A stretch of 64,000 nt of DNA. It comes from Oscillospiraceae bacterium (GTDB taxonomy: Bacteria > Bacillota > Clostridia > Monoglobales > Monoglobaceae). A program made the position numbers and the translations under genes. Of the stretch, positions 1 to 64,000 are shown one piece after another (positions within the stretch are counted from its first letter, which is position 1; each line of letters starts with the position of its first letter). Where the stretch lies: the NCBI GenBank assembly GCA_015068655.1, contig SVKC01000004.1, positions 104 through 64,103 on the forward strand, read 5' to 3'. The notes under the pieces are model-generated. The model did no database searches. It saw only the letters and a list, made by a program, of their open reading frames with translations, and was not told where the DNA came from.

Positions 1-591
1 GCCAAAAATTTCGAGAGCATCCACGGGATTTGCTCTTCCGTATATAATGAGGTTTGCAGGATCCAGATTTATTCCGAGATTGCTGTTTCCAACATCCTGA
101 ATAACTCTCATAAGTGTCACAGGTGTTTCCTGACCTGTTTCAAAGTTCAAATCAAGTCCCAAGCCAAGACAGTAATTTGCTATATGTCTTACACCGTTAA
201 CCACACCCCTGTATTCGGGATAGCAAGGCTGTTCAGGCATAAAGCCCATATGTGTTGCAAGATTGGGTGCTCCAACCATAACCGCAAAATCAGCGTGTTT
301 TTTCAAATCGTCTATTCTCTTTTCACGGTACTCAGGAGGTGTAAGCCCCAAGGTGAGAGGTCCGTCCAGAAAATCCCATACCTGAGGTCCTGACCATCCT
401 CCCCACACCGAGGAAACAGCAATTTTGTCTCCAAGCATTTCTTTTACTTTTTCAGCATTTTCCTTTGTGGAATATTTTGTATCCCACACCGAAAGCTGAA
501 CACATTCAATTCCAAGGGCAAAAAGCAAATCAGGACCCTCATTCAAAAGTCTGTCAAGATTAAATATTACACCTATACGATTATTATACAT
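1..591 (-). CDS. sugar phosphate isomerase/epimerase (xylose-isomerase-like TIM barrel), 3' end cut by window edge
   Basis: Not in the ORF track because there is no stop in the window. Own translation of the minus strand from ATG 591..589 gives MYNNRIGVIFNLDRLLNEGPDLLFALGIECVQLSVW...HMGFMPEQP...NFETGQETP...NLDPANLIIYG. The start overlaps the stop of the upstream oxidoreductase gene by 8 nt. Confidence 0.7.
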   Translation of the reverse strand, partial: MYNNRIGVIFNLDRLLNEGPDLLFALGIECVQLSVWDTKYSTKENAEKVKEMLGDKIAVSSVWGGWSGPQVWDFLDGPLTLGLTPPEYREKRIDDLKKHADFAVMVGAPNLATHMGFMPEQPCYPEYRGVVNGVRHIANYCLGLGLDLNFETGQETPVTLMRVIQDVGNSNLGINLDPANLIIYGRANPVDALEIFG

Positions 592-1600
592 AAACCATTA
601 CTCCCTTTTCAGCTGATTCTTTTTCTGCGTAAGACAGTTCAACCGTGAGCATTGTGCTTTCAGGATTGATAACCTCACTGTCTCTGTTATTTTCTATACA
701 ATCAATAAATTCAAGTATTTCTGCCACATACATATTGTTGTACTCTGCACAGGGAATACTGTAAACCTCTCCGTCTTCAGGATATACACACACAGAACCG
801 TCATCCTTCATTTCAAGTGTTGCCTTTTCACAGTTAACAATTCCTCTTACCACAAACGAAGTTGTCTTTGCCATACTCCAGTCAGTCATTGTGGTTACAT
901 AGAAGCCGTCATAAATAAAGTTTGAGCATATTGACTCATACTTATCCTTCACATGGCTTGCAGCAGAGATGACACTTTTTGGTTTGCCAAACAACCACTG
1001 CATGGTGTCAACATCATGAACATGGAGATCGAGAACCGCACCACCGCTCTTTTCATAGTCCAAAATCCAGTTTTCCCACGACCAAAGGGGCTTTGGTGAG
1101 AATCTTGAAAATTCTGCTCTGATAACCTTTCCGAACTTGCCTTCATCAAGAACCTTCTTGAGATTTACTCTCGGGCTTTCAAAACGGCAGCACTGTCCTA
1201 TCTGGAGCTTTACATTGTTTCTTTTTGCAGCTTCAATCATATTTTTGCAGGTTTCAACGCTTATTGCCATAGGCTTTTCCGAAAATACGTGAATCCCCTT
1301 GTCCATAACCTTTACAGCTACGGTTTCGTGAATGTATGTAGGAAGAGCTGTTACAACAAAGTCAAGTTTTTCCTTTGCCAAAAGCTCATCTACGTCGGTA
1401 TAAAGATTAAACGCCGACACATCAATAGGCGTAGTATCTCCGCCCAGATTTGTTGTAATTTCTTTTGTGAACTGTGTTTCATCAACGTCACAAAGGGCAA
1501 CCAAATTAATATCCGACTTAAATTTGTCCTTAATCTCAAAATAATTTCTGAAATGTACCTTTCCCAGTCCACCAAGACCAATAATAGCATAATTTAACAT
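584..1600 (-). CDS. Gfo/Idh/MocA-family NAD(P)-dependent oxidoreductase
   Basis: 338-aa ORF with an N-terminal Rossmann motif (MLNYAIIGLGGLGKVH) and the family-typical EKP motif (VFSEKPMA). GGAGGA RBS upstream of the ATG. No signal peptide. Confidence 0.85.
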   Translation of the reverse strand: MLNYAIIGLGGLGKVHFRNYFEIKDKFKSDINLVALCDVDETQFTKEITTNLGGDTTPIDVSAFNLYTDVDELLAKEKLDFVVTALPTYIHETVAVKVMDKGIHVFSEKPMAISVETCKNMIEAAKRNNVKLQIGQCCRFESPRVNLKKVLDEGKFGKVIRAEFSRFSPKPLWSWENWILDYEKSGGAVLDLHVHDVDTMQWLFGKPKSVISAASHVKDKYESICSNFIYDGFYVTTMTDWSMAKTTSFVVRGIVNCEKATLEMKDDGSVCVYPEDGEVYSIPCAEYNNMYVAEILEFIDCIENNRDSEVINPESTMLTVELSYAEKESAEKGVMVYV

Positions 1601-1626
1601 TTTTTCTTCCTCCTTTTTATATTATA

Positions 1627-2286
1627 TCACAACAAACGGTTTCTATCAAAGCCTGTATGCTTTAAAAACTCATTTGCAATAATCATCGCACCTGACTGAT
1701 TGGGATGAACTCTGTCCCAGGCAATGAAGCTTGAATGTCTGTGCTTGAAGTATTCGTCAAAAGCACTCTGCAAATCCACATATATGCATCCGTATTTTTC
1801 CGAAAGCTCCTTCAGTATTGCACCGTATTCATCAAGACGCTTTCTGAGCGGGTCCTCCTTGTACGGCTCCATATATACAGGAGTCATAAGAAATATTCCC
1901 TTTGTTTTATCCTTGATTTTCTCAATCATTTCCGTAATATTCGCGCGAAATTCCTCAGGGCTCACCTGATCCTCAACAATCGCAGGTGTGTCAAACTGAC
2001 GCCATACGTCGTTTACCCCAATGAGAATGCTCACCCACTGAGCATTCAATGCCACAACATCCTCATCAAAACGTTTGAGAAGGTCCTTGCTGCTGTCACC
2101 GCTGTTTCCGGTGTTTGATATACGCAAGTTAAGCTCAGGATAAAAAATATTCAAGAAGCTTTCAACAGTTCTCACATATCCGGGACCGACACCCTCACCC
2201 AAGCCTTCGCCCACGGGTCTGCGGCGTCCGAAGTCGGTTACAGAATCTCCTGTAAAAAGTATTCTGTCATTCTTTTCAAAAATCAT
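1627..2286 (-). CDS. SGNH/GDSL-family hydrolase (cytoplasmic esterase/deacetylase)
   Basis: GDS block (ILFTGDSVTDFG), GxND block (LIGVNDV) and C-terminal DxxH (DRVHPN). The ORF-track start at 2295 is a GTG inside the RBS. ATG at 2286 (MIFEKND...) lies 7 nt after GGAG. Confidence 0.85.
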   Translation of the reverse strand: MIFEKNDRILFTGDSVTDFGRRRPVGEGLGEGVGPGYVRTVESFLNIFYPELNLRISNTGNSGDSSKDLLKRFDEDVVALNAQWVSILIGVNDVWRQFDTPAIVEDQVSPEEFRANITEMIEKIKDKTKGIFLMTPVYMEPYKEDPLRKRLDEYGAILKELSEKYGCIYVDLQSAFDEYFKHRHSSFIAWDRVHPNQSGAMIIANEFLKHTGFDRNRLL

Positions 2287-2306
2287 ATAAAACACTCCTT
2301 TTTATG

Positions 2307-3140
2307 TTAAAGCTCAATTTTTCCCAAAATAATATCCATAGCAACCGACGAAGTATAAAGTGTTGAATTTTTATAATACTTAGTGGGAGGAAGCTCTGCT
2401 GTAACCCAATCGTCATAACCAATCTCAGCAAGCGCCTTCATAACCTCAGGATAATTCACATCGCCCTCAAGCAAATCAACAAAATTGTGGGTTGCTATCT
2501 GATAATCCTTGAAATGAACCTTTTTGATTTTGTCCTTCAGACATCTTATCCAATGCTCAGGATACCCGAACATCATTACGTTGCCCACATCAAAATAACA
2601 GTTCACATATTTACTGCCGACTTTATCAAGAAAATCCTTGAACTCAACGGGCGAATTAAGCAGCTTGTTGTGTACATTTTCGAGTGCAAGATTCACGCCA
2701 TACTTTTCAGCGTAGGGAGCAAGTTCGCCAACAGCTTCAAGTGCCCGTTCATAAGCCTCAGCATAATCAACAGGCTCAAAGCCCGGAAGAAAATCGCAAC
2801 CTACAATGCCGGGAAGTGCCAGAATGGTGTCACACTCAAGCATATTTGCCATTTCCAGCTGACGTATAATATGCGCTTTCGCTGTTTCTCTGTTTTCACT
2901 GTCAGGAGACGTAAGCGAATAAAGCCAGCAGGTAGAATCACTCAAGCTGTATAGTTCAAGACCTATTTCCTTTGCATAACTCTTGACCTTTTCTATATCA
3001 CTGTCCGTTGATGTAAAGTCCAGCTGCGAGCCAACAGTTATACTCAATTCCGCTCCGTCAAAGCCTGCTTTTTTTGCACAATCCATTTTTTCAAATAGTG
3101 TGTCGCCCAAAACAGACCCAATACACATTCCTTTTTTCAT
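2307..3140 (-). CDS. sugar phosphate isomerase/epimerase (xylose-isomerase-like TIM barrel)
   Basis: Motifs ALEN, FDVGN and HFKD are typical of AP-endonuclease-2/UlaE-like TIM barrels. The ATG at 3146 forms an ATGA overlap with the upstream stop. The ATG at 3140 has better GGAGG spacing. Confidence 0.8.
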   Translation of the reverse strand: MKKGMCIGSVLGDTLFEKMDCAKKAGFDGAELSITVGSQLDFTSTDSDIEKVKSYAKEIGLELYSLSDSTCWLYSLTSPDSENRETAKAHIIRQLEMANMLECDTILALPGIVGCDFLPGFEPVDYAEAYERALEAVGELAPYAEKYGVNLALENVHNKLLNSPVEFKDFLDKVGSKYVNCYFDVGNVMMFGYPEHWIRCLKDKIKKVHFKDYQIATHNFVDLLEGDVNYPEVMKALAEIGYDDWVTAELPPTKYYKNSTLYTSSVAMDIILGKIEL

Positions 3141-3142
3141 AA

Positions 3143-6100
3143 TCATTCCTCCACTTTATTGATATTATCTAAAAATGCCTTTATAGCATTTGTGAGCCTG
3201 ATTCTCTCTTCAACAACCAAAGTACGGTCAGCCGAAGCCCCCATATTCTGTATAGCTTCCGCATCTTCTATTACAGAACGCAAGGTCGCTTTTTCTTCTT
3301 CGGATGCATTGGGATACATTGCAAGTACGTTTTCCGCCTCCAAAATCTTTCTTGTCAGATAATTCGGTATAAGCACCTCTCTTGTTGGCATTGAAAGAAT
3401 ATTGGGATTGTTCTCTTCGATTATGTTTCCGTACATATCTTCAAAGGTCAGGTGAAAACGTCTTTGCGGCACCTTGCTTGCAAGCGAAGCATAGTCTCCT
3501 GTAAGCCCCGCTCCCGCAATTATCTGCGCCGCCTGTTCAGGAACATCAATCCCTGCAAATACAATCGGAGCCTCAACAGTGCAGTTTGCACCCTTGTCAA
3601 CATAATATCCGTTTGTACTGTAGTTGTTTTCAACTGTCAGGTCATACTGTTTGTTTGAATGAATATGGAAAGCCATATCTATATCCTCAAACACATTGTC
3701 GTGTACATATGTATATGCCGAACCGCTGTCAGGATAATAAGCCCCGTATGCATTTACCTGATTTTTGATGTAGTTTCCGAAAATCTCACTTCCCGGCTCC
3801 TGACCGAGAGTATATATTCCGCCTGCATCATAGGAACGCTGTGCGTAGTCCTCAATACGATTGTTTTTCACAACTGTATTTTTGCTTGTTACAGAATCAG
3901 CTGTACCTGTCCAGCCCCAGCCAAAGCATATGCCCGAATAGGGTATGTCACAAATATAATTTGAACTGATTTCGGTTGCTTCGGTATAATATGCCTGAAT
4001 ACCGGGAGCGCCCCAGTTGTAATCCCCGATTCTCGTAATATAGTTATTTGAAATTACGTTATTTTTGCACACCGCTTTTGAAGGAGTTGTTTCATCCTTT
4101 GAGATAATTTCAATCTCAGGTAAATAAAAGTAGGTGTTTTTGGTCTTTCTGACTCTTACATAACGGTATTTTTCAGAATCAGTAACATCTGCTGTTATGT
4201 CTCCGCTCTCGGTGTACTTTTCATCTGTAATATCACCAATGCTGTAAAGCACAGTATAATTGGAAAAATCTTCACTGTTTGACGCAAGAATTTCAAAATC
4301 TGTTCTTTCGGACTTCGTGGCTCTTTGTTTCAAGATAATCTTATCAATTTCATATGGTTTTTCCAAATCAACCTGCCAATATTCATTGGTGTAATTCGTA
4401 ACCCCCGGAACATATGTCCGCACATCATAAATATTCCAACCTCTCAGGTCGTCACCATCATTGGCATAAGCGGCATAATTCCCTATTTCGTTTACAGTCG
4501 AAGTAACCTTTTTGTTGTAAGCAACATTTTTTCCGTCTGTCAAGTCCTCCATATAAGCATCCTGAGGAGTTCCGACGGTTACAGCAGAATCACCGATGTC
4601 GCTGAATGCATTTCCGTTTATCAAAACATTTTCAGCACCGTCATAAAGTCCGATAGCAACCTTCGCAAGACCCGTGAATACGCTGTTTTCAAATTGAATA
4701 TTTTCTGCTGCCGCAACTGTTATGTTCGCATCAACTATTATATTTCCCGGAGCATATGCAGATTCAGGAATCTCAAACACAACCTGCGTCTGAGCCTGGT
4801 CGCCGAGAAAGCCTTTGTCGAAGTCCGTGTTTGTTGCATGAGCAAAGGTTATACCGTCAAAGCTTATGTTTTTCACCTTGTTGTCAAGGTTACTGCCTTT
4901 TATTCTCACAAGCTCGTCAAGTCTGGGTACGTACACAGAGGCAGTTTCCATATTTTCATTTTCAAAAGGCTTGTAGTACAAAACTCTCGTCTTTTTATCA
5001 AAATAAAATTCACCTTCGGTATCCAAAAGCTCCAACGCATTTTCCGCATAAAACTTGTTCTGCAACGTCAGCCAGAATATATGATACATTTTTCCGTCAA
5101 CAGGAGAGGATGTACTTTCATCCGGCTCAAAGGTCGTCATAAGCTCAAAAGGAATATCATCCATCAGCACAAGGGTTTGCCCGTTTCCTGCATCAGAAAG
5201 ACTTTTCACATTAATGGTAACCGAAGTCCATCCTCTCGAATAATGAAGCTGCATATCCTCAGGATTGGAAAATAATCCAATGTCCGATGAGTTTACGTAA
5301 TATCCAAGCTTCTTTCCGTCAACCTCATACATCGAACTGGGACTGATTTTTGTTTCGCTCTTTGCTCTCACAGCCTTATTGCCGTTTATGTACAGCTCAC
5401 GTATGGTCATTATGTCATCGTCAGTCACGCGTGTGGAATAAATCCCGTCACCGTCTTCATCCGAAAAGCCCTCGATTTTGCTTCCGCCTGAAATCACAAC
5501 ATTTTCGTTGTTGTATGCCTGATAATTGACGAAGTATCCGTTCTTACCCCCGTCCTCTTCCGAAAATACAAGGGTGTCGTCAAGCTCGTATGTTCCTTCC
5601 ATAAGATAAACATTTACATCCTCCGACATACCGCTGTTAAAGGTTCTTATTTCGCTTTGTGCTCTTTCAATTGTTGCAAAGGGCTTGTCAAGAGTTCCAG
5701 CCGCCGAATCATTACCATTTTTCGCAGAGACATAAATATTTTTGATATTACCCTTGTAAACCTTATTCTGTGCAAGAGGTGTCAAAGAATCCCTTTTCCA
5801 TACAAAAACTTTTATCTCTGAATCGTAAAGCTGCGGGTCTATGGAAAAGGGCATAACTACCTCTTTGGTATTCCCCGACTCAATCTCTGCATCTTCCCAT
5901 TCGGTATTTTTGAGCATACCTGTTGATGTGTACTGAGCCGCACATATAATCACACTCTGTTTTTCCGAAGAAAAGTTTGATATATTTGCCTTCACCGACG
6001 CCTCGGTCAGATTATGAAAATTATCTATGCTGCTGCCGCTTCCGTCAGCAGACTCATGCAATGTCACAGAATTTACTGCCAGTGCCGAAAGAGTTTCATA

Positions 6101-7486
6101 ATCTATTTCCACAGGTTCAGCAAGAGCAACATTCTTTTTGTTTTTTATTGTATTTTCAATGGTAAGGGTATATGAAAGCTCCTTGTTTGCCCTGGAAATA
6201 TCAACTGTATAGGTATATTCATCCTTTTTGGCTACATCCGCATTGAGAACATCACCGTTGCTGTCTGTGAGATATACACTTGAAGAACTAACTGTATCAG
6301 CATTCATTTCATCGCTGAAGTTTATAGTAAGCAAGCCATCCGAAAAGTCAACATCATTCACAACAGGATTAATCTCATACAAGGAAAAAGTTGAAAGAGC
6401 CGCACCCGTGGACATTCTTTTTTTGTATGTGAAATATCTGTATGCCTGGCTGTCATCAACCGTAGCACTGAATTTTCCCGCCTTGCCGTAAAGTGTTTCG
6501 TTTCCGGCAGGTACATATACCGCAGGAAAGGTTACCTGGCTGTCTATGGCATTCGCCATACTTCCCAATTTTATAAGTTTCTGAAAGCCCGCCGAGGCAA
6601 TTTCAGCTTCATCGGGTGCACTGTGAACATCAAAAATACTATTTTCTGTATCTTCGGTGTTGCTTCCGTATATATTGATATAGCTTCTGCTCCAATAATC
6701 GTCCTGTCTGTCGTCTATAGAAAAATCTCTTCCCGACATTTCAATCATACCGATATGATGTTTCTCCCCAAGGTCAACTCTCATATATCTATATGCATTT
6801 CCATCCTCAACCCAGCAGGTTGCGGTATTTCCGTCAAATGCTGTTTCAGGCGGTGCAAAATCATAAACCCAATGGGCATCATCCGAAAGTGCATCGCTTA
6901 TAATACTATCTGCACCTATTCCTCTTGCAATATCGGTAGCAGTCTGATTTGCCCATACTTTTATTTCAGCATACTGATAATCACCGCTTCCTGTTCGTTG
7001 AATTCTTATATATCTGTACGCCTTCTCTCCATCTGTCACAACCTCAAAAGCACCTTGATGAGGAAATATATCATCATTCTTTTCCGCAAGACTTCCGAGA
7101 GTTACAGCGTCCGAAAAATCCGGATTGTTTGCTGCAATAACATCAATAAACCTGCGTCCGTCCTGTGCATCATAATCATAACGGTCAAAAAGCTCAATTT
7201 TTTGAACCTTGTATCTTCTGAGAAGGTCTATTGTAAAAGCTTCCTTTCCTGCTCTTTCCGCACCAAACTCCGAAACTGTATAGCTTGCTCTGTCTCCGTC
7301 AGTGAGATTGGATACCTCCCACCCGGGTATTGTATGTGCATCCGGGTCGCTTGATGTTGTTGGTTTGTTCTGAGCTACGTTGGCAAGCTCCGTTTTCGTT
7401 ACGGGAAACTCTGCCGCCATAGCGGTCAGCGAAAGAAGTAAAACCAAAACCGTACATATGAATACCGATATTTTCAAAGCTTTCAA
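3143..7486 (-). CDS. protein A: secreted multidomain protein (2x discoidin, Ig-like, beta-sandwich, right-handed beta-helix with a nested discoidin domain); putative glycan-active enzyme
   Basis: Signal peptide (KALKISVFICTVLVLLLSLTAMA). Discoidin-type blocks include NLTDGD...AYRYIRIQ...YAEIKVWA. Beta-helix repeats include NVISNNYITRIG and YSGICFGWGW. The ORF-track start at 7495 is a GTG fused to GGAGG. TTG at 7486 sits 8 nt after GGAGG and gives a clean signal peptide. Confidence 0.8.
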   Translation of the reverse strand: MKALKISVFICTVLVLLLSLTAMAAEFPVTKTELANVAQNKPTTSSDPDAHTIPGWEVSNLTDGDRASYTVSEFGAERAGKEAFTIDLLRRYKVQKIELFDRYDYDAQDGRRFIDVIAANNPDFSDAVTLGSLAEKNDDIFPHQGAFEVVTDGEKAYRYIRIQRTGSGDYQYAEIKVWANQTATDIARGIGADSIISDALSDDAHWVYDFAPPETAFDGNTATCWVEDGNAYRYMRVDLGEKHHIGMIEMSGRDFSIDDRQDDYWSRSYINIYGSNTEDTENSIFDVHSAPDEAEIASAGFQKLIKLGSMANAIDSQVTFPAVYVPAGNETLYGKAGKFSATVDDSQAYRYFTYKKRMSTGAALSTFSLYEINPVVNDVDFSDGLLTINFSDEMNADTVSSSSVYLTDSNGDVLNADVAKKDEYTYTVDISRANKELSYTLTIENTIKNKKNVALAEPVEIDYETLSALAVNSVTLHESADGSGSSIDNFHNLTEASVKANISNFSSEKQSVIICAAQYTSTGMLKNTEWEDAEIESGNTKEVVMPFSIDPQLYDSEIKVFVWKRDSLTPLAQNKVYKGNIKNIYVSAKNGNDSAAGTLDKPFATIERAQSEIRTFNSGMSEDVNVYLMEGTYELDDTLVFSEEDGGKNGYFVNYQAYNNENVVISGGSKIEGFSDEDGDGIYSTRVTDDDIMTIRELYINGNKAVRAKSETKISPSSMYEVDGKKLGYYVNSSDIGLFSNPEDMQLHYSRGWTSVTINVKSLSDAGNGQTLVLMDDIPFELMTTFEPDESTSSPVDGKMYHIFWLTLQNKFYAENALELLDTEGEFYFDKKTRVLYYKPFENENMETASVYVPRLDELVRIKGSNLDNKVKNISFDGITFAHATNTDFDKGFLGDQAQTQVVFEIPESAYAPGNIIVDANITVAAAENIQFENSVFTGLAKVAIGLYDGAENVLINGNAFSDIGDSAVTVGTPQDAYMEDLTDGKNVAYNKKVTSTVNEIGNYAAYANDGDDLRGWNIYDVRTYVPGVTNYTNEYWQVDLEKPYEIDKIILKQRATKSERTDFEILASNSEDFSNYTVLYSIGDITDEKYTESGDITADVTDSEKYRYVRVRKTKNTYFYLPEIEIISKDETTPSKAVCKNNVISNNYITRIGDYNWGAPGIQAYYTEATEISSNYICDIPYSGICFGWGWTGTADSVTSKNTVVKNNRIEDYAQRSYDAGGIYTLGQEPGSEIFGNYIKNQVNAYGAYYPDSGSAYTYVHDNVFEDIDMAFHIHSNKQYDLTVENNYSTNGYYVDKGANCTVEAPIVFAGIDVPEQAAQIIAGAGLTGDYASLASKVPQRRFHLTFEDMYGNIIEENNPNILSMPTREVLIPNYLTRKILEAENVLAMYPNASEEEKATLRSVIEDAEAIQNMGASADRTLVVEERIRLTNAIKAFLDNINKVEE

Positions 7487-7503
7487 TGTGCGCACCTCCG
7501 CAA

Positions 7504-8973
7504 TTAATCTATCAGACCTGAAACAATCTTTGCCGCCTGTGCTCTTGTTGTATAAGCCCGGGGAAGAAAGCTGTTCTCACCCATACCATTTACTACACCG
7601 GCCATCTGAAGAGTTTTTACCGCCTCTTTGGCATATAAAGAAATATCTTCGCTGTCACTGAAAACTATCTCATTTGAGGATGCTTCAAGAATAACGCCTT
7701 CATTATTCGCAGCACGCAGAATCATTACACAGAAATCCTCACGTGTAATATTATCATCAGCTCCTGCATTGCCGTTTTCGTAACCCTTTATGATTCCTTT
7801 TTCAAAGGCCGTTGCAATGTATGGATACATCCATGAAGCTCTGCCAACATCCCCAAAATCACATTCTGCATTGCTGGCAACTCCGCCAAAAGCAAGCACC
7901 AGCAACTTTACCGCCTCTGCTCTTGTAAGACAGTCCTCAGGAGCAAATACTCCCTCCGCCTTGCCGTTTATGATACCCTTGTTATAAAGCTTTATGATAC
8001 TGTCTTCCGCCCACAAATGAGCCGTTAAGTCTCCAAAGGGTGCTGCGGGCTTTGCCGTTTCGGAAGCAGATGGATTTCCCGACCAGCTCACAGTGTTTCC
8101 CGAGCCGCTGCCGCCTGAACCACTTCCGCCCGTTGAGCCGCCTGAAGTCTCTGTGCTTTTTTTCGCCTGCTTCACAGCATTGTCAAAGGCTTCTTTAAAT
8201 TCTGTATCGCTTTCATAAAGATTTCCCACAAGCTCCTTGAATACTTTGTCCTGTTCGCTCTCAGAAAGCAAATTATACTTATTCAGTTCAAGACCAAGGA
8301 GAGTTGCATCAGAAATAATAATATCTTCAAGAGTTCCCCACGGACCTGTCTTCACCTTGTAAATATCTGTATACATGTCAAATTTGTCTTTAAACTCGTC
8401 AAGACCGCTGTATGTTTTGTCGGCAAGCTTTGACAGCACGTATTTCGTACCCTTGCTGTCAAAGTGTCCGTAAATGCTCTTGTCATCTGTATCAAGACCG
8501 TATACATCGTTGTACATTTCTATATAACTTTGTATTTCTTCGTGGCTTGCATTGTTCAAAAGAGCTGTCGCCTGTTCAACTGTACCAACAGGAATTGCCC
8601 CGTCGTATGCCACATCCTCCTTTGCTATACGAACAATATACTTGCCGGGAGCATAGCTTGTGGGAATAACAAAATTCTCAAAGGAAAATGCATCTTCATC
8701 AAGCATAACTTCATCAACATGCACACCGCAGGTCAAAAATGTTTCTTCACCGCTTATGAGCTTTTTTACATCCGTTTCCGGCTTTAACACTACAAGCCGG
8801 ACCGGTTCAGACATATTCTCCGCAAAAGGAGCCTTGCCACTTATACTTACAGTGCCTGTTGCTCTGTCATAATCAACAGTAATATCGGTAAATTTGGCAT
8901 TGCTTGCGCTTGTGTTCAAAAAAGACAAGCAAAAAACCAAACACAGGCATATACTGAAAATCCTTAATTTCAT
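7504..8973 (-). CDS. protein B: secreted protein with Gly/Ser linker and three C-terminal SLH domains (cell-wall anchored)
   Basis: Signal peptide (MKLRIFSICLCLVFCLSFLNTSA). Linker GGSTGGSGSGGSGSG. SLH-type repeats include FGDLTAHLWAEDSIIKLYNKGIINGKAEGVFAPEDCLTRAEA, FGDVGRASWMYPYIATAFEKGIIKGY and FSDSEDISLYAKEAVKTLQMAGVVNGMG. Confidence 0.85.
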   Translation of the reverse strand: MKLRIFSICLCLVFCLSFLNTSASNAKFTDITVDYDRATGTVSISGKAPFAENMSEPVRLVVLKPETDVKKLISGEETFLTCGVHVDEVMLDEDAFSFENFVIPTSYAPGKYIVRIAKEDVAYDGAIPVGTVEQATALLNNASHEEIQSYIEMYNDVYGLDTDDKSIYGHFDSKGTKYVLSKLADKTYSGLDEFKDKFDMYTDIYKVKTGPWGTLEDIIISDATLLGLELNKYNLLSESEQDKVFKELVGNLYESDTEFKEAFDNAVKQAKKSTETSGGSTGGSGSGGSGSGNTVSWSGNPSASETAKPAAPFGDLTAHLWAEDSIIKLYNKGIINGKAEGVFAPEDCLTRAEAVKLLVLAFGGVASNAECDFGDVGRASWMYPYIATAFEKGIIKGYENGNAGADDNITREDFCVMILRAANNEGVILEASSNEIVFSDSEDISLYAKEAVKTLQMAGVVNGMGENSFLPRAYTTRAQAAKIVSGLID

Positions 8974-8993
8974 ATATTTATACCCCTTTCACA

Positions 8994-11900
8994 TCAGTCG
9001 AATATAATAAGTTCATATTCCTGTCTGCAGCTGATACGCACAAGAACTCTTGAAGCTCTTGAACTTCCGGAGCTTGCTGCATCAAATATTTCATCAGGAG
9101 AAGCTGTATAGATTTTTTCCTCTTCACTGTCATAACGATAAATCTTCAGTTCAGGCGAATACAAACTTACAACAATCGGTTCGTATGCCGAATCATCTTC
9201 AGGACCTACGGTAATAATACTATCCTTCATCGTAAGAACCTTTCCGTACACCAGACAAAGCTCATCATTGGTTCCCGAAAGGCATCCGTAAGGTTCATCA
9301 GGAGATACAGCTCTTGTAGTAACATCTTCGGGGATACCATCTTTGTACCATCTTTTTGTATAACCCTTTATGAGATTTCCTGCAGTAAGAGAAAGAGATA
9401 TAACATCTCCGCACACAAGGTCGTCAACATCAATAATTCCCTGCTCCTTCTCACTGAATTCAACTCTGTTTCCGTGATAAAGTCCGCACACCTTCGCAAC
9501 AATTTCGCCTTCTTCGTTCAAAGAAACAACAACCTCTTCCACAAGCATAAGCCTGTTTCCGGCAACAGCTTCAACCGTCTCTGCTCCGCCCAGAACCAGA
9601 AGTCCTGCAATCTTTTCAGCACCGCTGTCGTAAACCGCAACAGAATACTGTGAATCCGAGCTGAGTGATGCCGTGCTTACTATTTCAAAGTCATCCTCTT
9701 CAAATATATCCGCAGGCACTTTGAACATCACCGTGTCACCGCCTACTGCAACCTGCTCTCCGCCTGTTGCAACAACTGTCATAATACCGGTATGCTTCCA
9801 ATAACGATTTGTCAAAGGTGAATCACAGCTAAAGCTTTCTTCGCCTTCCTCACCCACATAAACTGTGTCGATTGAGGTAATCCGGTTTTGACCGTCTCTG
9901 ACAAACTTCACAGGCTGTGCCACAGAATCAGAAATATATTCATTTCTCTTCAAGTGTGCAAAAACAGAATCAAAATCACTATCCGTATATTTTATTCCGT
10001 CTACTTTAAACTTTTTCTTGTGTGCATCAAGTGTCACGAAGGAGCCATCGGTTGTAAAAATTCTGAACTGCATTATCGGGGAAATTCCGTCCGTCACCTT
10101 CATAGCTTTCAAAAAGCCGTATTCACCTTCACGCACAGCACTTCCGTCATATGCGGCAATTCTGTTGTACGCATCTGCATAGAACACACCTTCGTCACCG
10201 ACCTGAACCTCAGAAAAATCAAAGCCCGGAACTGTTTCATATTTTTCGCCATCTATAACAATATAATCGTCACCTATGGTTTCCAATACTCCGTCAATGT
10301 ACTTGTCTGAAATAAGTATGTCATAATACTTGGAGCCATTTTCCGTATAGCTCTCTGTGACAGAAAGAACATCCCACTCCTTTATGTCCCCTATTTCAGC
10401 CTCTATACCGGTGGAGGCATTGGTGATTGTTGTCATATCATAACTTTCGTTAATCTCAATAACAGTTGCCCCATTCTTTACGCTTATGATATTCTTTGCA
10501 GAATTCACACGGTTGACAACATACGTATCAATTTTGTTTACGATATAAACATCAAAATCATTGTCATTGTCGTTGTCAACAAGACGTATTTTACCATCAA
10601 GAGGCCAAAGGTCATCTTCTGTGTAATCTCTCAAAGCAAAACCATTGTAAATTACATCTGCCGAATCAGATATTGACACTTTTTTCTTTTTATCACCGTC
10701 ATAATATTCAACCTGATCGCTGTTCGCCGAAATAATATCCTCTGCATCAATCTCCACTATGGTGTTGGATTTGTCCAATACCATCAAGAGAATTTCATAA
10801 GGTCTGTTCTCGCTCTTGTAATACCAAAAATCCACATAAGAACCGAAAAAGCTCTCAATATTGTCTATTTTTGAAAAATACTCATATCCGTTTATCGTAA
10901 GATAGGTACTGTCGCCTTCATCATTTGCATCTGTGAGTGACGTACCTCTTACAGCATCAACAACACCTTCCGCCTGGTAAATATCCAGGTTTTCAGAAAG
11001 CAAGGTCACGCCCGGAATAGTGGACGCTTCCGATTTATCACCGAAGGTTGTCTGTCTCAACACATCTGTTTCAACAGCGTTCTTCACCATAATTGCAATC
11101 TGACCTCTTGTGATACTTTCGCCTATTTCGCCTGCACCCTTATAAAGCTTCAGCTGATTGGCAATTTTCACATAACCATCAGGATAACCGCCATTAAATT
11201 CTGCAATCTCCTTGTAGCCCAAAAGTGCAACAAGAATCTTAACCGTTTGATTTGTGGTTATAACATCATCAGGAGCAAATCTTCCGTTTCCGACACCATC
11301 AATTACTTTTGCCGACGCCATTGTTTCGATATAGGAATATGCCCAGTGGTCTTCCGCTACATCGCTGAATGTGGGCGAAGAATTGGTGGCAGTCATACCA
11401 TAAAGCTTTGCAGCAATTTTTGTAAATTCAGCTCTTGTAATTTCATTTTCCGAACGAAATGTTCCGTCGGGGTATCCGTTCATTATTCCAAGAGCATTCA
11501 AAAATCGTACAGGACTTTCATACTTTGTTCCGGCAATATCCGAAAATGCCGTGCCGGCACCCGCCATGCTTTCATCAGCCGAAGCTGAGCCTGCAACGCC
11601 CGTTTCAGCCCCTTGAGGAATTTCATTCTTTTCAGCCAGAACCCTTATTTCACCGATTGAAAGAGGCTCCGCAGCTGTCTTTTCAACTTTTACATATCTT
11701 ATCACTTGTCTTGTTGAAAAATCACATACAAATTTTTCGCCATAGTCCTCAGAATTTTCCGCAAGAACTACGCTGTCTGTAAAATCATCCTTATTTGCAC
11801 CGATAATACGGAAATTTTTTCTTTCCGCCTCATTATTGCTGCCTTTTCTTGCCTCAATTTCAATTTTCGACACGGGAAAAGACAAGCCCAAATCCACCTG

Positions 11901-12125
11901 CCACCATGGCATTTCATCCTCTGCATTGCTCATATAATAGGTGTAGCTTTCATTGTCGTTAATCCCGTCATTAGCTTTATCTGCCGCATTTTCGCCGCTT
12001 AGCTCCGACGAAGCAGATGCTTGCATATTTAACGCAACATTCACCGCATTATCCGATGCAAAAACCGCAAACTGCGACAAAAGCATAGCTAATGCTGTAA
12101 AAGTAGTAATAAGTCTGTTTTTCAA
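8994..12125 (-). CDS. protein C: discoidin domain + SLH triplet + long S-layer-protein-like region (paralogue of the 26565..29492 S-layer protein)
   Basis: The ORF-track start is 12188. TTG at 12125 sits 7 nt after AGGAAGGA and gives the signal peptide MKNRLITTFTALAMLLSQFAVFA. SLH motifs include FSDIAGTKYESPVRFLNALGIMNGYPDGTF and FSDVAEDHWAYSYIETMASAKVIDG. Colinear matches to the S-layer protein are listed in the findings. Confidence 0.8.
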   Translation of the reverse strand: MKNRLITTFTALAMLLSQFAVFASDNAVNVALNMQASASSELSGENAADKANDGINDNESYTYYMSNAEDEMPWWQVDLGLSFPVSKIEIEARKGSNNEAERKNFRIIGANKDDFTDSVVLAENSEDYGEKFVCDFSTRQVIRYVKVEKTAAEPLSIGEIRVLAEKNEIPQGAETGVAGSASADESMAGAGTAFSDIAGTKYESPVRFLNALGIMNGYPDGTFRSENEITRAEFTKIAAKLYGMTATNSSPTFSDVAEDHWAYSYIETMASAKVIDGVGNGRFAPDDVITTNQTVKILVALLGYKEIAEFNGGYPDGYVKIANQLKLYKGAGEIGESITRGQIAIMVKNAVETDVLRQTTFGDKSEASTIPGVTLLSENLDIYQAEGVVDAVRGTSLTDANDEGDSTYLTINGYEYFSKIDNIESFFGSYVDFWYYKSENRPYEILLMVLDKSNTIVEIDAEDIISANSDQVEYYDGDKKKKVSISDSADVIYNGFALRDYTEDDLWPLDGKIRLVDNDNDNDFDVYIVNKIDTYVVNRVNSAKNIISVKNGATVIEINESYDMTTITNASTGIEAEIGDIKEWDVLSVTESYTENGSKYYDILISDKYIDGVLETIGDDYIVIDGEKYETVPGFDFSEVQVGDEGVFYADAYNRIAAYDGSAVREGEYGFLKAMKVTDGISPIMQFRIFTTDGSFVTLDAHKKKFKVDGIKYTDSDFDSVFAHLKRNEYISDSVAQPVKFVRDGQNRITSIDTVYVGEEGEESFSCDSPLTNRYWKHTGIMTVVATGGEQVAVGGDTVMFKVPADIFEEDDFEIVSTASLSSDSQYSVAVYDSGAEKIAGLLVLGGAETVEAVAGNRLMLVEEVVVSLNEEGEIVAKVCGLYHGNRVEFSEKEQGIIDVDDLVCGDVISLSLTAGNLIKGYTKRWYKDGIPEDVTTRAVSPDEPYGCLSGTNDELCLVYGKVLTMKDSIITVGPEDDSAYEPIVVSLYSPELKIYRYDSEEEKIYTASPDEIFDAASSGSSRASRVLVRISCRQEYELIIFD

Positions 12126-12215
12126 AGTTATAATCCTTCCTTTCAGATAAGGCATCTGCCTGGGGCACAAATCCTGTCTGTACCCCAAGCACCTCTAACT
12201 TTTGTCATTATTATT

Positions 12216-15200
12216 CTATTCAGCGGTAAGAATTACCGGTGAATCAGGTGATACGGTTCCAATATATCCCGCATCTAAAATAGCTCCCGGATAATTATCC
12301 ACAAAATCAAAGATGACCTCTCCGTTTATTGTACATTTCAATCTTACGCCGTCGCCTTCATTTCGCGTAACAATTTCCATTTTGTTCTTGAGTCCCGTAC
12401 CGAGCTTGAACGCATCCGTCTGGATTGCACCGCCAAAGATAGCCGGCACACTTGCAACAGGACCGTAGAACTGTGTTCTTATGCCATCGTTAAAACGATA
12501 GAATTCAATCTGTCCGGGAGTGAAAATAAGGATATAAGTTGCATTACCCTTCTGAGTAAAGTCTTTGTCCGGATCCTGCGTTCTGAACACAAAACCGGGG
12601 TAACTCATCTCACGGGAAGCAATCTCCATATCAAAGTTCATTGTTATGTCTCCATAGATTTCTCCCGAATAGTTGGAGCAGTTCATACTGGAGAACATAT
12701 TCCAGTTATCCTTATCTGCAATAGCATCTTTCAGGCTGACAGCACCCTCCTGACTTAAAGGAATAGGTTTCTGAGCACGGACAGTCCACTGTTTTAAATG
12801 TTTTCCGTCAAGGCTCGAAATGGTGTAAACCACATCCTTCGTAAAGTTCTGAGGAACATCAAGGGAAGGCGTGATTCTCACCTGACTGTTTATGCCAAGA
12901 TTTGGTTTGATTGCCGAAAGGTCAGCAAGATGCTTGACAGGAACTGTAACCAAGTTGTTTTCCTTGTCTATCACCGCACTACCTGTCTGATCGGGAAGTG
13001 AGGCAGAAAGGATGTCAAAATTAACCTTGTTTTTCCTGAGTGAAATTATGCTTTGTTCAAGATACTGTTTGATAATTTCATCATCAGGATACTTTTGCGC
13101 TTCTTTTATTGCGCCCACCAGAACATTGTAATCATACTGCGCATTCATACCCTCATCGCTTCCGATAACAGTATTTTCAAGCTCCTTTTCAGCAATCTCA
13201 ACAAGCTCATCCACGGGATATGTAATCTTGCTGTTTTTGAATTCTTCAATTCTGTCAAAAAGAGTCCAGCGTGCTTCAAGAATATCATCTCTGTTCACAG
13301 GCTCTTTTGCAACAACCGTATTTGCCTCGTCAAGTGCCGCATACAGTCTGTCAACAGCCTCCTGCGGATATTGGCAAAGACCGCTTCCCACCTCTGCAAT
13401 TTTCAACCATTCCTGAGCAGAATGTATGTAATAGGTAAGATACTGTCCAACAAAGGTCGCATCGCCCATAAGCCCCATAACAATTTCCTTTTTCGCATTG
13501 TTGGTGAGCATCTCACGGGATACAGGCCAGTAATTTTTGCCTGCCTTTTCTTCAAGACCCCGATATTTTTCTTCTACCCCTGCATTTTTCATAACAGCAA
13601 CCGCTTCAAGAGGTGCATTGCCCGGAATGATAAGCTGATTGTTGTCAATAAGGCAGTTTTCATTAAGATTAATAACCGAATGTGAGCCCGTTGACCAATT
13701 ATCCTTCCAGAGATTGTTTGCTGATATTCCGGCAGAAGAAAAAGCAAAGGGTGCAACCTCGGTTACATTGTTTTTAAGCGTTATTCTCTCCGAACCTGAA
13801 TCCAGATAAAGTGCCGCAAGGTTGTTGTGCTGTTCACGCACATAGTTACCTATTTCGGTGGTGTTTATCTGATTTCCGAGCATATATATACCGCCGCCGT
13901 CAAATGCAACCTGCATATGATTCTCTAAAAGATTATAATTAAGGCGGTTGTCCCGACACTCCACATTGTCAGGATAATTTGTCCAGCCCCAACCCTCAGA
14001 TATACCCGAATAGGGTATGTCATAAAAATGATTGTGAGAAATATCCATACCCTGAACATAATATGCCGTAACACCGGGTGCACCATAGTTCATAAGCCCA
14101 ATTCTTGTGATTACGTTGTTGGTAACAGAGTTATTGCTGCATATTTCAATTCCGGCAGTAGTGCCAATATCCTTGGAAATCACACGCACTTCGGGAACAA
14201 GAAAGTACTCTTTTCTCGAAACCCTTACATAGCGAAACTTTTCATCCGTATTTGATTTAAGAACCGCTGTGCCGTACTGCTCATAGGGTACGGGTCCAAG
14301 GCTTGCAATAACCTTGTATCTTTGGAAATCAGCATCATTTGACGCAAGTATCTCTATGTTATTTCTTGTATTGCTTGCCGAGGGCGAATCTATTCTGTCG
14401 TCAATCTCGATTCTGTCTATGGAATACTTTTCACCAAGGTCAATCTGCAGCCAATGAGGACCTGCCTTTGGTGGATTCCATGCGGTCTTTCTGTTTCCGT
14501 CTATGGCATTGAAAGGATTGCCGTAAAGGTCATAACTGCTTGCTGAAGCTATCTTGCCTGCAGCAACGTTTGTGCCGTCAGTTTCCTTGCTTCCATAGGT
14601 GTAGTCAGCCGTTCCGATGGTAACTGCACTGTCTCCTATATCAAAGAATGCATTTCCCTCAACACGGCATCCTGACACACCGTTATACATACCGATACCG
14701 GCATCACCAATATCGCATATTTTGTTGTTTGTGAAATTCACCTTTTCCGCAAAATTCATCTGGATTGTTGCAGGCACCATAGTGAAACCCGGCTCTGTAA
14801 TCCATTTTGTTTCCTCAGGGAGCATATCTCCTGCCTGGTCGCCGATATGACCGTAACGGCACATTCTGAGCCATGCAGTGTGTCCCATAGTCAGAGAATC
14901 AAAGGTTATATTTTTAACCTTATTTCCGCCGTGGGCACCTCTTATTGTCATAAGCTGCTCCAAAACCGGCAGCTCAACCTCTGCGGTTGCCATATTCTCA
15001 TCACTTCGCGGGAGATAATAAAGCTTTTTTTCGCTTCTGTCATAATAGAATTCTCCCTCAACATCAAGCTCTTCAAAGGCATTTTCAAGAATGAAATTAT
15101 GCCCCGGCTCAACCGAGTGTGAAACCGTACTGATAAGCCCCATCATTGCTTTTAAGGACGGCTGACGAAGCAAAAACCTGCTTCCCTCTGATGATGCAGA

Positions 15201-15836
15201 AATTCTCTCCACATTTATAGTGTAGCTTCTCCAGCCTCTTGCAAAGTGCAGTTGAATATCTTCTGCATTTTTATATGATGCATACTTTGTATTTTTGCTT
15301 ATAAGCCCGTCTGCCGCTTCTTTGGAACCGGGCAATGTATAAAACGCATCAACATCTATAAGTTCTTCACTCTGTGCTCTTCTGGCACGTCTGTTATTCA
15401 CGTAAAGCTGCGGAGCATACTCAATGCCATCCACATTTGCTGTCCACATTTTTCCATCAGATGTCTTCTTCCAGCCCTCAATCTTTTTCGCACCGGAAAT
15501 AACTGCTTCTTCTCCGGGATATGACTTGTAGTTAACATAGTAACCATTTGTCCCGCTGTCATCCGATGTAAATTCAAGTGTTTCTTCAAGACGGTAAACG
15601 CCTTCACGAAGATAAACATTTATATCCGCTGTCATATTGTCATTTAATTTCCGAACTTCATCTCTTGCACGTTCCACTGTCCTGAACGGAGATTCCTTAC
15701 TTCCTGTGGCTTCATCGTTTCCGTCAGGTGAAACATATATTTCGTGCATAACAGGTGCCATTTCAGCCAACACCGGAACCTGTACCGACGTACACGCTAT
15801 CACTGCCGAAAGAAGCATGGTTATAAATCTATTCAT
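12216..15836 (-). CDS. protein D: secreted right-handed beta-helix protein with nested discoidin domain, Ig-like domain and C-terminal ConA/LamG-like jelly roll; paralogue of the C-terminal two-thirds of protein A
   Basis: Signal peptide (MNRFITMLLSAVIACTSVQVPVLA). AAGGAGG RBS. IYVSPDGNDEATGSKESPFRTVERARDEV aligns with IYVSAKNGNDSAAGTLDKPFATIERAQSEI in A. The shared motif YSGISEGWGW matches YSGICFGWGW in A. Confidence 0.8.
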   Translation of the reverse strand: MNRFITMLLSAVIACTSVQVPVLAEMAPVMHEIYVSPDGNDEATGSKESPFRTVERARDEVRKLNDNMTADINVYLREGVYRLEETLEFTSDDSGTNGYYVNYKSYPGEEAVISGAKKIEGWKKTSDGKMWTANVDGIEYAPQLYVNNRRARRAQSEELIDVDAFYTLPGSKEAADGLISKNTKYASYKNAEDIQLHFARGWRSYTINVERISASSEGSRFLLRQPSLKAMMGLISTVSHSVEPGHNFILENAFEELDVEGEFYYDRSEKKLYYLPRSDENMATAEVELPVLEQLMTIRGAHGGNKVKNITFDSLTMGHTAWLRMCRYGHIGDQAGDMLPEETKWITEPGFTMVPATIQMNFAEKVNFTNNKICDIGDAGIGMYNGVSGCRVEGNAFFDIGDSAVTIGTADYTYGSKETDGTNVAAGKIASASSYDLYGNPFNAIDGNRKTAWNPPKAGPHWLQIDLGEKYSIDRIEIDDRIDSPSASNTRNNIEILASNDADFQRYKVIASLGPVPYEQYGTAVLKSNTDEKFRYVRVSRKEYFLVPEVRVISKDIGTTAGIEICSNNSVTNNVITRIGLMNYGAPGVTAYYVQGMDISHNHFYDIPYSGISEGWGWTNYPDNVECRDNRLNYNLLENHMQVAFDGGGIYMLGNQINTTEIGNYVREQHNNLAALYLDSGSERITLKNNVTEVAPFAFSSAGISANNLWKDNWSTGSHSVINLNENCLIDNNQLIIPGNAPLEAVAVMKNAGVEEKYRGLEEKAGKNYWPVSREMLTNNAKKEIVMGLMGDATFVGQYLTYYIHSAQEWLKIAEVGSGLCQYPQEAVDRLYAALDEANTVVAKEPVNRDDILEARWTLFDRIEEFKNSKITYPVDELVEIAEKELENTVIGSDEGMNAQYDYNVLVGAIKEAQKYPDDEIIKQYLEQSIISLRKNKVNFDILSASLPDQTGSAVIDKENNLVTVPVKHLADLSAIKPNLGINSQVRITPSLDVPQNFTKDVVYTISSLDGKHLKQWTVRAQKPIPLSQEGAVSLKDAIADKDNWNMFSSMNCSNYSGEIYGDITMNFDMEIASREMSYPGFVFRTQDPDKDFTQKGNATYILIFTPGQIEFYRFNDGIRTQFYGPVASVPAIFGGAIQTDAFKLGTGLKNKMEIVTRNEGDGVRLKCTINGEVIFDFVDNYPGAILDAGYIGTVSPDSPVILTAE

Positions 15837-15881
15837 GTCAACCTCCTTATCTTGAAAATATCAAGCTGTAAACTACATATG

Positions 15882-15913
15882 GGAACAGAGAACAGCGAGC
15901 TATTCTCTGTTCC
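15882..15913 (-). other. perfect 11-bp intergenic stem-loop between genes E and D
   Basis: GGAACAGAGAA-N10-TTCTCTGTTCC in the only sizeable gap (85 nt) inside the operon. There is no U-tract on the transcribed strand. Confidence 0.5.
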
Positions 15914-15922
15914 GTGAAGTGT

Positions 15923-18900
15923 TTATTTTGTTACTTTTACTGAATATGGTTCAAGGGTTGTTTCGTCCCAAACATATACTTCAATTATACTTCCCACAGT
16001 CTCGCCTGTTGTAAAGGGTACTGTCAGGGTTGATGTGCCCTTTGCTGTTGCTTCTGCACTTGCTGTATAAGCTTTTACAAGTCTGTGTGATGCATCCTTC
16101 TCCGCAATCACTACCATTACAGGAGTTTTGGTTTCAAAGGTTGAAGCCATCTTTGCTGTAAGGGTGTATGCAGTATTTGCTTTGAGTGTAGGAGCCTCTC
16201 CGTTTGCATCTGACACCGAAACCTCCGAAAGTGTTACATATGCCGGTGTTGTGAATGTTATTGTCTTTGCCGAAATGGGCATACTGCTCAGGCTCTTAAT
16301 TGCAGAAGAAACTGTCAGATAATATGTAGTAGCCGGTTTCAATTCGTCTGTTGTAAATGTATACTCATAGTCTTCAGCATATCCATTATTCTGACTTAAC
16401 ACATTACCGCTTGCATCTTTGAGAACAACTGTTTCGGAATTAATGTTTTCAGGGAACATCTTGTCTGAGAACGAAACTGTTATTTCGTTGCCGTTCAGTC
16501 TGACGCTGTTTGCCTGAGCCGCAGGAGTGTATACTCTCACCTCACCGAGACCCGCAAGACCTTTATACGCTTTCTGGAAGGTAATGTATCTGTATTCACC
16601 CGAAACATCGTCTCTCAATATACCGTTTGTATTAGCTCCGGAATTCTGAGCCTCTGCGAAAGTATAATAAGTATCGTTATTCTGACCTTCATTATAGTAA
16701 GGCATATATCCTGTTTTTACTGTGCCCAACAGGTCATATCCATCACCAATCTTTGCAATTGTGGCATGAACACCGCTGTCATTTTCAAGCAACAAATCAT
16801 CTGTGTTCATGGTTTTACTTCCGTAAACATTCCAGAAGCGTCTTTCACTACCGCCGCCGGCATTAAATGGGTTTTCACTATACAATGATTCCATTTCAAT
16901 TCTTGTTATGGGGTAGCTTGCACCAAGGTCTACATACAACCATGGATTCACAATATCTGAGGAATCTTTAGGCCATCCGGTTGTCCAGCCGTCTGTAACA
17001 GCCGCATTCTTGCCGTCTACAATATTTTGAGCGCCGTAAGTTGAAGCATATTCTGCATTTGCAACAGCTGTGGCATTTCTTGAAATCTCCATAAGGCTTC
17101 TGTCAGCATAAACTTCAATTTCTTCAATACCTCCCCAGCAAGCAGCAGTCTTCTGATACCTCACATATCTGTAATCCTTTGTGCCGTCAAGGGTAATATC
17201 TGCACCGCCTGCCACTGCATCAAATGCATCACCCACAAGTCCGCCAACGTGATGAGCCACATCATACTCTGCAAAGCTTTCATCATTTGAAAGCTGAATT
17301 TCATACATCTGACCTGTCTGATTTCCGTTTGTGGGGTTCTTCAATACTATTCTCTCAATATTGTATCTGTTTTCAAGGTCTATTGTTATACTTGATGAAG
17401 CTGTGAACGAACCGTAAAGATTGGAGCTTGCGCTTCCGTCAACAACGCCTGCACCGCCATTTGAATAATTTTCTTCAGTTATTCCCGATACAGTCACCTG
17501 CTTGCCCATTGCAATATTGACGTTTTCTTCGTTTATTATGGGCTTACCTTCAAGGTTAACATCCTTTGCAATATAGCGTGTCAGTGTACCTGCAATTTCC
17601 ACATTTGCTGCACTCTTTAAGTTGTAACTGATTTCAACCTTCTGAGCATCGGGGGCATTTGTAACTGCAGCCTCGTATCCGTCAGCTGAAGGAGTCAGAA
17701 CTGCATTCTCTATTTCAACGCCCGAAGTATTGTAAATCTTTATGTTGTCACTTGTGAGTGTTGCAGTATCCATAGCATCAGAGAACGAAAGGTTGATTGC
17801 ATCGCCGTTAATCTTTACACTGTTCAAAGTAGGATTCGTTACAAATGCTCTAACTTCGCCGAGCTGTGCAATATTCTTGTTGAGCTTTTTGAAAGTAATG
17901 TATCTGTATGCATTTCCGGCTGTATTTACGTTCTGCTTTACATAACCAACAGTATCAGCCAGATTACTTTTCATTTTAAGAGGTGTTGTACCGTATTGGG
18001 GCAGATAATAGCCCGTTCCTGTTGAGCAAAGCTGTGTAAACATAGATGGCATGGTTGAAGTTACCATATCAGGTCTGTAAGTAACCACATTTGTACCGGT
18101 TGAAGATGCTTTTTCGGGAAGCTCTGTACTTCCGTATACCGACCAGCCCTGTCTTGATGCTGTATTATCTGCAATTCCCTTTGGATATTCAATTTCAATA
18201 AGACTAACCGGCAGGCTTGCTTCAAGGTCTACCACAAGATAGTCCAGAATTTCATCTGTACCAAAGGCTTTGAACTTACCGCTTCCTTCACCCGGATACG
18301 CTGACCACCAACCCTTGTCGCTTTTACCGTTTACAGCATAGGATGCAGGATTTGTGCTGTTATAACCGCTGATGTTTGCTTCAACAGGCTTGTTTCTTGA
18401 AACCTCGGTGATGTATTCTCTTGCATATACTTGGAACTCGCCAACATAGATATACCATCCGTCAACAGTTCTTCTGTATCTCAAATATCTGTAGTCATTC
18501 GAACCGCTGAAATTCAGCGTAAGGTTGTTATTACCATCAAAATCTTCATTCGAATTTACATTATGCGCACATTCATAAAGCTTATCTGTTTTACCCTCCG
18601 GGAATGCAGGGTCATTGGACGCTTCAAGAACAAAGCCTCTTTTCGCACCGCTACCACTGTTATAAGCATTTAAAACAATCTTTTCAATATTATAACGTCT
18701 TCCCAAATCAAAGAGGATATAATCGCCGCTGTTGTATGTGCCCGAGTGCATTGTATTTGCATCTCCGTCAACAATATTCGCAAGATTTGAGGCACTGCTG
18801 AGAGTTGATGTGGGAGTCTTGCCGGATGCCACATTTTTAAGGTCTGTTTTTGTGGTAAGAGCAAGCTCTTCTGCTGTTTTTTCATTTGTTGTTGTAAATG

Positions 18901-20419
18901 TATTCACCAGAGCGTCACCCTTCTGTCCAAGTGATGAAGAAGGTACAATAGATATTTCATACTCTGTATTTCTTGAAAGGTTGCTGAGTGAGAATGACCG
19001 CACTGTACGCTTGTTTGCATCTGCTCTCCAGAAGTCATCCAGCTTTTTAATTGTTTTTGTTACGTTTCCTGTATTTTTGTTTGTAACCGTAATAGTGTAA
19101 AGATGTACAAAGGAATCCTGAAGACCTTCTGCCGATTCGCCATCCTTGTATGCAATGGGGAATGACACATTTGCTGTACTGTTTGTTATGTCTGAAACAG
19201 AAATTGCAGCATCCTCATTGAAGTACGGCTTGTTTTCTGTTGATTCTTTTGCTGTGGTGAATTTTGCACTTGTATACTTTGCATCAGCAACGCCGGGTGT
19301 AAATACAATGGGCTCACCAATATATTTTTTTGTCTTTACATCAAATCTGCGCAATGCAACTTCAGCACCGTTAGCTTCAAGAAGGATTGCGTGAGAAGCT
19401 GACTCATGGTATCTTGTAGCATCACTTGTCTCGGTCACTTCTTCGCTTGTGCCGTACTTGTGAGTTGAGCCTGCAGCTGCAGGAATATTTATATGAGTAG
19501 AACCGTTTTCAGCCTGCCAAATCAGTCTGGGGTCATTTGAAGGCAAATGAGCGTGTCCGCTTATTACCACAATTCTCGGATTGCTTAAAACAAACTGCTG
19601 AAATTCTGCAGAGTTTCTCATAGGTGAAGTGCTGCTGCCAACATATCCGGTTTGATCCATCATTTCGTGCTGAAGATAGAATACAGGCTTTGTTTCATCT
19701 GCCGCAAGCCCTGCTTCAAGAAGTGCTTTTGCCTGAGCTTCAAGGGCTGACATAACTGTTTTGTCAGCAGGATTCACATAGTTGTTGAGATAATCATAAG
19801 GCTCTGCTGTAACAAATGTATAACCATTTACTGTTGTGCTGTAGCAAGCATCATGACCGAAGAATTCTTCATAAAGTTCTACATTGTCAGCAACCTCTTG
19901 CTGCCATGTTCTGCCGTTGTCAAAGGTGGTAACACTGTTTTCATAAGCACCAAGAGTGATTTCATGGTTACCCATTGACCAGATAACCTTATTTTTATTT
20001 TCCGAATCGGTCTGTGCCTCTTTGCTGTAATCAAGAGCGGGGAAATCCTCTTTCATTTTGTCTATTACAGCCTGATATTTCACTTTGTCGTCCTGTGTTT
20101 TTTCCTGTGCCGGGTCAACATTGAAGATAACGTCTCCTGGCATTGCGAAAGCGTCCATATTTGAGTCTATAATTTTGTACGCTTCCATTACATCGCCAAC
20201 ACCTGCTTCTGCTGTTGTCCATATAGGATCTACAGTAACATGTGTGTCACCGAAAATACCAATACGTATATCCGCTTCAACATCTTCTCTTGAAGCTATC
20301 AAGGTTCCGTTCTCAACCGTTGTTTCAGATGCAAATACCAGATTTGCCGGAAGAATTGTGAATAACATTACAAGTGCAAGAATCCATGATGTGAGTTTTG
20401 AAAAATACTTTATTTTCAT
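15923..20419 (-). CDS. protein E: secreted calcineurin-like metallophosphoesterase + FN3 + two tandem [discoidin-discoidin-Ig] modules + C-terminal beta-sandwich
   Basis: Phosphoesterase motifs occur in order: GIFGDTHV, MPGDVIF, MGNHE, LQHEMM, SGHAHL. The ORF-track start is 20434. ATG at 20419 (MKIKYFSKLTSWILALVMLFTILPANLVFA) lies 7 nt after GAGGTG. Confidence 0.8.
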   Translation of the reverse strand: MKIKYFSKLTSWILALVMLFTILPANLVFASETTVENGTLIASREDVEADIRIGIFGDTHVTVDPIWTTAEAGVGDVMEAYKIIDSNMDAFAMPGDVIFNVDPAQEKTQDDKVKYQAVIDKMKEDFPALDYSKEAQTDSENKNKVIWSMGNHEITLGAYENSVTTFDNGRTWQQEVADNVELYEEFFGHDACYSTTVNGYTFVTAEPYDYLNNYVNPADKTVMSALEAQAKALLEAGLAADETKPVFYLQHEMMDQTGYVGSSTSPMRNSAEFQQFVLSNPRIVVISGHAHLPSNDPRLIWQAENGSTHINIPAAAGSTHKYGTSEEVTETSDATRYHESASHAILLEANGAEVALRRFDVKTKKYIGEPIVFTPGVADAKYTSAKFTTAKESTENKPYFNEDAAISVSDITNSTANVSFPIAYKDGESAEGLQDSFVHLYTITVTNKNTGNVTKTIKKLDDFWRADANKRTVRSFSLSNLSRNTEYEISIVPSSSLGQKGDALVNTFTTTNEKTAEELALTTKTDLKNVASGKTPTSTLSSASNLANIVDGDANTMHSGTYNSGDYILFDLGRRYNIEKIVLNAYNSGSGAKRGFVLEASNDPAFPEGKTDKLYECAHNVNSNEDFDGNNNLTLNFSGSNDYRYLRYRRTVDGWYIYVGEFQVYAREYITEVSRNKPVEANISGYNSTNPASYAVNGKSDKGWWSAYPGEGSGKFKAFGTDEILDYLVVDLEASLPVSLIEIEYPKGIADNTASRQGWSVYGSTELPEKASSTGTNVVTYRPDMVTSTMPSMFTQLCSTGTGYYLPQYGTTPLKMKSNLADTVGYVKQNVNTAGNAYRYITFKKLNKNIAQLGEVRAFVTNPTLNSVKINGDAINLSFSDAMDTATLTSDNIKIYNTSGVEIENAVLTPSADGYEAAVTNAPDAQKVEISYNLKSAANVEIAGTLTRYIAKDVNLEGKPIINEENVNIAMGKQVTVSGITEENYSNGGAGVVDGSASSNLYGSFTASSSITIDLENRYNIERIVLKNPTNGNQTGQMYEIQLSNDESFAEYDVAHHVGGLVGDAFDAVAGGADITLDGTKDYRYVRYQKTAACWGGIEEIEVYADRSLMEISRNATAVANAEYASTYGAQNIVDGKNAAVTDGWTTGWPKDSSDIVNPWLYVDLGASYPITRIEMESLYSENPFNAGGGSERRFWNVYGSKTMNTDDLLLENDSGVHATIAKIGDGYDLLGTVKTGYMPYYNEGQNNDTYYTFAEAQNSGANTNGILRDDVSGEYRYITFQKAYKGLAGLGEVRVYTPAAQANSVRLNGNEITVSFSDKMFPENINSETVVLKDASGNVLSQNNGYAEDYEYTFTTDELKPATTYYLTVSSAIKSLSSMPISAKTITFTTPAYVTLSEVSVSDANGEAPTLKANTAYTLTAKMASTFETKTPVMVVIAEKDASHRLVKAYTASAEATAKGTSTLTVPFTTGETVGSIIEVYVWDETTLEPYSVKVTK

Positions 20420-20473
20420 AATTTTACACCTCATTATAAATTTTTACTTTGCGGAAAGAATAATTTTCATCTC

Positions 20474-22216
20474 CTATCGGATTGTTTTATGATTAACCCA
20501 AGGTTTCATAAAATCATAATCTTTCCATATAAATGTTGCCAAACGGCAGTTTTCTCCATCTTCTATGTCAAAGCCGCACACAATAGTTGTGGGCTCTGCA
20601 AGAGGAAGTAAGGTTGCGCGCACTTCATTTATTTGAGTTACTGTATTGTTTTGGTCAAACAAAACCGTAAGAACAATTATATCCTCACTTTTCTCTGTCA
20701 TGTTGTTCTTCACAGTAACATATGCTCCTGCTTCCGTAACCCCGTCCAGCGAAGTAATTTCATTTCCTTCGCCCTCTTTTTTATCCTGAATTTTGAATTC
20801 ACGAACCTCTATGGCAGGCGGTGAAACGAGATTCAAGGTTGTCTCGGTCGCCAACCCCACTTCCTTCAGATTTTGTGCATCTTCGGAAATCACAACCCTT
20901 ACCTTTGAGTCAAAATAAGTTTTGTCAAGCTTGAGCGTCATTGTATATGCATCAGGGAACGCCGCATCAACCTCAAGCTTTTCGTCGCCAACAAAAACTG
21001 TAACACTGTTTTCATTGAGAGTTGCCGTGTCCATTTCATCGCTGAAATTCACTACCACTGTATCACCCGCAATCTCCGCACTGTTCACCTGAGGATGAAC
21101 TACATAAAGTGAAAATGTAGAAAGAGATGCACCAAGAGACATATAATGCTTGTATGTAATATAACGATATGCTTCTGTATCGTCTACTGTAGACTGGAAC
21201 TTGCCGGGCTTGCCATTCACATCTTCTGTACCCTCAGGAATCCATAATGACGGGAATACCATCTCTCCGTCAACCGGATTATCTGCTCCCACCTGAGCAA
21301 GCTTCTTAAAGCCCAGTTCTTCTGCCTCGGCATCTGCGGGAGGAGCACTGTATGGGTCAAAAATTGTATTATCCGTAGCATCCGTATTGCTTCCGTAAAG
21401 CTTTATATACTTTTTGCCCCATATATCTCCCATGCTTTCGTCTGCTGACATATCACGGGGAGTCATTTCTATCATACCTATATGATAGGGTTTGCCAAGG
21501 TCTACTCTGTAATATCTGTAAGCTGAACCGTCTTCAAGCCAGGAGGTTGATGTTTCACCGTCAAACGCAGCCTCAGGCGGTGCAAAATCATATATCCAAT
21601 GACTGTTGTCATTGAGAGCATCTGTTATGATTTTGTCTGCCTTTGTGCCTCTTGCAACATCAGTCACCGTCTGGTTTGCCCACACTTTTATTTCTGCGTA
21701 CTGATAATCACCCGATGCTGTTTTCTGAAACCTGATATATCGGTATGCATCCTCGCCGTCCAATTCAATTGTAAATGCCCCGCCATGGGGAAAAAGAGTG
21801 TCATCAGTTGAACCGAGACTTCCAAGAGTTACAGCATCAGAAAAATCCTCATTATTTGCACCGATAATATCAAAGTTTGCTCTTCCTGTGCTCATATCAT
21901 TGTCGTGACGGTCAAAAACCTCAATCTTTTCAACCTTGCATCTTCTAAGCAGGTCAATGGTAAAAGCTTCCTGACCCGCTACGTCCGGTCCGAATTCAGA
22001 AACGGTAAATGTATTCCTGTCACCGTCTGTGAGATTTGTTATTTCCCAACCCTCAATGGTATGAGTATGGGGATGGCTTGACACAATCGGTTTACATTCA
22101 GCCACATTTACAAGCTCTGTCTTCGATACAGGATACGATTCCGCCAAAGCAACTGTTTGCGGTAACGAAAAAAGCAAAGCCAGCGATACAGCTGATAAAA
22201 ATTTAAAATGTTTCAA
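20474..22216 (-). CDS. protein F: secreted 2x discoidin + Ig-like + beta-sandwich protein; paralogue of the N-terminal 580 aa of protein A
   Basis: TTG start and signal peptide (KHFKFLSAVSLALLFSLPQTVALA). Long colinear identity with A, for example FTIDLLRRCKVEKIEVFDR vs FTIDLLRRYKVQKIELFDR, and GDYQYAEIKVWANQT identical in both. Confidence 0.85.
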   Translation of the reverse strand: MKHFKFLSAVSLALLFSLPQTVALAESYPVSKTELVNVAECKPIVSSHPHTHTIEGWEITNLTDGDRNTFTVSEFGPDVAGQEAFTIDLLRRCKVEKIEVFDRHDNDMSTGRANFDIIGANNEDFSDAVTLGSLGSTDDTLFPHGGAFTIELDGEDAYRYIRFQKTASGDYQYAEIKVWANQTVTDVARGTKADKIITDALNDNSHWIYDFAPPEAAFDGETSTSWLEDGSAYRYYRVDLGKPYHIGMIEMTPRDMSADESMGDIWGKKYIKLYGSNTDATDNTIFDPYSAPPADAEAEELGFKKLAQVGADNPVDGEMVFPSLWIPEGTEDVNGKPGKFQSTVDDTEAYRYITYKHYMSLGASLSTFSLYVVHPQVNSAEIAGDTVVVNFSDEMDTATLNENSVTVFVGDEKLEVDAAFPDAYTMTLKLDKTYFDSKVRVVISEDAQNLKEVGLATETTLNLVSPPAIEVREFKIQDKKEGEGNEITSLDGVTEAGAYVTVKNNMTEKSEDIIVLTVLFDQNNTVTQINEVRATLLPLAEPTTIVCGFDIEDGENCRLATFIWKDYDFMKPWVNHKTIR

Positions 22217-22236
22217 GTGAGATACATTCCTTTCCG

Positions 22237-24048
22237 TTATTTAAGTGTTTCTTTTGCAATCTTTGTCATGTCCTCTGCCATCTTGTCAACGTCAACAATA
22301 TCCTTCATATTTTTGATTGCAGCTTCCCATTTTTTATCAAACTCTTCGTCAGATTTTGCAACAAGCGTAAGCTTAAAGGGATCTTCCCACTGTGAACGTG
22401 ATGACCAGAATTTTATAACAGTATCAAGCTCTGCATACTCTGCAGCCCATACATCTGACGGAGGTGCAGGCACAGGAGTTACAACATGCTCACTGTCAGG
22501 ACTGAATTTTCCTCCGTCCTCGGGAACCATACCATAAGTTGCAACCTTGTTGTATATCATCGGATTCCATTTGCTGTTAAGCTTAAATTTCATAGTGAAT
22601 GGTCCGCAGGTTGTATCAAGACCCATACAATCTTCATCGTTCAGATTATTTTCCTGATGGTAAATATATTTTTTGTTGAACTCGTCATTCACAAAAGTTC
22701 TTGTACCATCCTCATTCTCTACATAAAGCCCCGCGTCCTTTGGACCCCAGTTGCGGATTTCCTCCCATTCATCGGTAAACTGCACATTCATCCAGTTAAG
22801 TATCTGGGGAAGGTCTTCTTCCTTCACCGTCTTCAAGATACCTACAGAATCACCCCATGAAAGCGGCTGCTCGGTTACATCATAACCTTCTGCAGTTTTA
22901 ACCTTTGTGTAAAGCGGTCTGTAACGGAAATCTTTGCCGGATTTTGCAATTGTGTCATTTACAAACGGAGGATGCCCTGCTGCTGAAATAATTGCCATTG
23001 CATACTGACCGTTCAACACCTTCTCCTTGAACTGTGCATCTGTATGTACCAAGCTGTCCGGATCAATTATACCTTCTCTCAAAAGCTGATTTTGAAGAAG
23101 AGCACCTTCCTTTACAACATCATCAAGAAGCGGAATTATAATTTTTTCATTTTTTGTATCCCACGAAGAAATATAATGATGTCCCACATATCCCATAAGC
23201 TGTGCACCAAGAAGTGCAAGAGGCTGCCAGCAGTCAGCACCGGCATAACCGAATGTATACACATCCTTCTTTCCTACCTTCAAATCGAGAGCATCAATAT
23301 CCTTCATAAGCTTAACTACATCCTCTGTGCTCTCAATGGGTACATCATATATGTAGTCACCAATAGGCTTACCCTCTTTTTCAAGAAGCTCAAGCATATC
23401 ATTATAGCTCAACGCATCAGGATAGAGCATCTGTAAAATATCGTCTCTTATCCATATTGATGTTCCCACATCAGTATAAACCTTTCCCGATGCAGCAATT
23501 TCTTCGTCTGAAATATCCGGGTCTATTCTTCTGTCCACAGGGAAGTTATATGGAACGCCATATATTTTTCCGTTGACCTTCATTCTTTCCCACATTGCCT
23601 GAGGAACACTTTCCCAAACATCCGGTGCATACTTTTGAAGCATTTCAGGAGTCAACTCCCAGATTTTGTCTGCTTCAGCAATCTTTGCAAAGTGTGCGGG
23701 ACCCTGACCGCCGCCGCAAGCTACAAGCTCGGGGAAGTTATTTCCTGCAATAAGTCTTGCAAGCACGCCTTCCCACTGACCGCCGCCGTTGCCGTAAGTG
23801 TTTTTAATCTTTACCCTCGTCTTGTCCTGAAGCCACTGACCTACAAGATTTTCCTTTGCCTCAACAGGCGGAACATAGTCAGAGCCCTGTGTAACCCATA
23901 CAGTTATATCCATATCTTTTTGGGGAACAAATTTTCCGTCCTGAGTAAGCACCGATGATGTCTTTTCTTCTTTTTTGCAAGCAGAAAGACCGCCAAGCAA
24001 AAAGCATGCCACAAGAATTCCTGAAATGATTTTTTTCAGCTGTTTCAT
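22237..24048 (-). CDS. extracellular solute-binding lipoprotein of a carbohydrate ABC transporter (LplA-like)
   Basis: 603 aa. Lipobox LSAC after a hydrophobic leader (MKQLKKIISGILVACFLLGGLSAC). AGGAGG RBS. Adjacent to two permease genes. Confidence 0.85.
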   Translation of the reverse strand: MKQLKKIISGILVACFLLGGLSACKKEEKTSSVLTQDGKFVPQKDMDITVWVTQGSDYVPPVEAKENLVGQWLQDKTRVKIKNTYGNGGGQWEGVLARLIAGNNFPELVACGGGQGPAHFAKIAEADKIWELTPEMLQKYAPDVWESVPQAMWERMKVNGKIYGVPYNFPVDRRIDPDISDEEIAASGKVYTDVGTSIWIRDDILQMLYPDALSYNDMLELLEKEGKPIGDYIYDVPIESTEDVVKLMKDIDALDLKVGKKDVYTFGYAGADCWQPLALLGAQLMGYVGHHYISSWDTKNEKIIIPLLDDVVKEGALLQNQLLREGIIDPDSLVHTDAQFKEKVLNGQYAMAIISAAGHPPFVNDTIAKSGKDFRYRPLYTKVKTAEGYDVTEQPLSWGDSVGILKTVKEEDLPQILNWMNVQFTDEWEEIRNWGPKDAGLYVENEDGTRTFVNDEFNKKYIYHQENNLNDEDCMGLDTTCGPFTMKFKLNSKWNPMIYNKVATYGMVPEDGGKFSPDSEHVVTPVPAPPSDVWAAEYAELDTVIKFWSSRSQWEDPFKLTLVAKSDEEFDKKWEAAIKNMKDIVDVDKMAEDMTKIAKETLK

Positions 24049-24084
24049 AAAAAATTCCTCCTATTTATTATAAAAATTTTTATA

Positions 24085-24978
24085 TTAATCTTTAACCGCT
24101 CCGATTGCTACGCCCTTAACAAAATATTTCTGCAGAAACGGGTATGTGCAAATAATTGGCAATGTTGAAAAAATAATTGCCGCAGCTTTCACCGATTCTG
24201 AAGTCGGTCTTGCGCGTACAGTGGTTGAACCTCCCGTGAGTGCTGAATCATTTACCATTTTCTGCACCACTTCGCTTTGTTTTATTATCTGCTGTATAAT
24301 ATACTGAAGTTTGAAAAGTGAAGGTTCGTTTACGTAGTAAAGTGTAGTTGTCCAGTCGTTCCATGATGCAACCATTGTCCATAGAGCAACTGTCGCAAGA
24401 ACAGGTTTGCAAAGAGGTAATATTACCTTGTAAAGTATCTGCATTTCGTTGGCACCCTCAATATATGCCGCTTCTTCCAGAGCAACAGGCAGTGAGTTCA
24501 AAAACGTTCTTATAATAATAACATTATAGAATGTAAATGCCGATGGCAGTATGTAAACCAAGATATTATTTATAAGATGCAAATACCTGAACAATATGAA
24601 TGTAGGTATTACACCTGCATTTATATAGCTGGGCAGAAGAAGAATCCATATAATAGCATTTCTGAACGGTAAATCCTTCTTTTTTATTGCATAAGCCGCC
24701 CCAACACAAACTACCAGCGTGAAAACCGTGGAACAGATAACAGTTATTACTGTAACCAAGGTCGAACGAATCAGCGATTCATTGGAAAAGATGGTATCAT
24801 AATTCGACCATGTCCACTTTCTCGGGAAAATCGTAATACCGCCCAACATAGTATCGGTACCGTCATTAAGTGATATTGCAAGCTGATTGAGATACGGATA
24901 TATCATAATAACACACATAAGCACCATAAACACAACCAAAAATACATCAAATATTCTTTCTCCAAAACTTCTTTTCAC
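24085..24978 (-). CDS. carbohydrate ABC transporter permease (LplC/YtcP-like)
   Basis: Six predicted TM segments. EAA loop LEEAAYIEGANEMQILYKVILP. GTG start 6 nt after GGGGGTG. Confidence 0.9.
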   Translation of the reverse strand: MKRSFGERIFDVFLVVFMVLMCVIMIYPYLNQLAISLNDGTDTMLGGITIFPRKWTWSNYDTIFSNESLIRSTLVTVITVICSTVFTLVVCVGAAYAIKKKDLPFRNAIIWILLLPSYINAGVIPTFILFRYLHLINNILVYILPSAFTFYNVIIIRTFLNSLPVALEEAAYIEGANEMQILYKVILPLCKPVLATVALWTMVASWNDWTTTLYYVNEPSLFKLQYIIQQIIKQSEVVQKMVNDSALTGGSTTVRARPTSESVKAAAIIFSTLPIICTYPFLQKYFVKGVAIGAVKD

Positions 24979-24991
24979 TCAAGACACCCCC

Positions 24992-25951
24992 TTACCATAT
25001 TCCAACACCGCTGACACGTTTTACAATAAAGTTCGTTATGCACACCAGTGCAAAGGATACAGCACCCTGGAACATTCCGAACGCCGTTGAAAGCGAATAT
25101 TCAGCATTCAATATACCCTGTCTGTAAACAAGAGTGTTTATAACCTCTGTTTCTTCCTGAATATAAATGTTCTGGAAACCGAAAACCTGTTCGAAATTAA
25201 GTGTAACAAGGCTGGCAGTATTCATTATGAATATTATTGCTATTGTGGGAAGCAGGCACGGTATCGTAATATACAAAACCTGCTTAAACCTGTTGCATCC
25301 GTCAACCATAGCCGCTTCGTACAACGTCGGGTCAATGCCCGTTATTGCAGCAAGGAATATAATTGAGTTCCAACCGATGTTTTTCCATATATTTGTCCAG
25401 AAAAGTATTCCAAGAAAGTTATCCGCATCCGTAAGAATATTTTTCGCTTCATAAGATTCTCCGACAATTGCCGCCATAAACGAATTATATGTACCGTCAA
25501 GGGCAAAAAATGCCGAAAACATACCTACTACCGATATCCACGACAAAAAGTACGGCAAATAGCTTATAGTCTGAACAACTCTTTTGAATTTAATCATTCT
25601 CAGCTCATTAAACAAAAGAGCAAGAATTATTGGAAACGGCATTCCCAAAAACAACTGAACACTGCTATATTTAACAGTATTTATTATGGCTTTTGTAAAC
25701 TTCGGCATAGTAAATATTTTCACAAAATTATCAAAGCCGACAAATTCACTCGCCGTTATTCCCCCTATTATGTCATAATCCTGAAATGCTATTACAAGAC
25801 CGAACATAGGCAGATAACAGAACACCAAAACCAAAATCAGCGCCGGAGCAAGAATCAAATACAGAAACCTGTACTTTTTCATTCGTGAAAGCAGGCTTTT
25901 TGAGCCAAGACGCTCTTGCGTCTCTTCTTTCTTTCTGTTTAGTGCGTTCAA
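24992..25951 (-). CDS. carbohydrate ABC transporter permease (LplB/YteP-like)
   Basis: Polytopic membrane protein. EAA loop YEAAMVDGCNRFKQVLYITIP. TTG start after GGGGTGG. First gene of the operon. Confidence 0.9.
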   Translation of the reverse strand: MNALNRKKEETQERLGSKSLLSRMKKYRFLYLILAPALILVLVFCYLPMFGLVIAFQDYDIIGGITASEFVGFDNFVKIFTMPKFTKAIINTVKYSSVQLFLGMPFPIILALLFNELRMIKFKRVVQTISYLPYFLSWISVVGMFSAFFALDGTYNSFMAAIVGESYEAKNILTDADNFLGILFWTNIWKNIGWNSIIFLAAITGIDPTLYEAAMVDGCNRFKQVLYITIPCLLPTIAIIFIMNTASLVTLNFEQVFGFQNIYIQEETEVINTLVYRQGILNAEYSLSTAFGMFQGAVSFALVCITNFIVKRVSGVGIW

Positions 25952-26114
25952 TATACCACCCCATTAATATTTTATCATATATAAATTTTAACATTTTTTC
26001 TTCTTTTTTTAAACTACACAATGTTATCAAAACGCACCAAAATATTATTTTTTTTATAAACACCGATGCGAAATAAAGGAAGTTATGTGCACTATTACTT
26101 TTAATTACCAATTA

Positions 26115-26168
26115 TTATAAAAAATACAACAAGGACAGCTTCCTGTTCAATACAGGAGTCTGTCCTTG
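26115..26168 (-). terminator. rho-independent terminator-like hairpin (looks bidirectional)
   Basis: CAAGGACAGCTTCCTG-N7-CAGGAG.CTGTCCTTG. It is followed by a T-run on the minus strand (TTGTATTTTTT) and by CTGTTTTCTT on the plus strand. It insulates the S-layer/REP region from the ABC operon promoter. Confidence 0.65.
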
Positions 26169-26172
26169 CTGT

Positions 26173-26492
26173 TTTCTTATTGACCTGCCAGTCGTGCGTA
26201 TTTTTACTTGCTACCCATAAATGGGTTATCTGGTTGCAGGCTTCTCCTTGAGGAGAAGCTGTCACGAAGTGACTGATGAGGTGTCGTAGGAGTGAGGTTC
26301 CATCCCCACCCGTTTATTCGGGAGGGCACCGAGACCCTCCCCTACAATACCGCCTCTTCCGAGTTTTGCTGTGCAAAACCCACCTTCCCCTCAAGTAAAC
26401 ACGATTATATTGTGTTTTTACAAACAACCCTTCCGTCACGCTTCGCGTGCCACCTTCCCTTACACAGGGAAGGCTTTTCCACAATATGCATC
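26173..26492. repeat. cluster of GC-rich REP-like double-hairpin units (3 units plus one TGTAGGGG-hairpin unit)
   Basis: Units lie at ~26241-26283 (+), 26353-26395 (-) and 26428-26476 (-), with a TGTAGGGGAGGG-N8-CCCTCCC unit at 26320-26346 (-). Stems include CCTTCCCT/AGGGAAGG, GTCAC-gaa-GTGAC and CACGC-gaa-GCGTG. The same architecture occurs at 63470-63510. Confidence 0.7.
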
Positions 26493-26523
26493 AAAAAAAG
26501 AGAGAAGCCATTTGGCTTCTCTC
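26493..26523 (-). terminator. rho-independent terminator of the S-layer gene
   Basis: On the minus strand, GAGAGAAGCC-aaat-GGCTTCTCTC is followed by TTTTTTT, about 40 nt after the stop at 26565. Confidence 0.9.
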
Positions 26524-26564
26524 CTAAATTATTAAGTTCTTTTCAGATACTCAAGTCAGATAAA

Positions 26565-29492
26565 TTATCTAACCTTCATATCCTCAACACCCTTAACGAT
26601 AACAACGTCTGTAACCTTGTCTTCGTATGTTCTTACGAATACATAGTCAGCAGCGAGCTGAGCATCATCAGCATCAGCATCTGCGTAAGGTGTATCGCCG
26701 ATTGTTACGTTAACTGTAGCCTTTGTATAAAGAGCTTCATAGTACTTGAAGCTTGAAGCAGAACCCTTCTTAACGTCGAGCTTTCTGCCGTTTGCATCAA
26801 CAACGATGATGTTGTCAGCCTGTGAAAGCTTGTATTCCTTGCTATCAATTGTAGCTGTTGAAGATGTCTTTCTGTAGTTTGTAACAACACCGCCTGCGAT
26901 CTTTTCATCGCCTGTTGCTGTGTAATCCTTGCTGAATTTTACAGCGTAATCATCAAGTTCAGCATCTTCATCATACTGAGCTCTTACGTCTTCTTCGAAG
27001 TCGAATACAACGTTTACAGCTGTAGCAACGCCGTTAGCGTCAAGCTTAACCTTAACAATATCACCAGGTGTGAGGTAAGCAACTTCTACGTCTTCGCCTT
27101 CGATTTCTACAGTCTTTGTAGCAACTGCACTGTATACTTCATATGTTGTATCAGCAGCGATTGCTTCGCCGTTTACGATAGCTTCGATTGCAAGAATCTG
27201 TTCGCCATCTTCGTTTTCAGAAGTACCTACAGCTGTGATTACAGCAAGACCAGCTTTTCTGCCTGCAGCACCAGCGATAGCCTTAACAACGAGAATGTTG
27301 TTGTCTTCAGCCTTCTTGTCGCCGAAGAGAGCCATAATTTCATAGCTTTCGCCGTCAGCAAGGTCAGCTTCTGTACCGAGGTATGAATCTTCAGCTTCAT
27401 CTTCATCAACGAAGAATACATATGAGTTGGGATCGAGGTAGCACTTCTTACCTGTAACGAATCTGTTGTCTTCTGCATCATATTCAGAATCTGTAGCTTC
27501 AGCAGGTGAGTTGTTTGTTACATCATCATCTGTTGCAAGTGTTCTGATAGAAGTAATGTTGTTTGCAGAGTTCTTCTGATATTTGATAACTTCGCCCTTG
27601 ATTACAGCAGCGAGTTCTTCTTCTGTATCATAAGCATCAGCTGTGATATCAAATGTAGCACCGTTGAGCTTAGCGCCTGTAGCCTTGATGTTGAGAGCAA
27701 CAACGCCGTCAGCTGTGATCATCTGAACGATAGCTGTATCCTTGCCTGTGAGAACATCTTCATCATAAGCAACTTCTGTTACGTAAGCGTAGTTTGCAGC
27801 AACACCTGAAGCGAGAGCTGAATCTTCGTCAAATGCAGCAATCTTGCCGTACTTGTCGATGTAGAACTTACCGCCGTCACCAACTGCAATGCCATCAATG
27901 CCATAAGCACCAGCAGCTACATCATACTTTGTATCGCCTACTCTGTAAGCATAGCCTGTAGCAGATGTTGTTGACTTTGATTCAGATGTGATTGTACCGA
28001 TAACTTCATTAGAAACAACTTCAGCAAGAATGTAAGGAGCATCATCAGCAGCAGCGATGATTGAGAGAACATCCCATTCAGCGAGTTCAGCCATAGAAAT
28101 TTCTACGCCGTCTTTTGCAACGATAACGATCTTGTCTGTGTCGTCTTCATCAATTTCGAGTTCTGTAATACCTGTTGTAGCTGTAGCTTCTTTGAATGCA
28201 ACATAGCCTTCTTCAGCTTCTTCAACAACAGCTGTTTCAGCAACTTCAACAAAGATTACGTCATAACCCTTAACGTCATCATTGTCAACGAGAACGATCT
28301 TACCACCGTCAAGTGTTGCACCGTTGTTAGCAACTTCATCACCAAAGATTTCGTCTACATCAAAGCCACCAACATTGTTGTATACAACATTGTCTTCAAG
28401 TGCTCCGAGTGTAACTGCTGTAGCTGTCTTAGCTGTAGCTGTCTTGTAGTATTCGAACTTTGAACCATTGATTCTGTTGAACTGTGTGAGTTCCATTTCG
28501 AGCATATCGTTTCTTGCTGTATCAGCAACGATAGAAACGATTTCGTATTCATCATCAACTTCCTGAACGTAAGCGATTACTGACATACCGAGGTAATCAG
28601 CAGCGTCTGATTCGCCAACAAGGAATGTGTCGATAGAACCGATGTAGTCGCCGTCATTGTCTGTGGGGAAGTCCTTGTTGCTTGAATCGTATGTGTCAAC
28701 GATGTCGATAACAACAACTGCATCTTCCTCTGTATCAATGTCCTTAGCGTCATCGAGGTCTGTGAAAGGTGTTTCTTCAACGATACCACGGATTTTTACA
28801 ACGCCAAGATTTTCGCTCATAAGAGTCTTGTAATCTGTGTTGTCCTTACCGTCGTTGATCTGGTATTCAACTTCACCGTTTGTGTTCCAGCCCTTCTGTG
28901 TCATAAGGGGTGTGTCGATTGCATTAGCGAGGAGCTGTGCAATTGTACCACGGTTAGCTTCTGTACCCATTGTAGCGTTTGATACGCCTGCTGTTACGTT
29001 GTATCTCTGAGCAGCAGCCATGTAACCGCCGGGGTAACCACCATTGTACTCAGCGTATGCTGTGTAACCAAGTGTAGCCATTACCATCTTTACAGCCTGT
29101 TCAAAAAGAACGTTGTCTTCGGGACCGAAGTTGCCGTCACCGTAGCCGTTGATGATACCCATGCTTGCAGCACTTGCAACGTAACCTGAAGCCCAGTGGC
29201 TAGCGGGAACGTCAACAAAGTTTGTGTTTGCATTTGCACCGGCTGTGTCACCAAAGCCCTGAATTCTTGAAACAAGTGCAGCCATTTCTGCTCTTGTTAC
29301 GCCATCTTCAGGCTTGTATGTGCCGTCTTCGTAACCTGTAACAATACCAAGTTTGTTGAGTGTTTCAACTGCTTCAAAATATGCACTATCTTCTGCAACG
29401 TCACTGTATGTTGCACCGAAAGCAACTGTTGTGAGCATCATAGCGATAACGCAGATAGAAGCAATCACTTTTTTGAGATTATACATTCTCAA
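26565..29492 (-). CDS. S-layer protein with N-terminal SLH domains
   Basis: 975 aa with a signal peptide (VIASICVIAMMLTTVAFGA). SLH repeats include YSDVAEDSAYFEAVETLNKLGIVTGYEDGTYKPEDGVTRAEMA and FVDVPASHWASGYVASAASMGIINGYGDGNFGPED. Acidic A/D/E/T/V-rich body. AAGGAGG RBS, strong terminator and three consensus promoters. Confidence 0.85.
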   Translation of the reverse strand: MRMYNLKKVIASICVIAMMLTTVAFGATYSDVAEDSAYFEAVETLNKLGIVTGYEDGTYKPEDGVTRAEMAALVSRIQGFGDTAGANANTNFVDVPASHWASGYVASAASMGIINGYGDGNFGPEDNVLFEQAVKMVMATLGYTAYAEYNGGYPGGYMAAAQRYNVTAGVSNATMGTEANRGTIAQLLANAIDTPLMTQKGWNTNGEVEYQINDGKDNTDYKTLMSENLGVVKIRGIVEETPFTDLDDAKDIDTEEDAVVVIDIVDTYDSSNKDFPTDNDGDYIGSIDTFLVGESDAADYLGMSVIAYVQEVDDEYEIVSIVADTARNDMLEMELTQFNRINGSKFEYYKTATAKTATAVTLGALEDNVVYNNVGGFDVDEIFGDEVANNGATLDGGKIVLVDNDDVKGYDVIFVEVAETAVVEEAEEGYVAFKEATATTGITELEIDEDDTDKIVIVAKDGVEISMAELAEWDVLSIIAAADDAPYILAEVVSNEVIGTITSESKSTTSATGYAYRVGDTKYDVAAGAYGIDGIAVGDGGKFYIDKYGKIAAFDEDSALASGVAANYAYVTEVAYDEDVLTGKDTAIVQMITADGVVALNIKATGAKLNGATFDITADAYDTEEELAAVIKGEVIKYQKNSANNITSIRTLATDDDVTNNSPAEATDSEYDAEDNRFVTGKKCYLDPNSYVFFVDEDEAEDSYLGTEADLADGESYEIMALFGDKKAEDNNILVVKAIAGAAGRKAGLAVITAVGTSENEDGEQILAIEAIVNGEAIAADTTYEVYSAVATKTVEIEGEDVEVAYLTPGDIVKVKLDANGVATAVNVVFDFEEDVRAQYDEDAELDDYAVKFSKDYTATGDEKIAGGVVTNYRKTSSTATIDSKEYKLSQADNIIVVDANGRKLDVKKGSASSFKYYEALYTKATVNVTIGDTPYADADADDAQLAADYVFVRTYEDKVTDVVIVKGVEDMKVR

Positions 29493-29623
29493 ATCCTCCT
29501 TATAAATATAAAATTTTTAATTTTTTTCAAAGTTATTGAAAAAATCTCGCAAAGCCCGTTGGGGAAGCCCTGCTTTTATGTTAATCAGGATAGAAAAATA
29601 CACTATCCCCATTAACTACGTTG

Positions 29624-29653
29624 ATTATATCACCAAATCACCGTGAATGTCAA
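29624..29653 (-). promoter_or_regulatory. S-layer promoter P1 (sigma-A type, extended -10)
   Basis: Minus strand: TTGACA-N18-TATAAT with TG at -15/-14 (GGTGATATAAT). About 125 nt upstream of the ATG. Confidence 0.7.
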
Positions 29654-29676
29654 CCCGAATTCAAAAATGTAACATT

Positions 29677-29706
29677 ATTGTAACACATTTTCAATTCTTT
29701 TGTCAA
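29677..29706 (-). promoter_or_regulatory. S-layer promoter P2
   Basis: Minus strand: TTGACA-N18-TACAAT. Confidence 0.6.
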
Positions 29707-29791
29707 AATCGGCATTTCAGCGAGCAAATAAGATGTTTTTCATCCCTTCATCAACTACATATTGACGAAAAATCACCATATTACGACATAT

Positions 29792-29820
29792 ATTGTAATA
29801 CTCTTTGCAAAATCTGTCAA
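29792..29820 (-). promoter_or_regulatory. S-layer promoter P3
   Basis: Minus strand: TTGACA-N17-TACAAT. About 290 nt upstream of the ATG. Confidence 0.6.
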
Positions 29821-29919
29821 GTGTTTTTTGGAAATTTTAAGAACTTTTGAAAAAATTTTTATTTCTGCTGTCTTTCATTGTGTAATTTGTTCAAAAAAGG
29901 CTTTGTTTTGTCTCATAAT

Positions 29920-31245
29920 CTACTTCTCTTTCAGCTCATTTGCAATTCTTTCAATCTCCTCAAAGCTTCTTTCCGCATATCGTTCCGCTTTTTCACGCTT
30001 GTCCTTTATTCTCACACCCAAATCCTCAAAGATTCCAAAATTCACATTCATAGGCTGAAAATCCATAACCGCAGGATTGGACACATATTTTGACAGTGCA
30101 CCCAAAGCTGTTCGTGCAGATATTTCAGGTGCGGTCTTTTCAAGGATTGTACATCCGGCACAGATACCTGCCCAAAGCCCCGAGGATGCCGATTCGATAT
30201 ATCCCTCAACCCCCGTAATCTGTCCCGCAAAGAAAACCTTCGGGAATTCCTTCATATTATATTTGTCGGTCAGAAGTCCGGGAGAATTTATATAGGTATT
30301 CCGATGCATAACACCATAGCGTACAAACTCGGCATTTTCAAGTCCCGGAATCATTCCGAAAACTCTTTTTTGTTCGCCGAATTTCAGGTGTGTCTGAAAA
30401 CCTACTATATTATACATACTTCCCGCTCCGTTGTCCTGTCTCAGCTGAACCACAGCATAAGGACGACTTTCGTCGTGGGGATTTGTGAGACCTACAGGCT
30501 TCAACGGACCATAACGCATTGTGTCCACACCTCTTGCTGCCATTATTTCAATGGGCATACAGCCTTCAAACACCTTTGGATTTTCCACTCCTTCGTGAAC
30601 CTGTGCCGCTTCGGCATTCACAAGTTCTTCCCTAAAGGCAAGGTACTCCTCCTTGTTCATAGGACAGTTGATATAATCATCCCCGCCCTTTCCATAACGT
30701 GCCGCCTTGAAGGCTTTCTCCATATTTATACTTTCAAAGGTCACAATGGGTGCTGCCGCATCAAAAAAGTGTAGTCCCTCATTCTTTGTCAGTCTTGCAA
30801 TACTTTCGGATATGGCATCGGATGCAAGAGGACCTGCGGCTATAACAGTATATTCATCGGTATTGATTTCTGCCGCTTCCTCTTGAATAACAGAAATATT
30901 TGGATGATTCTTTATTTTTTCGGTTACTGCCTGAGAAAAAGCAGCTCTGTCAACCGCCAAAGCTCCGCCGGCAGGAACCTTTGCAGCATCAGCACACTCC
31001 ATAATAAGAGACCCGAGCCTTCGCATTTCTTCTTTCAAAAGTCCCACAGCGTTATAAATCCCGTCCGCACGAAAGGAGTTGCTGCAAACAAGCTCCGCAA
31101 AGTCCGGACTTTTGTGAGCGGGTGAAAACTTTTTTGGCTTCATTTCAAAAAGCTCAACCTGAATCCCCATATTCGCAAGCTGCCAAGCCGCCTCACAGCC
31201 CGCAAGACCCGCACCTATAACCTTTATTTTCTTTATCTCATTCAT
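29920..31245 (-). CDS. trmFO: methylenetetrahydrofolate--tRNA-(uracil54-C5)-methyltransferase TrmFO
   Basis: FAD-binding N-terminus [31 protein letters not shown] and full-length Gid/TrmFO-like sequence. The ORF-track start is 31290. ATG at 31245 ([13 protein letters not shown]) follows AAAGGAA. Confidence 0.9.
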
Positions 31246-31310
31246 AAAAAACATTCCTTTCGGATTTTTTCCTGAACAAGTATAACACATATACAGCGAT
31301 TTGACAAGAC

Positions 31311-32219
31311 TTATACCGTCATTGCACCAACAAGAACAGGCAAAGTTTCCTTATATATAATAGGAAAGGATTCAGTGGGAAGTGGATTTCTGCCCTCGCC
31401 CACCTCAATGGTGTACCCCGGACGCCCCATTTTTTCCACAAACCAATCCTTGTAACCACCGACAGATGCAATACCTTCTTCACGTTCCAGCCGATAAGGT
31501 GATATTTTTTCGAAGGCTCTTGCAATTTTCAAAGACAGAGGCGGTTCTTTCCCCTGAAAGCCCTGATAAATAACCTTCCCTTGACTATGAAAGGCTATTG
31601 CAAGTTCAAAATCCTTTTCGATAGTGAAGTCCGCAAGAGCTTTGCTTTCAGGCTCAGAAAAGGGTGCTGTCCCCGAAAACCTTGTTGCCCCCGGACCATA
31701 TATGCCGTACTCTGTTTCCAGAGCCTTTGACCGTTCCCACAGAGCATCATAATTATGATTCAAATCCACCCCTGCCGCATTTGCCTGCCACCGTCCGAAA
31801 TTCGAAGAGCCATTGCAGCTTTCCAAAAACTTTCTTTCTTTATCACCGACCCACAATGGTATTCGGCCCGTCGCTGAAAGCTCCACCCCGTCAGGGTTCA
31901 CCATTGGTATTATATATAATGAAGTTTTTTCACTCAATGCTTCGACAGAAAAGCCCCCAAGGCTTCCCCTTTGTTCCTCTGCCGAAAGATAATCTCCCGC
32001 AAATTTCATCAAAAGCACGGAAGTTATCCATTCCATACCGTGATGAGCACCGTTGTAAGATATTTTCTTTTTCCCGTGTCCAAGCCTTATGTAAAACAAC
32101 TCCCTGCCCCAACGGGATTTTCCTATACTTCCCCATTCCACGCCCCCATAATCCGCCGCAAGCTTTCTTAAATCAGCTTCCAAAAATTCGTATGTATATG
32201 GCTTTTCTTTCTTTTTCAC
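31311..32219 (-). CDS. M14-family zinc carboxypeptidase/gamma-D-glutamyl-diamino-acid endopeptidase-like protein
   Basis: HxxE zinc motif (AHHGMEW), NPDG and a distal His (AFHSQG). GTG start after GGAGGTG. No signal peptide. Confidence 0.75.
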
Positions 32220-32271
32220 AATAACACCTCCGACTTTAATTATATGAGAGCTTTTTCAAAACTATTCCGTC

Positions 32272-32300
32272 TTGATTTTTGAAGGCGGTAGTGGTATACT
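32272..32300 (+). promoter_or_regulatory. sigma-A promoter of the fumarase alpha gene
   Basis: TTGATT-N17-TATACT, about 30 nt upstream of the GGGAGG RBS. Confidence 0.6.
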
Positions 32301-32329
32301 TTTTAAAAAGGTATCGGGAGGAAAAATTT

Positions 32330-33172
32330 ATGCGAGAAATAAATGCAAATGAAATTACGGAGCTTGTTGCCCGTATGTGTATAGATGCCAACTGTTATCT
32401 CAACGAGGATATCGAAGAGGCTCTCAAAAGCGGTATGGATTCCGAAACAAATCCCACAGCATCCGAAATTCTTTCGGATATACTGAAGAATGCTCATATT
32501 GCACGCCGTGACGAAGTGCCTATATGTCAGGATACGGGTATGGCAGTTTTCTTTCTGGAGCTGGGTCAGGAGGTACACATTGTGGGCGGCGGACTTTGTG
32601 ATGCAATAAACGAAGGTGTCCGAAAAGGCTATTGTGAGGGTTATCTCCGAAAGTCGGTGGTTGCCGACCCCATCCGTCGTGGTAATACGGGCGACAATAC
32701 TCCTGCGGTTATTCATACCGAAATTGTTGACGGAGATGTGTTCAGGATTACCATTGCACCAAAGGGCTTCGGAAGTGAAAATATGAGTGCCGTAAAAATG
32801 CTCAAGCCCTCGGACGGGCTCGAAGGAGTTTTGAGCTTTGTGGTTGATACTGTGAAATCTGCATCAGGAAACCCCTGTCCGCCTATTGTTGTTGGCGTCG
32901 GAATCGGGGGTACAATGGAAAAAGCGGCTATCCTTTCGAAGAAGGCACTTCTCCGCGACATCAGAGAAAGTCACTCTGACAGTTACTATGCAGATATCGA
33001 AAAAGAGCTTCTCACAAGAATAAACGAGCTGGATGTAGGTCCTCAAGGCTACGGTGGAAAAACCACAGCACTCGGTGTAAATATCGAAACCTTTCCCACC
33101 CACATTGCCGGACTTCCCGTAGCGGTGAACATAAGCTGTCACGTTACAAGACATTTGACAAAAGAGCTATAA
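32330..33172 (+). CDS. class I Fe-S hydro-lyase alpha subunit (fumarate hydratase/tartrate dehydratase alpha type)
   Basis: 280 aa from ATG 32330 (GGGAGG RBS). Motifs ICQDTGMAVFF, APKGFGSENMS, PPIVVGVGIGGT and LPVAVNISCH are typical of the Fumerase N-terminal family. The ORF-track start at 32279 lacks an RBS. Confidence 0.85.
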   Translation: MREINANEITELVARMCIDANCYLNEDIEEALKSGMDSETNPTASEILSDILKNAHIARRDEVPICQDTGMAVFFLELGQEVHIVGGGLCDAINEGVRKGYCEGYLRKSVVADPIRRGNTGDNTPAVIHTEIVDGDVFRITIAPKGFGSENMSAVKMLKPSDGLEGVLSFVVDTVKSASGNPCPPIVVGVGIGGTMEKAAILSKKALLRDIRESHSDSYYADIEKELLTRINELDVGPQGYGGKTTALGVNIETFPTHIAGLPVAVNISCHVTRHLTKEL

Positions 33173-33180
33173 TACGTCAA

Positions 33181-33320
33181 AATGGGCTGTATCAAAATGA
33201 ATTTTTCGGGACGGATGGAACCCGTCCCCTACATATATTGTACACACGTTTTTGTGATTTAATTTGTAGGGTTCGGTTTCCACGCCGAACCGATTTTTTT
33301 TCATTTTGATACAGCCCATT
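33181..33320. repeat. MITE-like structured repeat element, copy 1 (140 bp, perfect 20-bp terminal inverted repeats)
   Basis: The left TIR AATGGGCTGTATCAAAATGA (33181-33200) is the exact reverse complement of TCATTTTGATACAGCCCATT (33301-33320). Internal hairpins are GGGACGG-N6-CCCGTCCC and GGTTCGG-N8-CCGAACC followed by a T-run. It fills the gap between convergent genes. Confidence 0.85.
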
Positions 33321-33323
33321 GTT

Positions 33324-34529
33324 TCATTTCAAGGTATTCAAAAAACCCGCAATCTCTTTTGCGGCAAACTGTGCACCACTCACCGCTTCCGATAAAGTGT
33401 TGCCGCTGCTTCCCACCTCGATTATCAAACTACCATAAGTCAGATGCCCGTTGAACCGCTCTTTTCTCAGGTTCACTCCTCGCATAAGCTTGGGGTATTT
33501 TTCGCATATTTTTTTCTGGAGCTTCAATGCAAGCTTCATATTTTCACGCCACTCAGGATGTTCAAGCCCACCGCCATTTGTTCCCACAACAAGCATAAGC
33601 TGAGCCGCCTTAACACCATTCACCTCGGTGGCAAACTTAGCCTTGCTCCCGTCATCGTATATAAAGGCGTCTCGGTGAACATCCAGAACCATACATATAT
33701 TCGGATATTTTCTCAAATACCCTTCCACAGTCTTCCGTGAATTCTCATATGAACCGTTGAAGTCAGGGTGATCGTGAAGAGTTGTGTCATGAATTACAGC
33801 TATTCCATTTTCTTCAAGTACCGCCTTTATGGCCGTGCCTACCTTTACGACATTTTTTTCTTTGTCAAGTGTGCGGTCACTCTTGTCCGTTTCATAGGTC
33901 GATGCCCCCTCCGGCGAATAACTCTCTGTTCCGTGAGTATGTACAATCAGAACCTTCGGTGTATCACCCTTCATATCAAACTTCAAGGGTTCGTTCAACA
34001 TTTCGTCAATATTTATGCTGAAACTCGTTTCGTTTCGTATGGTAATTTTGCTCGTACCGCCTGACTGTGCGGAATCAACCTCTTTTATGGGATAACTCTC
34101 TCCCACAGGTGTTTCAGGTTCTGCCATTCCTTCGCCCATATCTGCATTCTGCGGATTGTAAGCCGCCAAAGCCGCCTGATTTGCAGTTCTCGCAAGGTAT
34201 CCCTCACTTACGGCACGAACAATGGGAATTTCGCCAAAAATTGATGTTCTGCCATCCCACGGGTCAAAGGTCAGCACAAAGCATATTGCCTTTTTCAAGC
34301 TTCGTACCGCACTCCCCCAAAACACACCTTCGCGTGTTCCATAAAGTCCAGGAATGCTCTCCCCCACAATTTTCCGACCATCCATCATCCGTTTCCCCAG
34401 TTCACCATTCGGGTCTGCAATTCTTATGTTTATCCCAACCATTGCCGTCACAAGGACAGCAATTCCAAAGGCGGTTGCTCGTCTTACTATTTTTTTGCCA
34501 TCAACAACAATCGCTCTGTAACGTTTCAT
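33324..34529 (-). CDS. spoIIP: stage II sporulation protein P (SpoIIP)
   Basis: N-terminal TM segment (GIAVLVTAMVGINI). The SpoIIP hallmark VLIVHTHGTESY and overall length fit. Confidence 0.8.
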   Translation of the reverse strand: MKRYRAIVVDGKKIVRRATAFGIAVLVTAMVGINIRIADPNGELGKRMMDGRKIVGESIPGLYGTREGVFWGSAVRSLKKAICFVLTFDPWDGRTSIFGEIPIVRAVSEGYLARTANQAALAAYNPQNADMGEGMAEPETPVGESYPIKEVDSAQSGGTSKITIRNETSFSINIDEMLNEPLKFDMKGDTPKVLIVHTHGTESYSPEGASTYETDKSDRTLDKEKNVVKVGTAIKAVLEENGIAVIHDTTLHDHPDFNGSYENSRKTVEGYLRKYPNICMVLDVHRDAFIYDDGSKAKFATEVNGVKAAQLMLVVGTNGGGLEHPEWRENMKLALKLQKKICEKYPKLMRGVNLRKERFNGHLTYGSLIIEVGSSGNTLSEAVSGAQFAAKEIAGFLNTLK

Positions 34530-34563
34530 TTCTACAACCCTTTCTCCCTTTGTAAATCATTTA

Positions 34564-34591
34564 AGTATATGAAAAAAGAGTGCAGAATATG
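34564..34591 (-). promoter_or_regulatory. sigma-E-like sporulation promoter upstream of spoIIP
   Basis: Minus strand: CATATT-N14-CATATACT, compared with the B. subtilis SigE consensus (ATATT ... CATACA-T). It ends ~35 nt upstream of the ATG. Confidence 0.45.
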
Positions 34592-34592
34592 C

Positions 34593-34623
34593 CAAAAGGG
34601 ATATTGCTTAAAGCAACACCCCT
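34593..34623 (-). terminator. rho-independent terminator after the TIM-barrel gene
   Basis: Minus strand: GGGGTGTTGCTT-T-AAGCAATATCCC (with G-U pairs) followed by TTTT. Confidence 0.6.
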
Positions 34624-34630
34624 CTTATTT

Positions 34631-35467
34631 TTATGCTTCGCATTTTGCTTGTTCAATCATTGTTGCAAGTCTTCTTGCACTTTCGCCCGCGTGACGGTAA
34701 TACTGTTCCGGCGAAAAACCTTCATATCGGTTGCTTTCGGATTTGAACACCTCCAACATAACCGTTCCACCAAAGGAATATTTCGCAAGAGTTTCTGCAA
34801 CGGTGTTATAATTTGTTATTCCATCGAATGGAATCAAATGCTCGTCTCCGTCGGGCAAATGATGATTGTCGTGAAGGTGAACCGCCGCAAGCCTGTTTCC
34901 GAAAAGCTCCATAAACCTTATGCCCCGGGTAAAACATCCCTCGTGTCCTACATCCCAGCAAAACGCCGCTTCGGGATACTGTTCCATTATGGATGCAATA
35001 TTAGCAATAAACCTCTGATTTTCAAAGGCAATAGTAATATTTTTCCGTTGCGCAGTTTCCATAAGAACGGAAAACCGTCTGTTTCCAATGTCATTTATAA
35101 CCGGCGCCGGCTTTCCGGAAGAAAGGTGGCAAACCGCCACGGGAATATCATAACTTGCACACCGCTCAATGCAATCCGTAAGAGTTTTCAGCATATCATC
35201 CCCGTCAATGCCGTCTCTCCACATTGAATTTATTCCGTTGAAGGGTGCGTGCAAGGTATCAAAGGCAATGCCTGCACGTTTCACCTTGTCCACCATCCCC
35301 CCCGAAAGCTGCGGGTGGTCAGCCATAATAAATGTATGCTCAAATCCGTTTTCTTTCATAAGCTCAATCTGTCGTTCAACATCAGGAGTGTTGTCTCCGC
35401 TGTAACAAAACAGATTTATTCCAATCTCCAAGTTCTTCACCTTCCGTCGTTTTTCTTTCAATACCAT
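34631..35467 (-). CDS. sugar phosphate isomerase/epimerase (xylose-isomerase-like TIM barrel)
   Basis: Motifs LHAPF, VCHLSSG, AFEN, CWDVGHE and VHLHDN. The real start may be TTG at 35431 (MEIGINLF...), 6 nt after GGAAGGTG. Confidence 0.8.
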   Translation of the reverse strand: MVLKEKRRKVKNLEIGINLFCYSGDNTPDVERQIELMKENGFEHTFIMADHPQLSGGMVDKVKRAGIAFDTLHAPFNGINSMWRDGIDGDDMLKTLTDCIERCASYDIPVAVCHLSSGKPAPVINDIGNRRFSVLMETAQRKNITIAFENQRFIANIASIMEQYPEAAFCWDVGHEGCFTRGIRFMELFGNRLAAVHLHDNHHLPDGDEHLIPFDGITNYNTVAETLAKYSFGGTVMLEVFKSESNRYEGFSPEQYYRHAGESARRLATMIEQAKCEA

Positions 35468-35479
35468 TGTACAGGATTA

Positions 35480-36163
35480 TCAGACTTTTTTCAAGTCTTT
35501 TTCCCATTTCAAAAGAATAAGAATACCGTTTATCAAATATACCAGCCACATAATGAGCGTAGCAATATTTTCCGCACCCGTGCTGAAGCTGCACCACCAC
35601 ATATAAACACTAAGCAAGTTGACCGCCAGCCATATCCACCATTGCTCGGCATATCTTTTCACCGAGACAATCATCGCAATTACCGATGATACAGTAGTAA
35701 AGCTGTCCACAAATGGCATAGCATCCCCTAACTCCTTTAGAACAAGGGCGAAAGCAACTGTGGATATTCCGATGGTCGCCGCAAGCATCAGTCTGCCCCA
35801 TACAGACATTCGTCTCTTTTTCACCTCAAAGGTATCTGTGTCCATATTTTTCTTCCATGCAAAAAAGCCCACAAACATCATAGGTACATAATATAGCCCG
35901 TTCAGAATTGTCTCTCCGTAAAGCTTTGCATCAAAGGAAATAAGTGCATACAACACGCTGTTCACAAGACCGAAAAAGTACGCCGACAGTTTGCCCTTGC
36001 CCGCAAGAATGGTGTAAAGCACCCCTGTCACAGCAGAGATTATTCCCCAGACAGTGTCATTCCAGTATATAGACAAGCCCCATATAACACTGCATGCAAA
36101 AACCGTCCATATGACCTCGCCTGCCGTCCAGCCTGACAATTCATTTTTCAAGAATCTACCCAT
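35480..36163 (-). CDS. pnuC: nicotinamide riboside transporter PnuC family
   Basis: 227 aa with seven hydrophobic segments. PnuC-like sequence (TGVLYTILAGKGKLSAYFFGLVNSVLYALISF..., W-rich C-terminus). AAGGAGGTG RBS. Confidence 0.8.
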   Translation of the reverse strand: MGRFLKNELSGWTAGEVIWTVFACSVIWGLSIYWNDTVWGIISAVTGVLYTILAGKGKLSAYFFGLVNSVLYALISFDAKLYGETILNGLYYVPMMFVGFFAWKKNMDTDTFEVKKRRMSVWGRLMLAATIGISTVAFALVLKELGDAMPFVDSFTTVSSVIAMIVSVKRYAEQWWIWLAVNLLSVYMWWCSFSTGAENIATLIMWLVYLINGILILLKWEKDLKKV

Positions 36164-36186
36164 TATGCACCTCCTTGTGTATCAAA

Positions 36187-36329
36187 AATGGGCTATAGCA
36201 AAATGAGAAGGAAGCGGTTTGATACGGAAATCGCACCCTACAAATCGTATCACAAAAAAACAAGTGAACAATATATGTAGGGGACGGGTTCCATCCCGCC
36301 CCGAAACATTCATTTTGCTATGGCCCTAC
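36187..36329. repeat. MITE-like structured repeat element, copy 2 (opposite orientation to copy 1)
   Basis: TIRs AATGGGCTATAGCAAAATGA and TCATTTTGCTATGGCCC. The interior aligns with the reverse complement of copy 1 (CCCTACAAAT...ATCACAAAAA...ACAATATATGTAGGGGACGGGTTCCATCC). Lies between the pnuC start and the upstream gene stop. Confidence 0.85.
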
Positions 36330-36340
36330 AAAACATTTTC

Positions 36341-36994
36341 TTATTCCTGAACCGAGGCAGCTTCCTCTTTTTCAGGAAGTGCACACCAGTAACCAATTGC
36401 ACCAAGAGCAAGTGCAAAAACAACATCAGCAACAAATTCCAGAATCCAGAAAATTGAGAAATTCCAGCTTTCAATGAATATGAGCAGAATAGAAAGTATC
36501 AGTGAAAGAACGGCATAAATCACACGCAGTGCCGCAGGAGCGTACCAGAACTTTCCTATTCTCTTGTTTCCGTATGCAATAAGTGCTACAACTATCAAAG
36601 AAAGTGCCGCAAATATTTCAAGAAGTCCGTATATGCCGCTCCATATGCCATAATAGTCAAAAACAATAGCTTCAACAAACACATTAAGGGAGGAAAGCAT
36701 CTCAAACACACCGTTTACCGCCACAACTCCCAACAAAAAGGGAATAGCTTTTTCCGCATATGCAAGAATCTTTTCGCCCAGCTCGTCCTTCAAAAATGTA
36801 AGAATACCAATTGCCGCACCGATAATAATTACCAAGATACACAAAACCAAATTATTATATCCGCCAAAATCACTTGAACTTCCAATTTCAAGAAATTTCT
36901 CAACAAGTGCAGCAAGAATTCCAAAAATTCCCCACAATATCGGCAATACAGCAGCAGGAATGCCCATAAACTTTTTATCTTTTAATTTTTTCAT
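36341..36994 (-). CDS. uncharacterised polytopic membrane protein (tandem paralogue 2)
   Basis: 217 aa with ~6 TM segments. Basic N-terminus MKKLKDKKFMGI and acidic C-terminus. The ATG directly abuts the upstream TAA (TAAATG). Confidence 0.7.
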   Translation of the reverse strand: MKKLKDKKFMGIPAAVLPILWGIFGILAALVEKFLEIGSSSDFGGYNNLVLCILVIIIGAAIGILTFLKDELGEKILAYAEKAIPFLLGVVAVNGVFEMLSSLNVFVEAIVFDYYGIWSGIYGLLEIFAALSLIVVALIAYGNKRIGKFWYAPAALRVIYAVLSLILSILLIFIESWNFSIFWILEFVADVVFALALGAIGYWCALPEKEEAASVQE

Positions 36995-37702
36995 TTATTC
37001 TTCCTCCTCAATTACTTTAATTTCCTCTTCCTCCGAAATAATCGACCAGAAGCCGATTGCGCCCAAGGTCAAAGCAAGAACGATACTTGAAACCACTTCT
37101 GTAATGAATGTAATAATTCCCGCTACGGAGAAAGACTGATGAGGTGCAAAAACAAGAATCAGGCGAAGGATAAATGTTATTGCGGCATGAAGAATCATAA
37201 GAACCGCAGGAGAAAAAGCAAGAAGCTTCTTTTTGCCTTCCCAATTTCCTGCCTTCACGGTACTGAACGAGGTAATCGCAAAAGCTGCCGCTCTGAACAA
37301 ATCAACCAGCACAAGTACAGTCCAAAGAATACCCATAAGTCCATCCATAGATTTCCCGAAAGAATCAATAATTGCAAGCACGTCAAAGAATACCTTTATT
37401 GCCAGAATACCAAATACTGCAGGAGTAAGCTTTTTCAATGTTCCGAGCTTTTTCTCATCAAGCTTGTCCTTCAAAAAGAAGTTTGCGCACAAAGCCACAG
37501 TACCAATCAGCACCAAAAGCCACTCTGCAATTCCGCACAAGCCGTCTATGTAAGAATACAGATTGCCCAAAAAGCCCATTGCACCATAGCTGACATTTGC
37601 CGCAGTGCCGATTGTGGCTCTGAGCAAGCTCGACAGAATCCAAAGAACGGAAAGCACTGCCGCAACTATTCCGACAATTTTTTTGTTCTTAAATTTTTTC
37701 AT
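36995..37702 (-). CDS. uncharacterised polytopic membrane protein (tandem paralogue 1)
   Basis: ATG at 37702 (MKKFKNKKIVGI) lies 7 nt after GGAGGG. The ORF-track TTG at 37717 is inside the RBS. Both termini resemble the downstream paralogue (LTLGAIGFWSIISEEEE vs LALGAIGYWCALPEKEE). Confidence 0.7.
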   Translation of the reverse strand: MKKFKNKKIVGIVAAVLSVLWILSSLLRATIGTAANVSYGAMGFLGNLYSYIDGLCGIAEWLLVLIGTVALCANFFLKDKLDEKKLGTLKKLTPAVFGILAIKVFFDVLAIIDSFGKSMDGLMGILWTVLVLVDLFRAAAFAITSFSTVKAGNWEGKKKLLAFSPAVLMILHAAITFILRLILVFAPHQSFSVAGIITFITEVVSSIVLALTLGAIGFWSIISEEEEIKVIEEEE

Positions 37703-37764
37703 TTGTTTGCCCTCCAAACATTTTATATAAAAATTTAATATTTTTCAGCCTTAACCGAAAGCAC

Positions 37765-38472
37765 CTACACAGCTTTCATCAAAACATCAATCAATATGAT
37801 TGCCCCGATATGAAGAGGATAATATACATAAAACAAATTTTTCGGCACAGCATTTCCACGCTTTCCGTTGTAAAAAGCAAGGAAAGGAACTGCTCCGAGA
37901 GAAAACCATTGTGGATTGCCATAATCCAAAGCAATCAGGCATAACACAGCGGTCATAAAAATCAGCTTATCCCGTTTTCTTCCGGCGACAAAAATCGCCA
38001 CCGGAAGAAACACACCGCAAAAGCCGTAATCCACAGCATAATCAGTTTCCGAAAGAAGCCTCGGTGCAATGTCTGTCAGGAACAAAACTGTACCGATTCC
38101 TACCCCAAGCCACAAAAAAGATGAAATGGTTTTTCGGCTTTTTGCATTATCAAACAGAAAAGTCAAGCCAATGGAAAGAGAGAAGGTTATCAAAATGCAT
38201 TGAAAGAGCGATCGCGCCGCAACAAACGTCACCAATTGGCACCCCAAGCCCAGCAAAGCTATGGTCAGCAGATATTTTTTTCTGTTTCTTGTATAACGAC
38301 AGCCTTCCGCAATCATATATGCAAAAATCGGAAATGCGAGTCTTCCGATTATTCTGAGGAAATCCGCATCAGGAAACAAATAATACCCTATATGGTCAAC
38401 AGTCATTGCAACAAGTGCAACAAGCTTCAACTGACTTCCCGAAAGGAAGCCTTCTTTGAATTTTTCTTTCAT
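37765..38472 (-). CDS. TraX-family membrane protein
   Basis: N-terminal LKLVALVAMTVDHIGYYLF motif typical of the TraX family. Polytopic. Confidence 0.7.
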   Translation of the reverse strand: MKEKFKEGFLSGSQLKLVALVAMTVDHIGYYLFPDADFLRIIGRLAFPIFAYMIAEGCRYTRNRKKYLLTIALLGLGCQLVTFVAARSLFQCILITFSLSIGLTFLFDNAKSRKTISSFLWLGVGIGTVLFLTDIAPRLLSETDYAVDYGFCGVFLPVAIFVAGRKRDKLIFMTAVLCLIALDYGNPQWFSLGAVPFLAFYNGKRGNAVPKNLFYVYYPLHIGAIILIDVLMKAV

Positions 38473-38487
38473 TTCTTTTTTCCGTTT

Positions 38488-39021
38488 CTATCCCCTGACA
38501 TATGCCACAAGCTCACCAATAGAACTTCTGTCGGAAAAATCTCCGTCCGCATCACAAAGCTCAACCAGAAGCTTTTCCATGTCGGTAGGATTTTCCTTTG
38601 ATGACATAATCTTTTTGAGAGTTTTTATTGCCCCTCTGTGAACAGGCGTAAGCTCATCAAGAATCATTTTCCCAAGGAAATTATACACCTTGATTTTTTC
38701 ACGCATATGGGGCTTGAAATTTTTTTCCAGTACCATTTTATCATAATACTCTCTGTATTTCAAGGGGGTAATTCCCGTTGAAAAAACAACAAGCTTTTTG
38801 TCTTTCAGCTTTTCGAAATTTTTCGTAATCAGGCTTATGCCCCCAATCATTTCAGCATACAAACCGCCGCCGTATATTATGCAATCATACTTTTCAAGCT
38901 CTGCCGCCTTGATACCCTTTGCGTCAACCGCTTCGCAGCCAAGGTCTTCTGCTATCCACTCTGCATATTGCTTTGAAGAACCATATCTGGATTTAAAAAC
39001 AACAATTGTATTCACAAGCAT
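38488..39021 (-). CDS. flavodoxin-domain protein
   Basis: IVVFKSRYGSSKQYAEWIAEDLG and IIYGGGLYA are a flavodoxin-like pattern. AGGAGG abuts the ATG at 39021, so GTG at 39015 may be the true start. Confidence 0.65.
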   Translation of the reverse strand: MLVNTIVVFKSRYGSSKQYAEWIAEDLGCEAVDAKGIKAAELEKYDCIIYGGGLYAEMIGGISLITKNFEKLKDKKLVVFSTGITPLKYREYYDKMVLEKNFKPHMREKIKVYNFLGKMILDELTPVHRGAIKTLKKIMSSKENPTDMEKLLVELCDADGDFSDRSSIGELVAYVRG

Positions 39022-39071
39022 CCTCCTGTATCAGTTTTTTACCACTATATTCCATACGTTTAAAAATATAA

Positions 39072-39938
39072 CTACTTTTTATCCTTGAGCTGAATAAACA
39101 CACCTATAATTATAACAACCAAGCCAATCAAAGAAAAAGCCTTAAATTCTTCCTTCAATATAATCCCCGTCCATACCAGTGACAAGAAAGGTGTTATGTA
39201 TGCAAGATTGGAAACCTTTGCCGTATCGCCGCAATCCAACGCCAGTGCCCATGAGGTATAAGCAATTGCCGCCGTAAAAATTCCCATCCACAGCATACCT
39301 CCCATTTGAAATTCTGTCATTACGAAGCTGCTACCTGTCAAGACTATGTATACGAGTGAAATTACAAAAGCTGAAAAATAGAAAAACATCATTGTCAGCG
39401 TTTTGTCATAGGTTGTACGTTTGTTCAGCACAGAAAACAAGCCATAAGAAACCGCCGCCAGCACACAATAAACCGCTCCTTTTGCTGTGTTTTTCTCTAT
39501 ATTCAAAAGACTTCCGTTTGCCGTAACAATAATTACTCCCGCAAAAGACAGAGCAATAGCTACCGCCTTTCTCACAGTCATCTTTTCTTTCAATATGATA
39601 CACGCAAAAACAACTGTCATAATAGGCCACAAATAGTTTATTATGAACGCCTGGGATGCATCCATAGCATCAATTCCAAGGTAAAGAAAAAGGTTATAAA
39701 AGAATGTACCCAGCACCCCCAGAAGAAATATTTTTACATAGTCAATAATGTGATAATTTTTTAATTCCCTGAGCTTTCCCTTCACCAAAGAGACAATAAG
39801 AAGAAATACAAAGGCAAAAAGTGAGCTAACCATATTTATCTGCATACTGTCAAGGTTTTCAAGCATAAGCTTTGTTACAGTTGCAATTGTAGACCAAAAA
39901 AATATGGACACACCCGCATAAAAATACTCTTTTTTCAT
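39072..39938 (-). CDS. DMT-superfamily (EamA-like) transporter
   Basis: 288 aa with 10 hydrophobic segments in two EamA-like halves. Confidence 0.8.
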   Translation of the reverse strand: MKKEYFYAGVSIFFWSTIATVTKLMLENLDSMQINMVSSLFAFVFLLIVSLVKGKLRELKNYHIIDYVKIFLLGVLGTFFYNLFLYLGIDAMDASQAFIINYLWPIMTVVFACIILKEKMTVRKAVAIALSFAGVIIVTANGSLLNIEKNTAKGAVYCVLAAVSYGLFSVLNKRTTYDKTLTMMFFYFSAFVISLVYIVLTGSSFVMTEFQMGGMLWMGIFTAAIAYTSWALALDCGDTAKVSNLAYITPFLSLVWTGIILKEEFKAFSLIGLVVIIIGVFIQLKDKK

Positions 39939-40020
39939 TATATATTTCCTTTCTGCGATATACTCGCTTTGCTCGTGCGATATATCACAAAATCCGATAG
40001 GAATTTATATCGTTGGAGTG

Positions 40021-41346
40021 CTATGTGCGGCATAGCAGCACACAGCACTCCACATGATGCGTCCTCGGGAACATATCCACCGGCTGAACCTTCACAGTCT
40101 TATAGCCCAAGTCTTCGAGGATTCTCAAATCTCTTGCCAAAGTTGAAGGCTTGCAGGAAACATAAACAATTTTCTTTGCTTTTGTCTTCGCAACCGTTTT
40201 CAAAAGGCTTTCTTCGCAGCCCTTTCGAGGCGGGTCAAGAATAACCGTATCCGGTTTTTCCCCTTTGAGCTTCGGTGCAAGCTCTTCTGCTGTTCCGCAA
40301 TAATACTCCGCATTTTCTATGCCGTTGAGCCTTGCATTCTCCTTTGCGTTCTCAATGGCCTGAGGAACTACCTCAATCCCCACAAGCTTCTTTACATCTT
40401 TTGCGAGGTACTGACCGATTGTTCCAATTCCGCAATACAAATCCCAGACAACTTCATTCCCCGAAAGCTCCGCAAATTCTGCTACCTTGTCATAGAGCAC
40501 CTTTGTCTGGGCGTTATTAACCTGATAAAAAGAAAGGGGAGACAGCTTGAAACGGCAATGACCTATGCTGTCCACAAGATAATCCTCGCCCCAAAGGGTT
40601 CTGAAACGTTTGCCCAGAACCACATTGGTTCTTTTCTCGTTGTAATTGTGAAGAACCCCCGAAAGACGCTCTACCCGTTCTCTCAGAATCTCCACAAGTC
40701 TTTCTCCATGCGGAACACACTCCGTCCGTGTCACAATGCACACCATAACTCCCGATTCGCCGCAACGTGTATAAATATGCCGTACGCAGCCTGAATGCTT
40801 TTCTTCGTTGTAAGGTTCAACGCCGCACTCATTCATCCAGTCACGAACCGCACTCAAAACAGCCGGATTTTCCTCACCCTGAATAATGCATTTCTCTACA
40901 TCAATAACCCTGTGACTGTGCTGGGCATAAATTCCTATACCGTCGTCTGTTACGGGAAATTGTCCCTTGTTCCGATAACCCTTATTGCTCTCACAGCCTA
41001 TGGTTTTCGGCACATCTATATTAATTTTTCCTATGCGGTTAATGCAATCCTCCACGTGTTTTCGTTTAAATTCAAGCTCCTGCTCATACTCAACATTCCA
41101 GAACCGACAACCTCCACACTTGTAAAAATACTCACACTCCGCTTTAATACGAAAATTTGAAGGCTTCACAACCTCAAGCAGCTTTCCGTAAGCAAAGGAT
41201 TTCATTACCTTCACGATTATAACACTAACAACTTCCCCCACAAGGGCATAAGGAACAAACACAGCCATTCCTTCGGCTCTGCCAACTCCGTCACCTTCAT
41301 CGGTTGTACCTGTTATTTCAATTTCAAAAATATCATTTTTGTTCAT
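40021..41346 (-). CDS. rlmD: 23S rRNA (uracil-C5)-methyltransferase, RlmD/RumA family
   Basis: N-terminal TRAM-like domain. Fe-S cysteine cluster CEYFYKCGGCRF. SAM-binding DLYCGIGTIG. C-terminal PPRKG...VDMFPRTHHVE. Confidence 0.9.
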   Translation of the reverse strand: MNKNDIFEIEITGTTDEGDGVGRAEGMAVFVPYALVGEVVSVIIVKVMKSFAYGKLLEVVKPSNFRIKAECEYFYKCGGCRFWNVEYEQELEFKRKHVEDCINRIGKINIDVPKTIGCESNKGYRNKGQFPVTDDGIGIYAQHSHRVIDVEKCIIQGEENPAVLSAVRDWMNECGVEPYNEEKHSGCVRHIYTRCGESGVMVCIVTRTECVPHGERLVEILRERVERLSGVLHNYNEKRTNVVLGKRFRTLWGEDYLVDSIGHCRFKLSPLSFYQVNNAQTKVLYDKVAEFAELSGNEVVWDLYCGIGTIGQYLAKDVKKLVGIEVVPQAIENAKENARLNGIENAEYYCGTAEELAPKLKGEKPDTVILDPPRKGCEESLLKTVAKTKAKKIVYVSCKPSTLARDLRILEDLGYKTVKVQPVDMFPRTHHVECCVLLCRT

Positions 41347-42128
41347 AGCTTTTCCTTTTCAAAAAGTATGTTCAGATTTCTTTCAAGAACCGCCTTGCCT
41401 CTCCAGCTGAACGCATAATTTCCATACTTTTCCTTGAATTCTCTGTTACTGAGATTTTCAACGTCACCTATATTCAAATCTGTAATCCTGTCCTTCAAAA
41501 ACTCAGGAATTGCTGTGGTAGCAAGCCCTTTGTTATGAGGACAAACCCTTTGGCAAACATCGCAGCCCCAACAAAGTCCGTTATCCGCTACAAGCTTTCT
41601 TTCGTCTTCTTGCAGCTCACCCTTCTTCTGGGTTATTTCCGAAAGACATTTTTCGATTTCAAAGCCATCATCGCTCAACGCGCCTCCCGGACAAGCCCTT
41701 ATGCACGCACCGCAGGAAAGACAGCTTGTGTCAATTGGTGAATCCTTCTCAATATTCAGGTCGTGAACCACCTGTCCAATAAAAAAATACGAGCCGAATT
41801 CTTCACATATAACCATTCCGTTTTTTCCCAAAAACCCTAGTCCTGCACTCAAAGCCGCTCCTCTGTCGTCAAGTCCACCCTTGTCAATATGAACAAGAGT
41901 TTCCCTTGCACCGAAAGCTTTCAGCTCTTTTTCAATCTGTTTCAGCTTTTCCTCCGCCACATGGTGATAATCCATTCCTCGTGCATACATAGAAACATTG
42001 CCCGTCTCGCCCTTTACGAAATAAGGGAACAGCGCAACCACCGACTTCTCGCCAAAGCCGATTTTTTCAATTCCGATTTTTTTGGCAATCTTACGTATTT
42101 CTTCTTTTATCATAACTCTATACGCCAT
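41343..42128 (-). CDS. queG: epoxyqueuosine reductase QueG-like (short form) with two 4Fe-4S motifs
   Basis: YARGMDYH block plus [12 protein letters not shown] and [12 protein letters not shown]. 4-nt overlap with rlmD. An alternative ATG at 42113 gives an ATGA overlap with the recR stop. Confidence 0.65.
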
Positions 42129-42709
42129 TGGAGAGCCCTTGCAAGAGTAATTTCGTCAGCATATTCAAGCTCACCGCCCACAGGAACACCGTGAGCTATT
42201 CTCGTAACCTTCACACCAAAGGGCTTTATAAGCTTTGAAATATACATAGCTGTTGTCTCCCCTTCAAGATTGGGGTTTGTTGCCATAATAACCTCTTTGA
42301 CCTCTCTGGATGTAATTCTTGTCATAAGCTCTTTTATTCTTATATCCTCAGGGCCTATATTATCCATAGGTGAAATTGCGCCGTGAAGAACGTGATAAGT
42401 CCCCTTGAATTCGTTTGTTTTTTCCATCTGGATTACATCTTTCGGATTTTCCACAACGCAAATAACCCCTTTATCCCGTGCAGGACTACTGCATACCGAG
42501 CATTCCTCTCTGTCTGAAAAGTTCTGACAGATTTTGCAATAGGTTATTTTTCTTTTTGCATCCATAATTGCATTAGAAAATTTTGCCGCCCTTTCTTCGG
42601 GAAGGTTGAGGACGTGATATGCAAGTCTCTGGGCGGTTTTGTCGCCTATTCCGGGAAGCTTTCTGAACTCGTCAATGAGATTTTGAAGAGGTGAAACATA
42701 ATAATCCAT
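42110..42709 (-). CDS. recR: recombination protein RecR
   Basis: [24 protein letters not shown] helix-hairpin-helix, a C4 zinc finger (CKICQNF...CSVC) and a Toprim region. Confidence 0.95.
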
Positions 42710-42728
42710 TTCTCAAAAATCCTTTCTG

Positions 42729-42763
42729 CTAAAAGAAAAGACCCGCCTGAAACAGCAGGTCTA
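42729..42763 (-). terminator. rho-independent terminator
   Basis: Minus strand: AGACCTGCTGTTTCAGGCGGGTCT followed by TTTCTTTT, after the 42777 stop. Confidence 0.7.
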
Positions 42764-42776
42764 TTCGCACAAGCTT

Positions 42777-43475
42777 TTATTTGCTCAAATTGATTGTAGC
42801 GTTTTCAGCATCAAAGCCTACCTTGTAGCCAAGAACCTTCGCAAAATCTGAAAGGGGAACGTATGTTCTCCACTCAACCTCATTTTTGAAGGGAGCAGCC
42901 TCCATTGTAATCTTGCCTTCTACACCTTCAGTGTCGAGGTAGAACAAAAGTGTGTTTCCAAGCTGCATAATGAACATAGCACCTGTTGTCTGATTTGCAC
43001 CCATAACCATCTGTTCAGCATCTGACCAGCTTACCTGATAACCAGCAGCTTCAAGAGCAGCTCTCGCAGGAACAAAAACAACTCCGTCCTTTTCAATCAA
43101 AGTGCCCATACCTTCAGCAAGCTCAATCTTTGCACCGTCAAGCACAAATGCATTCTTCACCATTGCCGCTGTATCAATAACAACTTCTGCAGTTTCTTCT
43201 GTTTCTTCAACCTTTTCTGCTTCTTCAGCAGTTGTCTCTTCGGTTGCTTCAACTTCTTCAACTGCTTCTGTGTCTTCTGTTGCTTCTGCATTTTCTGTTG
43301 TCTCTGCATCTGCTGCAGGCTCCTCTGTTTCTACCTCAGAAATAGGCATAACATCGCCCTGTGCTTCGTGTTCAATCACCATATCAGCATCAACAACTAC
43401 ATCCTCAGCCGCAAAAACCAATGTGCCGGAAGCCAACATACATACTACCACTAAACTTGCAAATAATTTTTTCAT
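42777..43475 (-). CDS. secreted protein with acidic E/T/A-rich linker and copper-amine-oxidase-N-terminal-like (stalk) domain
   Basis: ATG at 43475 (MKKLFASLVVVCMLASGTLVFA) follows AAAGGAAA. Low-complexity ETEEPAADAETTENAEATEDTEAVEEVEATEE. The C-terminal VFVPARAALEAAGYQVSWSD pattern fits the stalk domain. Confidence 0.6.
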   Translation of the reverse strand: MKKLFASLVVVCMLASGTLVFAAEDVVVDADMVIEHEAQGDVMPISEVETEEPAADAETTENAEATEDTEAVEEVEATEETTAEEAEKVEETEETAEVVIDTAAMVKNAFVLDGAKIELAEGMGTLIEKDGVVFVPARAALEAAGYQVSWSDAEQMVMGANQTTGAMFIMQLGNTLLFYLDTEGVEGKITMEAAPFKNEVEWRTYVPLSDFAKVLGYKVGFDAENATINLSK

Positions 43476-43530
43476 AAGAATTTCCTTTCTGCTCAAAAGA
43501 GCAATAAAAAATTTATAATAAATGTTTTAA

Positions 43531-44691
43531 TTAAATACCTGCCAAAGACTTGAGCGTGTCAGCCTTGTCAGTTTTTTCCCAAGGGAGACTTACATCTGTA
43601 CGACCGAAATGACCGTAAGCCGCTGTCTGTTTGTATATGGGCTGTCTGAGATTCAATGTCTTGATAATTCCGCTGGGAGTAAGGTCAAACACCTTTGAAA
43701 CAAGCTCTGAAAGCTTTTCTTCACTTATCTTTCCCGTTCCAAAGGTATCAATACGAAGTGATACAGGCTCTGCCACACCTATTGAGTAAGCAAGCTGTAC
43801 CTCGCAAGCCTTTGCAAGACCGGCTGCAACAACATTCTTCGCAACATATCTTGCAGCATAAGCCGCCGAGCGGTCAACCTTCGTTGGGTCTTTTCCTGAG
43901 AAAGCACCGCCGCCGTGACGAGCATAACCGCCGTAAGTATCAACAATAATTTTTCTGCCCGTATGTCCCGAGTCTCCCTGTGGACCGCCGATAACAAATC
44001 TTCCCGTAGGATTAATGAAAATCTTCGTATCAGCATCCATAAGACTTGCCGGAATGGTTGTACGGATAACCTCTCTTTCAATATCTGTACGGAGCTGAGA
44101 CATTTCAACTTTTTCGTCGTGCTGGCTTGAAACAACCACAGCATCAATTCTCTTCACCGAACCGTCTTCATTATATTCAACAGTAACCTGTGTTTTTCCG
44201 TCAGGTCTGAGATAAGGAAGAATATCCTTCTTTCTCACTTCCGTAAGACGTCTTGCCATTTTGTGAGCCAAATCAATTGCCATCGGCATATAGCTTTCTG
44301 TTTCGTCGCAGGCATAACCGAACATCATACCCTGGTCGCCAGCTCCGTGACCTTCGCCATTGTCATCAACGCCCATAGCAATGTCCTCTGACTGTTTGTC
44401 AAGAGCACAAATAACGCCGCAGGTATCACAGTCAAAACCATATTTTGCTCTGTCATAGCCCACCTCACGAACTGTTTCTCTCACAATACTTTGAATATCA
44501 ATATTTGCAGTTGTCGTGATTTCACCTACAACAACCACAAGTCCCGTCGTAACCGTAACCTCACAGGCAACTCTTGCCATAGGGTCAACAGCATAAATGG
44601 CATCCAACACTGCATCGGAAATAAGGTCCGATATTTTGTCAGGATGACCTTCAGTAACCGATTCAGATGTAAATAACTTCTTATAGCTCAT
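43531..44691 (-). CDS. metK: S-adenosylmethionine synthase
   Basis: [34 protein letters not shown] and [16 protein letters not shown]. The ORF-track start is 44733. ATG at 44691 follows AGGAGG. Confidence 0.97.
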
Positions 44692-44788
44692 CTGTTTTTC
44701 CTCCTGTGTAACTATTTCACTGCGTGGAACCAACCATCACAAATTATACTTCTGAAATTTTCCAGGCACTCCACGCCCAGCCTACAAT

Positions 44789-44817
44789 ATTATACATCTT
44801 TTTTTCCGTTGTGTCAA
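44789..44817 (-). promoter_or_regulatory. metK promoter (sigma-A consensus)
   Basis: Minus strand: TTGACA-N17-TATAAT, giving a leader of ~90 nt. Confidence 0.7.
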
Positions 44818-44860
44818 CCGCTTTAACCTTTATTTCGACAATTCAGAAAAAATAAACATC

Positions 44861-44889
44861 TTGACATATGCTTTCAAAAATACTAAAAT
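44861..44889 (+). promoter_or_regulatory. promoter of the flavin-reductase-rubredoxin gene
   Basis: TTGACA-N17-TAAAAT, ~55 nt upstream of the ATG at 44946. Confidence 0.65.
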
Positions 44890-44945
44890 ATTCTTGTATG
44901 AAAACTTATTTCCAATGTATACTAAAATCAAAGGAGAATCAGATT

Positions 44946-45554
44946 ATGGCAATTGATATTACAGCTTTATTCAAAATAAGCTACGGCTTGTATGTTGTAA
45001 CCTCAAATGACGGAACCCGTCACAACGGACTTATTGTGAACACAGTAACCCAGACAACCAACACCCCAAATCGTGTTGCCGTTGCAATCAACAAAGCGAA
45101 TTACTCTCATGATGTAATCAAAAATACAGGAATAATGAATGTCTGCTGTCTCACCACCGAAGCACCCTTCTCTGTTTTTCAGAACTTCGGTTTCCGTAGC
45201 GGAAAGGATTGTGACAAATTTGCTGACACCCCGTTCTGGACCAGCGAAAACGGACTCGCCGTTCCCTCGCAGTATATAAACTCTTTTATGTCATTGAAGG
45301 TCGAAAGCTACGTAGATATGGACACTCACGGAATGTTCATATGTACCTTGACCGAAGCCAGCGTAATCAACAACATCCCCTCAATGACCTACTCCTATTA
45401 CTTCGACAACGTAAAACCACAGCCTCAGCCCCAAAAAAAGAAAGGCTTTGTGTGCAAAATCTGTGGTTATGTTTACGAAGGCGAAACACTCCCCGAGGAT
45501 TTCATCTGTCCCCTTTGCAAGCATGGTGCAGAGGATTTTGAAGAAATCAAATAA
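44946..45554 (+). CDS. flavin reductase domain fused to a C-terminal rubredoxin (high-molecular-weight rubredoxin type)
   Basis: ATG at 44946 follows AAAGGAGAA. Flavin-reductase-like ISYGLYVVTSNDGTRHNGLIVNTV. Rubredoxin CKICGYVYEG...FICPLCKHG. Confidence 0.8.
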   Translation: MAIDITALFKISYGLYVVTSNDGTRHNGLIVNTVTQTTNTPNRVAVAINKANYSHDVIKNTGIMNVCCLTTEAPFSVFQNFGFRSGKDCDKFADTPFWTSENGLAVPSQYINSFMSLKVESYVDMDTHGMFICTLTEASVINNIPSMTYSYYFDNVKPQPQPQKKKGFVCKICGYVYEGETLPEDFICPLCKHGAEDFEEIK

Positions 45555-45598
45555 CCCTCTCACTTCACTTTTCGCAACAAAACGAAAAAAGGTTCTTT

Positions 45599-45650
45599 TC
45601 CAATGTGACCAAGTCACCCCAACGTTTGGAAAAGAACCTTTAAATTTTAG
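45599..45650. terminator. bidirectional terminator between convergent genes
   Basis: 15-bp perfect stem AAGGTTCTTTTCCAA / TTGGAAAAGAACCTT with a 22-nt loop that contains GTGAC-caa-GTCAC. An A-run lies upstream and a T-run downstream. Confidence 0.75.
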
Positions 45651-46306
45651 TTTTTGTTTTTTGCAAACTCTGCAATTTCTGCAGGGTTGCTCACAATCAA
45701 ATCGGCACCTGCACCTCTAAGCTCGGGTTCATCACGGAAACCCCAAAGCACTCCCACAGAATAAAGTCCGGCATTTTTCGCCGTCTCAATATCCGTAGCT
45801 GTGTCACCGATATAAAGGCACTCAGCTCTCGCAACACCGAAGCCTTCAACAATCTCAAAAACAGATTCGGGATCAGGCTTGAGTGCCTTTCCCTCTCTTG
45901 CTCCAAGACAAAGGTCAACAAGACCTTCCTCAAAAAGCACTTCCGCAACCTTTTTTGCGGTCATATCATCCTTGTTTGAGAGTATAGCGGTCTTTATTCC
46001 CGCCTCTTTCAACTCTTTCAGCAAATCCGCAACTCCGTCGTAAGCACGGGTGAGATACATAAAATCCTTGTCATAGGCATCCATATACCATTTGTGGATT
46101 TCATCAATATTATCACATTCTGTCTCACGGAAATCCAGCATTCTTTCAATGAGAACCCGCGAGCCGTTTCCCACAAGAGTTTTGTAACATTCCGTGGGAA
46201 TCGCTTCGATTCCGAAATGCTGAAGGGTTGTGTTTCCGAAATATGCAATAGTATCAAGGGTATTTACCAATGTACCATCCATATCAAATATACAAAGCTT
46301 AACCAT
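45647..46306 (-). CDS. HAD-superfamily hydrolase (phosphoglycolate-phosphatase-like)
   Basis: Motif I FDMDGTLVNT, motif II ILSNK and motif IV GDTATD. Confidence 0.85.
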   Translation of the reverse strand: MVKLCIFDMDGTLVNTLDTIAYFGNTTLQHFGIEAIPTECYKTLVGNGSRVLIERMLDFRETECDNIDEIHKWYMDAYDKDFMYLTRAYDGVADLLKELKEAGIKTAILSNKDDMTAKKVAEVLFEEGLVDLCLGAREGKALKPDPESVFEIVEGFGVARAECLYIGDTATDIETAKNAGLYSVGVLWGFRDEPELRGAGADLIVSNPAEIAEFAKNKN

Positions 46307-46321
46307 ACTTACCTCAAAATT

Positions 46322-46355
46322 CTTTCAAAAGAAATGGCGACCCGAACGAGTCGCC
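46322..46355 (-). terminator. terminator of the alpha operon (after rplQ)
   Basis: Minus strand: GGCGAC-tcgttcgg-GTCGCC followed by ATTTCTTTT. Confidence 0.6.
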
Positions 46356-46374
46356 ACTGCAATACTGAATAGAA

Positions 46375-46716
46375 TTACACAAGCTCCAGAATTGAGATCT
46401 CAGCTGCATCTCCGCGTCTGGGACCAATCTTAATGATTCTTGTATAACCACCGTTACGCTCAGCATATTTGGGAGCAATCTCCGCAAACACCTTTGTTAC
46501 AACGTCTTCCTTTGTGATGAACGCAAGAGCCTGACGTCTTGTGTGAAGAGTATTCTTCTTGCCGAGTGTAATCATTTTTTCAGCCAACTTCTGAACTTCC
46601 TTAGCTCTGGTAGTTGTTGTTTCAATTCTACCGTTTTCGAGGAAAGAAGTTGTCATGCTTCTTAACATTGCTATTCTTTGATCTGTGGGTCTTCCCAACT
46701 TTCTCTGGTGTGCCAT
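46375..46716 (-). CDS. rplQ: 50S ribosomal protein L17
   Basis: [14 protein letters not shown]..., last gene of the alpha operon. ATG at 46716 follows GAGGTG (ORF-track start 46746). Confidence 0.97.
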
Positions 46717-46770
46717 ACTATCACCTCTTTCAATAAAATGCTTCAACCAAAGGCAAGAGCCTTCGGGAAA

Positions 46771-47721
46771 TTAGTCTTCGTTTGTCGTAAGTGCAAGACC
46801 AAGGCTGTCGAGTTTTGCAATAACCTCTTCGAGAGACTTGCGACCAAGGTTTCTCACCTTCATCATATCGTTCTCACTGCGGTTCGTCAAATCCTGAACA
46901 GTATTGATGCCTGCTCTCTTCAGACAGTTGTAAGAACGCACCGAAAGGTCAAGCTCTTCAATAGTTGTCTCAAGAACCTTTTCCTTCTTGCTTTCTTCCT
47001 TTTCAATCATTATTTCTGCATTCTTTGCACTTTCAGATAAATCTATGAAAAGATTTAAATGTTCGTTGAGTATCTTCGCACCCAAGCTTACTGCATCGGG
47101 AGGATTGATTGTACCGTCGGTCCAAACCTCCAGCACAAGCTTGTCATAGTCCGTAATCTGACCTACTCTGGTGTTGTCAACTGTGTAGTTCACCTTCATA
47201 ACAGGTGTATAAATTGAATCCACGGGAATTACACCGATAATAGGCTGAAGAAGCTGCTTGTTTCTGTCAGCAGAAACATAACCGCGTCCTCTGTCAATAA
47301 CGATTTCCATAAACAGCTTTGCATCTTCATTAAGCTTTGCTATATGAAGGTCACCGTTAATAATTTCAACATCCGAATCACATTTGATGTCACGGGCGCA
47401 AATTTCACCCGCACCCTCATGGTTGATGTAGATTGTCTTAGGACCGTCTGAATGAAGCTTGATAGCAAGCTTCTTTATGTTGAGAATAATCTCCGTAACA
47501 TCCTCAACAACGCCGGGGATTGTAGAGAACTCATGCAAAATACCGTCGATTTTGACAGAATTTACAGCTACACCCGGAAGGGATGAAAGAAGAATTCTTC
47601 TGAGCGAATTACCCAAAGTTGTGCCGTATCCTCTTTCAAGAGGCTCAACGACAAATTTGCCGTAGCTATTGTCTTCCGATACGTGAACGCATTCAACTCT
47701 TGGTTTTTCTATTTCTATCAT
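46771..47721 (-). CDS. rpoA: DNA-directed RNA polymerase alpha subunit
   Basis: 316 aa. [20 protein letters not shown] and a C-terminal CTD ([16 protein letters not shown]). Confidence 0.98.
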
Positions 47722-47886
47722 ATCTAGCCCTCCTACTCAAATTTTTAACACAGGGATAACAAAAGCTGTGTATCCTGCAAGGGAAAACCTTGCTTCACTT
47801 TCCGAACCCAAAGCCATGAGTTCGTCAGGGCTGTGCAAATCTTACAGCAATGCCGGAAAAACCGGCAAAGCCTCGGATACGGATTA

Positions 47887-48513
47887 TTATTTGCTGTAAT
47901 ACTCAACAATCAAGTGTTCTTCGATGGGAAGATCAATATCTTCTCTGTCAGCAAAAGCAACAACTTTTCCTTCGAGAGTGTCCTTGTTCATATCGAGCCA
48001 CTTCGGAACCTGTCTTGATTCTGTTGATGCGAGAACTGCATCAAACTTAGCACTTGAACGGCTTGTTTCACAAACCGTGATAACATCTCCAACCTTAACA
48101 AGGTATGAAGGAATGTTTACCTTCTTGCCGTTTACCAAAAAGTGTGCATGAGAAACCAGCTGTCTTGCTTCGGGTCTTGAAACAGCCAGACCAAGTCTGT
48201 AAACTACGTTGTCAAGACGTCTCTCAACCAATGAAAGCAGGTTTTCACCTGTAACACCTGACATCTTGTTAGCCATTTCGAAATAATGAGCGAACTGACC
48301 TTCCAGGATGCCGTAAGCGCGTCTAACCTTCTGCTTTTCTCTGAGCTGTGTGCCGTATTCAGAAAGCTTTCTTCTGCCCTGACCATGCTGACCGGGAGCA
48401 TAAGCTCTTCTTGTTACAGCGCATTTATCTGTAAAACATCTGTCTCCTTTAAGAAACAGCTTTGTACCTTCGCGTCTGCAAATTCTGCAAACGGATTCTG
48501 TATATCTTGCCAT
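47887..48513 (-). CDS. rpsD: 30S ribosomal protein S4
   Basis: [16 protein letters not shown]... with the S4 domain; fits the operon position. Confidence 0.97.
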
Positions 48514-48534
48514 GCTTTATTTCACCTCCTGAAA

Positions 48535-48927
48535 TTACACTCTTCTTCTCTTGGGGGGTCTGCAACCGTTGTGAGGAATAGGTGTAACATCCTTAATCAT
48601 ATTAACCTCAAGACCTGCAACCTGGAGAGCACGAATAGCTGCTTCTCTGCCGCTGCCGGGACCCTTTACGTATACTTCAACATATTTGAGACCGTGTTCC
48701 ATAGCTGCCTTTGCAGCTGTTTCTGCTGCCATCTGAGCAGCGAAAGGAGTGCTCTTCTTTGAACCTCTGAATCCCAAACCACCTGCTGATGCCCATGAAA
48801 TTGCGTTTCCTGCAACGTCAGTGATGGTAACGATTGTATTGTTAAAGGTTGACTTGATATGAGCCGCACCACGTTCAATATTTTTCTTTTCTCTACGACG
48901 TCTGGTTTTCTTGACTGCCTTTGCCAT
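48535..48927 (-). CDS. rpsK: 30S ribosomal protein S11
   Basis: [24 protein letters not shown].... ATG at 48927 follows AGGAGGTG (ORF-track GTG 48939). Confidence 0.97.
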
Positions 48928-48993
48928 AGTAACTTTCACCTCCTGAATTTAAGGGAGCTTTACGCTAATGCATAAAGACTTTCGATAATCTTA

Positions 48994-49359
48994 TTATTTC
49001 TTCTTGTTCGCCATAGTCTTTCTGGGACCTTTTCTTGTTCTGGCGTTTGTCTTTGAACGCTGTCCTCTTACAGGAAGGTTTTTCCTGTGACGAAGACCTC
49101 TGTAACAGTTGATTTCAATGAGACGCTTGATGTCAAGCGCAATGTCACGGCGGAGATCACCTTCAACATTATAGTTGTCGATCTCAGCTCTGAGTGTAGA
49201 AATCTCGTCCTCTGTCAAGTCACGAACTCTTGTGTCGGGATTGATACCTGTTGCAGCAAGAATCTTCTTTGATGTAGAAAGACCGATGCCGAAAATATAG
49301 GTAAGACCGATTTCAACTCTCTTCTCATTTGGTAAGTCAACACCTGCAATACGTGCCAT
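48994..49359 (-). CDS. rpsM: 30S ribosomal protein S13
   Basis: [26 protein letters not shown].... ATG at 49359 follows GGAGGTG (ORF-track start 49425). Confidence 0.97.
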
Positions 49360-49516
49360 ACTTTCATTCACCTCCGAATAAATTTTTCTTTTTTGAAAAG
49401 TGTGTAATGCGGAGCAGAATTTCACTTATCACGAAGTGCTTCTTCGCTTTCATAAGCTTAAACTAAATTGGTGAATAAGCCTGACTCTGCCCACGCAAGT
49501 TAATAATTTTTCGCAA

Positions 49517-49681
<165 letters not shown>

Positions 49682-49692
49682 CTAACCAAATT

Positions 49693-49721
49693 ATTATATC
49701 ACCAAATCCGAATTATGTCAA
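49693..49721 (-). promoter_or_regulatory. internal promoter of the rpmJ-rpsM-rpsK-rpsD-rpoA-rplQ unit
   Basis: Minus strand: TTGACA-N17-TATAAT with an extended -10 (GGTGATATAAT), in the 273-nt infA-rpmJ gap. Confidence 0.7.
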
Positions 49722-49903
49722 GCACCAAAAATCCCCAACGTACTTTTTGAAGTATTTCCATAATTTTTTCGGGTTAAACCCCAAATCAATTATGAAATTA
49801 TCCCAAAAAAGGTGTCTTCAAAACCGGAAACGGCAGTATAATCATTTCAAATAACAGCAAAAAGCTGTTTTTCTGTGGGTAGACATTCTACCGCGAAAGG
49901 CAC

Positions 49904-50122
49904 TTATTTCGCTCTCCATGTAATTCTGCCTTTTGTCAGGTCATAGGGAGAAATCTCAACAGTAACCTTGTCACCGGGCAAAATTCTGATGTAATGCATT
50001 CTCAGTTTTCCTGAAATATGTGCAAGAATTTTGTGACCGTTTTCAAGCTCAACCTGAAACATTGCATTAGGCAGTGCTTCAAGGACTGTACCTTCAACCT
50101 CCAAAACATCTTCCTTAGCCAT
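49904..50122 (-). CDS. infA: translation initiation factor IF-1
   Basis: [53 protein letters not shown].... Confidence 0.98.
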
Positions 50123-50189
50123 TCCTTCACCTCCCGTAAAATATCTTTAAATCAGCGGCATACGGAGACAAGTCACCGCCGCCGGCTTT

Positions 50190-50489
50190 TTACATTTCGT
50201 CCTGCTGAACTGGTACATTTTCTGTTCCCTCAAACTCAGCAATTGCACGTCTCAGCTCGGTATTTGTGGTCTTGGCTTCCTCTGCGATTTTTCCTGCAAC
50301 GTATTCACTGCGGCTGCCCGTTGCCTCCACGTGCTTCATTTTTTTCTTTTTTGGTTTTGCGACCTTGTGATAATCTCCGTCGCAAATAAAGACATAGTTT
50401 TCATCAGTGCTCACAACAATATAATGTCTTCCGCTGTCTCTGCCCATTTTTGACAAGACTATATCTCCAATATTAAAACCATCTTCCAT
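50190..50489 (-). CDS. KOW-motif RNA-binding protein
   Basis: 99 aa. GDIVLSKMGRDSGRHYIVV is a KOW-like motif. Sits between map and infA. Confidence 0.7.
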   Translation of the reverse strand: MEDGFNIGDIVLSKMGRDSGRHYIVVSTDENYVFICDGDYHKVAKPKKKKMKHVEATGSRSEYVAGKIAEEAKTTNTELRRAIAEFEGTENVPVQQDEM

Positions 50490-50542
50490 ATTTAATGTAC
50501 CTCATTTGAATATAAATGTTCAAAATCAATCCACAATAGATT

Positions 50543-51295
50543 TTACTCACAGAGAGTGAGCAAAAACGGCTCACCGTTTGTCACAAGAACACTGTTCTCA
50601 TAATGAGCCGAAAGCTTTCCGTCCTCTGTCAAAACGGTCCAGTCATCATCAGCCACATAAATCTCCTTTGAACCCTGATTAACCATCGGCTCAACAGCAA
50701 TTGTCATACCGGGTCTGATTCTGACGCCTCTTCTTCCGGGTGCTGCATAATTGGGAATCTCAGGTTCTTCGTGAAGCTCTTTTCCGAGTCCGTGTCCGCA
50801 GTATTCTCTGAGAACACTGAAACCGTTATCTTCAGCGTGTTTCTGTATTGCCGCAGAAATGTCCGAAATACGGAATCCGTCCTTTGCAAACTTTATTCCT
50901 TCAAAAAAGCATTCACGCGTAACATCAATAAGTCTCTGTGCTTCAACACTAATTTCTCCAACTCCGTGAGTACGTGCCGCATCGCTGTGATAACCCTTGT
51001 AGCAAGCACCAACGTCAAAGCTCACAATATCTCCTTCTTTCAGGGTACGCTTGCCCGGAATTCCGTGAATAACCTCATCATTAACGCTGATGCATACACT
51101 TCCGGGAAATCCGCCGTAGCCTTTGAACGAAGGAACACAGCCCTGACTTCGTATATATTTTTCGGCAGCCCGGTCAAGCTCAATTGTTGAAATTCCCGGC
51201 TTTATCATTTCCTCCAGAAGCTTCAACACCTCATAAGTCACCTTTCCGGCAGCCTTCATACATTCAATTTCATATTTTGATTTAATAGTAATCAT
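50543..51295 (-). CDS. map: type I methionine aminopeptidase
   Basis: 250 aa with metal ligands in context (DVGACYKGYHSDAARTH, HGLGKELHEEP, TIAVEPM). Confidence 0.97.
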   Translation of the reverse strand: MITIKSKYEIECMKAAGKVTYEVLKLLEEMIKPGISTIELDRAAEKYIRSQGCVPSFKGYGGFPGSVCISVNDEVIHGIPGKRTLKEGDIVSFDVGACYKGYHSDAARTHGVGEISVEAQRLIDVTRECFFEGIKFAKDGFRISDISAAIQKHAEDNGFSVLREYCGHGLGKELHEEPEIPNYAAPGRRGVRIRPGMTIAVEPMVNQGSKEIYVADDDWTVLTEDGKLSAHYENSVLVTNGEPFLLTLCE

Positions 51296-51313
51296 ATTTT
51301 TTCTCCGACCGAA

Positions 51314-51946
51314 TCAGTCTTCAAGAGCAGCAAGTACCGCTTTTGTCGTATCAGCAACAGCATCCTGACCAACAGCTGTTCTGAGCATATTCTTTTCAGC
51401 ATAGAAGGTCTTCAAGGGAGCAGTCTGCTTGTAATATGTTTCAAGTCGTTCCTTGATAATCTCCGGCTTGTCGTCAGCTCTTGTTGTGAGCTCACCGCCG
51501 CAATTGTCACAAATGCCCTGTTTTTTCGGTTGCTTGTGCTGCTTGTGATATGAACTTCCGCAAGCCTTGCATTCAAGTCTGCCGGAAAGTCTTTCAATTA
51601 TTGTCTCGTCCTCAACCTCAAGAGTGAGAACTGCATCAATATCTACATCTGATGCATCAAGTGCCTCTGCCTGAGCGAGAGTTCTGGGGAATCCGTCAAG
51701 AATAAAACCGTTCTTGCAGTCCTCAGCAGAAAGTCTGTCTTTCACAACATCAATCATAACATCATCGGGAATAAATTTTCCGTCATTGATGTATTTTGCC
51801 GCAATTTCGCCGAGAGCCGTGCCGTCAGCAATATTTTTTCTAAGGATTGCTCCTGTTGAAATTGTGGGAATACCAAAGTGTTTACTGAGTGCCTCTGCCT
51901 GTGTGCCTTTACCTGCACCGGGAGCAGCCAAAATAATAAGATTCAT
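51314..51946 (-). CDS. adk: adenylate kinase (zinc-lid form)
   Basis: P-loop ILAAPGAGKGTQAE. Lid cysteines CKACGSSYH...CDNCGG. Confidence 0.97.
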   Translation of the reverse strand: MNLIILAAPGAGKGTQAEALSKHFGIPTISTGAILRKNIADGTALGEIAAKYINDGKFIPDDVMIDVVKDRLSAEDCKNGFILDGFPRTLAQAEALDASDVDIDAVLTLEVEDETIIERLSGRLECKACGSSYHKQHKQPKKQGICDNCGGELTTRADDKPEIIKERLETYYKQTAPLKTFYAEKNMLRTAVGQDAVADTTKAVLAALED

Positions 51947-52105
51947 TTAAGGTCACACCTTTCCTATATTTCAAAAAACGCAAAATTCTATAAATTAAAA
52001 AGATATTCGACATTGTTTTGTCAAAAAACTCCACAAGGGGCTACCTTAAAACGTACTTGTTCTAAGGCATCCCCTGCAAAGTTACGGACCGAAGTCCTTG
52101 AAATC

Positions 52106-53395
52106 TTATTCCAAAAATCCCTTGTAGTGTCTCATAAGCATCTGAGATTCAAGCTGATTTACTGTTTCAAGAGCAACACCTACAACAATGATAAGCGAAG
52201 TACCGCCAATTGCAAAGTTGTTGATATCCAAAGCGATATTCATAAAAATCGGAATAACCGCAATGATAGCAAGGAAAATTGCACCTGCAAGAGTAATCTT
52301 AGAAAGAACTCTGTTTATGAAGTCTGACGTGTCCTTACCGGCACGGAGACCGGGAATTGCACCACCGTTCTTCTTGATATTGTTAGCCATTTCAATGGGA
52401 TTAAACTGAATAGCTGTATAGAAATATGTGAAGAAGATGATGAGGAAGAAGTAAGCAATTGCATATACCCATGAAGTAGGTGTCAGGTATGTGAGGAATG
52501 TTCCCCAGAAGCCCTGGTCACCTGCCTGTACACCGCAGAACGAAGCAATTGTTCCGGGGAAAGACATAATTGACATTGCAAAAATGATAGGCATAACGCC
52601 TGCTGATGCAACCTTGATGGGAATATGAGTGCTCTGTCCGCCATACATTTTTCTGCCTACAACGCGCTTTGCATACTGAACGTTGATTCTTCTTTCAGCA
52701 TCGTGCATAGCAACGATGAAAGCAATAACAACCAAAGCGATAACAAGAAGAAGAATTGTAGAAACAATATCCCATGTATTACCACTTGACATTCTTGTCC
52801 AGAGTGACATAGCCATAGCAGGACCGCCTGAAACGATACCGGCAAAGATAATAAGCGAAATACCGTTGCCGACACCCTTTTCGGTAATCTGCTCACCAAG
52901 CCACATAAGGAATGCAGTACCTGCAACAAATGTTGTAACAATTACAACAGCAGCACCCCAGCCGGGGTTTGTAACTGCGTGGAAGGTTCTGTCCAGCATA
53001 AAGTAAAGACCAATAGCCTGAATAAGAGCAAGAACAATAGTTGCCGCTCTCTGAATCTGAGCAATCTTCTTTCTGCCTTCTTCGCCTTCCTTCTGCAATC
53101 TCTCAAGTGCGGGAATAGCCACACAAAGGAGCTGCATAATAATGGACGCATTGATATAAGGTGTAATGCTCATTGCAAAAATAGTAGTATTTTCGAAAGC
53201 ACCACCGGAAATCACGTTCATAAAGCCAAGCAGAGAGTTCTCTGTTGCCTTGAGTGCTTCGCCCATTACATCGGGGTTAAGCATAGGAACCGGGATTGCA
53301 GAACCGAGACGGAAAATAATAATCATACCGATGGTATAAAGGAGTTTCTTTCTCAGGTCTGCAACTTTCCATGCATTCCTAATTGTTTCAAACAT
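52106..53395 (-). CDS. secY: preprotein translocase subunit SecY
   Basis: 429 aa with 10 TM segments. Conserved operon position between rplO and adk. Confidence 0.98.
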   Translation of the reverse strand: MFETIRNAWKVADLRKKLLYTIGMIIIFRLGSAIPVPMLNPDVMGEALKATENSLLGFMNVISGGAFENTTIFAMSITPYINASIIMQLLCVAIPALERLQKEGEEGRKKIAQIQRAATIVLALIQAIGLYFMLDRTFHAVTNPGWGAAVVIVTTFVAGTAFLMWLGEQITEKGVGNGISLIIFAGIVSGGPAMAMSLWTRMSSGNTWDIVSTILLLVIALVVIAFIVAMHDAERRINVQYAKRVVGRKMYGGQSTHIPIKVASAGVMPIIFAMSIMSFPGTIASFCGVQAGDQGFWGTFLTYLTPTSWVYAIAYFFLIIFFTYFYTAIQFNPIEMANNIKKNGGAIPGLRAGKDTSDFINRVLSKITLAGAIFLAIIAVIPIFMNIALDINNFAIGGTSLIIVVGVALETVNQLESQMLMRHYKGFLE

Positions 53396-53833
53396 TTATA
53401 CCACCTCAACCTTTCCGCCGGCAGCAATAATCTTTTCTTCAGCAGTCTTGCTGAATCTTTTCGCCTTAACGGTGAAAGCCTTGTTAACCTCACCGCGGCC
53501 AAGGATAACAACACCATCACAAATCTTTGAAATGATACCGTTCTCCTTAAGAACCTCAGCTGTAACTTCTGTGCAGTCCAGCTTGTTAAGAACTTCTACG
53601 TTAACAGAAACATATTCCTTTGCAAAGATGTTTGTAAAGCCACGTTTCGGAAGTCTTCTGTAAATAGGCATCTGGCCACCTTCAAAACCGGGGCGAACAC
53701 CGCCGCCTGATCTTGCGTTCTGACCCTTGTGGCCCTTGCCGGCTGTCTTGCCGTTACCGCTACCGTGACCTCTACCTACTCTGAAATTATTCTTCTTTGA
53801 GCCTTCGCTCGGAGATAATTCATGAAGTTTCAT
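53396..53833 (-). CDS. rplO: 50S ribosomal protein L15
   Basis: [38 protein letters not shown].... ATG at 53833 follows GGAGGTG. Confidence 0.97.
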
Positions 53834-53882
53834 TGAGTACACCTCCTCTTTATTTTTTATCAATATATGAGGCGAGAATTAT

Positions 53883-54065
53883 TTACGCCTCTTCAACCTT
53901 AACCAGGTGAGAAACTTTGAAGATCATACCTCTGATCTGAGGATTGTCAGGTTTCTCAACGCACATATGAAGCTTTCTGAGACCCAGAGCTTCAACAGTT
54001 GCGATCTGATCCTTTTTGCAACCAATTGTACTTTTTACAAGTGTTACTTTCAATGTGTTAGCCAA
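53883..54065 (-). CDS. rpmD: 50S ribosomal protein L30
   Basis: 60 aa; sequence and operon position fit. Confidence 0.95.
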
Positions 54066-54106
54066 GGAAAAAACCTCCTATCTCTCTTGGTCGTTAACTA
54101 CTAAAA

Positions 54107-54637
54107 TTAACCCTGAATTTCTTCAGGCTTCTTGCCTCTGAGCTTTGCAACCTCTTCTACGCTCTTGAGAGCTGCGAGAGCCTGAACTGTTGCTGAAACA
54201 ACGTTCTTGGGATTGTTGCTTCTGAGACATTTTGTTCTGATATCACGGATACCGGCAAGTTCCAAAACCGCACGTGCGGGACCGCCGGCGATAACACCGG
54301 TACCTTCAGCAGCGGGCTTGAGAAGAACTCTGCCTGCGCCGTATTCACCGATGATTTCGTGAGGAATTGTAGTCTTTACCAGAGGAACAGTAATCATGTT
54401 CTTCTTAGCTTCGTCGATACCCTTGCGGATAGCATCCGGAACTTCGGCTGCCTTACCCATACCGTATCCAACATGACCGTTTTCGTCACCAACAACTACG
54501 AGTGCGCTGAATCTGCTTGTTCTACCACCCTTAACAGTCTTTGATACACGATTAAGAGAAACTACTTTTTCCTTTATATCAAGCGTATCTGCATCAATAC
54601 GCTCCTGCTTTTTGGTTATCTCTACTCTTTCTGCCAT
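54107..54637 (-). CDS. rpsE: 30S ribosomal protein S5
   Basis: [27 protein letters not shown].... Confidence 0.97.
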
Positions 54638-54704
54638 TGTTTTTCACCTCTTTCAAAAACTGACTTTCAATGTAATTAACACATTTTTCTATGCAATCCG
54701 AAAA

Positions 54705-55067
54705 TTAGAAGTCCAGACCGCCTTCACGAGCACCTGCTGCGAGTTCAGCAACTCTGCCGTGATAAACGTAACCGCCTCTGTCAAAAACAACCTCTTTGAT
54801 ATTGGCGTCGAGAGCCTTCTTTGCGATTAACATACCAACAGCCTTTGCAGCTTCCTTGTTGCCGCCGTAGTTAGCTTTGAGGTCTGCATCAAGAGTTGAA
54901 GCAGAAACCAAAGTTTTGCCTGTTGTATCATCGATTATCTGTGCATATATATTCTTGAGACTTCTGTAAACACAAAGTCTGGGAGTTTCGGGAGTACCTG
55001 AAACTTTTTTGCGGACTCTTGCGTGTCTAGCCTGTCTAGCCTCTTCCTTGTTCTTTCTTTTAATCAT
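54705..55067 (-). CDS. rplR: 50S ribosomal protein L18
   Basis: [22 protein letters not shown].... ATG at 55067 follows AAGGAGGTG (ORF-track GTG 55079). Confidence 0.97.
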
Positions 55068-55156
55068 TCTAACTTGCACCTCCTTGCGGTTTAGTATGAA
55101 TCTGATTTTGGTGAGTTATCACTCAGGCTGCAAACATTTGCATGGGAAGAAATTTA

Positions 55157-55705
55157 TTATTTCTTCTTAGCACCTGTCTTACCTTCCTTACGTCTGATAA
55201 CTTCCTCAACATACTTGATACCCTTGCCCTTATAAGGTTCAGGCGGTCTCTTTTCTCTTACCTGTGCGGCAAACTGACCAACTTTCTGTTTGTCATAACC
55301 CGAAATGATGATCTGGTTGGGCTGAGGAACATCAATTTTAATGCCATCAGGCTCTTCCATTTCAACCTGGTGTGAATAACCAAGGTTCATAACAAGCTTG
55401 TTGCCCTGTTTTGCTGCACGGTATCCAACACCGTTGATTTCAAGTGTCTTTGTGAAGCCTTCACTTACACCTGTAACCATGTTAGCAATAAGAGTTCTTG
55501 TAAGACCGTGAAGTGCTCTGTGTTCCTTTACGTCAGATGGACGTTCAACAACAACTGCTTCACCGTCTTTCTTGATAATCATATCAGCAGACATTGTCTG
55601 AACAAGAGTACCCTTGGGACCCTTTACTGTGATTTCATTATTTGCACCTATTGTAACATCAACACCTGCAGGTATTGCAATAGGCTGCTTTCCTATACGT
55701 GACAT
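55157..55705 (-). CDS. rplF: 50S ribosomal protein L6
   Basis: [17 protein letters not shown].... Confidence 0.97.
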
Positions 55706-55723
55706 AGTGATCTTCCTCCTTTC

Positions 55724-56122
55724 TTACCAAATAAATGCGAGAACTTCACCGCCAACATTCTGGCGACGAGCTTCCTTGTCTGTCATAATACCCTTTGATG
55801 TAGAAATAATTGCGATACCCAAACCTTTCAGTACCTGGGGCAGTTCTTCCTTAGATGCGTATATTCTGAGACCGGGCTTTGAAACTCTCTTGAGCCCTGT
55901 GAGAACCTTCTGCTTGTTCTCAGCATACTTGAGAGTAATTCTGATTATACCCTGTGTGCTGTCATCAATATACTCAACATTCTTTACATAACCTTCATCA
56001 AGCAAAATCTTTGCAATAGCCTTTTTCATATTTGATGCAGGAATATCAACTGTCGCATGTCTTGAATTGTTTGCGTTTCTGATTCTTGTAAGCATATCTG
56101 CTATCGGATCTGTGATGTGCAT
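55724..56122 (-). CDS. rpsH: 30S ribosomal protein S8
   Basis: [17 protein letters not shown].... ATG at 56122 follows AGGAGGA (ORF-track start 56188). Confidence 0.97.
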
Positions 56123-56239
56123 ATTTATCCTCCTTTTTATCGGATTTTGTGAGTCAGTTTGGTTATCCGAATCAAAAATTTTAACCACTTGACTCTCCTA
56201 CTTTGATTTTTTTGTTTCTCAGACAGAACAGTCTGTATT

Positions 56240-56425
56240 TTACCAGGATGCCTTCTTCACTCCGGGGATCTGACCTTTGTAAGCCAATTCACGGAAGCAG
56301 ATTCTGCAGATACCGAACTTACGAAGGTAAGCGTGGGGTCTGCCGCAGATTTTGCATCTGTTGTATTCACGAGTAGAATACTTCTGTTCTTTCTGCTGCT
56401 TTAAAACCATAGCCTTCTTTGCCAT
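56240..56425 (-). CDS. rpsN: 30S ribosomal protein S14 type Z (zinc-binding)
   Basis: 61 aa with [21 protein letters not shown]. Confidence 0.97.
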
Positions 56426-56481
56426 AAGCTTTAATCTCCTCCATTTCTGAGATGTTGAATGGACATTCCGTTACTTCACAA

Positions 56482-57018
56482 TTATTTTGTGAAGGGAGCA
56501 CCCATAAGTGTAAGAAGCTCACGAGCTTCCTCGTCTGTCTGTGCTGTGGTAACGAAAATAATATCCATACCGCGAATTTTATCAATCTTATCATAATCTA
56601 TTTCAGGGAAAATAAGCTGTTCCTTAATACCCAGTGAATAGTTACCTCTGCCATCGAAAGCATTGGGGTTGATACCTCTGAAGTCACGAACACGGGGAAG
56701 AGCTGCGTTAAACAGTCTGTCAACGAATTCGTACATCTTTGCACCTCTGAGAGTAACCTTACAACCGATGTTCATACCTTCTCTGACTTTAAACTGAGCT
56801 ACAGACTTCTTTGCCTTTGTGATAACAGGCTTTTGACCTGTAATCAAAGCAAGGTCGTTCATAGCATAATCAATAGCCTTTGAATTTTCCTTTGCTTCAC
56901 CCACACCGATGTTGATAACAACCTTGTCGAGCTTGGGTATCTGCATAACGCTTTTGTATTCGAATTTCTTCATCAAAGCGTCTTTAATTTCTTTTGTATA
57001 ACGTTCTTCAAGTCGCAT
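56482..57018 (-). CDS. rplE: 50S ribosomal protein L5
   Basis: [42 protein letters not shown].... Confidence 0.97.
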
Positions 57019-57050
57019 TATACGTTTGCCTCCTTTCTTCTGGTTTCAAA

Positions 57051-57377
57051 TTAATCAGCAAATGTTTCTCCGCACTTCTTGCAGTAACGAACATGTGTTC
57101 CGTCCTCCAGAACCTTTCTGCCGATTCTTGTAGCGGCTTTGCACTTTGCGCAAACGTTCATTACCTTACTTGCGTATATGGGAGTTTCCTGGTTGATAAT
57201 ACCACCGGTTTCACCCATACGGCGGGGTTTCTTATGCTTTGTTGCAACTGAAACACCTTCAACAATAACTGTGCGCTTTTCGGGGTTTACAGAAAGAACC
57301 TTGCCTTTCTTGCCCTTATCCTTACCTGAAAGCACAACAACCTTATCTCCGGTCTTAACATGCATTTTTGTACTCAT
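57051..57377 (-). CDS. rplX: 50S ribosomal protein L24 (Cys4 C-terminal variant)
   Basis: KOW motif GDKVVVLSGKDKGKKGKV. The C-terminus carries CAKC...CKKC. Confidence 0.97.
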   Translation of the reverse strand: MSTKMHVKTGDKVVVLSGKDKGKKGKVLSVNPEKRTVIVEGVSVATKHKKPRRMGETGGIINQETPIYASKVMNVCAKCKAATRIGRKVLEDGTHVRYCKKCGETFAD

Positions 57378-57492
57378 GTTTTTTCCTCCTTTCGCAATTA
57401 CTCAGGAATTACAACTTTAAACTTTCAGGAATTTTTCCGCTCCTTCGGGCGTTCCGCCGGAAGAAACAAATCATTCCTTGTTTCAGAACTTA

Positions 57493-57861
57493 TTACAGAA
57501 CTTCAGGAGCAAGAGACAGGATTTTCATGTAATCTTTTTCACGAAGTTCTCTGGCGATTGGGCCAAATATACGTGTACCTCTGGGAGTCTTGTCATCCTT
57601 GATAATAACTGCTGCGTTTTCATCAAATCTGATTTTTGAGCCGTCAGCTCTCTTCACGCCCTGAACGCTACGTACGATAACCGCTTTAACAACATCACCT
57701 TTTTTTACTGCACCGCCGGGAGCTGCCTTTTTAACGGAAGCTACGATAACATCACCGATGTTGCCATAACGACGGTATGAGCCGCCGAGAACACGGATGC
57801 ACATAAGTTCTTTTGCACCGCTGTTGTCAGCAACTTTAAGCAAAGTCTGCTGCTGTACCAT
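57493..57861 (-). CDS. rplN: 50S ribosomal protein L14
   Basis: [27 protein letters not shown].... Confidence 0.98.
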
Positions 57862-57908
57862 AATGGATTTCCTCCTATTCTAAAATCATAGTTTGCGGAA
57901 AAGCCAAC

Positions 57909-58169
57909 TTATTTAGCTTTTTCAACGATTTCAACCAGTCTCCATCTCTTGTCCTTTGACAAAGGTCTGGTTTCCATTACTTTTACCTTATCACCTATGC
58001 CGCACTCATTGTTTTCGTCATGAGCCTTGAGCTTGTAGGTGTTCTTCATAACCTTTTTGTAAACCGGGTGCTTAACGCTGTCCTTGATAGCAACAACGAT
58101 TGTCTTGTCCATCTTGTCGCTGACAACTTCACCGATTCTGGTTTTACGATAATTACGCTTTTCTTCCAT
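57909..58169 (-). CDS. rpsQ: 30S ribosomal protein S17
   Basis: 86 aa; sequence and position fit. Confidence 0.97.
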
Positions 58170-58187
58170 TAGACCTTACACCTCCTA

Positions 58188-58397
58188 TTAGTTTACGTTG
58201 GCATTAAGGCCAAGCTCTTGTTCCTTCAGAACTGTCTTGAGCCTAGCAATATCCTTCTTTACTGCAACGATTCTCATGGGATTGTCAAGCTGGTTCATTG
58301 CATCCTGAAAACGAAGGTTGAAAAGCTCCTTTTTAAGGTCCTGAATCTTATCGTTTATTTCCTGTGCTGAAAGGTCTCTGATCTCATTTATTTTCAT
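58188..58397 (-). CDS. rpmC: 50S ribosomal protein L29
   Basis: 69 aa; [11 protein letters not shown]. Confidence 0.97.
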
Positions 58398-58828
58398 TAC
58401 ATTTCACCTTCCATTTCCTGATCGGCTTTTCTCACAAACTTACACTTGAGAGGAAGCTTGTGCATAGCAAGACGCATAGCTTCTCTAGCTACTTCTTCGC
58501 TAACGCCGCCGATTTCAAATAATATTCTGCCGGGCTTAACAACTGCAACCCAGTACTCAGGTGAACCCTTACCACTACCCATACGAGTTTCAGCAGGCTT
58601 CTCTGTTACAGGCTTGTCGGGGAATATCTTAATCCAAACCTGACCGCCTCTCTTTGTATAACGTGTCATAGCAATACGGGCTGCTTCAATCTGGTTGCTT
58701 GTAATCCAAGCGGGAGACTGAGCCTGAAGACCGAACTCACCGTAAACAACCTTGTTACCGCGAGAAGCCTTGCCCTTCATTCTGCCACGCATAACTCTTC
58801 TGTATTTAACTCTTTTTGGTGATAACAT
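58397..58828 (-). CDS. rplP: 50S ribosomal protein L16
   Basis: [21 protein letters not shown].... Confidence 0.98.
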
Positions 58829-59517
58829 TACTTTCTTCCTCCTTCCGCTTTCTTGGCAGGAGCTTTTGTTTCTCTACCTTTCTTGCCTTCTGCAAGAACT
58901 TCGCCCTTGTAAATCCAAACCTTTACACCGAGCTTACCATAAGTGGTGTCAGCTTCAGCAAAACCATAATCAATGTCAGCACGAAGTGTCTGCAGCGGAA
59001 TAGTACCCTCATGATACTGCTCTGTACGAGCGATTTCTGCACCGCCTACACGACCTGAAACTGCTGTCTTGATACCCTTTGCACCAAGCTTCATAGTTCT
59101 TGCCATGCACTGCTTCATAGCTTTTCTGAAGGAGATACGTCTCTCAAGCTGTGATGCAATGTTCTCAGCAACGAGCTGAGCACAAAGATCAGGTGTCTTA
59201 ACCTCGATTACGTTAAGAATAACTGTCTTGCCTGTAAGAGCTTCAACTTCCTTCTTCAGCTTGTCAATTTCACTACCGCCCTTACCGATAACAATACCGG
59301 GCTTAGCAGCGTGAATAGAAAGACGAATCTTGTTTGCGAACTTTTCTATTTCAATTTTATCAACGCCGGCGAGATAGAGCTTTTTCTTGAGGAAAACTCT
59401 GAGGTTGTAATCTTCAACGAGATTATCGCCGTAGTTCTTCTTGTCAGCGTACCAACGTGAATCCCAGTCTTTTATAATACCAACTCGGATACCGTGGGGA
59501 TTAACCTTCTGACCCAT
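58828..59517 (-). CDS. rpsC: 30S ribosomal protein S3
   Basis: [24 protein letters not shown].... Confidence 0.98.
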
Positions 59518-59541
59518 GCTAAATTACCTCCTTTTTCAAGA

Positions 59542-59877
59542 TTATTCCATTTCTTTAAGTTTCAAAGTGATGTGACTTGTCTTCTTGTTGATTCTGAAGG
59601 CACGTCCCTGAGCTCTGGCCTGAACTCTCTTGAGTGTGGGGCCCTGATCCGCAAATACTTCTGAAACATAAAGATTTTCAACATTCATACTGTGGTTGTT
59701 TTCAGCGTTTGCCATAGCAGACAACAACAACTTTTCAACAACCGGGCTTGCAGCCTTGGGAGTGTTCTTGAGAATACCAAGAGCAACGCCAACCGGCTTG
59801 TTTCTGATTAAATCTATAACTATACGCACCTTTCTGGGAGCGATGCGTACGTGAGTAACCTTTGCTACTGCTTCCAT
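59542..59877 (-). CDS. rplV: 50S ribosomal protein L22
   Basis: 111 aa; [17 protein letters not shown]. Confidence 0.97.
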
Positions 59878-59932
59878 TGCTCTGCAGCTCCTTTCCTATT
59901 AATTCACAGAAAAAACTTCATTAACTCAAAGA

Positions 59933-60205
59933 TTATTTAGAAGTTTTAGCACCTGCATGACCCTTGTAAGTTCTAGTTGGAGCGAATTCTCCAAGCTTAT
60001 GACCAACCATGTCCTCTGTTACATAAACGGGAACATGCTTTCTGCCGTCATAAACTGCGATTGTATGACCAACCATTTCAGGGAAAATAGTAGATGCTCT
60101 TGACCATGTTTTAATAACGACTTTTTCGTTCTTTTCGTTCATTGCTACAATCTTTGCAAGCAACTTCGCATCAACGAAAGGTCCTTTTTTAATACTACGA
60201 CCCAT
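59933..60205 (-). CDS. rpsS: 30S ribosomal protein S19
   Basis: [16 protein letters not shown].... Confidence 0.98.
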
Positions 60206-60223
60206 GAAGTGACCTCCTTAAAA

Positions 60224-61057
60224 TTATTTAGCGTTACGACGCTTAACGATGAACTTGTCTGTCTTGTTCTTTTTGTCTCTTGTCTTGTAACCAAGAGCAG
60301 GCTTACCCCAGGGAGTAACAGGTGAGGGTCTACCGATAGGTGACTTACCTTCACCACCGCCGTGAGGATGGTCATTGGGGTTCATAACAACACCACGAAC
60401 TGTGGGTCTGAAGCCCATATGACGTTTTCTGCCGGCTTTACCAAGGTTGATGTTTTCGTAATCTGTGTTACCAACCTGACCGATTGTAGCACGACAGTCA
60501 AGACGAACCAGTCTAACTTCACCGGAGGGAAGTCTTACCTGACCATAACCGTTTTCTTTTGCCATCAACTGTGCAAAAACACCTGCACTACGAACGAGCT
60601 GACCGCCCTTGCCGGGATAAAGCTCAACGTTGTAAATAAGTGTACCAACAGGGATGTCTGCAATTTCAAGTGTGTTGCCGGGCTTAATATCTGCACCCTT
60701 ACCTGAAACAACAACGTCACCTTTCTTCAGTGAAACAGGAGCGATGATGTAAGTCTTTACTCCGTCTTCATACTGGAGAAGAGCAATGTTTGCGCTACGG
60801 TTAGGATCGTATTCGATTGCGAGAACAGTTGCGGGGATACCGTCCTTGTTTCTCTTGAAATCGATTACTCTGTATTTTCTCTTTGTGCCGCCGCCACGGT
60901 GTCTAACTGTAATTCTTCCGTAAGAGTTACGACCAGCTTTGCTGTGAAGGGGACGAAGAAGTGATCTTTCGGGCTCCTTCTTGTCGATTTCCTCAAATGT
61001 AGAAACAGTCATCTGACGCAGCGAAGGTGTTGTAGGATTATATTTTCTAATTCCCAT
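60224..61057 (-). CDS. rplB: 50S ribosomal protein L2
   Basis: 277 aa; [15 protein letters not shown]...[11 protein letters not shown]. Confidence 0.98.
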
Positions 61058-61092
61058 TTTTACATCTCCTTAATCTACGATTTTTGTGGTTC

Positions 61093-61386
61093 TTAGTTTT
61101 CAAACCACTCGATGGTCTTGCTGTCTTCAGTAAGCTTAACTACTGCTTTCTTCCAGTCAGCTCTCTTACCTACATGAACGCCCATTCTCTTGGGTTTTCC
61201 GATGTAGTTGATGGTTGTTACCTTCTGAACTGTTACACCCTTGAAGATTTCTTCAATAGCTTTTTTAATCTGGATTTTGTTAGCAGACTTGTCAACTACG
61301 AAAGTGTACTTCTTTTCAGCAACAGCCGCCATACTCTGTTCTGTGATGATGGGTTTTCTGATAATATCATAAGCTGTCTTTTTCAT
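61093..61386 (-). CDS. rplW: 50S ribosomal protein L23
   Basis: [18 protein letters not shown].... ATG at 61386 shares one base with the rplD stop (TAATG). The ORF-track start is 61437. Confidence 0.97.
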
Positions 61387-62009
61387 TATGCGTACACCTC
61401 CTCGAGTTTTGAAACTGCATCCTTCACGATGATGCACTTTGTATGTCCAAGTACCTCGTAAGTGTTGATTGCGCCAACGAAAGTTGTGTCAACACCCTTG
61501 ATGTTTCTTGCTGAACAAACAACATTCTTGTCGTTTTCAGGAAGAACGATGAGGGCTTTTTCAGTAACACCGAGGTTCTTCAGGATTTCAGCCATCTTAG
61601 CTGTCTTGATTTCATCAAGCTTAAGATCTTCAAGAACGATGATGTCATTGTCAACAACCTTTGAAGAAAGAGCAGACTTGAGAGCAAGTCTTCTTACCTT
61701 CTTGTTTACTGAGTATCTGTAATCTCTGGGCTTGGGACCGAGGGCTACGCCGCCGCCAACCCACTGTGGAGCACGGATACTACCCTGTCTTGCACGGCCG
61801 GTACCCTTCTGTCTCCAGGGCTTAATTCCGCCGCCGCTTACTTCTGTACGTGTTTTTGTGCTCTGTGTGCCCTGTCTCTGGTTTGCAAGGTAGTTCACAA
61901 CTACTTCATGCATAACGTCAGGTCTAACCTCAACACCAAACACGCTGTCATTCAATTCTATATCACCAACCTTAGCACCGGTTGTGTTATATAAAGCTAC
62001 TGTAGGCAT
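61386..62009 (-). CDS. rplD: 50S ribosomal protein L4
   Basis: 207 aa; [21 protein letters not shown]. Confidence 0.98.
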
Positions 62010-62034
62010 ATCTTATATCCTCCTCTCTCTCAGC

Positions 62035-62670
62035 TTAGGCATTTGCCTTAACTGCGTTCTTAACTACGAGCAAACCGCCCTTAGGACCGGGAACTGAACC
62101 CTTAACCAAAAGAAGGTTGCGTTCTGTATCTACTTTTACAAGACTGAGGTTCTGGATTGTAACCTTGTCAACACCGTAATGTCCGGGAAGTCTCTTACCC
62201 TTGTAAACACGTGAGGGTGATGAACAAGCACCCAAAGAACCGGGTCCTCTGTGATAATGGCTACCGTGAGTCATAGGACCTCTGTGAGTTCCCCATCTTT
62301 TGATTGTGCCAGCATATCCGTGACCCTTGCTTGTACCAGTAACGTCAAGGATGTCGCCTGCTTCAAAGATGTCAACTTTGATTTCGTCGCCAACATTCAT
62401 ATCAGCCGCATTGTCAAGCTTGAACTCTCTGAGGTATCTCTTGGGAGCAACGCCTGCTTTTGCGAAATGACCCTTCATAGGCTTGTTTACGTTCTTTTCT
62501 TTCTTGTCCTCGAAGCCAACCTGAACAGCAACGTAACCGTCAACTTCAGCTGTCTTCTTCTGAACTACACTGCAGGGACCTGCTTCAATTACTGTAACAG
62601 GAATGAGTGTACCGTCTTCTGCAAAAATCTGAGTCATACCGAGCTTTTTGCCTAAGATTGCTTTTTTCAT
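62035..62670 (-). CDS. rplC: 50S ribosomal protein L3
   Basis: [33 protein letters not shown].... Confidence 0.98.
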
Positions 62671-62779
62671 AATTTTTCCTCCTATTCACACGCATCGGTT
62701 TGAAAACAAACATACATGCGGGTTATTGGTTGACGAAAAACGCCAACATGACCAAAATTTTTTTACCGGAAATACTCAA

Positions 62780-63088
62780 CTATATCTTGAGCTCGATGTC
62801 TACACCTGCCGGCAAATCAAGGTGCTTGAGTGCGTCAATAGTCTTGGCGTTGGGAGCCAAAACGTCGATCAATCTCTTGTGAGTTCTGAGTTCGAACTGC
62901 TCACGGCTGTCCTTGTACTTGTGAACTGCTCTGAGGATTGTAACGACTTCCTTCTTTGTGGGGAGCGGGATAGGTCCTGAAACCTTAGCTCCTGTTCTCT
63001 TGGCTGTCTCAACAATCTTCTCGGCACTCTGGTCGATAAGATTGTGGTCATAAGCCTTAAGTCTGATTCTGATCTTCTCAGCTGCCAT
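62780..63088 (-). CDS. rpsJ: 30S ribosomal protein S10
   Basis: [44 protein letters not shown].... Confidence 0.98.
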
Positions 63089-63150
63089 GCTGTACCCTCC
63101 TTCAAAAATTACTTTTGATTTTTCCGCTGTGCCGGGCGTTTCGCACAGCT

Positions 63151-63204
63151 AAATAATAAAACCCGAACCTCTATTTTTGCTTTCACAAAGATGCGGTTTC
63201 GGGG
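63151..63204 (-). promoter_or_regulatory. intrinsic-terminator-like attenuator hairpin in the S10 operon leader
   Basis: Minus strand: CCCCGAAACC-N25-GGTTCGGG followed by TTTTATTATTT, 65-115 nt upstream of the rpsJ ATG. A second 7-bp hairpin, GCTGTGC-N10-GCACAGC, lies at 63126-63149. Confidence 0.5.
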
Positions 63205-63388
63205 CATAAACACAACGCAATCCGAGCCCATCAGCATACTGAGCCCGAAAATCTTGCTGTATTCAATTGAAAGTGTGACCTTCCGCCCTGTTTTGAAAAC
63301 CGGACAATCTCCTCCGAAATTTCCAGTCTCTCGAAAAAACAAGAGCTGCTACCTCCGGAATCATCGTATGTCTTTGTCACGCCCTGAT

Positions 63389-63418
63389 ATTATACTACAC
63401 TTTTAATGCAAAAGTCAA
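63389..63418 (-). promoter_or_regulatory. S10 operon promoter
   Basis: Minus strand: TTGACT-N18-TATAAT, preceded by an A/T-rich UP-like tract. Predicts a ~295-nt leader. Confidence 0.7.
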
Positions 63419-63451
63419 GTATTTTTTTCAAATTTTTTTAAAAAATTTTCC

Positions 63452-63556
63452 TTCACTCTCCAAAGCCTTGTGTAAAGGGAGGGGGACCACCGAAGGTGGT
63501 GGAGGGATTGTAAGCGAACCAAAGAACCAATTTTTTCTTGCAAAATTCTTCCTTTT
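63452..63556 (+). repeat. 105-bp direct repeat, copy 1 (REP-like double hairpin plus promoter -35)
   Basis: Identical to 63896-64000 except one base (63525 A vs 63969 G). Contains CCACC-gaa-GGTGG and ends in TTGCAA plus spacer. Confidence 0.95.
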
Positions 63557-63566
63557 GTTATATAAT
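63538..63566 (+). promoter_or_regulatory. sigma-A promoter reading rightwards
   Basis: TTGCAA-N17-TATAAT. The -35 and most of the spacer lie inside repeat copy 1. Confidence 0.65.
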
Positions 63567-63662
63567 GATTTCAGGCAAGATTTCTTAACGGTGTTTACAC
63601 CGGCGGTTATGTCCACCTTTACATACAAGCTTTGTGCTGAGTTTATGAAAGGGGGAATGCTT

Positions 63663-63791
63663 ATGAAAAGTAAGCATATTGCTACATATGGCAAAAAAAT
63701 TGCTCTTTGCAATTTTAGAAATTATCATACTTCTGATAATTTTTTCCATAAAAGCACAATAGCCGCCCTCTGCCAAGGTCGGCTATTGTAA
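63663..63791 (+). CDS. candidate small ORF (42 aa, basic)
   Basis: MKSKHIATYGKKIALCNFRNYHTSDNFFHKSTIAALCQGRLL. Strong RBS GGGGGA 6 nt upstream. Downstream of the 63538 promoter. No recognisable family. Confidence 0.3.
   Translation: MKSKHIATYGKKIALCNFRNYHTSDNFFHKSTIAALCQGRLL
63688..63762 (+). CDS. candidate small hydrophobic ORF (24 aa), +1 frame inside the 42-aa ORF
   Basis: Own translation: MAKKLLFAILEIIILLIIFSIKAQ, a basic N-terminus followed by one TM-like helix. No clear SD. The stop lies in the left arm of the 63756-63789 hairpin. Confidence 0.2.
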   Translation: MAKKLLFAILEIIILLIIFSIKAQ

Positions 63792-63838
63792 AAAATAGTC
63801 TATTTATGGCATAACCGTTTGAGGTCTTGCCTTTTTGT
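63748..63838 (-). ncRNA. candidate ~90-nt antisense sRNA
   Basis: Predicted from the perfect minus-strand promoter at 63845-63873 and the hairpin ACAATAGCCG-N14-CGGCTATTGT (63789-63756) followed by GCTTTTATGG. Complementary to the 3' part of the plus-strand small-ORF transcript. Confidence 0.4.
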
Positions 63839-63840
63839 AT
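63808..63840 (+). terminator. terminator-like hairpin for the plus-strand small-ORF transcript
   Basis: GGCATAACC-gtttga-GGTCTTGCC (9-bp stem with a 2-nt internal mismatch) followed by TTTTTGTATTTTT. Confidence 0.45.
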
Positions 63841-63844
63841 TTTT

Positions 63845-63873
63845 ATTATATAGGATATTTCGTATTTTGTCAA
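63845..63873 (-). promoter_or_regulatory. perfect-consensus sigma-A promoter reading leftwards
   Basis: Minus strand: TTGACA-N17-TATAAT, exact at both hexamers. Confidence 0.7.
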
Positions 63874-63895
63874 CTGTTTTTTGTTGGTTAATATA

Positions 63896-64000
63896 TTCAC
63901 TCTCCAAAGCCTTGTGTAAAGGGAGGGGGACCACCGAAGGTGGTGGAGGGATTGTAAGCGAACCAAAGGACCAATTTTTTCTTGCAAAATTCTTCCTTTT
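63896..64000 (+). repeat. 105-bp direct repeat, copy 2 (runs into the window edge)
   Basis: See copy 1. The copy is truncated by the end of the window exactly in the promoter spacer, so the true repeat may be longer. Confidence 0.95.

What the first reader, a model, noticed from the sequence alone, without database searches (positions are those of the whole stretch)
1..25951. 26-kb single-strand operon joining an ABC sugar importer, six giant discoidin/beta-helix/SLH surface proteins and a cytoplasmic redox-isomerase module, with no catalytic family I can name
Thirteen genes run head-to-tail on the minus strand, from the TTG start at 25951 to the window edge. Gaps are 40 nt or less, and several are 4-8 nt overlaps. 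The one exception is an 85-nt gap that holds a hairpin. The nearest upstream terminator is at 26115-26168 and I saw none inside. Gene order is permease, permease, 603-aa lipoprotein SBP, F, E, D, C, B, A, TIM barrel, SGNH esterase, Gfo/Idh/MocA oxidoreductase, TIM barrel. Proteins A to F total about 6,260 aa of secreted protein. The layout is that of a Gram-positive polysaccharide utilisation locus. However, none of the secreted proteins shows a glycoside hydrolase or lyase signature I can recognise by eye. There is also no ATPase, no regulator and no cytoplasmic glycosidase. The many F5/8-type-C domains (at least ten) suggest a galactose- or GalNAc-type or otherwise complex glycan target.
Basis: partly seen in the sequence, partly recalled or inferred. 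Interest (0 to 1): 0.8.

Follow-up and report, generated by a model that had tools for sequence, protein, structure and literature searches.

The report
Gut Clostridia glycan-and-phosphoester utilisation locus
This is a real, tightly packed gene cluster of an uncultured gut Oscillospiraceae bacterium that joins a sugar importer, two cell-surface GH141 glycosidases, a giant secreted metallophosphoesterase and S-layer anchors; it is an unusual variant of a Gram-positive polysaccharide-utilisation locus, probably aimed at a phosphate-ester-bearing glycan, not a new kind of system.

Summary
Thirteen co-directional, tightly spaced genes fill window 1-25951, with ten Pfam-detectable discoidin domains and a stable hairpin in the one large gap.

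A and D are confident GH141 glycoside hydrolases (PDB BT_1002, E=1e-48 and 1e-53), with both catalytic Asp conserved and a discoidin domain inserted in the beta-helix. E is a secreted metallophosphoesterase with all metal-binding motifs intact. C is a paralogue of the neighbouring S-layer-like protein with a discoidin domain in front. B is an SLH anchor. F is a binding-module-only protein that also forms the N-terminus of A and occurs twice in E.

The "missing" regulator and cytoplasmic glycosidases are an edge artefact. A same-species contig (99% nt identity) continues with an AraC-type two-component system, a GH20-like 840-aa protein, a GH109-like enzyme and a second giant metallophosphoesterase. 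That gives 18 genes over about 38 kb.

The cassette perm-perm-SBP-F-(E)-D-C-B-TCS-A recurs in several gut Clostridia MAGs. E-family relatives sit directly behind 2-aminoethylphosphonate operons in three genomes.

Best reading: a surface depolymerisation and import system for a HexNAc-rich glycan carrying phosphoester or phosphonate-ester groups. The substrate is unproven. Novelty: new variant of a known kind.

The parts
25952..26168 (-). Upstream control region. A hairpin plus U-run terminator lies at about 26168-26120. It is followed by an AT-rich stretch with weak sigma-70-like matches ahead of the first permease.
   Evidence: Sequence read. The terminal hairpin appears in the fold. Promoter-like matches lie at 26072-26044 and 26013-25985 (9/12). 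These are consensus matches only.
24992..25951 (-). ABC importer permease 1 (319 aa, TTG start)
   Evidence: PF00528 BPD_transp_1, 30.7 bits. The best NCBIfam similarities are UgpA, GlcT and MalF, all below their cut-offs. Conserved at 61-93% identity in L010, L013 and L014.
24085..24978 (-). ABC importer permease 2 (297 aa)
   Evidence: PF00528, 51.5 bits. UgpE, GlcU and MalG-like below cut-off. 65-96% identity in L007, L010, L013 and L014.
22237..24048 (-). 603-aa lipoprotein, the probable solute-binding protein of the importer
   Evidence: Lipobox LSAC at residues 21-24. No Pfam or NCBIfam hit. Weak PDB match to 'Extracellular solute-binding protein family 1', 9pmy, E=2.4e-6. Homologues in L008 and L009 carry a faint SBP_bac_1 hit. 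It always follows the two permeases.
20474..22216 (-). F: secreted 580-aa protein made only of binding-type modules (two discoidin domains, an Ig-like domain and a beta-rich C-terminus), with no anchor
   Evidence: F5_F8_type_C in 2 stretches, Big_5 weak. 52% identical to A residues 12-518. Similar to two segments of E. About 70% identical to 6615-7423 at the DNA level.
15923..20434 (-). E: secreted 1503-aa metallophosphoesterase. The N-terminal catalytic domain plus an fn3-like domain (about residues 38-520) is followed by two F-like binding modules.
   Evidence: PF00149, 30.9 bits at residues 56-297. Motifs DxH, GD, GNHE, H and HxH are invariant in the 23-sequence family alignment A1. AF2 pLDDT 88.7. 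Foldseek top hits are SMPDL3B (3.6e-8), purple acid phosphatases and PhoD. The family has 584 representatives at E<=1e-3.
15837..15922 (-). Intercistronic stem-loop between E and D (14-bp stem, no U-tract)
   Evidence: -29.3 kcal/mol, z=-4.9. A strong hairpin of unrelated sequence lies at the same place in L008, L010 and L011.
12216..15836 (-). D: secreted 1206-aa GH141 glycoside hydrolase with a discoidin domain inserted in the beta-helix and a C-terminal region of about 490 aa of unknown function
   Evidence: GH141_M at 128-277, F5/8C at 430-540, Beta_helix at 553-691. 5mqp BT_1002 at E=4.9e-53 in two segments, 31-409 and 563-714. Q334, D646 and D679 correspond to BT1002 Q336, D523 and D564.
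8994..12188 (-). C: surface protein made of a discoidin domain, SLH repeats and an S-layer-protein-like body of about 730 aa
   Evidence: F5/8C at 56-172, SLH from 215. Residues 212-909 are 27% identical to the neighbouring 975-aa SLH protein (E=3.6e-47). Homologues of the body are all SLH proteins of about 850 aa with no other domain.
7504..8973 (-). B: 489-aa protein with an N-terminal domain of about 300 aa of unknown function and three C-terminal SLH repeats (a cell-wall anchor or scaffold)
   Evidence: SLH in 3 stretches, E=9e-33. The N-terminal domain is conserved next to C in L007, L008 and L009 at 32-43% identity.
3143..7495 (-). A: secreted 1450-aa protein made of an F-like binding module (1-~570) and a GH141 catalytic beta-helix with an inserted discoidin domain
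   Evidence: GH141_M at 691-843, F5/8C at 1006-1121, Beta_helix at 1147-1299. 5mqp at E=2.5e-48. 35% identical to D over 884 aa. D1223 and D1256 correspond to BT1002 D523 and D564.
2307..3146 (-). Cytoplasmic xylose-isomerase-like TIM-barrel enzyme 1 (279 aa). It is ketose-3-epimerase-like or lyase-like.
   Evidence: PF01261 at E=9e-49. PDB hits are MJ1311 and D-tagatose/psicose 3-epimerases at 1e-9 to 1e-6, and the DgpB-type C-glycoside deglycosidase subunit at 1e-5. All NCBIfam hits are far below their cut-offs.
1627..2295 (-). Cytoplasmic SGNH/GDSL esterase (222 aa), a probable de-O-acylase of imported oligosaccharide
   Evidence: PF13472 at E=8e-25. No signal peptide in the N-terminal sequence.
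584..1600 (-). Cytoplasmic Gfo/Idh/MocA NAD-dependent sugar dehydrogenase (338 aa)
   Evidence: PF01408 and PF22725. The best PDB hits are DgpA1 (4e-22), RgNanOx-type (4e-20) and inositol dehydrogenases. NCBIfam gives UDP-GlcNAc 3-dehydrogenase and IolG (2e-36) and the BT_2158 glycoside 3-dehydrogenase family (6.5e-13), all below cut-off.
1..591 (-). TIM-barrel enzyme 2 (first 197 of 279 aa). Its start overlaps the stop of the Gfo gene by 8 nt.
   Evidence: Translation. PF01261. 100% identical to the L037 homologue. The full-length L001 homologue matches PDB 3tva at 1e-40, a protein of unknown function. The same overlapping Gfo-TIM pair lies next to a GH9 in L035.

Best explanation
The cluster is the first two-thirds of a glycan-utilisation locus of about 38 kb and 18 genes in an uncultured gut Oscillospiraceae bacterium.

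Shown:
- Two secreted GH141 beta-helix glycosidases (A, D) keep the catalytic Asp pair of the family.
- One secreted metallophosphoesterase (E) keeps a complete metal site. A second lies beyond the window edge.
- Ten discoidin-type binding domains are spread over A, C, D, E and F.
- Two SLH proteins (B, C) can bind the cell wall.
- A binding-protein-dependent importer heads the cluster.
- Cytoplasmic enzymes follow: an esterase, an NAD-dependent dehydrogenase and two TIM barrels. Beyond the edge lie a GH20-like and a GH109-like enzyme.
- An AraC-type two-component system sits inside the locus.

Inferred mechanism:
1. The two-component system switches the locus on when the substrate or its oligosaccharide is present.
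2. At the cell surface the discoidin modules hold a complex glycan.
3. The metallophosphoesterases hydrolyse phosphodiester or phosphonate-ester bridges or decorations.
4. The GH141 enzymes cut the sugar chain. B and C keep the machinery at the wall.
5. The oligosaccharides enter through the ABC importer, which is powered by a shared ATPase encoded elsewhere.
6. In the cytoplasm they are de-O-acylated by the SGNH esterase and cleaved by the GH20-like and GH109-like enzymes.
7. The Gfo-TIM-TIM module either cleaves a glycoside by oxidation and elimination, or converts a released polyol, inositol or ketose into a central metabolite.

The stem-loop after gene E probably sets different transcript levels for the upstream genes (importer, F, E) and the downstream genes (D onwards).

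The most likely substrate class is a HexNAc-rich glycopolymer that carries phosphoester groups. Candidates are teichoic-acid-like, capsular or secondary cell-wall polymers of other microbes, or a protist or plant phospho- or phosphono-glycoconjugate. The exact substrate is not known.
For: GH141 identity and catalytic residues.

Metallophosphoesterase:
- Pfam hit above the gathering score.
- All motifs invariant in the family alignment.
- Confident model and fold matches to SMPDL3B, purple acid phosphatases and PhoD.

Anchoring and binding modules.

Importer.

Extension in the same species (98.96% nt identity over 11.6 kb), giving RR, HK, X840, GH109-like and a second metallophosphoesterase, followed by a gene on the opposite strand.

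X839/X840:
- Confident model (pLDDT 90).
- Best fold matches are GH20, GH67, GH138, GH84 and GH89 (E=1e-16 to 1e-12).
- The family profile reaches GH20 chains at 5.7e-5.
-.

GH109_C domain at E=5.6e-58.

Conserved cassette in L007, L008, L009, L010, L011, L013 and L014, including two paralogous loci in one genome.

A hairpin at the same position in three other loci, with unrelated sequence.

E-family proteins lie directly downstream of phnS2-T2-U2-W-X (2-aminoethylphosphonate uptake and catabolism; four of the five genes score above the NCBIfam cut-offs, phnT2 441.4 against 457.7) in L034. Close copies of the five genes lie upstream of the E-family match in L033 and L023 as well; ORFs were not called in those two, and about 1.4 kb separates PhnX from the estimated E start in L033. 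This shows that members of this family work on extracellular phospho(no)ester substrates whose products are imported.

Precedents:
- A secreted enzyme related to purple acid phosphatases that is proposed to act on teichoic acid (PhoD): PMC4223295.
- A Gfo/Idh/MocA enzyme plus a 'sugar phosphate isomerase' acting together as a non-Koshland glycosidase: 10.1101/2024.03.25.586180.
Against: - No enzyme activity, transcript or substrate datum exists. Every step of the mechanism beyond the domain assignments is inference.
- GH141 has only three characterised activities: alpha-L-fucosidase on RG-II, endo-xylanase and endo-fucanase. None of these substrates carries phosphate.
- L007 has the cassette without an E gene, so the phosphoesterase is not obligatory.
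- The phn-linked E relatives are only 24-25% identical to E.
- The cytoplasmic module is not part of the conserved core. It is absent from L007-L009.
- Gfo and both TIM barrels score far below every NCBIfam equivalog cut-off.
- Signal peptides and the lipobox were judged by eye and by hydrophobicity only.
- The SBP assignment rests on position, the lipobox and one weak PDB match.
Confidence: 0.65

Rival explanations
1. It is a plant cell-wall locus for pectin/RG-II-type, fucosylated or xylan glycans. The GH141 enzymes do all the depolymerisation. The metallophosphoesterases are only phosphate scavengers that happen to be co-located.
For: - The closest solved relative of A and D is the RG-II alpha-L-fucosidase BT_1002. 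Gln336, which BT1002 shares with the xylanase Xyn141E, is kept.
- X839 resembles GH67, GH115 and GH138 uronidases in fold.
- An SGNH esterase fits acetylated plant glycans.
- The related MAGs come from goat and other herbivore guts.
- L007 lacks E.
Against: - E-type genes are part of the cassette in L008, L009, L010 and L011 (two in tandem) and in L013 and L014. A second copy closes the locus in the same species.
- E carries the same substrate-binding F modules as the glycosidase A. That argues for the same target.
- None of the many other GH/PL families needed for pectin or RG-II is present.
- The GH109-like and GH20-like enzymes point to HexNAc rather than pectin.
Confidence: 0.2
2. The target is a sphingolipid-anchored phosphoglycan or phosphonoglycan. 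Examples are plant or fungal glycosyl-inositol-phosphoceramide, protist lipophosphonoglycan and ceramide aminoethylphosphonate. E acts like a sphingomyelinase-type phosphodiesterase. The Gfo and TIM-barrel enzymes process the inositol-containing head group.
For: - The top structural match of E is the sphingomyelinase-like SMPDL3B.
- Two ceramidase-like genes (PF04734, 36.7 bits, above the cut-off) close the cassette in L007, and a distant homologue lies next to a weakly matching cytoplasmic Metallophos protein in L029 (21-24% identity over residues 7-331).
- Gfo scores equally well against IolG, and the TIM barrels hit IolE and IolO weakly.
- E-family members are linked to 2-aminoethylphosphonate catabolism in three genomes.
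- X839 resembles alpha-glucuronidases and alpha-/beta-hexosaminidases in fold.
Against: - SMPDL3B beats purple acid phosphatases only marginally, and all TM-scores are about 0.4.
- The ceramidase-like proteins are short and cover half the Pfam profile. The L029 one misses the threshold.
- There is no ceramidase or phn gene in this species' locus.
- All inositol-pathway similarities are far below the family cut-offs.
- The importer is of the oligosaccharide type.
Confidence: 0.12
3. The locus remodels or recycles the bacterium's own wall. It would turn over its SLH-binding secondary cell-wall polymer or S-layer glycan rather than forage for food.
For: - C is a paralogue of the adjacent, strongly promoted S-layer-like gene.
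- B and C carry SLH domains.
- Secondary cell-wall polymers are typically HexNAc-rich and phosphodiester-linked to peptidoglycan (own knowledge).
Against: - A dedicated inducible two-component system, a high-capacity importer and catabolic enzymes are the hallmarks of nutrient acquisition.
- Ten lectin-type domains and duplicated, diverged copies of the whole cassette in one genome fit diversification towards different external glycans.
Confidence: 0.08
4. The 13 genes are not one operon. They are several transcription units that are co-oriented only because the whole region lies on the leading strand.
For: - Almost all genes in the 64-kb window are on the minus strand.
- A stable hairpin separates E from D.
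- In the same-species contig, gaps of about 80-140 nt precede the response regulator and E2.
- Promoter-like matches occur inside the cluster, for example 11/12 at 1649-1621.
Against: - Eleven of the twelve junctions are 39 nt or less, and two are overlaps.
- No internal hairpin has a U-tract, and terminator-like hits do not exceed chance.
- Gene order is conserved across loci that share only 30-60% protein identity.
- Promoter-like hits are not significantly enriched over shuffles.
Confidence: 0.25

Closest known systems
GH141 glycoside hydrolases: BT_1002 alpha-L-fucosidase of the Bacteroides thetaiotaomicron RG-II PUL (PDB 5mqp), Xyn141E of Acetivibrio thermocellus, and the Wf141 endo-fucanases
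   Same: A and D share the beta-helix with the GH141_M insertion, match BT_1002 at E=1e-48 and 1e-53, and keep the Asp523/Asp564 pair and Gln336.
   Different: - Identity to BT_1002 is only about 30% (my estimate; not computed).
- A discoidin domain of about 110 aa is inserted where BT_1002 has an 18-residue loop.
- A has an N-terminal F-like module of about 570 aa, and D has an unknown C-terminal extension of about 490 aa.
- The host is Gram-positive, and there are none of the other RG-II, xylan or fucoidan enzymes nearby.
- Specificity cannot be transferred.
Gram-positive polysaccharide-utilisation loci with SLH-anchored enzymes, a CUT1-type ABC importer and a YesM/YesN-type two-component system (own knowledge of Bacillus/Paenibacillus LplABC and YesOPQ-type systems and of Clostridia gpPULs)
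   Same: - Two permeases plus a large lipoprotein SBP, with no ATPase in the locus.
- An AraC-type response regulator and a His_kinase (PF06580) sensor inside the locus.
- Secreted CAZymes with binding modules.
- SLH wall attachment.

   Different: - The SLH domains are on separate non-catalytic proteins (B, C). The enzymes themselves have no anchor.
- One anchor is an S-layer-protein paralogue.
- Giant metallophosphoesterases are core members.
- The substrate is unknown.
Secreted phosphodiesterases of the purple-acid-phosphatase/PhoD/SMPDL3 structural group, for example B. subtilis PhoD, which is proposed to release phosphate from wall teichoic acid (PMC4223295)
   Same: A binuclear metallophosphoesterase fold and an extracytoplasmic location. 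Structural matches at E=4e-8 to 9e-6.
   Different: - No sequence-level match to any PDB chain.
- TM-scores are about 0.4.
- E is three times larger and is fused to an fn3-like domain and two lectin-type modules.
- It is embedded in a glycan locus rather than a Pho regulon context.
Non-Koshland oxidative glycoside-cleavage clusters (AL1-5 / BT2156-2160; DgpA-DgpBC; levoglucosan Lgd enzymes)
   Same: A Gfo/Idh/MocA dehydrogenase sits next to proteins annotated as sugar phosphate isomerases (xylose-isomerase-like TIM barrels). The best PDB hit of Gfo is DgpA1. There are weak hits to the BT_2158 family and to DgpB-type chains.
   Different: - There is one dehydrogenase rather than two, and no DUF1080 protein.
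- The location is cytoplasmic rather than periplasmic.
- Scores are far below the BT_2158/BT_2159 family cut-offs (48 against 750 bits).
- Ketose-3-epimerase or inositol-type roles fit equally well.
GH20 / GH67 / GH84 / GH89 / GH138 architecture, for the 839-840-aa protein just beyond the window
   Same: The predicted N-terminal alpha/beta domain, (beta/alpha)8 barrel and helical C-terminal bundle match these families at Foldseek E=1e-16 to 1e-12. The family profile reaches GH20 chains at 5.7e-5.
   Different: - No Pfam, NCBIfam or single-sequence PDB match.
- There is an invariant NEPR motif and a four-Cys cluster of its own.
- It is probably an unclassified family. It has at least 854 members, all unnamed.

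Membership tests
GH141 (proteins A and D) | Significant sequence similarity to the founding member BT_1002, with the family-specific insertion domain | tested here: met
   5mqp at E=2.5e-48 (A) and 4.9e-53 (D). PF21231 GH141_M scores 46.2 and 36.0 bits against a cut-off of 27.
GH141 (proteins A and D) | Catalytic Asp pair (BT1002 D523 and D564) | tested here: met
   D646 and D679 in D, and D1223 and D1256 in A, align to the two Asp. The chain-to-native offset of 5 was checked through Q336.
GH141 (proteins A and D) | Glycosidase activity and its specificity | not testable with these tools
   Needs enzyme assays. Known family activities are alpha-L-fucosidase, endo-xylanase and endo-fucanase.
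Calcineurin-like metallophosphoesterase (protein E) | Five metal-binding motifs: DxH, GD, GNH(E/D), H, GHxH | tested here: met
   D26/H28, G63/D64, G118-N119-H120-E121, H219 and H257/H259 (numbering of fragment 38-520) are invariant in 23 family members. PF00149 scores 30.9 bits against a cut-off of 21.5.
Calcineurin-like metallophosphoesterase (protein E) | Alpha/beta sandwich fold of the superfamily | tested here: met
   AF2 pLDDT 88.7 and pTM 0.90. There are 289 PDB matches at E<=1e-3, led by SMPDL3B, purple acid phosphatases and PhoD.
Teichoic-acid or phosphoglycan phosphodiesterase (functional class proposed for E) | Hydrolysis of phosphodiester or phosphonate-ester bonds in a glycopolymer | not testable with these tools
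   Only context supports this. E shares F modules with glycosidase A. It is conserved in the cassette. Distant relatives lie behind phnSTUWX operons.
Gram-positive polysaccharide-utilisation locus | Co-located CAZyme(s), a carbohydrate transporter and a regulator | tested here: met
   GH141 twice, an ABC importer in the window, and the two-component system in the same-species contig L037/L038.
Gram-positive polysaccharide-utilisation locus | Co-regulation by the substrate | not testable with these tools
   No transcript data. Only tight spacing and conserved order are available.
Binding-protein-dependent sugar ABC importer (CUT1-like) | Two BPD_transp_1 permeases, an extracellular SBP and an ATPase | tested here: inconclusive
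   The permeases are met. The SBP is supported only by the lipobox, its position and a weak PDB hit. No ATPase lies in the 18-gene locus. A shared ATPase elsewhere is assumed from knowledge of Firmicutes systems.
SLH-mediated cell-wall anchoring (B, C) | Tandem SLH repeats | tested here: met
   B has 3 stretches (112 bits). C has 2 stretches (78 bits).
S-layer protein family (body of C) | Homology to SLH-plus-body proteins without other domains, and self-assembly into a lattice | tested here: inconclusive
   Homology is met: 27% identity over 773 aa to the 975-aa neighbour, and 49 homologues that are all SLH-only proteins. Lattice formation is not testable.
Oxidative (non-Koshland) glycoside-cleavage cluster AL/BT2156-2160 | Two Gfo/Idh/MocA dehydrogenases, a TIM-barrel 3-keto-glycoside lyase and a DUF1080 lyase/hydratase | tested here: not met
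   The module has one Gfo. GH109-like is a second fold relative further on. There are two TIM barrels and no DUF1080. The BT_2158 family score is 48 bits against a cut-off of 750. 'Works like' remains possible.
myo-Inositol catabolism (IolG/IolE/IolI-type) | Equivalog-level matches to IolG and IolE | tested here: not met
   IolG scores 125.6 bits against a cut-off of 355. IolE scores 33 and 23 bits against a cut-off of 290.
GH109 (gene beyond the window edge) | Rossmann N-domain plus the GH109 C-terminal domain | tested here: met
   PF21252 at E=5.6e-58 and PF01408 at E=4.9e-15 for the L001 homologue. A 421-aa orthologue lies in the same-species contig.

The most novel reading that the evidence does not exclude
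The locus, and the clade-wide cassette it represents, may be a dedicated system for eating phosphodiester- or phosphonate-ester-linked glycopolymers. Candidate substrates are the teichoic-acid, capsular or secondary wall polymers of other gut microbes, or protist and plant phospho- or phosphono-glycoconjugates. In this reading, giant lectin-decorated metallophosphoesterases serve as backbone- or decoration-cleaving 'depolymerases' alongside GH141 enzymes. That would make a phosphoesterase a core catalytic member of a polysaccharide-utilisation locus. It would also assign a first physiological role to a family of at least 584 large secreted metallophosphoesterases, some of which feed 2-aminoethylphosphonate operons.
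Probability: 0.3. Interest if true: 0.75.

Novelty: new variant of a known kind. Interest (0 to 1): 0.45.

Why it matters
If the reading is right, three things follow.

1. It points to a nutrient niche that is barely charted in gut ecology. That niche is the breakdown of phosphate-ester-bearing glycopolymers (microbial wall polymers, protist or plant phosphoglycans) by Gram-positive anaerobes.

2. It gives testable roles to three large groups of unnamed proteins:
   - GH141 enzymes with an inserted discoidin domain;
   - a family of at least 584 giant secreted metallophosphoesterases;
   - a family of at least 854 cytoplasmic GH20-like proteins with no Pfam model.

3. The link between E-family enzymes and 2-aminoethylphosphonate operons in three genomes suggests how gut and termite-gut bacteria could release phosphonates from macromolecules.

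If the reading is wrong and the phosphoesterases are mere phosphate scavengers, the locus is an ordinary plant-glycan PUL whose GH141 specificity is unknown.

Tried and rejected
Searches and scans that gave little or nothing:
- The word-indexed protein search with the E catalytic region returned only two weak hits and not even E's own cluster. The exhaustive HMMER search was needed to reach the family.
- The 23-sequence alignment A1 was too divergent for the search for related loci. A 5-sequence alignment worked.
- The metagenome scan with TIM2 gave a single locus.
- NCBIfam named none of A-F, the SBP or X839.
- A phmmer search of the PDB found nothing for E or X839.
- Rfam found nothing in the window at gathering thresholds. 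In the structured intergenic region it gave only sub-threshold chance hits.
- No tRNA genes are present.
- A literature search for PDB entry 9rx2, and for any described GH141+GH109 or teichoic-acid PUL, found nothing relevant.
The locus end was reached through P0059 instead.

Readings I rejected:
- That L001-L006 are the same organism. They share only 56-88% protein identity with the window. L037 is the same-species contig.
- That the cluster is a horizontally acquired island. Its GC content is the same as the rest of the window.
- That the E-D hairpin is an intrinsic terminator. It has no U-tract.
- That the locus is an RG-II PUL. No other RG-II enzyme families are present.
- That the Gfo/TIM module can be filed under the BT2156-2160 pathway or the inositol pathway. 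Scores are far below the cut-offs.

Full report
**Observation**

One search lists thirteen minus-strand ORFs from 25951 down to the window edge. The last one starts at 591 and overlaps the stop of the Gfo gene by 8 nt.

Intergenic distances are 13, 36, 20, 39, 86, 27, 20, 8, -4, 11, 26 and -8 nt. The 86-nt gap (15837-15922) holds a 14-bp stem-loop (-29.3 kcal/mol, z=-4.9) that is not followed by a U-run.

- BPD_transp_1 in both permeases;
- xylose-isomerase-like TIM barrels at 2307-3146 and 1-591;
- a GDSL/SGNH esterase;
- a Gfo/Idh/MocA oxidoreductase;
- ten F5/8-type-C stretches (A 3, C 1, D 1, E 3, F 2);
- SLH repeats in B and C.

A-F all begin with a signal-like hydrophobic segment. None has an LPXTG motif or a C-terminal membrane segment. 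The 603-aa protein has a lipobox.

A stronger terminator at 26525-26498 ends the preceding gene. Terminator-like sites inside the cluster are no more frequent than in shuffled sequence.

One caveat applies. Nearly all genes of the 64-kb window lie on the minus strand, including a ribosomal-protein/SecY/RpoA block at 46-63 kb, and GC skew is negative throughout. Co-orientation by itself therefore says little. The tight spacing and the conserved gene order (see below) carry the argument.

**Source**

Exact-sequence look-up places the proteins in a MAG annotated as Ruminococcaceae/Oscillospiraceae bacterium (locus tags E7412_, contig of 64,187 nt). Relatives come from goat caecum and rectum, other ruminant samples and human (Hadza) gut MAGs.

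**What the six secreted proteins are**

- **A and D** are GH141 glycoside hydrolases.
  - Both hit Pfam GH141_M above the gathering score.
  - Both hit the founding structure BT_1002 (5mqp) at E=2.5e-48 and 4.9e-53.
  - The HMMER alignment splits into two blocks (D 31-409 and 563-714). A discoidin domain (430-540) replaces an 18-residue loop of BT_1002.
  - Asp523 and Asp564 are the residues shown to be essential in BT_1002 (PMC12786026). They align with D646/D679 in D and D1223/D1256 in A.
  - Gln336, which BT_1002 shares with the xylanase Xyn141E but not with the endo-fucanases, is also kept.
  - A carries in addition an N-terminal module that is 52% identical to the whole of F. Its GH141 part is 35% identical to D.

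- **E** is a metallophosphoesterase.
  - PF00149 scores 30.9 bits against a cut-off of 21.5.
  - An exhaustive HMMER search found 584 representatives at E<=1e-3, mostly proteins of 1000-2000 aa.
  - In a 23-member alignment the DxH, GD, GNHE, H and HxH motifs are invariant.
  - The AlphaFold model is confident (pLDDT 88.7). It consists of a phosphoesterase sandwich plus an fn3-like domain.
  - Its best PDB neighbours are SMPDL3B (3.6e-8), purple acid phosphatases and, further down, PhoD.
  - The rest of E is two F-like modules.

- **C** has a discoidin domain, SLH repeats and a body of about 730 aa. The body is 27% identical over 773 aa to the 975-aa SLH protein encoded just upstream at 26565-29492. 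All 49 homologues of that body are SLH proteins of about 850 aa with no other domain. The upstream gene has three near-perfect sigma-70-type promoters and a strong terminator, as expected for an S-layer gene. C therefore looks like an S-layer-protein paralogue carrying a lectin domain.

- **B** has an unknown domain of about 300 aa and three SLH repeats.

- **F** has no catalytic or anchoring domain.

**Beyond the window edge**

A contig from another sample (L037) is 98.96% identical over 11.6 kb to window 1-11600. It therefore shows how this species' locus continues. With L038 (linked to L037 by identical gene order and product lengths, its identity to the window not computed), the order is:

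1. TIM barrel 2 (279 aa);
2. an AraC-type response regulator (539 aa);
3. a PF06580 histidine kinase (546 aa);
4. an 840-aa protein with no Pfam domain;
5. a GH109-like protein (421 aa);
6. a second secreted metallophosphoesterase of 1496 aa (47% identical to E in its first 617 residues);
7. a gene on the other strand, which ends the locus.

The locus is thus 18 genes and about 38 kb.

The 839/840-aa protein belongs to a family of at least 854 unnamed proteins. The family has an invariant NEPR motif and a Cys cluster. Its model (pLDDT 90) matches GH20, GH67, GH138, GH84 and GH89 enzymes at E=1e-16 to 1e-12. The family profile reaches GH20 chains at 5.7e-5.

A more distant species (L001-L006; 56-88% protein identity) has an M24 peptidase, an ASRT protein, a creatininase-family protein and a DUF4432 protein in place of the second phosphoesterase.

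**Conservation**

The order perm-perm-SBP-F-(E)-D-C-B-(two-component system)-A recurs with 30-60% protein identity in several loci:
- L007;
- L008 and L009, which are two paralogous loci in one genome, GCA_054297345.1;
- L010;
- L011, which has two E genes in tandem;
- L013 and L014, in rearranged form with an E-like gene ahead of the permeases.

The cytoplasmic genes vary. The window's species has the TIM-SGNH-Gfo-TIM module, L008 has a GH109-like gene, and L007 has two ceramidase-like genes (PF04734, 36.7 bits). L007 has no E.

A strong hairpin of unrelated sequence sits directly after the E gene in L008, L010 and L011. The stem-loop is therefore conserved by position. I infer that it stabilises or partly terminates the upstream transcript segment.

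**A lead on the E family**

In the cultured Ruminiclostridium cellobioparum subsp. termitidis CT1112 (L034), an SLH-anchored E-family protein follows phnS2-T2-U2-W-X directly. This protein is 1478 aa and carries Metallophos, CBM9 and Laminin_G_3 domains. Four of the five phn genes score above NCBIfam's curated cut-offs; phnT2 scores 441.4 against a cut-off of 457.7.

In two MAGs from other lineages (L033, L023), copies of the five phn genes (71-91% identical to those of L034) lie upstream of the E-family match. ORFs were not called there. In L033 about 1.4 kb separates PhnX from the estimated E start.

These relatives are only 24-25% identical to E. They do show that members of this family act outside the cell on phosphoester or phosphonate-ester substrates whose products are then imported.

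**The cytoplasmic module**

- Gfo's best solved relatives are the C-glycoside 3-oxidase DgpA1, NanOx-type enzymes and inositol dehydrogenases. NCBIfam gives equal sub-threshold scores to UDP-GlcNAc 3-dehydrogenase and IolG. It gives weaker ones to levoglucosan dehydrogenase and the BT_2158 glycoside 3-dehydrogenase family.
- TIM1 resembles ketose 3-epimerases and, weakly, DgpB-type chains.
- TIM2 matches only a structural-genomics entry of unknown function (3tva, 1e-40).
- The overlapping Gfo-TIM2 pair also occurs next to a GH9 in an unrelated metagenome contig. The two therefore probably work together on a sugar.

A Gfo/Idh/MocA enzyme with a 'sugar phosphate isomerase' has been shown to cleave glycosides by oxidation and elimination (10.1101/2024.03.25.586180). 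That is one reading. Conversion of a released polyol, inositol or ketose is the other. Neither family membership is met at the curated thresholds.

**Mechanism proposed**

Shown:
- the catalytic identities of A and D (GH141) and of E (metallophosphoesterase);
- binding and anchoring domains;
- importer parts;
- the regulator and further enzymes in the same species;
- conserved synteny.

Inferred:
1. The two-component system induces the locus.
2. The discoidin modules capture a complex glycan at the surface.
3. E and E2 hydrolyse phosphodiester or phosphonate-ester bridges or decorations, and A and D cut the sugar chain.
4. B and C hold the machinery at the wall. How the anchorless A, D, E and F are retained is unknown.
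5. Oligosaccharides enter through the ABC importer. The ATPase is encoded elsewhere, as is usual for this class in Firmicutes (own knowledge).
6. The SGNH esterase, the GH20-like and GH109-like enzymes and the Gfo/TIM module finish the breakdown.

The HexNAc-type cytoplasmic enzymes and the two phosphoesterases make a HexNAc-rich glycopolymer with phosphoester groups the most likely substrate class. Candidates are microbial wall or capsular polymers, or protist or plant phospho- or phosphono-glycoconjugates. PhoD, a relative of purple acid phosphatases proposed to act on wall teichoic acid, is a precedent (PMC4223295).

**Rivals**

- A plain plant-glycan locus in which E only scavenges phosphate.
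- A sphingolipid-anchored phosphoglycan target. The SMPDL3B-like fold, the ceramidase-like genes in L007 and the IolG-like Gfo support it, but all weakly.
- Turnover of the cell's own wall polymer.
- Several independent transcription units.

**Comparison and novelty**

Each part belongs to a known kind: GH141, metallophosphoesterase, SLH anchoring, an ABC importer and a YesMN-like two-component system. The whole is a Gram-positive PUL.

The unusual features are:
- giant lectin-decorated phosphoesterases as recurrent cassette members;
- a discoidin domain inserted into the GH141 helix;
- an S-layer-protein paralogue used as a lectin-bearing anchor;
- an unnamed GH20-like family.

I found no description of such a locus in the searchable literature.

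I rate it a new variant of a known kind, with moderate interest (0.45). The most novel reading still open is a dedicated system for phosphoester-linked glycopolymers. I give it a probability of about 0.3.

Noticed in passing
window 26565-29492 (-), promoters 29820-29624, terminator 26525-26498: A 975-aa protein with N-terminal SLH repeats and no other Pfam domain lies just upstream. It is preceded by three near-perfect sigma-70-type promoters (12/12, 11/12, 11/12) and followed by a 12-bp-stem terminator. It is probably the S-layer protein, and it is the paralogue of the body of protein C.
   Followed up: partly
window 26110-26497 (-): A 388-nt intergenic stretch lies between the S-layer-like gene and the locus promoter. 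It is exceptionally structured (MFE -160 kcal/mol, z=-9.6) and ends in a terminator hairpin. It has no Rfam match above the gathering score. It could be a small RNA, or a pile-up of GC-rich palindromic repeat elements.
   Followed up: partly
window 63452-63556 and 63896-64000; also L009 6231-6380: A 105-nt GC-rich palindromic element (…GGGAGGGGGACCACCGAAGGTGGTGGAGGG…) occurs twice at 99% identity near the window end. A similar element fills the E-D gap of the related locus L009. It looks like a REP-like intergenic repeat family of these Clostridia.
   Followed up: no
L034 3541-13703; L033 2432-~11100; L023 3793-~11100: A complete 2-aminoethylphosphonate uptake and catabolism operon (phnS2-T2-U2-W-X) lies upstream of a large E-family metallophosphoesterase in three genomes, one of them the cultured Ruminiclostridium cellobioparum subsp. 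termitidis CT1112. In L034 the E gene follows phnX directly and four of the five genes score above the NCBIfam cut-offs (phnT2 441.4 against 457.7). In L033 and L023 only tblastn matches were made, and about 1.4 kb separates PhnX from the estimated E start in L033. This suggests an enzyme that frees phosphonate from extracellular glycoconjugates.
   Followed up: partly
L007 21169-23147: Two tandem ceramidase-like genes (PF04734, 36.7 bits) close the homologous cassette in a more distant relative that lacks the E gene. A remote homologue lies next to a cytoplasmic Metallophos protein in L029 (8447-9790).
   Followed up: partly
L001 15202-17721; L037 15217-17739 (just beyond window position 1): An 839-840-aa cytoplasmic protein belongs to a family of at least 854 unnamed proteins with no Pfam model. 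The predicted fold is GH20/GH67/GH138-like, with an invariant NEPR motif and a four-Cys cluster. It is a candidate unclassified glycoside hydrolase family.
   Followed up: partly
L008 and L009 (both GCA_054297345.1); L011 2173-11311: One genome carries two diverged copies of the whole F-E-D-C-B-TCS-A cassette. Another locus has two E genes in tandem. The cassette appears to diversify by duplication.
   Followed up: no
L035 5099-8810: The overlapping Gfo/Idh/MocA and TIM-barrel pair (45% identical to TIM2) lies directly after a GH9 gene in an unrelated metagenome contig.
   Followed up: no
window 34631-35467 (-) and 35480-36163 (-): A third xylose-isomerase-like TIM-barrel gene sits next to a PnuC-type nicotinamide mononucleotide transporter, outside the locus.
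   Followed up: no
window 46771-62670 (-): The ribosomal-protein, SecY, methionine aminopeptidase and RpoA block, together with MetK, TrmFO-like and SpoIIP genes, shows that the region is core chromosome on the leading strand and not a mobile island.
   Followed up: no
(tool behaviour): The word-indexed homology search with E residues 38-520 returned two weak hits and missed E's own 90% cluster. That cluster exists in the collection. The exhaustive search found 584 relatives.
   Followed up: yes

Follow-up and report, generated by a model that had tools for sequence, protein, structure and literature searches.

Type I toxin-antitoxin (TA) systems in Clostridia are known almost only from Clostridioides difficile, and homology searches elsewhere in the class had yielded next to nothing (PMC6563280). 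Near the end of the window (the whole stretch of 64,000 nucleotides analysed here, from contig SVKC01000004.1 of an Oscillospiraceae bacterium), two promoters face each other across a pair of small overlapping ORFs, and the question was raised whether this is a type I TA locus, a repeat, a small-protein gene or an outlying part of the neighbouring S10 operon. Based on the sequence and its homologues, we consider it likely that 63538-63873 represents a single copy of a repeated type I TA-like cassette.

Layout of the locus

Every feature that the original prediction had listed was found in its place (Table 1), and together they greatly exceeded chance expectation. The GGGGGA of the Shine-Dalgarno sequence (SD) was located 6 nt upstream of the ATG at 63663. 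Perfect consensus promoters occurred three times in the window, compared with 0.00 expected from shuffles, and such promoters in this genome precede real genes and tRNAs. The region contained 11 promoter-like sites versus 3.0 +/- 2.0 expected. The predicted mRNA (63573-63842) folded with -99.7 kcal/mol (z = -8.7), and the predicted small RNA (63838-63746) folded with z = -5.4. A second tandem cassette begins within the window and is truncated by the contig end 84 nt past it.

Table 1. Positions of the cassette features and of the neighbouring S10 elements in the window
Feature	Position	Strand	Remarks
Direct repeat copy 1, 105 nt	63452-63556	+	99% identity to 63896-64000; carries REP-like unit, linker and -35 of the peptide-mRNA promoter
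REP-like 45-nt unit inside repeat copy 1	63466-63511	+	Solo occurrences in many related genomes
Cassette, whole unit	63538-63873	both	Convergent promoters, hydrophobic ORF and predicted antisense RNA
Peptide-mRNA promoter, TTGCAA-N17-TATAAT	63538-63566	+	10/12 consensus positions; predicted start near 63573
mRNA 5' end	63574-63611	+	P1a, internal hairpin, P1b
P1a, GGCAAGA	63574-63580	+	Complementary to one T2 arm
Internal hairpin of mRNA 5' end	63589-63602	+	Between P1a and P1b
P1b, CGGTTATG	63604-63611	+	Complementary to the other T2 arm
Predicted SD-sequestering hairpin	63612-63656	+	Anti-SD TCCACCTTT (63612-63620) paired with SD AAAGGGGGA (63648-63656)
Conserved hairpin, ATGCTTA-TGAAAAG-TAAGCAT	63657-63677	+	Includes SD-proximal ATG1 (63663)
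ORF0, 42 codons from ATG1	63663-63791	+	Out of frame with the peptide; spans the entire peptide gene
24-aa hydrophobic peptide gene, MAKKLLFAILEIIILLIIFSIKAQ, toxin candidate	63688-63762	+	Start is ATG2; nested +1 frame; stop codon within T1
T1 hairpin	63756-63789		Arms 63756-63769 / 63776-63789, 93% complementary; on the minus strand followed by GCTTTTATGG, predicted antisense-RNA terminator
T2, GGCATAACCGTTTGAGGTCTTGCC (63808-63831, imperfect hairpin) and T-run	63808-63844	+	Predicted mRNA 3' end; predicted partner of mRNA 5' end
Predicted ~90-nt antisense RNA	63746-63838	-	5' hairpin GGCAAGACCUCAAACGGUUAUGCC (complement of T2), A/U-rich variable linker, T1 hairpin, U-tract
Antisense promoter, perfect TTGACA-N17-TATAAT	63845-63873	-	Directed at rpsJ
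Start of second tandem cassette: repeat copy 2, REP-like unit, promoter	63896-64000	+	Runs past the window; 5'UTR near that of the second cassette on contig C7
rpsJ	62780-63088	-	Downstream in the antisense promoter's direction
S10 promoter, TTGACT-N18-TATAAT	63418-63389	-	Conserved in genus
Putative S10 leader	63372-63281	-	Rfam RF03136 (S10-Clostridia ribosomal protein leader), 22.3 bits vs gathering 35.1

Copies and distribution of the cassette

This genome carried at least six copies of the cassette; besides the window, contigs C7 (a tandem pair), C46 and C48 had paralogues. The original prediction had proposed a search for homologous cassettes, and these were found, with conservation of the peptide frame and the mRNA structure as well as of the antisense promoter and the terminator hairpin. 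The same architecture recurred in well over 100 cassettes from many genomes, which supported the proposed type I TA-like layout with convergent promoters. Among species-representative genomes, at least 118 stretches had the exact 24-nt T2 motif, and every one of them was titled as uncultured gut Clostridia. A covariance model of the antisense RNA (R1) matched 75 of 151 genomes in the order and 55 of 401 in the class as a whole, and copy numbers reached 14 in a genome. One relative with a closed 2.8-Mb genome had 7 copies. Among congeners the presence of the cassette was patchy. Five loci (L009, L012, L176, L195, and L196) were orphan antisense genes with remnants of the peptide gene, as expected for decaying TA loci.

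Searches of plasmid and phage collections gave no cassette match. IMG/VR gave 5 matches; three lay no more than about 300 nt from the end of their contig and are possibly host flank. When 62000-64000 was compared with all families of Rfam 15 at E up to 10, no type I TA RNA family was recovered; the noise matches (among them psm_mec, and RsaJ with 22.5 bits where the threshold is 100) were driven by the T1 hairpin. A full-text literature search with motif and peptide strings returned no paper describing the cassette.

The conserved coding frame

An ORF screen found a short ORF ending 10-90 nt upstream of T2 in 125 of 146 cassettes, and most of these ORFs encoded hydrophobic peptides of 20-24 aa ending in I-K-x. 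ORFs of this size fall below the usual length limits of gene calling. The synonymous fraction of differing codon pairs was 0.337 in the hydrophobic frame, compared with 0.105 in the 42-aa frame and 0.14 in the third frame, and within the hydrophobic frame the second codon position varied least. ATG2 was replaced by GTG in three homologues. Judged from these substitution patterns, the conserved coding frame is the 24-aa hydrophobic ORF, not the 42-aa ORF. The earlier suspicion that the hydrophobic ORF could be a by-product of AT-rich sequence was therefore refuted (34% synonymous versus 10.5% in the 42-aa frame). As in type I TA systems, the locus thus carries a candidate small hydrophobic peptide of membrane type, whose ORF shows conservation of the coding type.

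Six peptide variants were searched against Pfam and NCBIfam at E up to 10, and no type I toxin family was matched; the sole Pfam matches were two weak and unrelated ones, both for one paralogue. Most Gram-positive type I toxins measure 28-60 aa (PMC6563280), a range above the 20-24 aa of the cassette peptides.

ORF0 and the two start codons

The window copy belongs to class C of the cassettes, and classes A and B are its sister classes. The original prediction had noted that the hydrophobic ORF lacks a clear SD. This held for the window copy, where the SD serves ATG1 (63663) and ATG2 (63688) has none, but not for the sister classes, where the hydrophobic ORF lies directly behind a strong SD and ORF0 is missing. 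In most class-C members ATG1 and ATG2 were 22 or 25 nt apart, and in one member with an enlarged loop, read by hand, 31 nt; these spacings place ATG2 in the +1 frame. The hairpin around ATG1 (63657-63677, helix 5) was 98.6% paired, and its changes were wobble only. ORF0 was open in 17 of 17 class-C cassettes, versus 22 of 66 for the same frame in classes A and B, and its mean chance of staying open was 0.50 per cassette by synonymous resampling.

We considered whether the window copy's real product is the 42-aa basic ORF0 with its strong SD, the nested hydrophobic frame being incidental. Although the SD-ATG spacing of ORF0 is optimal, its start codon and first codons (MKSKH) are nearly invariant and its frame is open in every class-C cassette, substitutions in this frame were almost all non-synonymous (the 0.105 against 0.337 above), and its length and C-terminus varied (40 to 63 aa), with an end within or past the T1 terminator hairpin. 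Moreover, ATGAAAAGTAAGCAT forms a hairpin and is invariant at third codon positions too, and the sister classes encode the hydrophobic peptide alone, which made this explanation very unlikely. The original view that the 42-aa ORF is not toxin-like was right in that it is not the conserved product, but the start codon and the openness of the frame are conserved. ORF0 is thus probably a leader or decoy frame rather than a conserved product. As a leader, it may couple or occlude translation of the peptide, like mok on hok; alternatively, the ATG1 hairpin may bring the SD beside ATG2.

Two other accounts of the overlapping frames were rejected. One was a programmed +1 frameshift, or slippage during transcription, at the A7 run (63693-63699), leading from ATG1 into the hydrophobic frame. 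It was rejected because in many homologues the run is interrupted by substitutions (AAG, AGA) synonymous in the hydrophobic frame, and because every homologue has ATG2 or GTG in its place. A sequencing-error frameshift in the window copy was rejected in view of the same two-ATG arrangement in about 20 distinct homologues.

Predicted structure of the mRNA and pairing of its ends

At the place of the mRNA promoter, 100 of 123 unique cassettes had a match of at least 9/12, mostly TTGAAA-N17-TATAAT. In 74 of 76 cassettes, the SD was predicted to be paired to a greater extent than in shuffled controls. Its unpaired probability was 0.03 for classes A and B, 0.17 for class C and 0.28-0.33 for controls. 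The predicted 5'-3' helices 1 and 3 were 98.7% and 99.0% paired in 19 class-C sequences. The cognate 5'UTR was the best partner for 17 of 27 distinct T2 types. The mean 5'UTR-T2 duplex energy was -38.0 kcal/mol for cognate and -28.4 kcal/mol for non-cognate pairs, with none of 10,000 permutations as good, although this figure, like those from shuffles, overstates independence because the sequences are phylogenetically related. The main set of loci had been chosen by exact T2 match, which is why T2 is invariant within it, and the two-sided covariation was obtained from a smaller divergent set. Together, the modelling indicated that the 5' end and T2 co-vary and that the mRNA 5' end is a pairing partner of the 3' hairpin T2. 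The T1 of classes A and B carries a T-run on the mRNA strand as well, so that much of their mRNA may end before T2, and closure would then be limited to read-through transcripts.

The 5' segment and T2 also form an inverted repeat in the DNA, and the locus could be a non-coding mobile or REP-associated (MITE-like) repeat, with inverted ends and outward promoters and without peptide or antisense function. It is multi-copy and tandem, flanked here by 45-nt REP-like units and 105-nt direct repeats, and variably present among congeners. However, transitions in the 5' arm kept a G.U pair on the mRNA strand 98 times versus 14 changes to A.C. This one-strand asymmetry points to selection at the RNA level; it therefore favours RNA pairing over DNA terminal repeats and disfavours DNA-level terminal inverted repeats as the source of the 5'/T2 complementarity. 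The peptide frame is under coding-type constraint, the two promoters, which are conserved, are located outside the inverted repeat, the REP-like unit is missing from most cassettes elsewhere, and in stretches inspected by eye no transposase gene was noticed beside the cassettes. We therefore regard a mere repeat as most improbable.

The predicted antisense RNA

Of 135 unique cassettes, 133 had an antisense promoter that agreed with the consensus at 10 or more of 12 positions; the -35 was perfect in 128 and the -10 in 118, and the spacer measured 17 nt in 125. By consensus match across cassettes this promoter was stronger than that of the mRNA. The distance from the end of the -10 to GGCAAGACC was 13-15 nt in 126 of 133 cassettes and exactly 14 nt in 92. 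In the T1 hairpin, 8 of 9 pairs showed compensatory changes, and 98.8% were paired across 131 sequences. The antisense U-tract is the complement of the lysine codons in the C-terminal I-K motif of the peptide, and the predicted RNA is fully complementary to the 3' part of the mRNA, comprising the last codons, T1, the linker and T2. A cis-antisense gene was thus suggested by a conserved promoter, hairpins and a terminator with covariation, and support for transcription came from unstranded contigs of relatives only: Logan metatranscriptome contigs covered the mRNA body and the T2 region, being broken at the repeated T2 and possibly containing DNA.

We also asked whether the antisense promoter might be a far-upstream, attenuated promoter of the S10 operon, as the original prediction had allowed. 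The promoter is directed at rpsJ, and the U-tract after T1 is broken on the minus strand (GCUUUUAUGG), so that some read-through is plausible. The operon, however, owns a promoter and a leader that were 84-96% identical across the genus; the position of 63281-63372 and its genus-wide conservation fit a divergent S10 leader outside the cassette. Moreover, the S10 loci of 25 congeners gave no match to the antisense-RNA model upstream of rpsJ, and the promoter-plus-RNA unit recurred in well over 100 unrelated genomic contexts. The S10 explanation was thereby largely refuted, and we consider it exceedingly improbable. The region upstream of rpsJ was too variable between species to define the borders of a cassette insertion.

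Proposed mechanism

In the TA-like cassette, a moderately strong promoter would drive an mRNA of ~265 nt for a 24-residue, single-helix hydrophobic peptide. The SD would be locked in a hairpin with the upstream anti-SD, and the extreme 5' end (GGCAAGA ... CGGUUAUG) would pair with the 3'-terminal T2 and close the mRNA. A convergent promoter of consensus strength would produce the ~90-nt antisense RNA, ending at T1. The closed, SD-masked mRNA would be stable and little translated. The more strongly transcribed antisense RNA might first pair through its unstructured, cassette-specific linker and then zip to a duplex of ~85 bp, ousting the mRNA's own 5' end from T2 and opening the mRNA to a double-strand-specific RNase, e.g. 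RNase III, and to exonucleases. By analogy with known systems, antisense binding at the 3' end would lower peptide synthesis, and the peptide would build up only once the antisense RNA drops.

An improbable alternative is that the peptide is a non-toxic membrane or regulatory micro-protein whose level is tuned by a cis-antisense RNA, with no addiction or toxin module. The peptides are very short (20-24 aa), no toxin family model matched them, and the loci are chromosomal and missing from plasmid and phage collections, all of which would suit such a role. However, multi-copy, tandem and patchy loci with orphan antisense genes and remnants are typical of type I toxins and unusual for small-protein genes; the antisense promoter outscores the mRNA promoter, and translation appears to be masked in several layers.

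We tentatively raise a further possibility, which we regard as somewhat doubtful: the cassettes may form an undescribed, class-wide type I TA family in which the near-invariant 5' hairpin of the antisense RNA copies the mRNA 5' end and competes with it for the 3' tail. If so, antisense binding and 5'-3' closure would be mutually exclusive as a result of this mimicry. In one subclass, a conserved hairpin would toggle a single SD between ORF0 and the SD-less toxin frame.

Implications

Uncultured Oscillospiraceae-type bacteria dominate the guts of ruminants and humans, and in them the cassette family is apparently common and multi-copy. The family is invisible to annotation, and its RNA is in no RNA library (Rfam); the covariance model R1 and the peptide classes can be used for annotating such genomes. 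The near-identical repeats break assemblies, and the present contig ends within one. The family also constitutes a natural experiment, with three starts of the same toxin candidate (SD-adjacent, behind a leader ORF, and by stop-start overlap), and offers a testable idea about RNA, namely that an antisense RNA may mimic the 5' end of its own target.

Comparison with known type I systems

The mok leader ORF overlaps hok. The cassette resembles hok/sok with mok (plasmid R1) and AapA1/IsoA1 (Helicobacter pylori) in having a predicted full-length mRNA closed 5' to 3' with a masked SD, and the overlapping, out-of-frame leader ORF with a good SD in the window class is like mok over hok (Franch et al. 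1997, cited in PMC8594479). Those systems are Gram-negative, and their antisense RNAs aim at the 5' part or the translation start, whereas the predicted cassette RNA covers the 3' part of the mRNA, which is in turn the predicted partner of the mRNA 5' end. Neither Hok_Gef (Pfam) nor the Sok RNA family (Rfam) matched the cassette.

Similarly, Ibs/Sib and ShoB/OhsC (Escherichia coli) share near-purely hydrophobic peptides of 18-26 aa and multi-copy loci. They differ in that Sib covers the entire ibs ORF, OhsC is divergent, and the phylum is not that of the cassette host; their models in Rfam, Pfam and NCBIfam did not match the cassette.

For txpA/RatA and bsrG/SR4, as for the cassette, one would expect duplex-dependent degradation, which a structural change at the SD may accompany. 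These Bacillus subtilis systems have an antisense RNA that covers the toxin mRNA at its 3' end, with the end of the ORF included (layout in PMC8594479), and the predicted antisense RNA of the cassette does the same. Their toxins measure 38-59 aa and are prophage-linked, whereas no cassette turned up in the phage and plasmid collections and IMG/VR gave only the 5 matches, and neither the cassette peptide nor its RNA was similar to these systems in sequence or by family model.

The type I systems of C. difficile (e.g. CD2517.1/RCd8) belong to the same class, Clostridia, and, as predicted for the cassette, combine a convergent antisense RNA with a membrane peptide that has a lysine-rich C-terminus (PMC6563280, PMC5961336). 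Their toxins are longer (34-59 aa) and lie beside CRISPR arrays or in prophages. Family models revealed no sequence similarity between the cassette and these toxins, and the C. difficile type I TA literature made no mention of Oscillospiraceae or Ruminococcus relatives.

The cassette also resembles par (Fst/RNA II, Enterococcus faecalis pAD1) and the Fst/Ldr group. These have the Gram-positive type I layout predicted for the cassette, in which a convergent mRNA and small RNA have a terminator hairpin in common; the peptide is likewise small, hydrophobic and single-helix, structure in the 5'UTR limits its translation, and tandem and chromosomal copies are frequent. The cassette peptides differ in being 20-24 aa long without the Fst motif, and the Fst and Ldr models (Pfam, NCBIfam) and Rfam RNA II gave no match to the cassette. 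The direct-repeat interaction of Fst/RNA II at the 5' ends was also absent from it: direct repeats make the two par RNAs complementary in their 5' regions, whereas the 5' end of the cassette mRNA and the 5' hairpin of its antisense RNA are alike in sense, each being complementary to T2.

The cassette is a repeat unit independent of the S10 operon

The window (C3:104-64103) belonged to a metagenome-assembled genome that was recovered in 70 contigs from a gut sample, and contig C3 terminated 84 nt past it. The promoters, both ORFs, the ribosome-binding site (SD) and the hairpins described in the original prediction were all recovered in place (Table). Three perfect consensus promoters occurred in the window versus 0.00 in shuffled sequence, and these counts together with the fold z-scores set the cassette features beyond chance. 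In the whole genome (1.78 Mb), many of the 57 perfect TTGACA-N17-TATAAT sites preceded genes, riboswitch-like leaders or tRNAs, so in this organism a perfect consensus seems to predict promoters usefully.

Table. Features of the cassette and its surroundings (window numbering unless a contig is named)
Feature	Position	Strand	Basis or detail
mRNA promoter TTGCAA-N17-TATAAT	63538-63566	+	sequence
GGGGGA (SD), 6 nt ahead of ATG1	ATG at 63663	+	sequence
Class-C start hairpin	63657-63677		
ORF0, 42 codons	63663-63791	+	sequence
Hydrophobic peptide ORF MAKKLLFAILEIIILLIIFSIKAQ, 24 aa, nested +1	63688-63762	+	sequence
Hairpin T1	63756-63789		
Imperfect hairpin T2 GGCATAACCGTTTGAGGTCTTGCC, then T-run	63808-63831	+	sequence
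Antisense-RNA promoter, perfect TTGACA-N17-TATAAT	63873-63845	-	sequence
Predicted mRNA	63573-63842	+	fold -99.7 kcal/mol, z = -8.7
Predicted antisense RNA, two hairpins	63838-63746	-	fold z = -5.4
Direct repeat, 105 nt	63452-63556, 63896-64000		
REP-like unit, window	63466-63511, 63910-63955		
REP-like unit, locus L001 (contig C7)	~4477-4520, 4880-4925, 5290-5331		
rpsJ	62780-63088	-	
S10 operon promoter TTGACT-N18-TATAAT	63418-63389	-	A/T-rich stretch upstream
S10-Clostridia leader, sub-threshold	63372-63281	-	22.3 bits vs Rfam threshold 35.1

The second copy of the direct repeat opened a second tandem cassette interrupted by the contig end, and the same genome carried two complete tandem cassettes on C7 and one each on C46 and C48. 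The search for homologous cassettes that had been proposed, including a covariance search with the antisense RNA, revealed a large multi-copy family. Cassette DNA was matched in 41 of 61 relatives, and the exact 24-nt T2 in at least 118 stretches from GTDB species representatives; the record titles named uncultured Clostridia (Oscillospiraceae, 'Ruminococcus sp.', Ructibacterium and Ca. Ornithomonoglobus) from guts of goat, buffalo, deer, human (Hadza), rabbit, mouse and bird. A covariance model, R1, built from 131 antisense-RNA sequences matched 75 of 151 genomes (22/33 genera) in the order and, in an even sampling of 401 genomes across the class, 55 (37/216 genera), with up to 14 copies per genome. 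No match to the cassette was found in plasmid and phage collections, and IMG/VR held only five. By these sequence comparisons, the cassette is a repeat unit of a large family.

Alternatively, it had been suggested that the minus-strand promoter might be a far-upstream, attenuated promoter of the S10 operon. That operon has its own promoter and leader, which were 84-96% identical across the genus, and the leader may be a divergent form of S10-Clostridia. When the S10 loci from 25 congeners were searched, none gave an R1 match. Both results speak against the alternative and argue that the cassette pair is an accessory insertion in the window species, not an S10 control element. A promoter like that of S10 also preceded a gene on contig C41 that was identified by eye as rpsF (S6).

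Each cassette of the window genome was flanked by a 45-nt REP-like unit (CTTGTGTAAAGGGAGGGGGACCACCGAAGGTGGTGGAGGGATTGT), in which purine-rich sequence frames a hairpin with a GAAG loop. Solitary units, 83-100% identical, were also found in many genomes, both within the genus and in other families, and in variants the frame was kept and the hairpin swapped (such as CTGTCACGAAGTGACTG in L009).

A conserved hydrophobic peptide gene

In an ORF screen, a short ORF ended 10-90 nt ahead of T2 in 125/146 cassettes, and most of these ORFs encoded hydrophobic peptides of 20-24 aa. The start lay directly behind the SD in class A (example MDNEYIISFMIILLLLVISIKK, 22 aa), class A' (MEYVYIMIYIITLIVLIITIKK, 22 aa) and class B (MGKYILRIIFLTIVFLIALTKKVR, 24 aa), and was without its own SD in class C, that of the window (M[AV][KR]KLL...IIFSIKA[QEK], 24 aa). 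It had been cautioned that the hydrophobic ORF could be a by-product of AT-rich sequence. Among differing class-C codon pairs, the synonymous share was 34% for the hydrophobic frame, against 10.5% for the 42-aa frame and 14% for the third, which is coding-type constraint and contradicts the caveat. The second codon position of the hydrophobic frame varied least by far (0.11 versus 0.41 and 0.43), and its start, ATG2, was retained in all members or was GTG instead. Together these patterns indicate that the hydrophobic ORF is the conserved product of class C.

Two species carried a class-C cassette, and a third species a class-B cassette, at the same chromosomal position next to a conserved gene end (...EEAMEVVDSIIASLDAQGIPMKK; L004, L006 and L010 in genomes G029, G021 and G002), which suggests cassette replacement at hot spots. 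In L002 (contig C46, ~C46:21290-21390, minus strand), A6 preceded the stop codon versus A7 in relatives, so that the peptide frame continued through the terminator (MEYVYIMIYIITLIVLIITIKNNASPCKALALFF, 34 aa); decay of this copy, misassembly of the homopolymer or phase variation could each account for it. Divergent cassettes in a different family of the order (L182-L185, genome G046) encoded longer peptides of ~38 aa with a basic tail, e.g. MEIIVAIVAFATLTMFSIACLSIVLYKLAKRKRPHTKK.

The promoter of the predicted antisense RNA is the best-conserved part

The minus-strand promoter was the best-conserved part of the cassette, with at least 10 of 12 consensus positions in 133/135 unique cassettes, a perfect TTGACA in 128 and a perfect TATAAT in 118. 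Its spacer was 17 nt long in 125 cassettes and was not conserved in sequence. The -10 element ended 13-15 nt ahead of GGCAAGACC in 126/133 (14 nt in 92). The mRNA promoter was weaker, mostly TTGAAA-N17-TATAAT. In the predicted antisense RNA, a near-invariant hairpin at the 5' end (GGCAAGACCUCAAACGGUUAUGCC) is followed by a linker that is A/U-rich and varies from cassette to cassette, then by T1 and a U-tract. Of the nine T1 pairs, eight showed double-sided changes, and T1 was 98.8% paired across 131 sequences; its covariation score (0.283 versus 0.102) was attained by 0/500 shuffles. The U-tract complements the lysine codon(s) of the peptide's C-terminal I-K motif, which may be one reason for the constancy of that motif. 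Orphan antisense-RNA genes with intact promoters (L009, L012, L176, L195, L196 and L204) had at most the final codons of a peptide gene beside them, the pattern expected if the toxin half of a toxin-antitoxin (TA) locus decays first.

The mRNA is predicted to close on itself and mask the SD

The SD was predicted to pair with an anti-SD directly downstream of P1b, one of two 5'-end segments, P1a (GGCAAGA) and P1b (CGGUUAUG), that are exact complements of the two T2 arms. For classes A and B the probability of an unpaired SD was 0.03, and for class C it was 0.17, versus 0.28-0.33 with shuffled upstream sequence; the SD was more paired than its controls in 74/76 cassettes, and compensatory changes linked SD and anti-SD (e.g. 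ATCATCTC/GGAGGTGAT versus GTCACTTC/GGAGGTGAC). The mRNA was closed through the P1a/P1b-T2 helices in the minimum-free-energy fold as well as in the RNAalifold consensus; across 19 sequences of class C, these helices were 98.7% and 99.0% paired. Since many loci had been retrieved by exact T2 match, 40 divergent cassettes retrieved through R1 matches were added. For 17 of the 27 distinct T2 types, the best partner was the cognate 5'UTR, with a mean of -38.0 versus -28.4 kcal/mol and 0/10,000 permutations as good. Co-changes were also read by eye: the closed genome G075 had GGUAA/UUACC in place of GGCAAG/CUUGCC, and family f6 had GAGUAAGGCUC/GAGCCUUGCUC. In L182-L185 the 5' ends and T2 arms had likewise changed together (GAGUAAGGCUC with GAGCCUUGCUC). 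DNA terminal repeats would be another source of such complementarity; among 5'-arm transitions in 59 canonical cassettes, 98 kept G.U on the mRNA strand versus 14 giving A.C, which points to RNA pairing instead.

Some members had an extra 5'-terminal stem-loop (GUCGGAGCAAUCCGAC) ahead of P1a. In classes A and B, a T-run followed T1 on the mRNA strand as well, so only read-through transcripts would include T2; in class C an A-run stood there, and the mRNA should therefore continue to T2. In six 5'UTRs from other genomes (L180, L187, L197, L200, L201 and L209), GC-rich repeats of ~100-130 nt between P1a and P1b replaced the small internal hairpin, with recurring strings (e.g. GAGGAACAGCCGCG...GCGACGA) related to strings flanking other cassettes (L176, L179 and L181). 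These elements look like a separate miniature repeat family with the internal hairpin as landing site.

The class-C start region

Every class-C member had the SD, ~6 nt and then ATGAAAAGTAAGCAT, which folds as a hairpin (ATGCTTA/TGAAAAG/TAAGCAT) with only wobble-compatible changes among members. ATG2 lay seven or ten nt beyond the hairpin, always in the +1 frame and never with an SD of its own. The distance from ATG1, the SD-proximal start of ORF0, was mostly 22 or 25 nt; in one member, read from the sequence by hand, it was 31 nt with an enlarged loop. ORF0 was open over the whole peptide gene in 17/17 distinct class-C members, and the corresponding frame in only 22/66 class A and B genes. 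Under synonymous resampling ORF0 was open in ~50% of draws, giving a product of 1.5e-6 for the 17 members, an optimistic value as the sequences are related. Two readings are possible: ORF0 may be a mok-like leader or decoy ORF that couples or occludes peptide translation, or the formed hairpin may hide ATG1, bringing the SD to working distance of ATG2. Frameshifting at the A7 run was rejected, because many homologues interrupt the run by changes silent in the peptide frame. In the class-C variant L081 (~6393-6650), the ATG1 hairpin was deleted, the ATG1 frame read MAYC-stop, and TAATG overlapped ATG2, an arrangement that reads as classical stop-start coupling (termination-reinitiation).

Proposed mechanism and comparison with known systems

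The type I TA-like layout originally predicted was right in outline. Conservation strongly supports a small hydrophobic peptide gene, a convergent RNA gene with full complementarity to the mRNA between the last codons and the 3' end, masking of the SD, and co-evolving 5'-3' complementarity of the mRNA. The closed, SD-masked mRNA would be long-lived and barely translated. Antisense RNA would pair first at the linker, which is predicted to be unstructured in both RNAs and is cassette-specific; pairing would then spread through T1 and T2 and expel the mRNA 5' end, whose sequence the antisense RNA copies, and a double-strand RNase would cut the long duplex. The sequence also allows a loop-loop contact, in which the GUUUGAG loop of free T2 would meet the CUCAAAC loop of the antisense 5' hairpin; each loop has a YUNR motif.

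No toxin model in Pfam or NCBIfam matched the peptides, no family in Rfam 15 matched the cassette, and a full-text literature search for motif and peptide strings returned no paper. The type I TA literature on Clostridia concerns C. difficile, and homology searches are reported there to have found almost nothing in other Clostridia (PMC6563280). The cassette represents a widespread, type I toxin-antitoxin-like family of unusual regulatory anatomy, apparently undescribed. T1TAdb lists 24 families, of which the Gram-positive ones have the 3'-overlap layout (PMC8594479) that the cassette shares. By any test run, it was a member of none of txpA/RatA, bsrG/SR4, par, hok/mok and AapA1; its layout would work like that of the first three, and its fold-back and leader ORF like those of hok/mok and AapA1.
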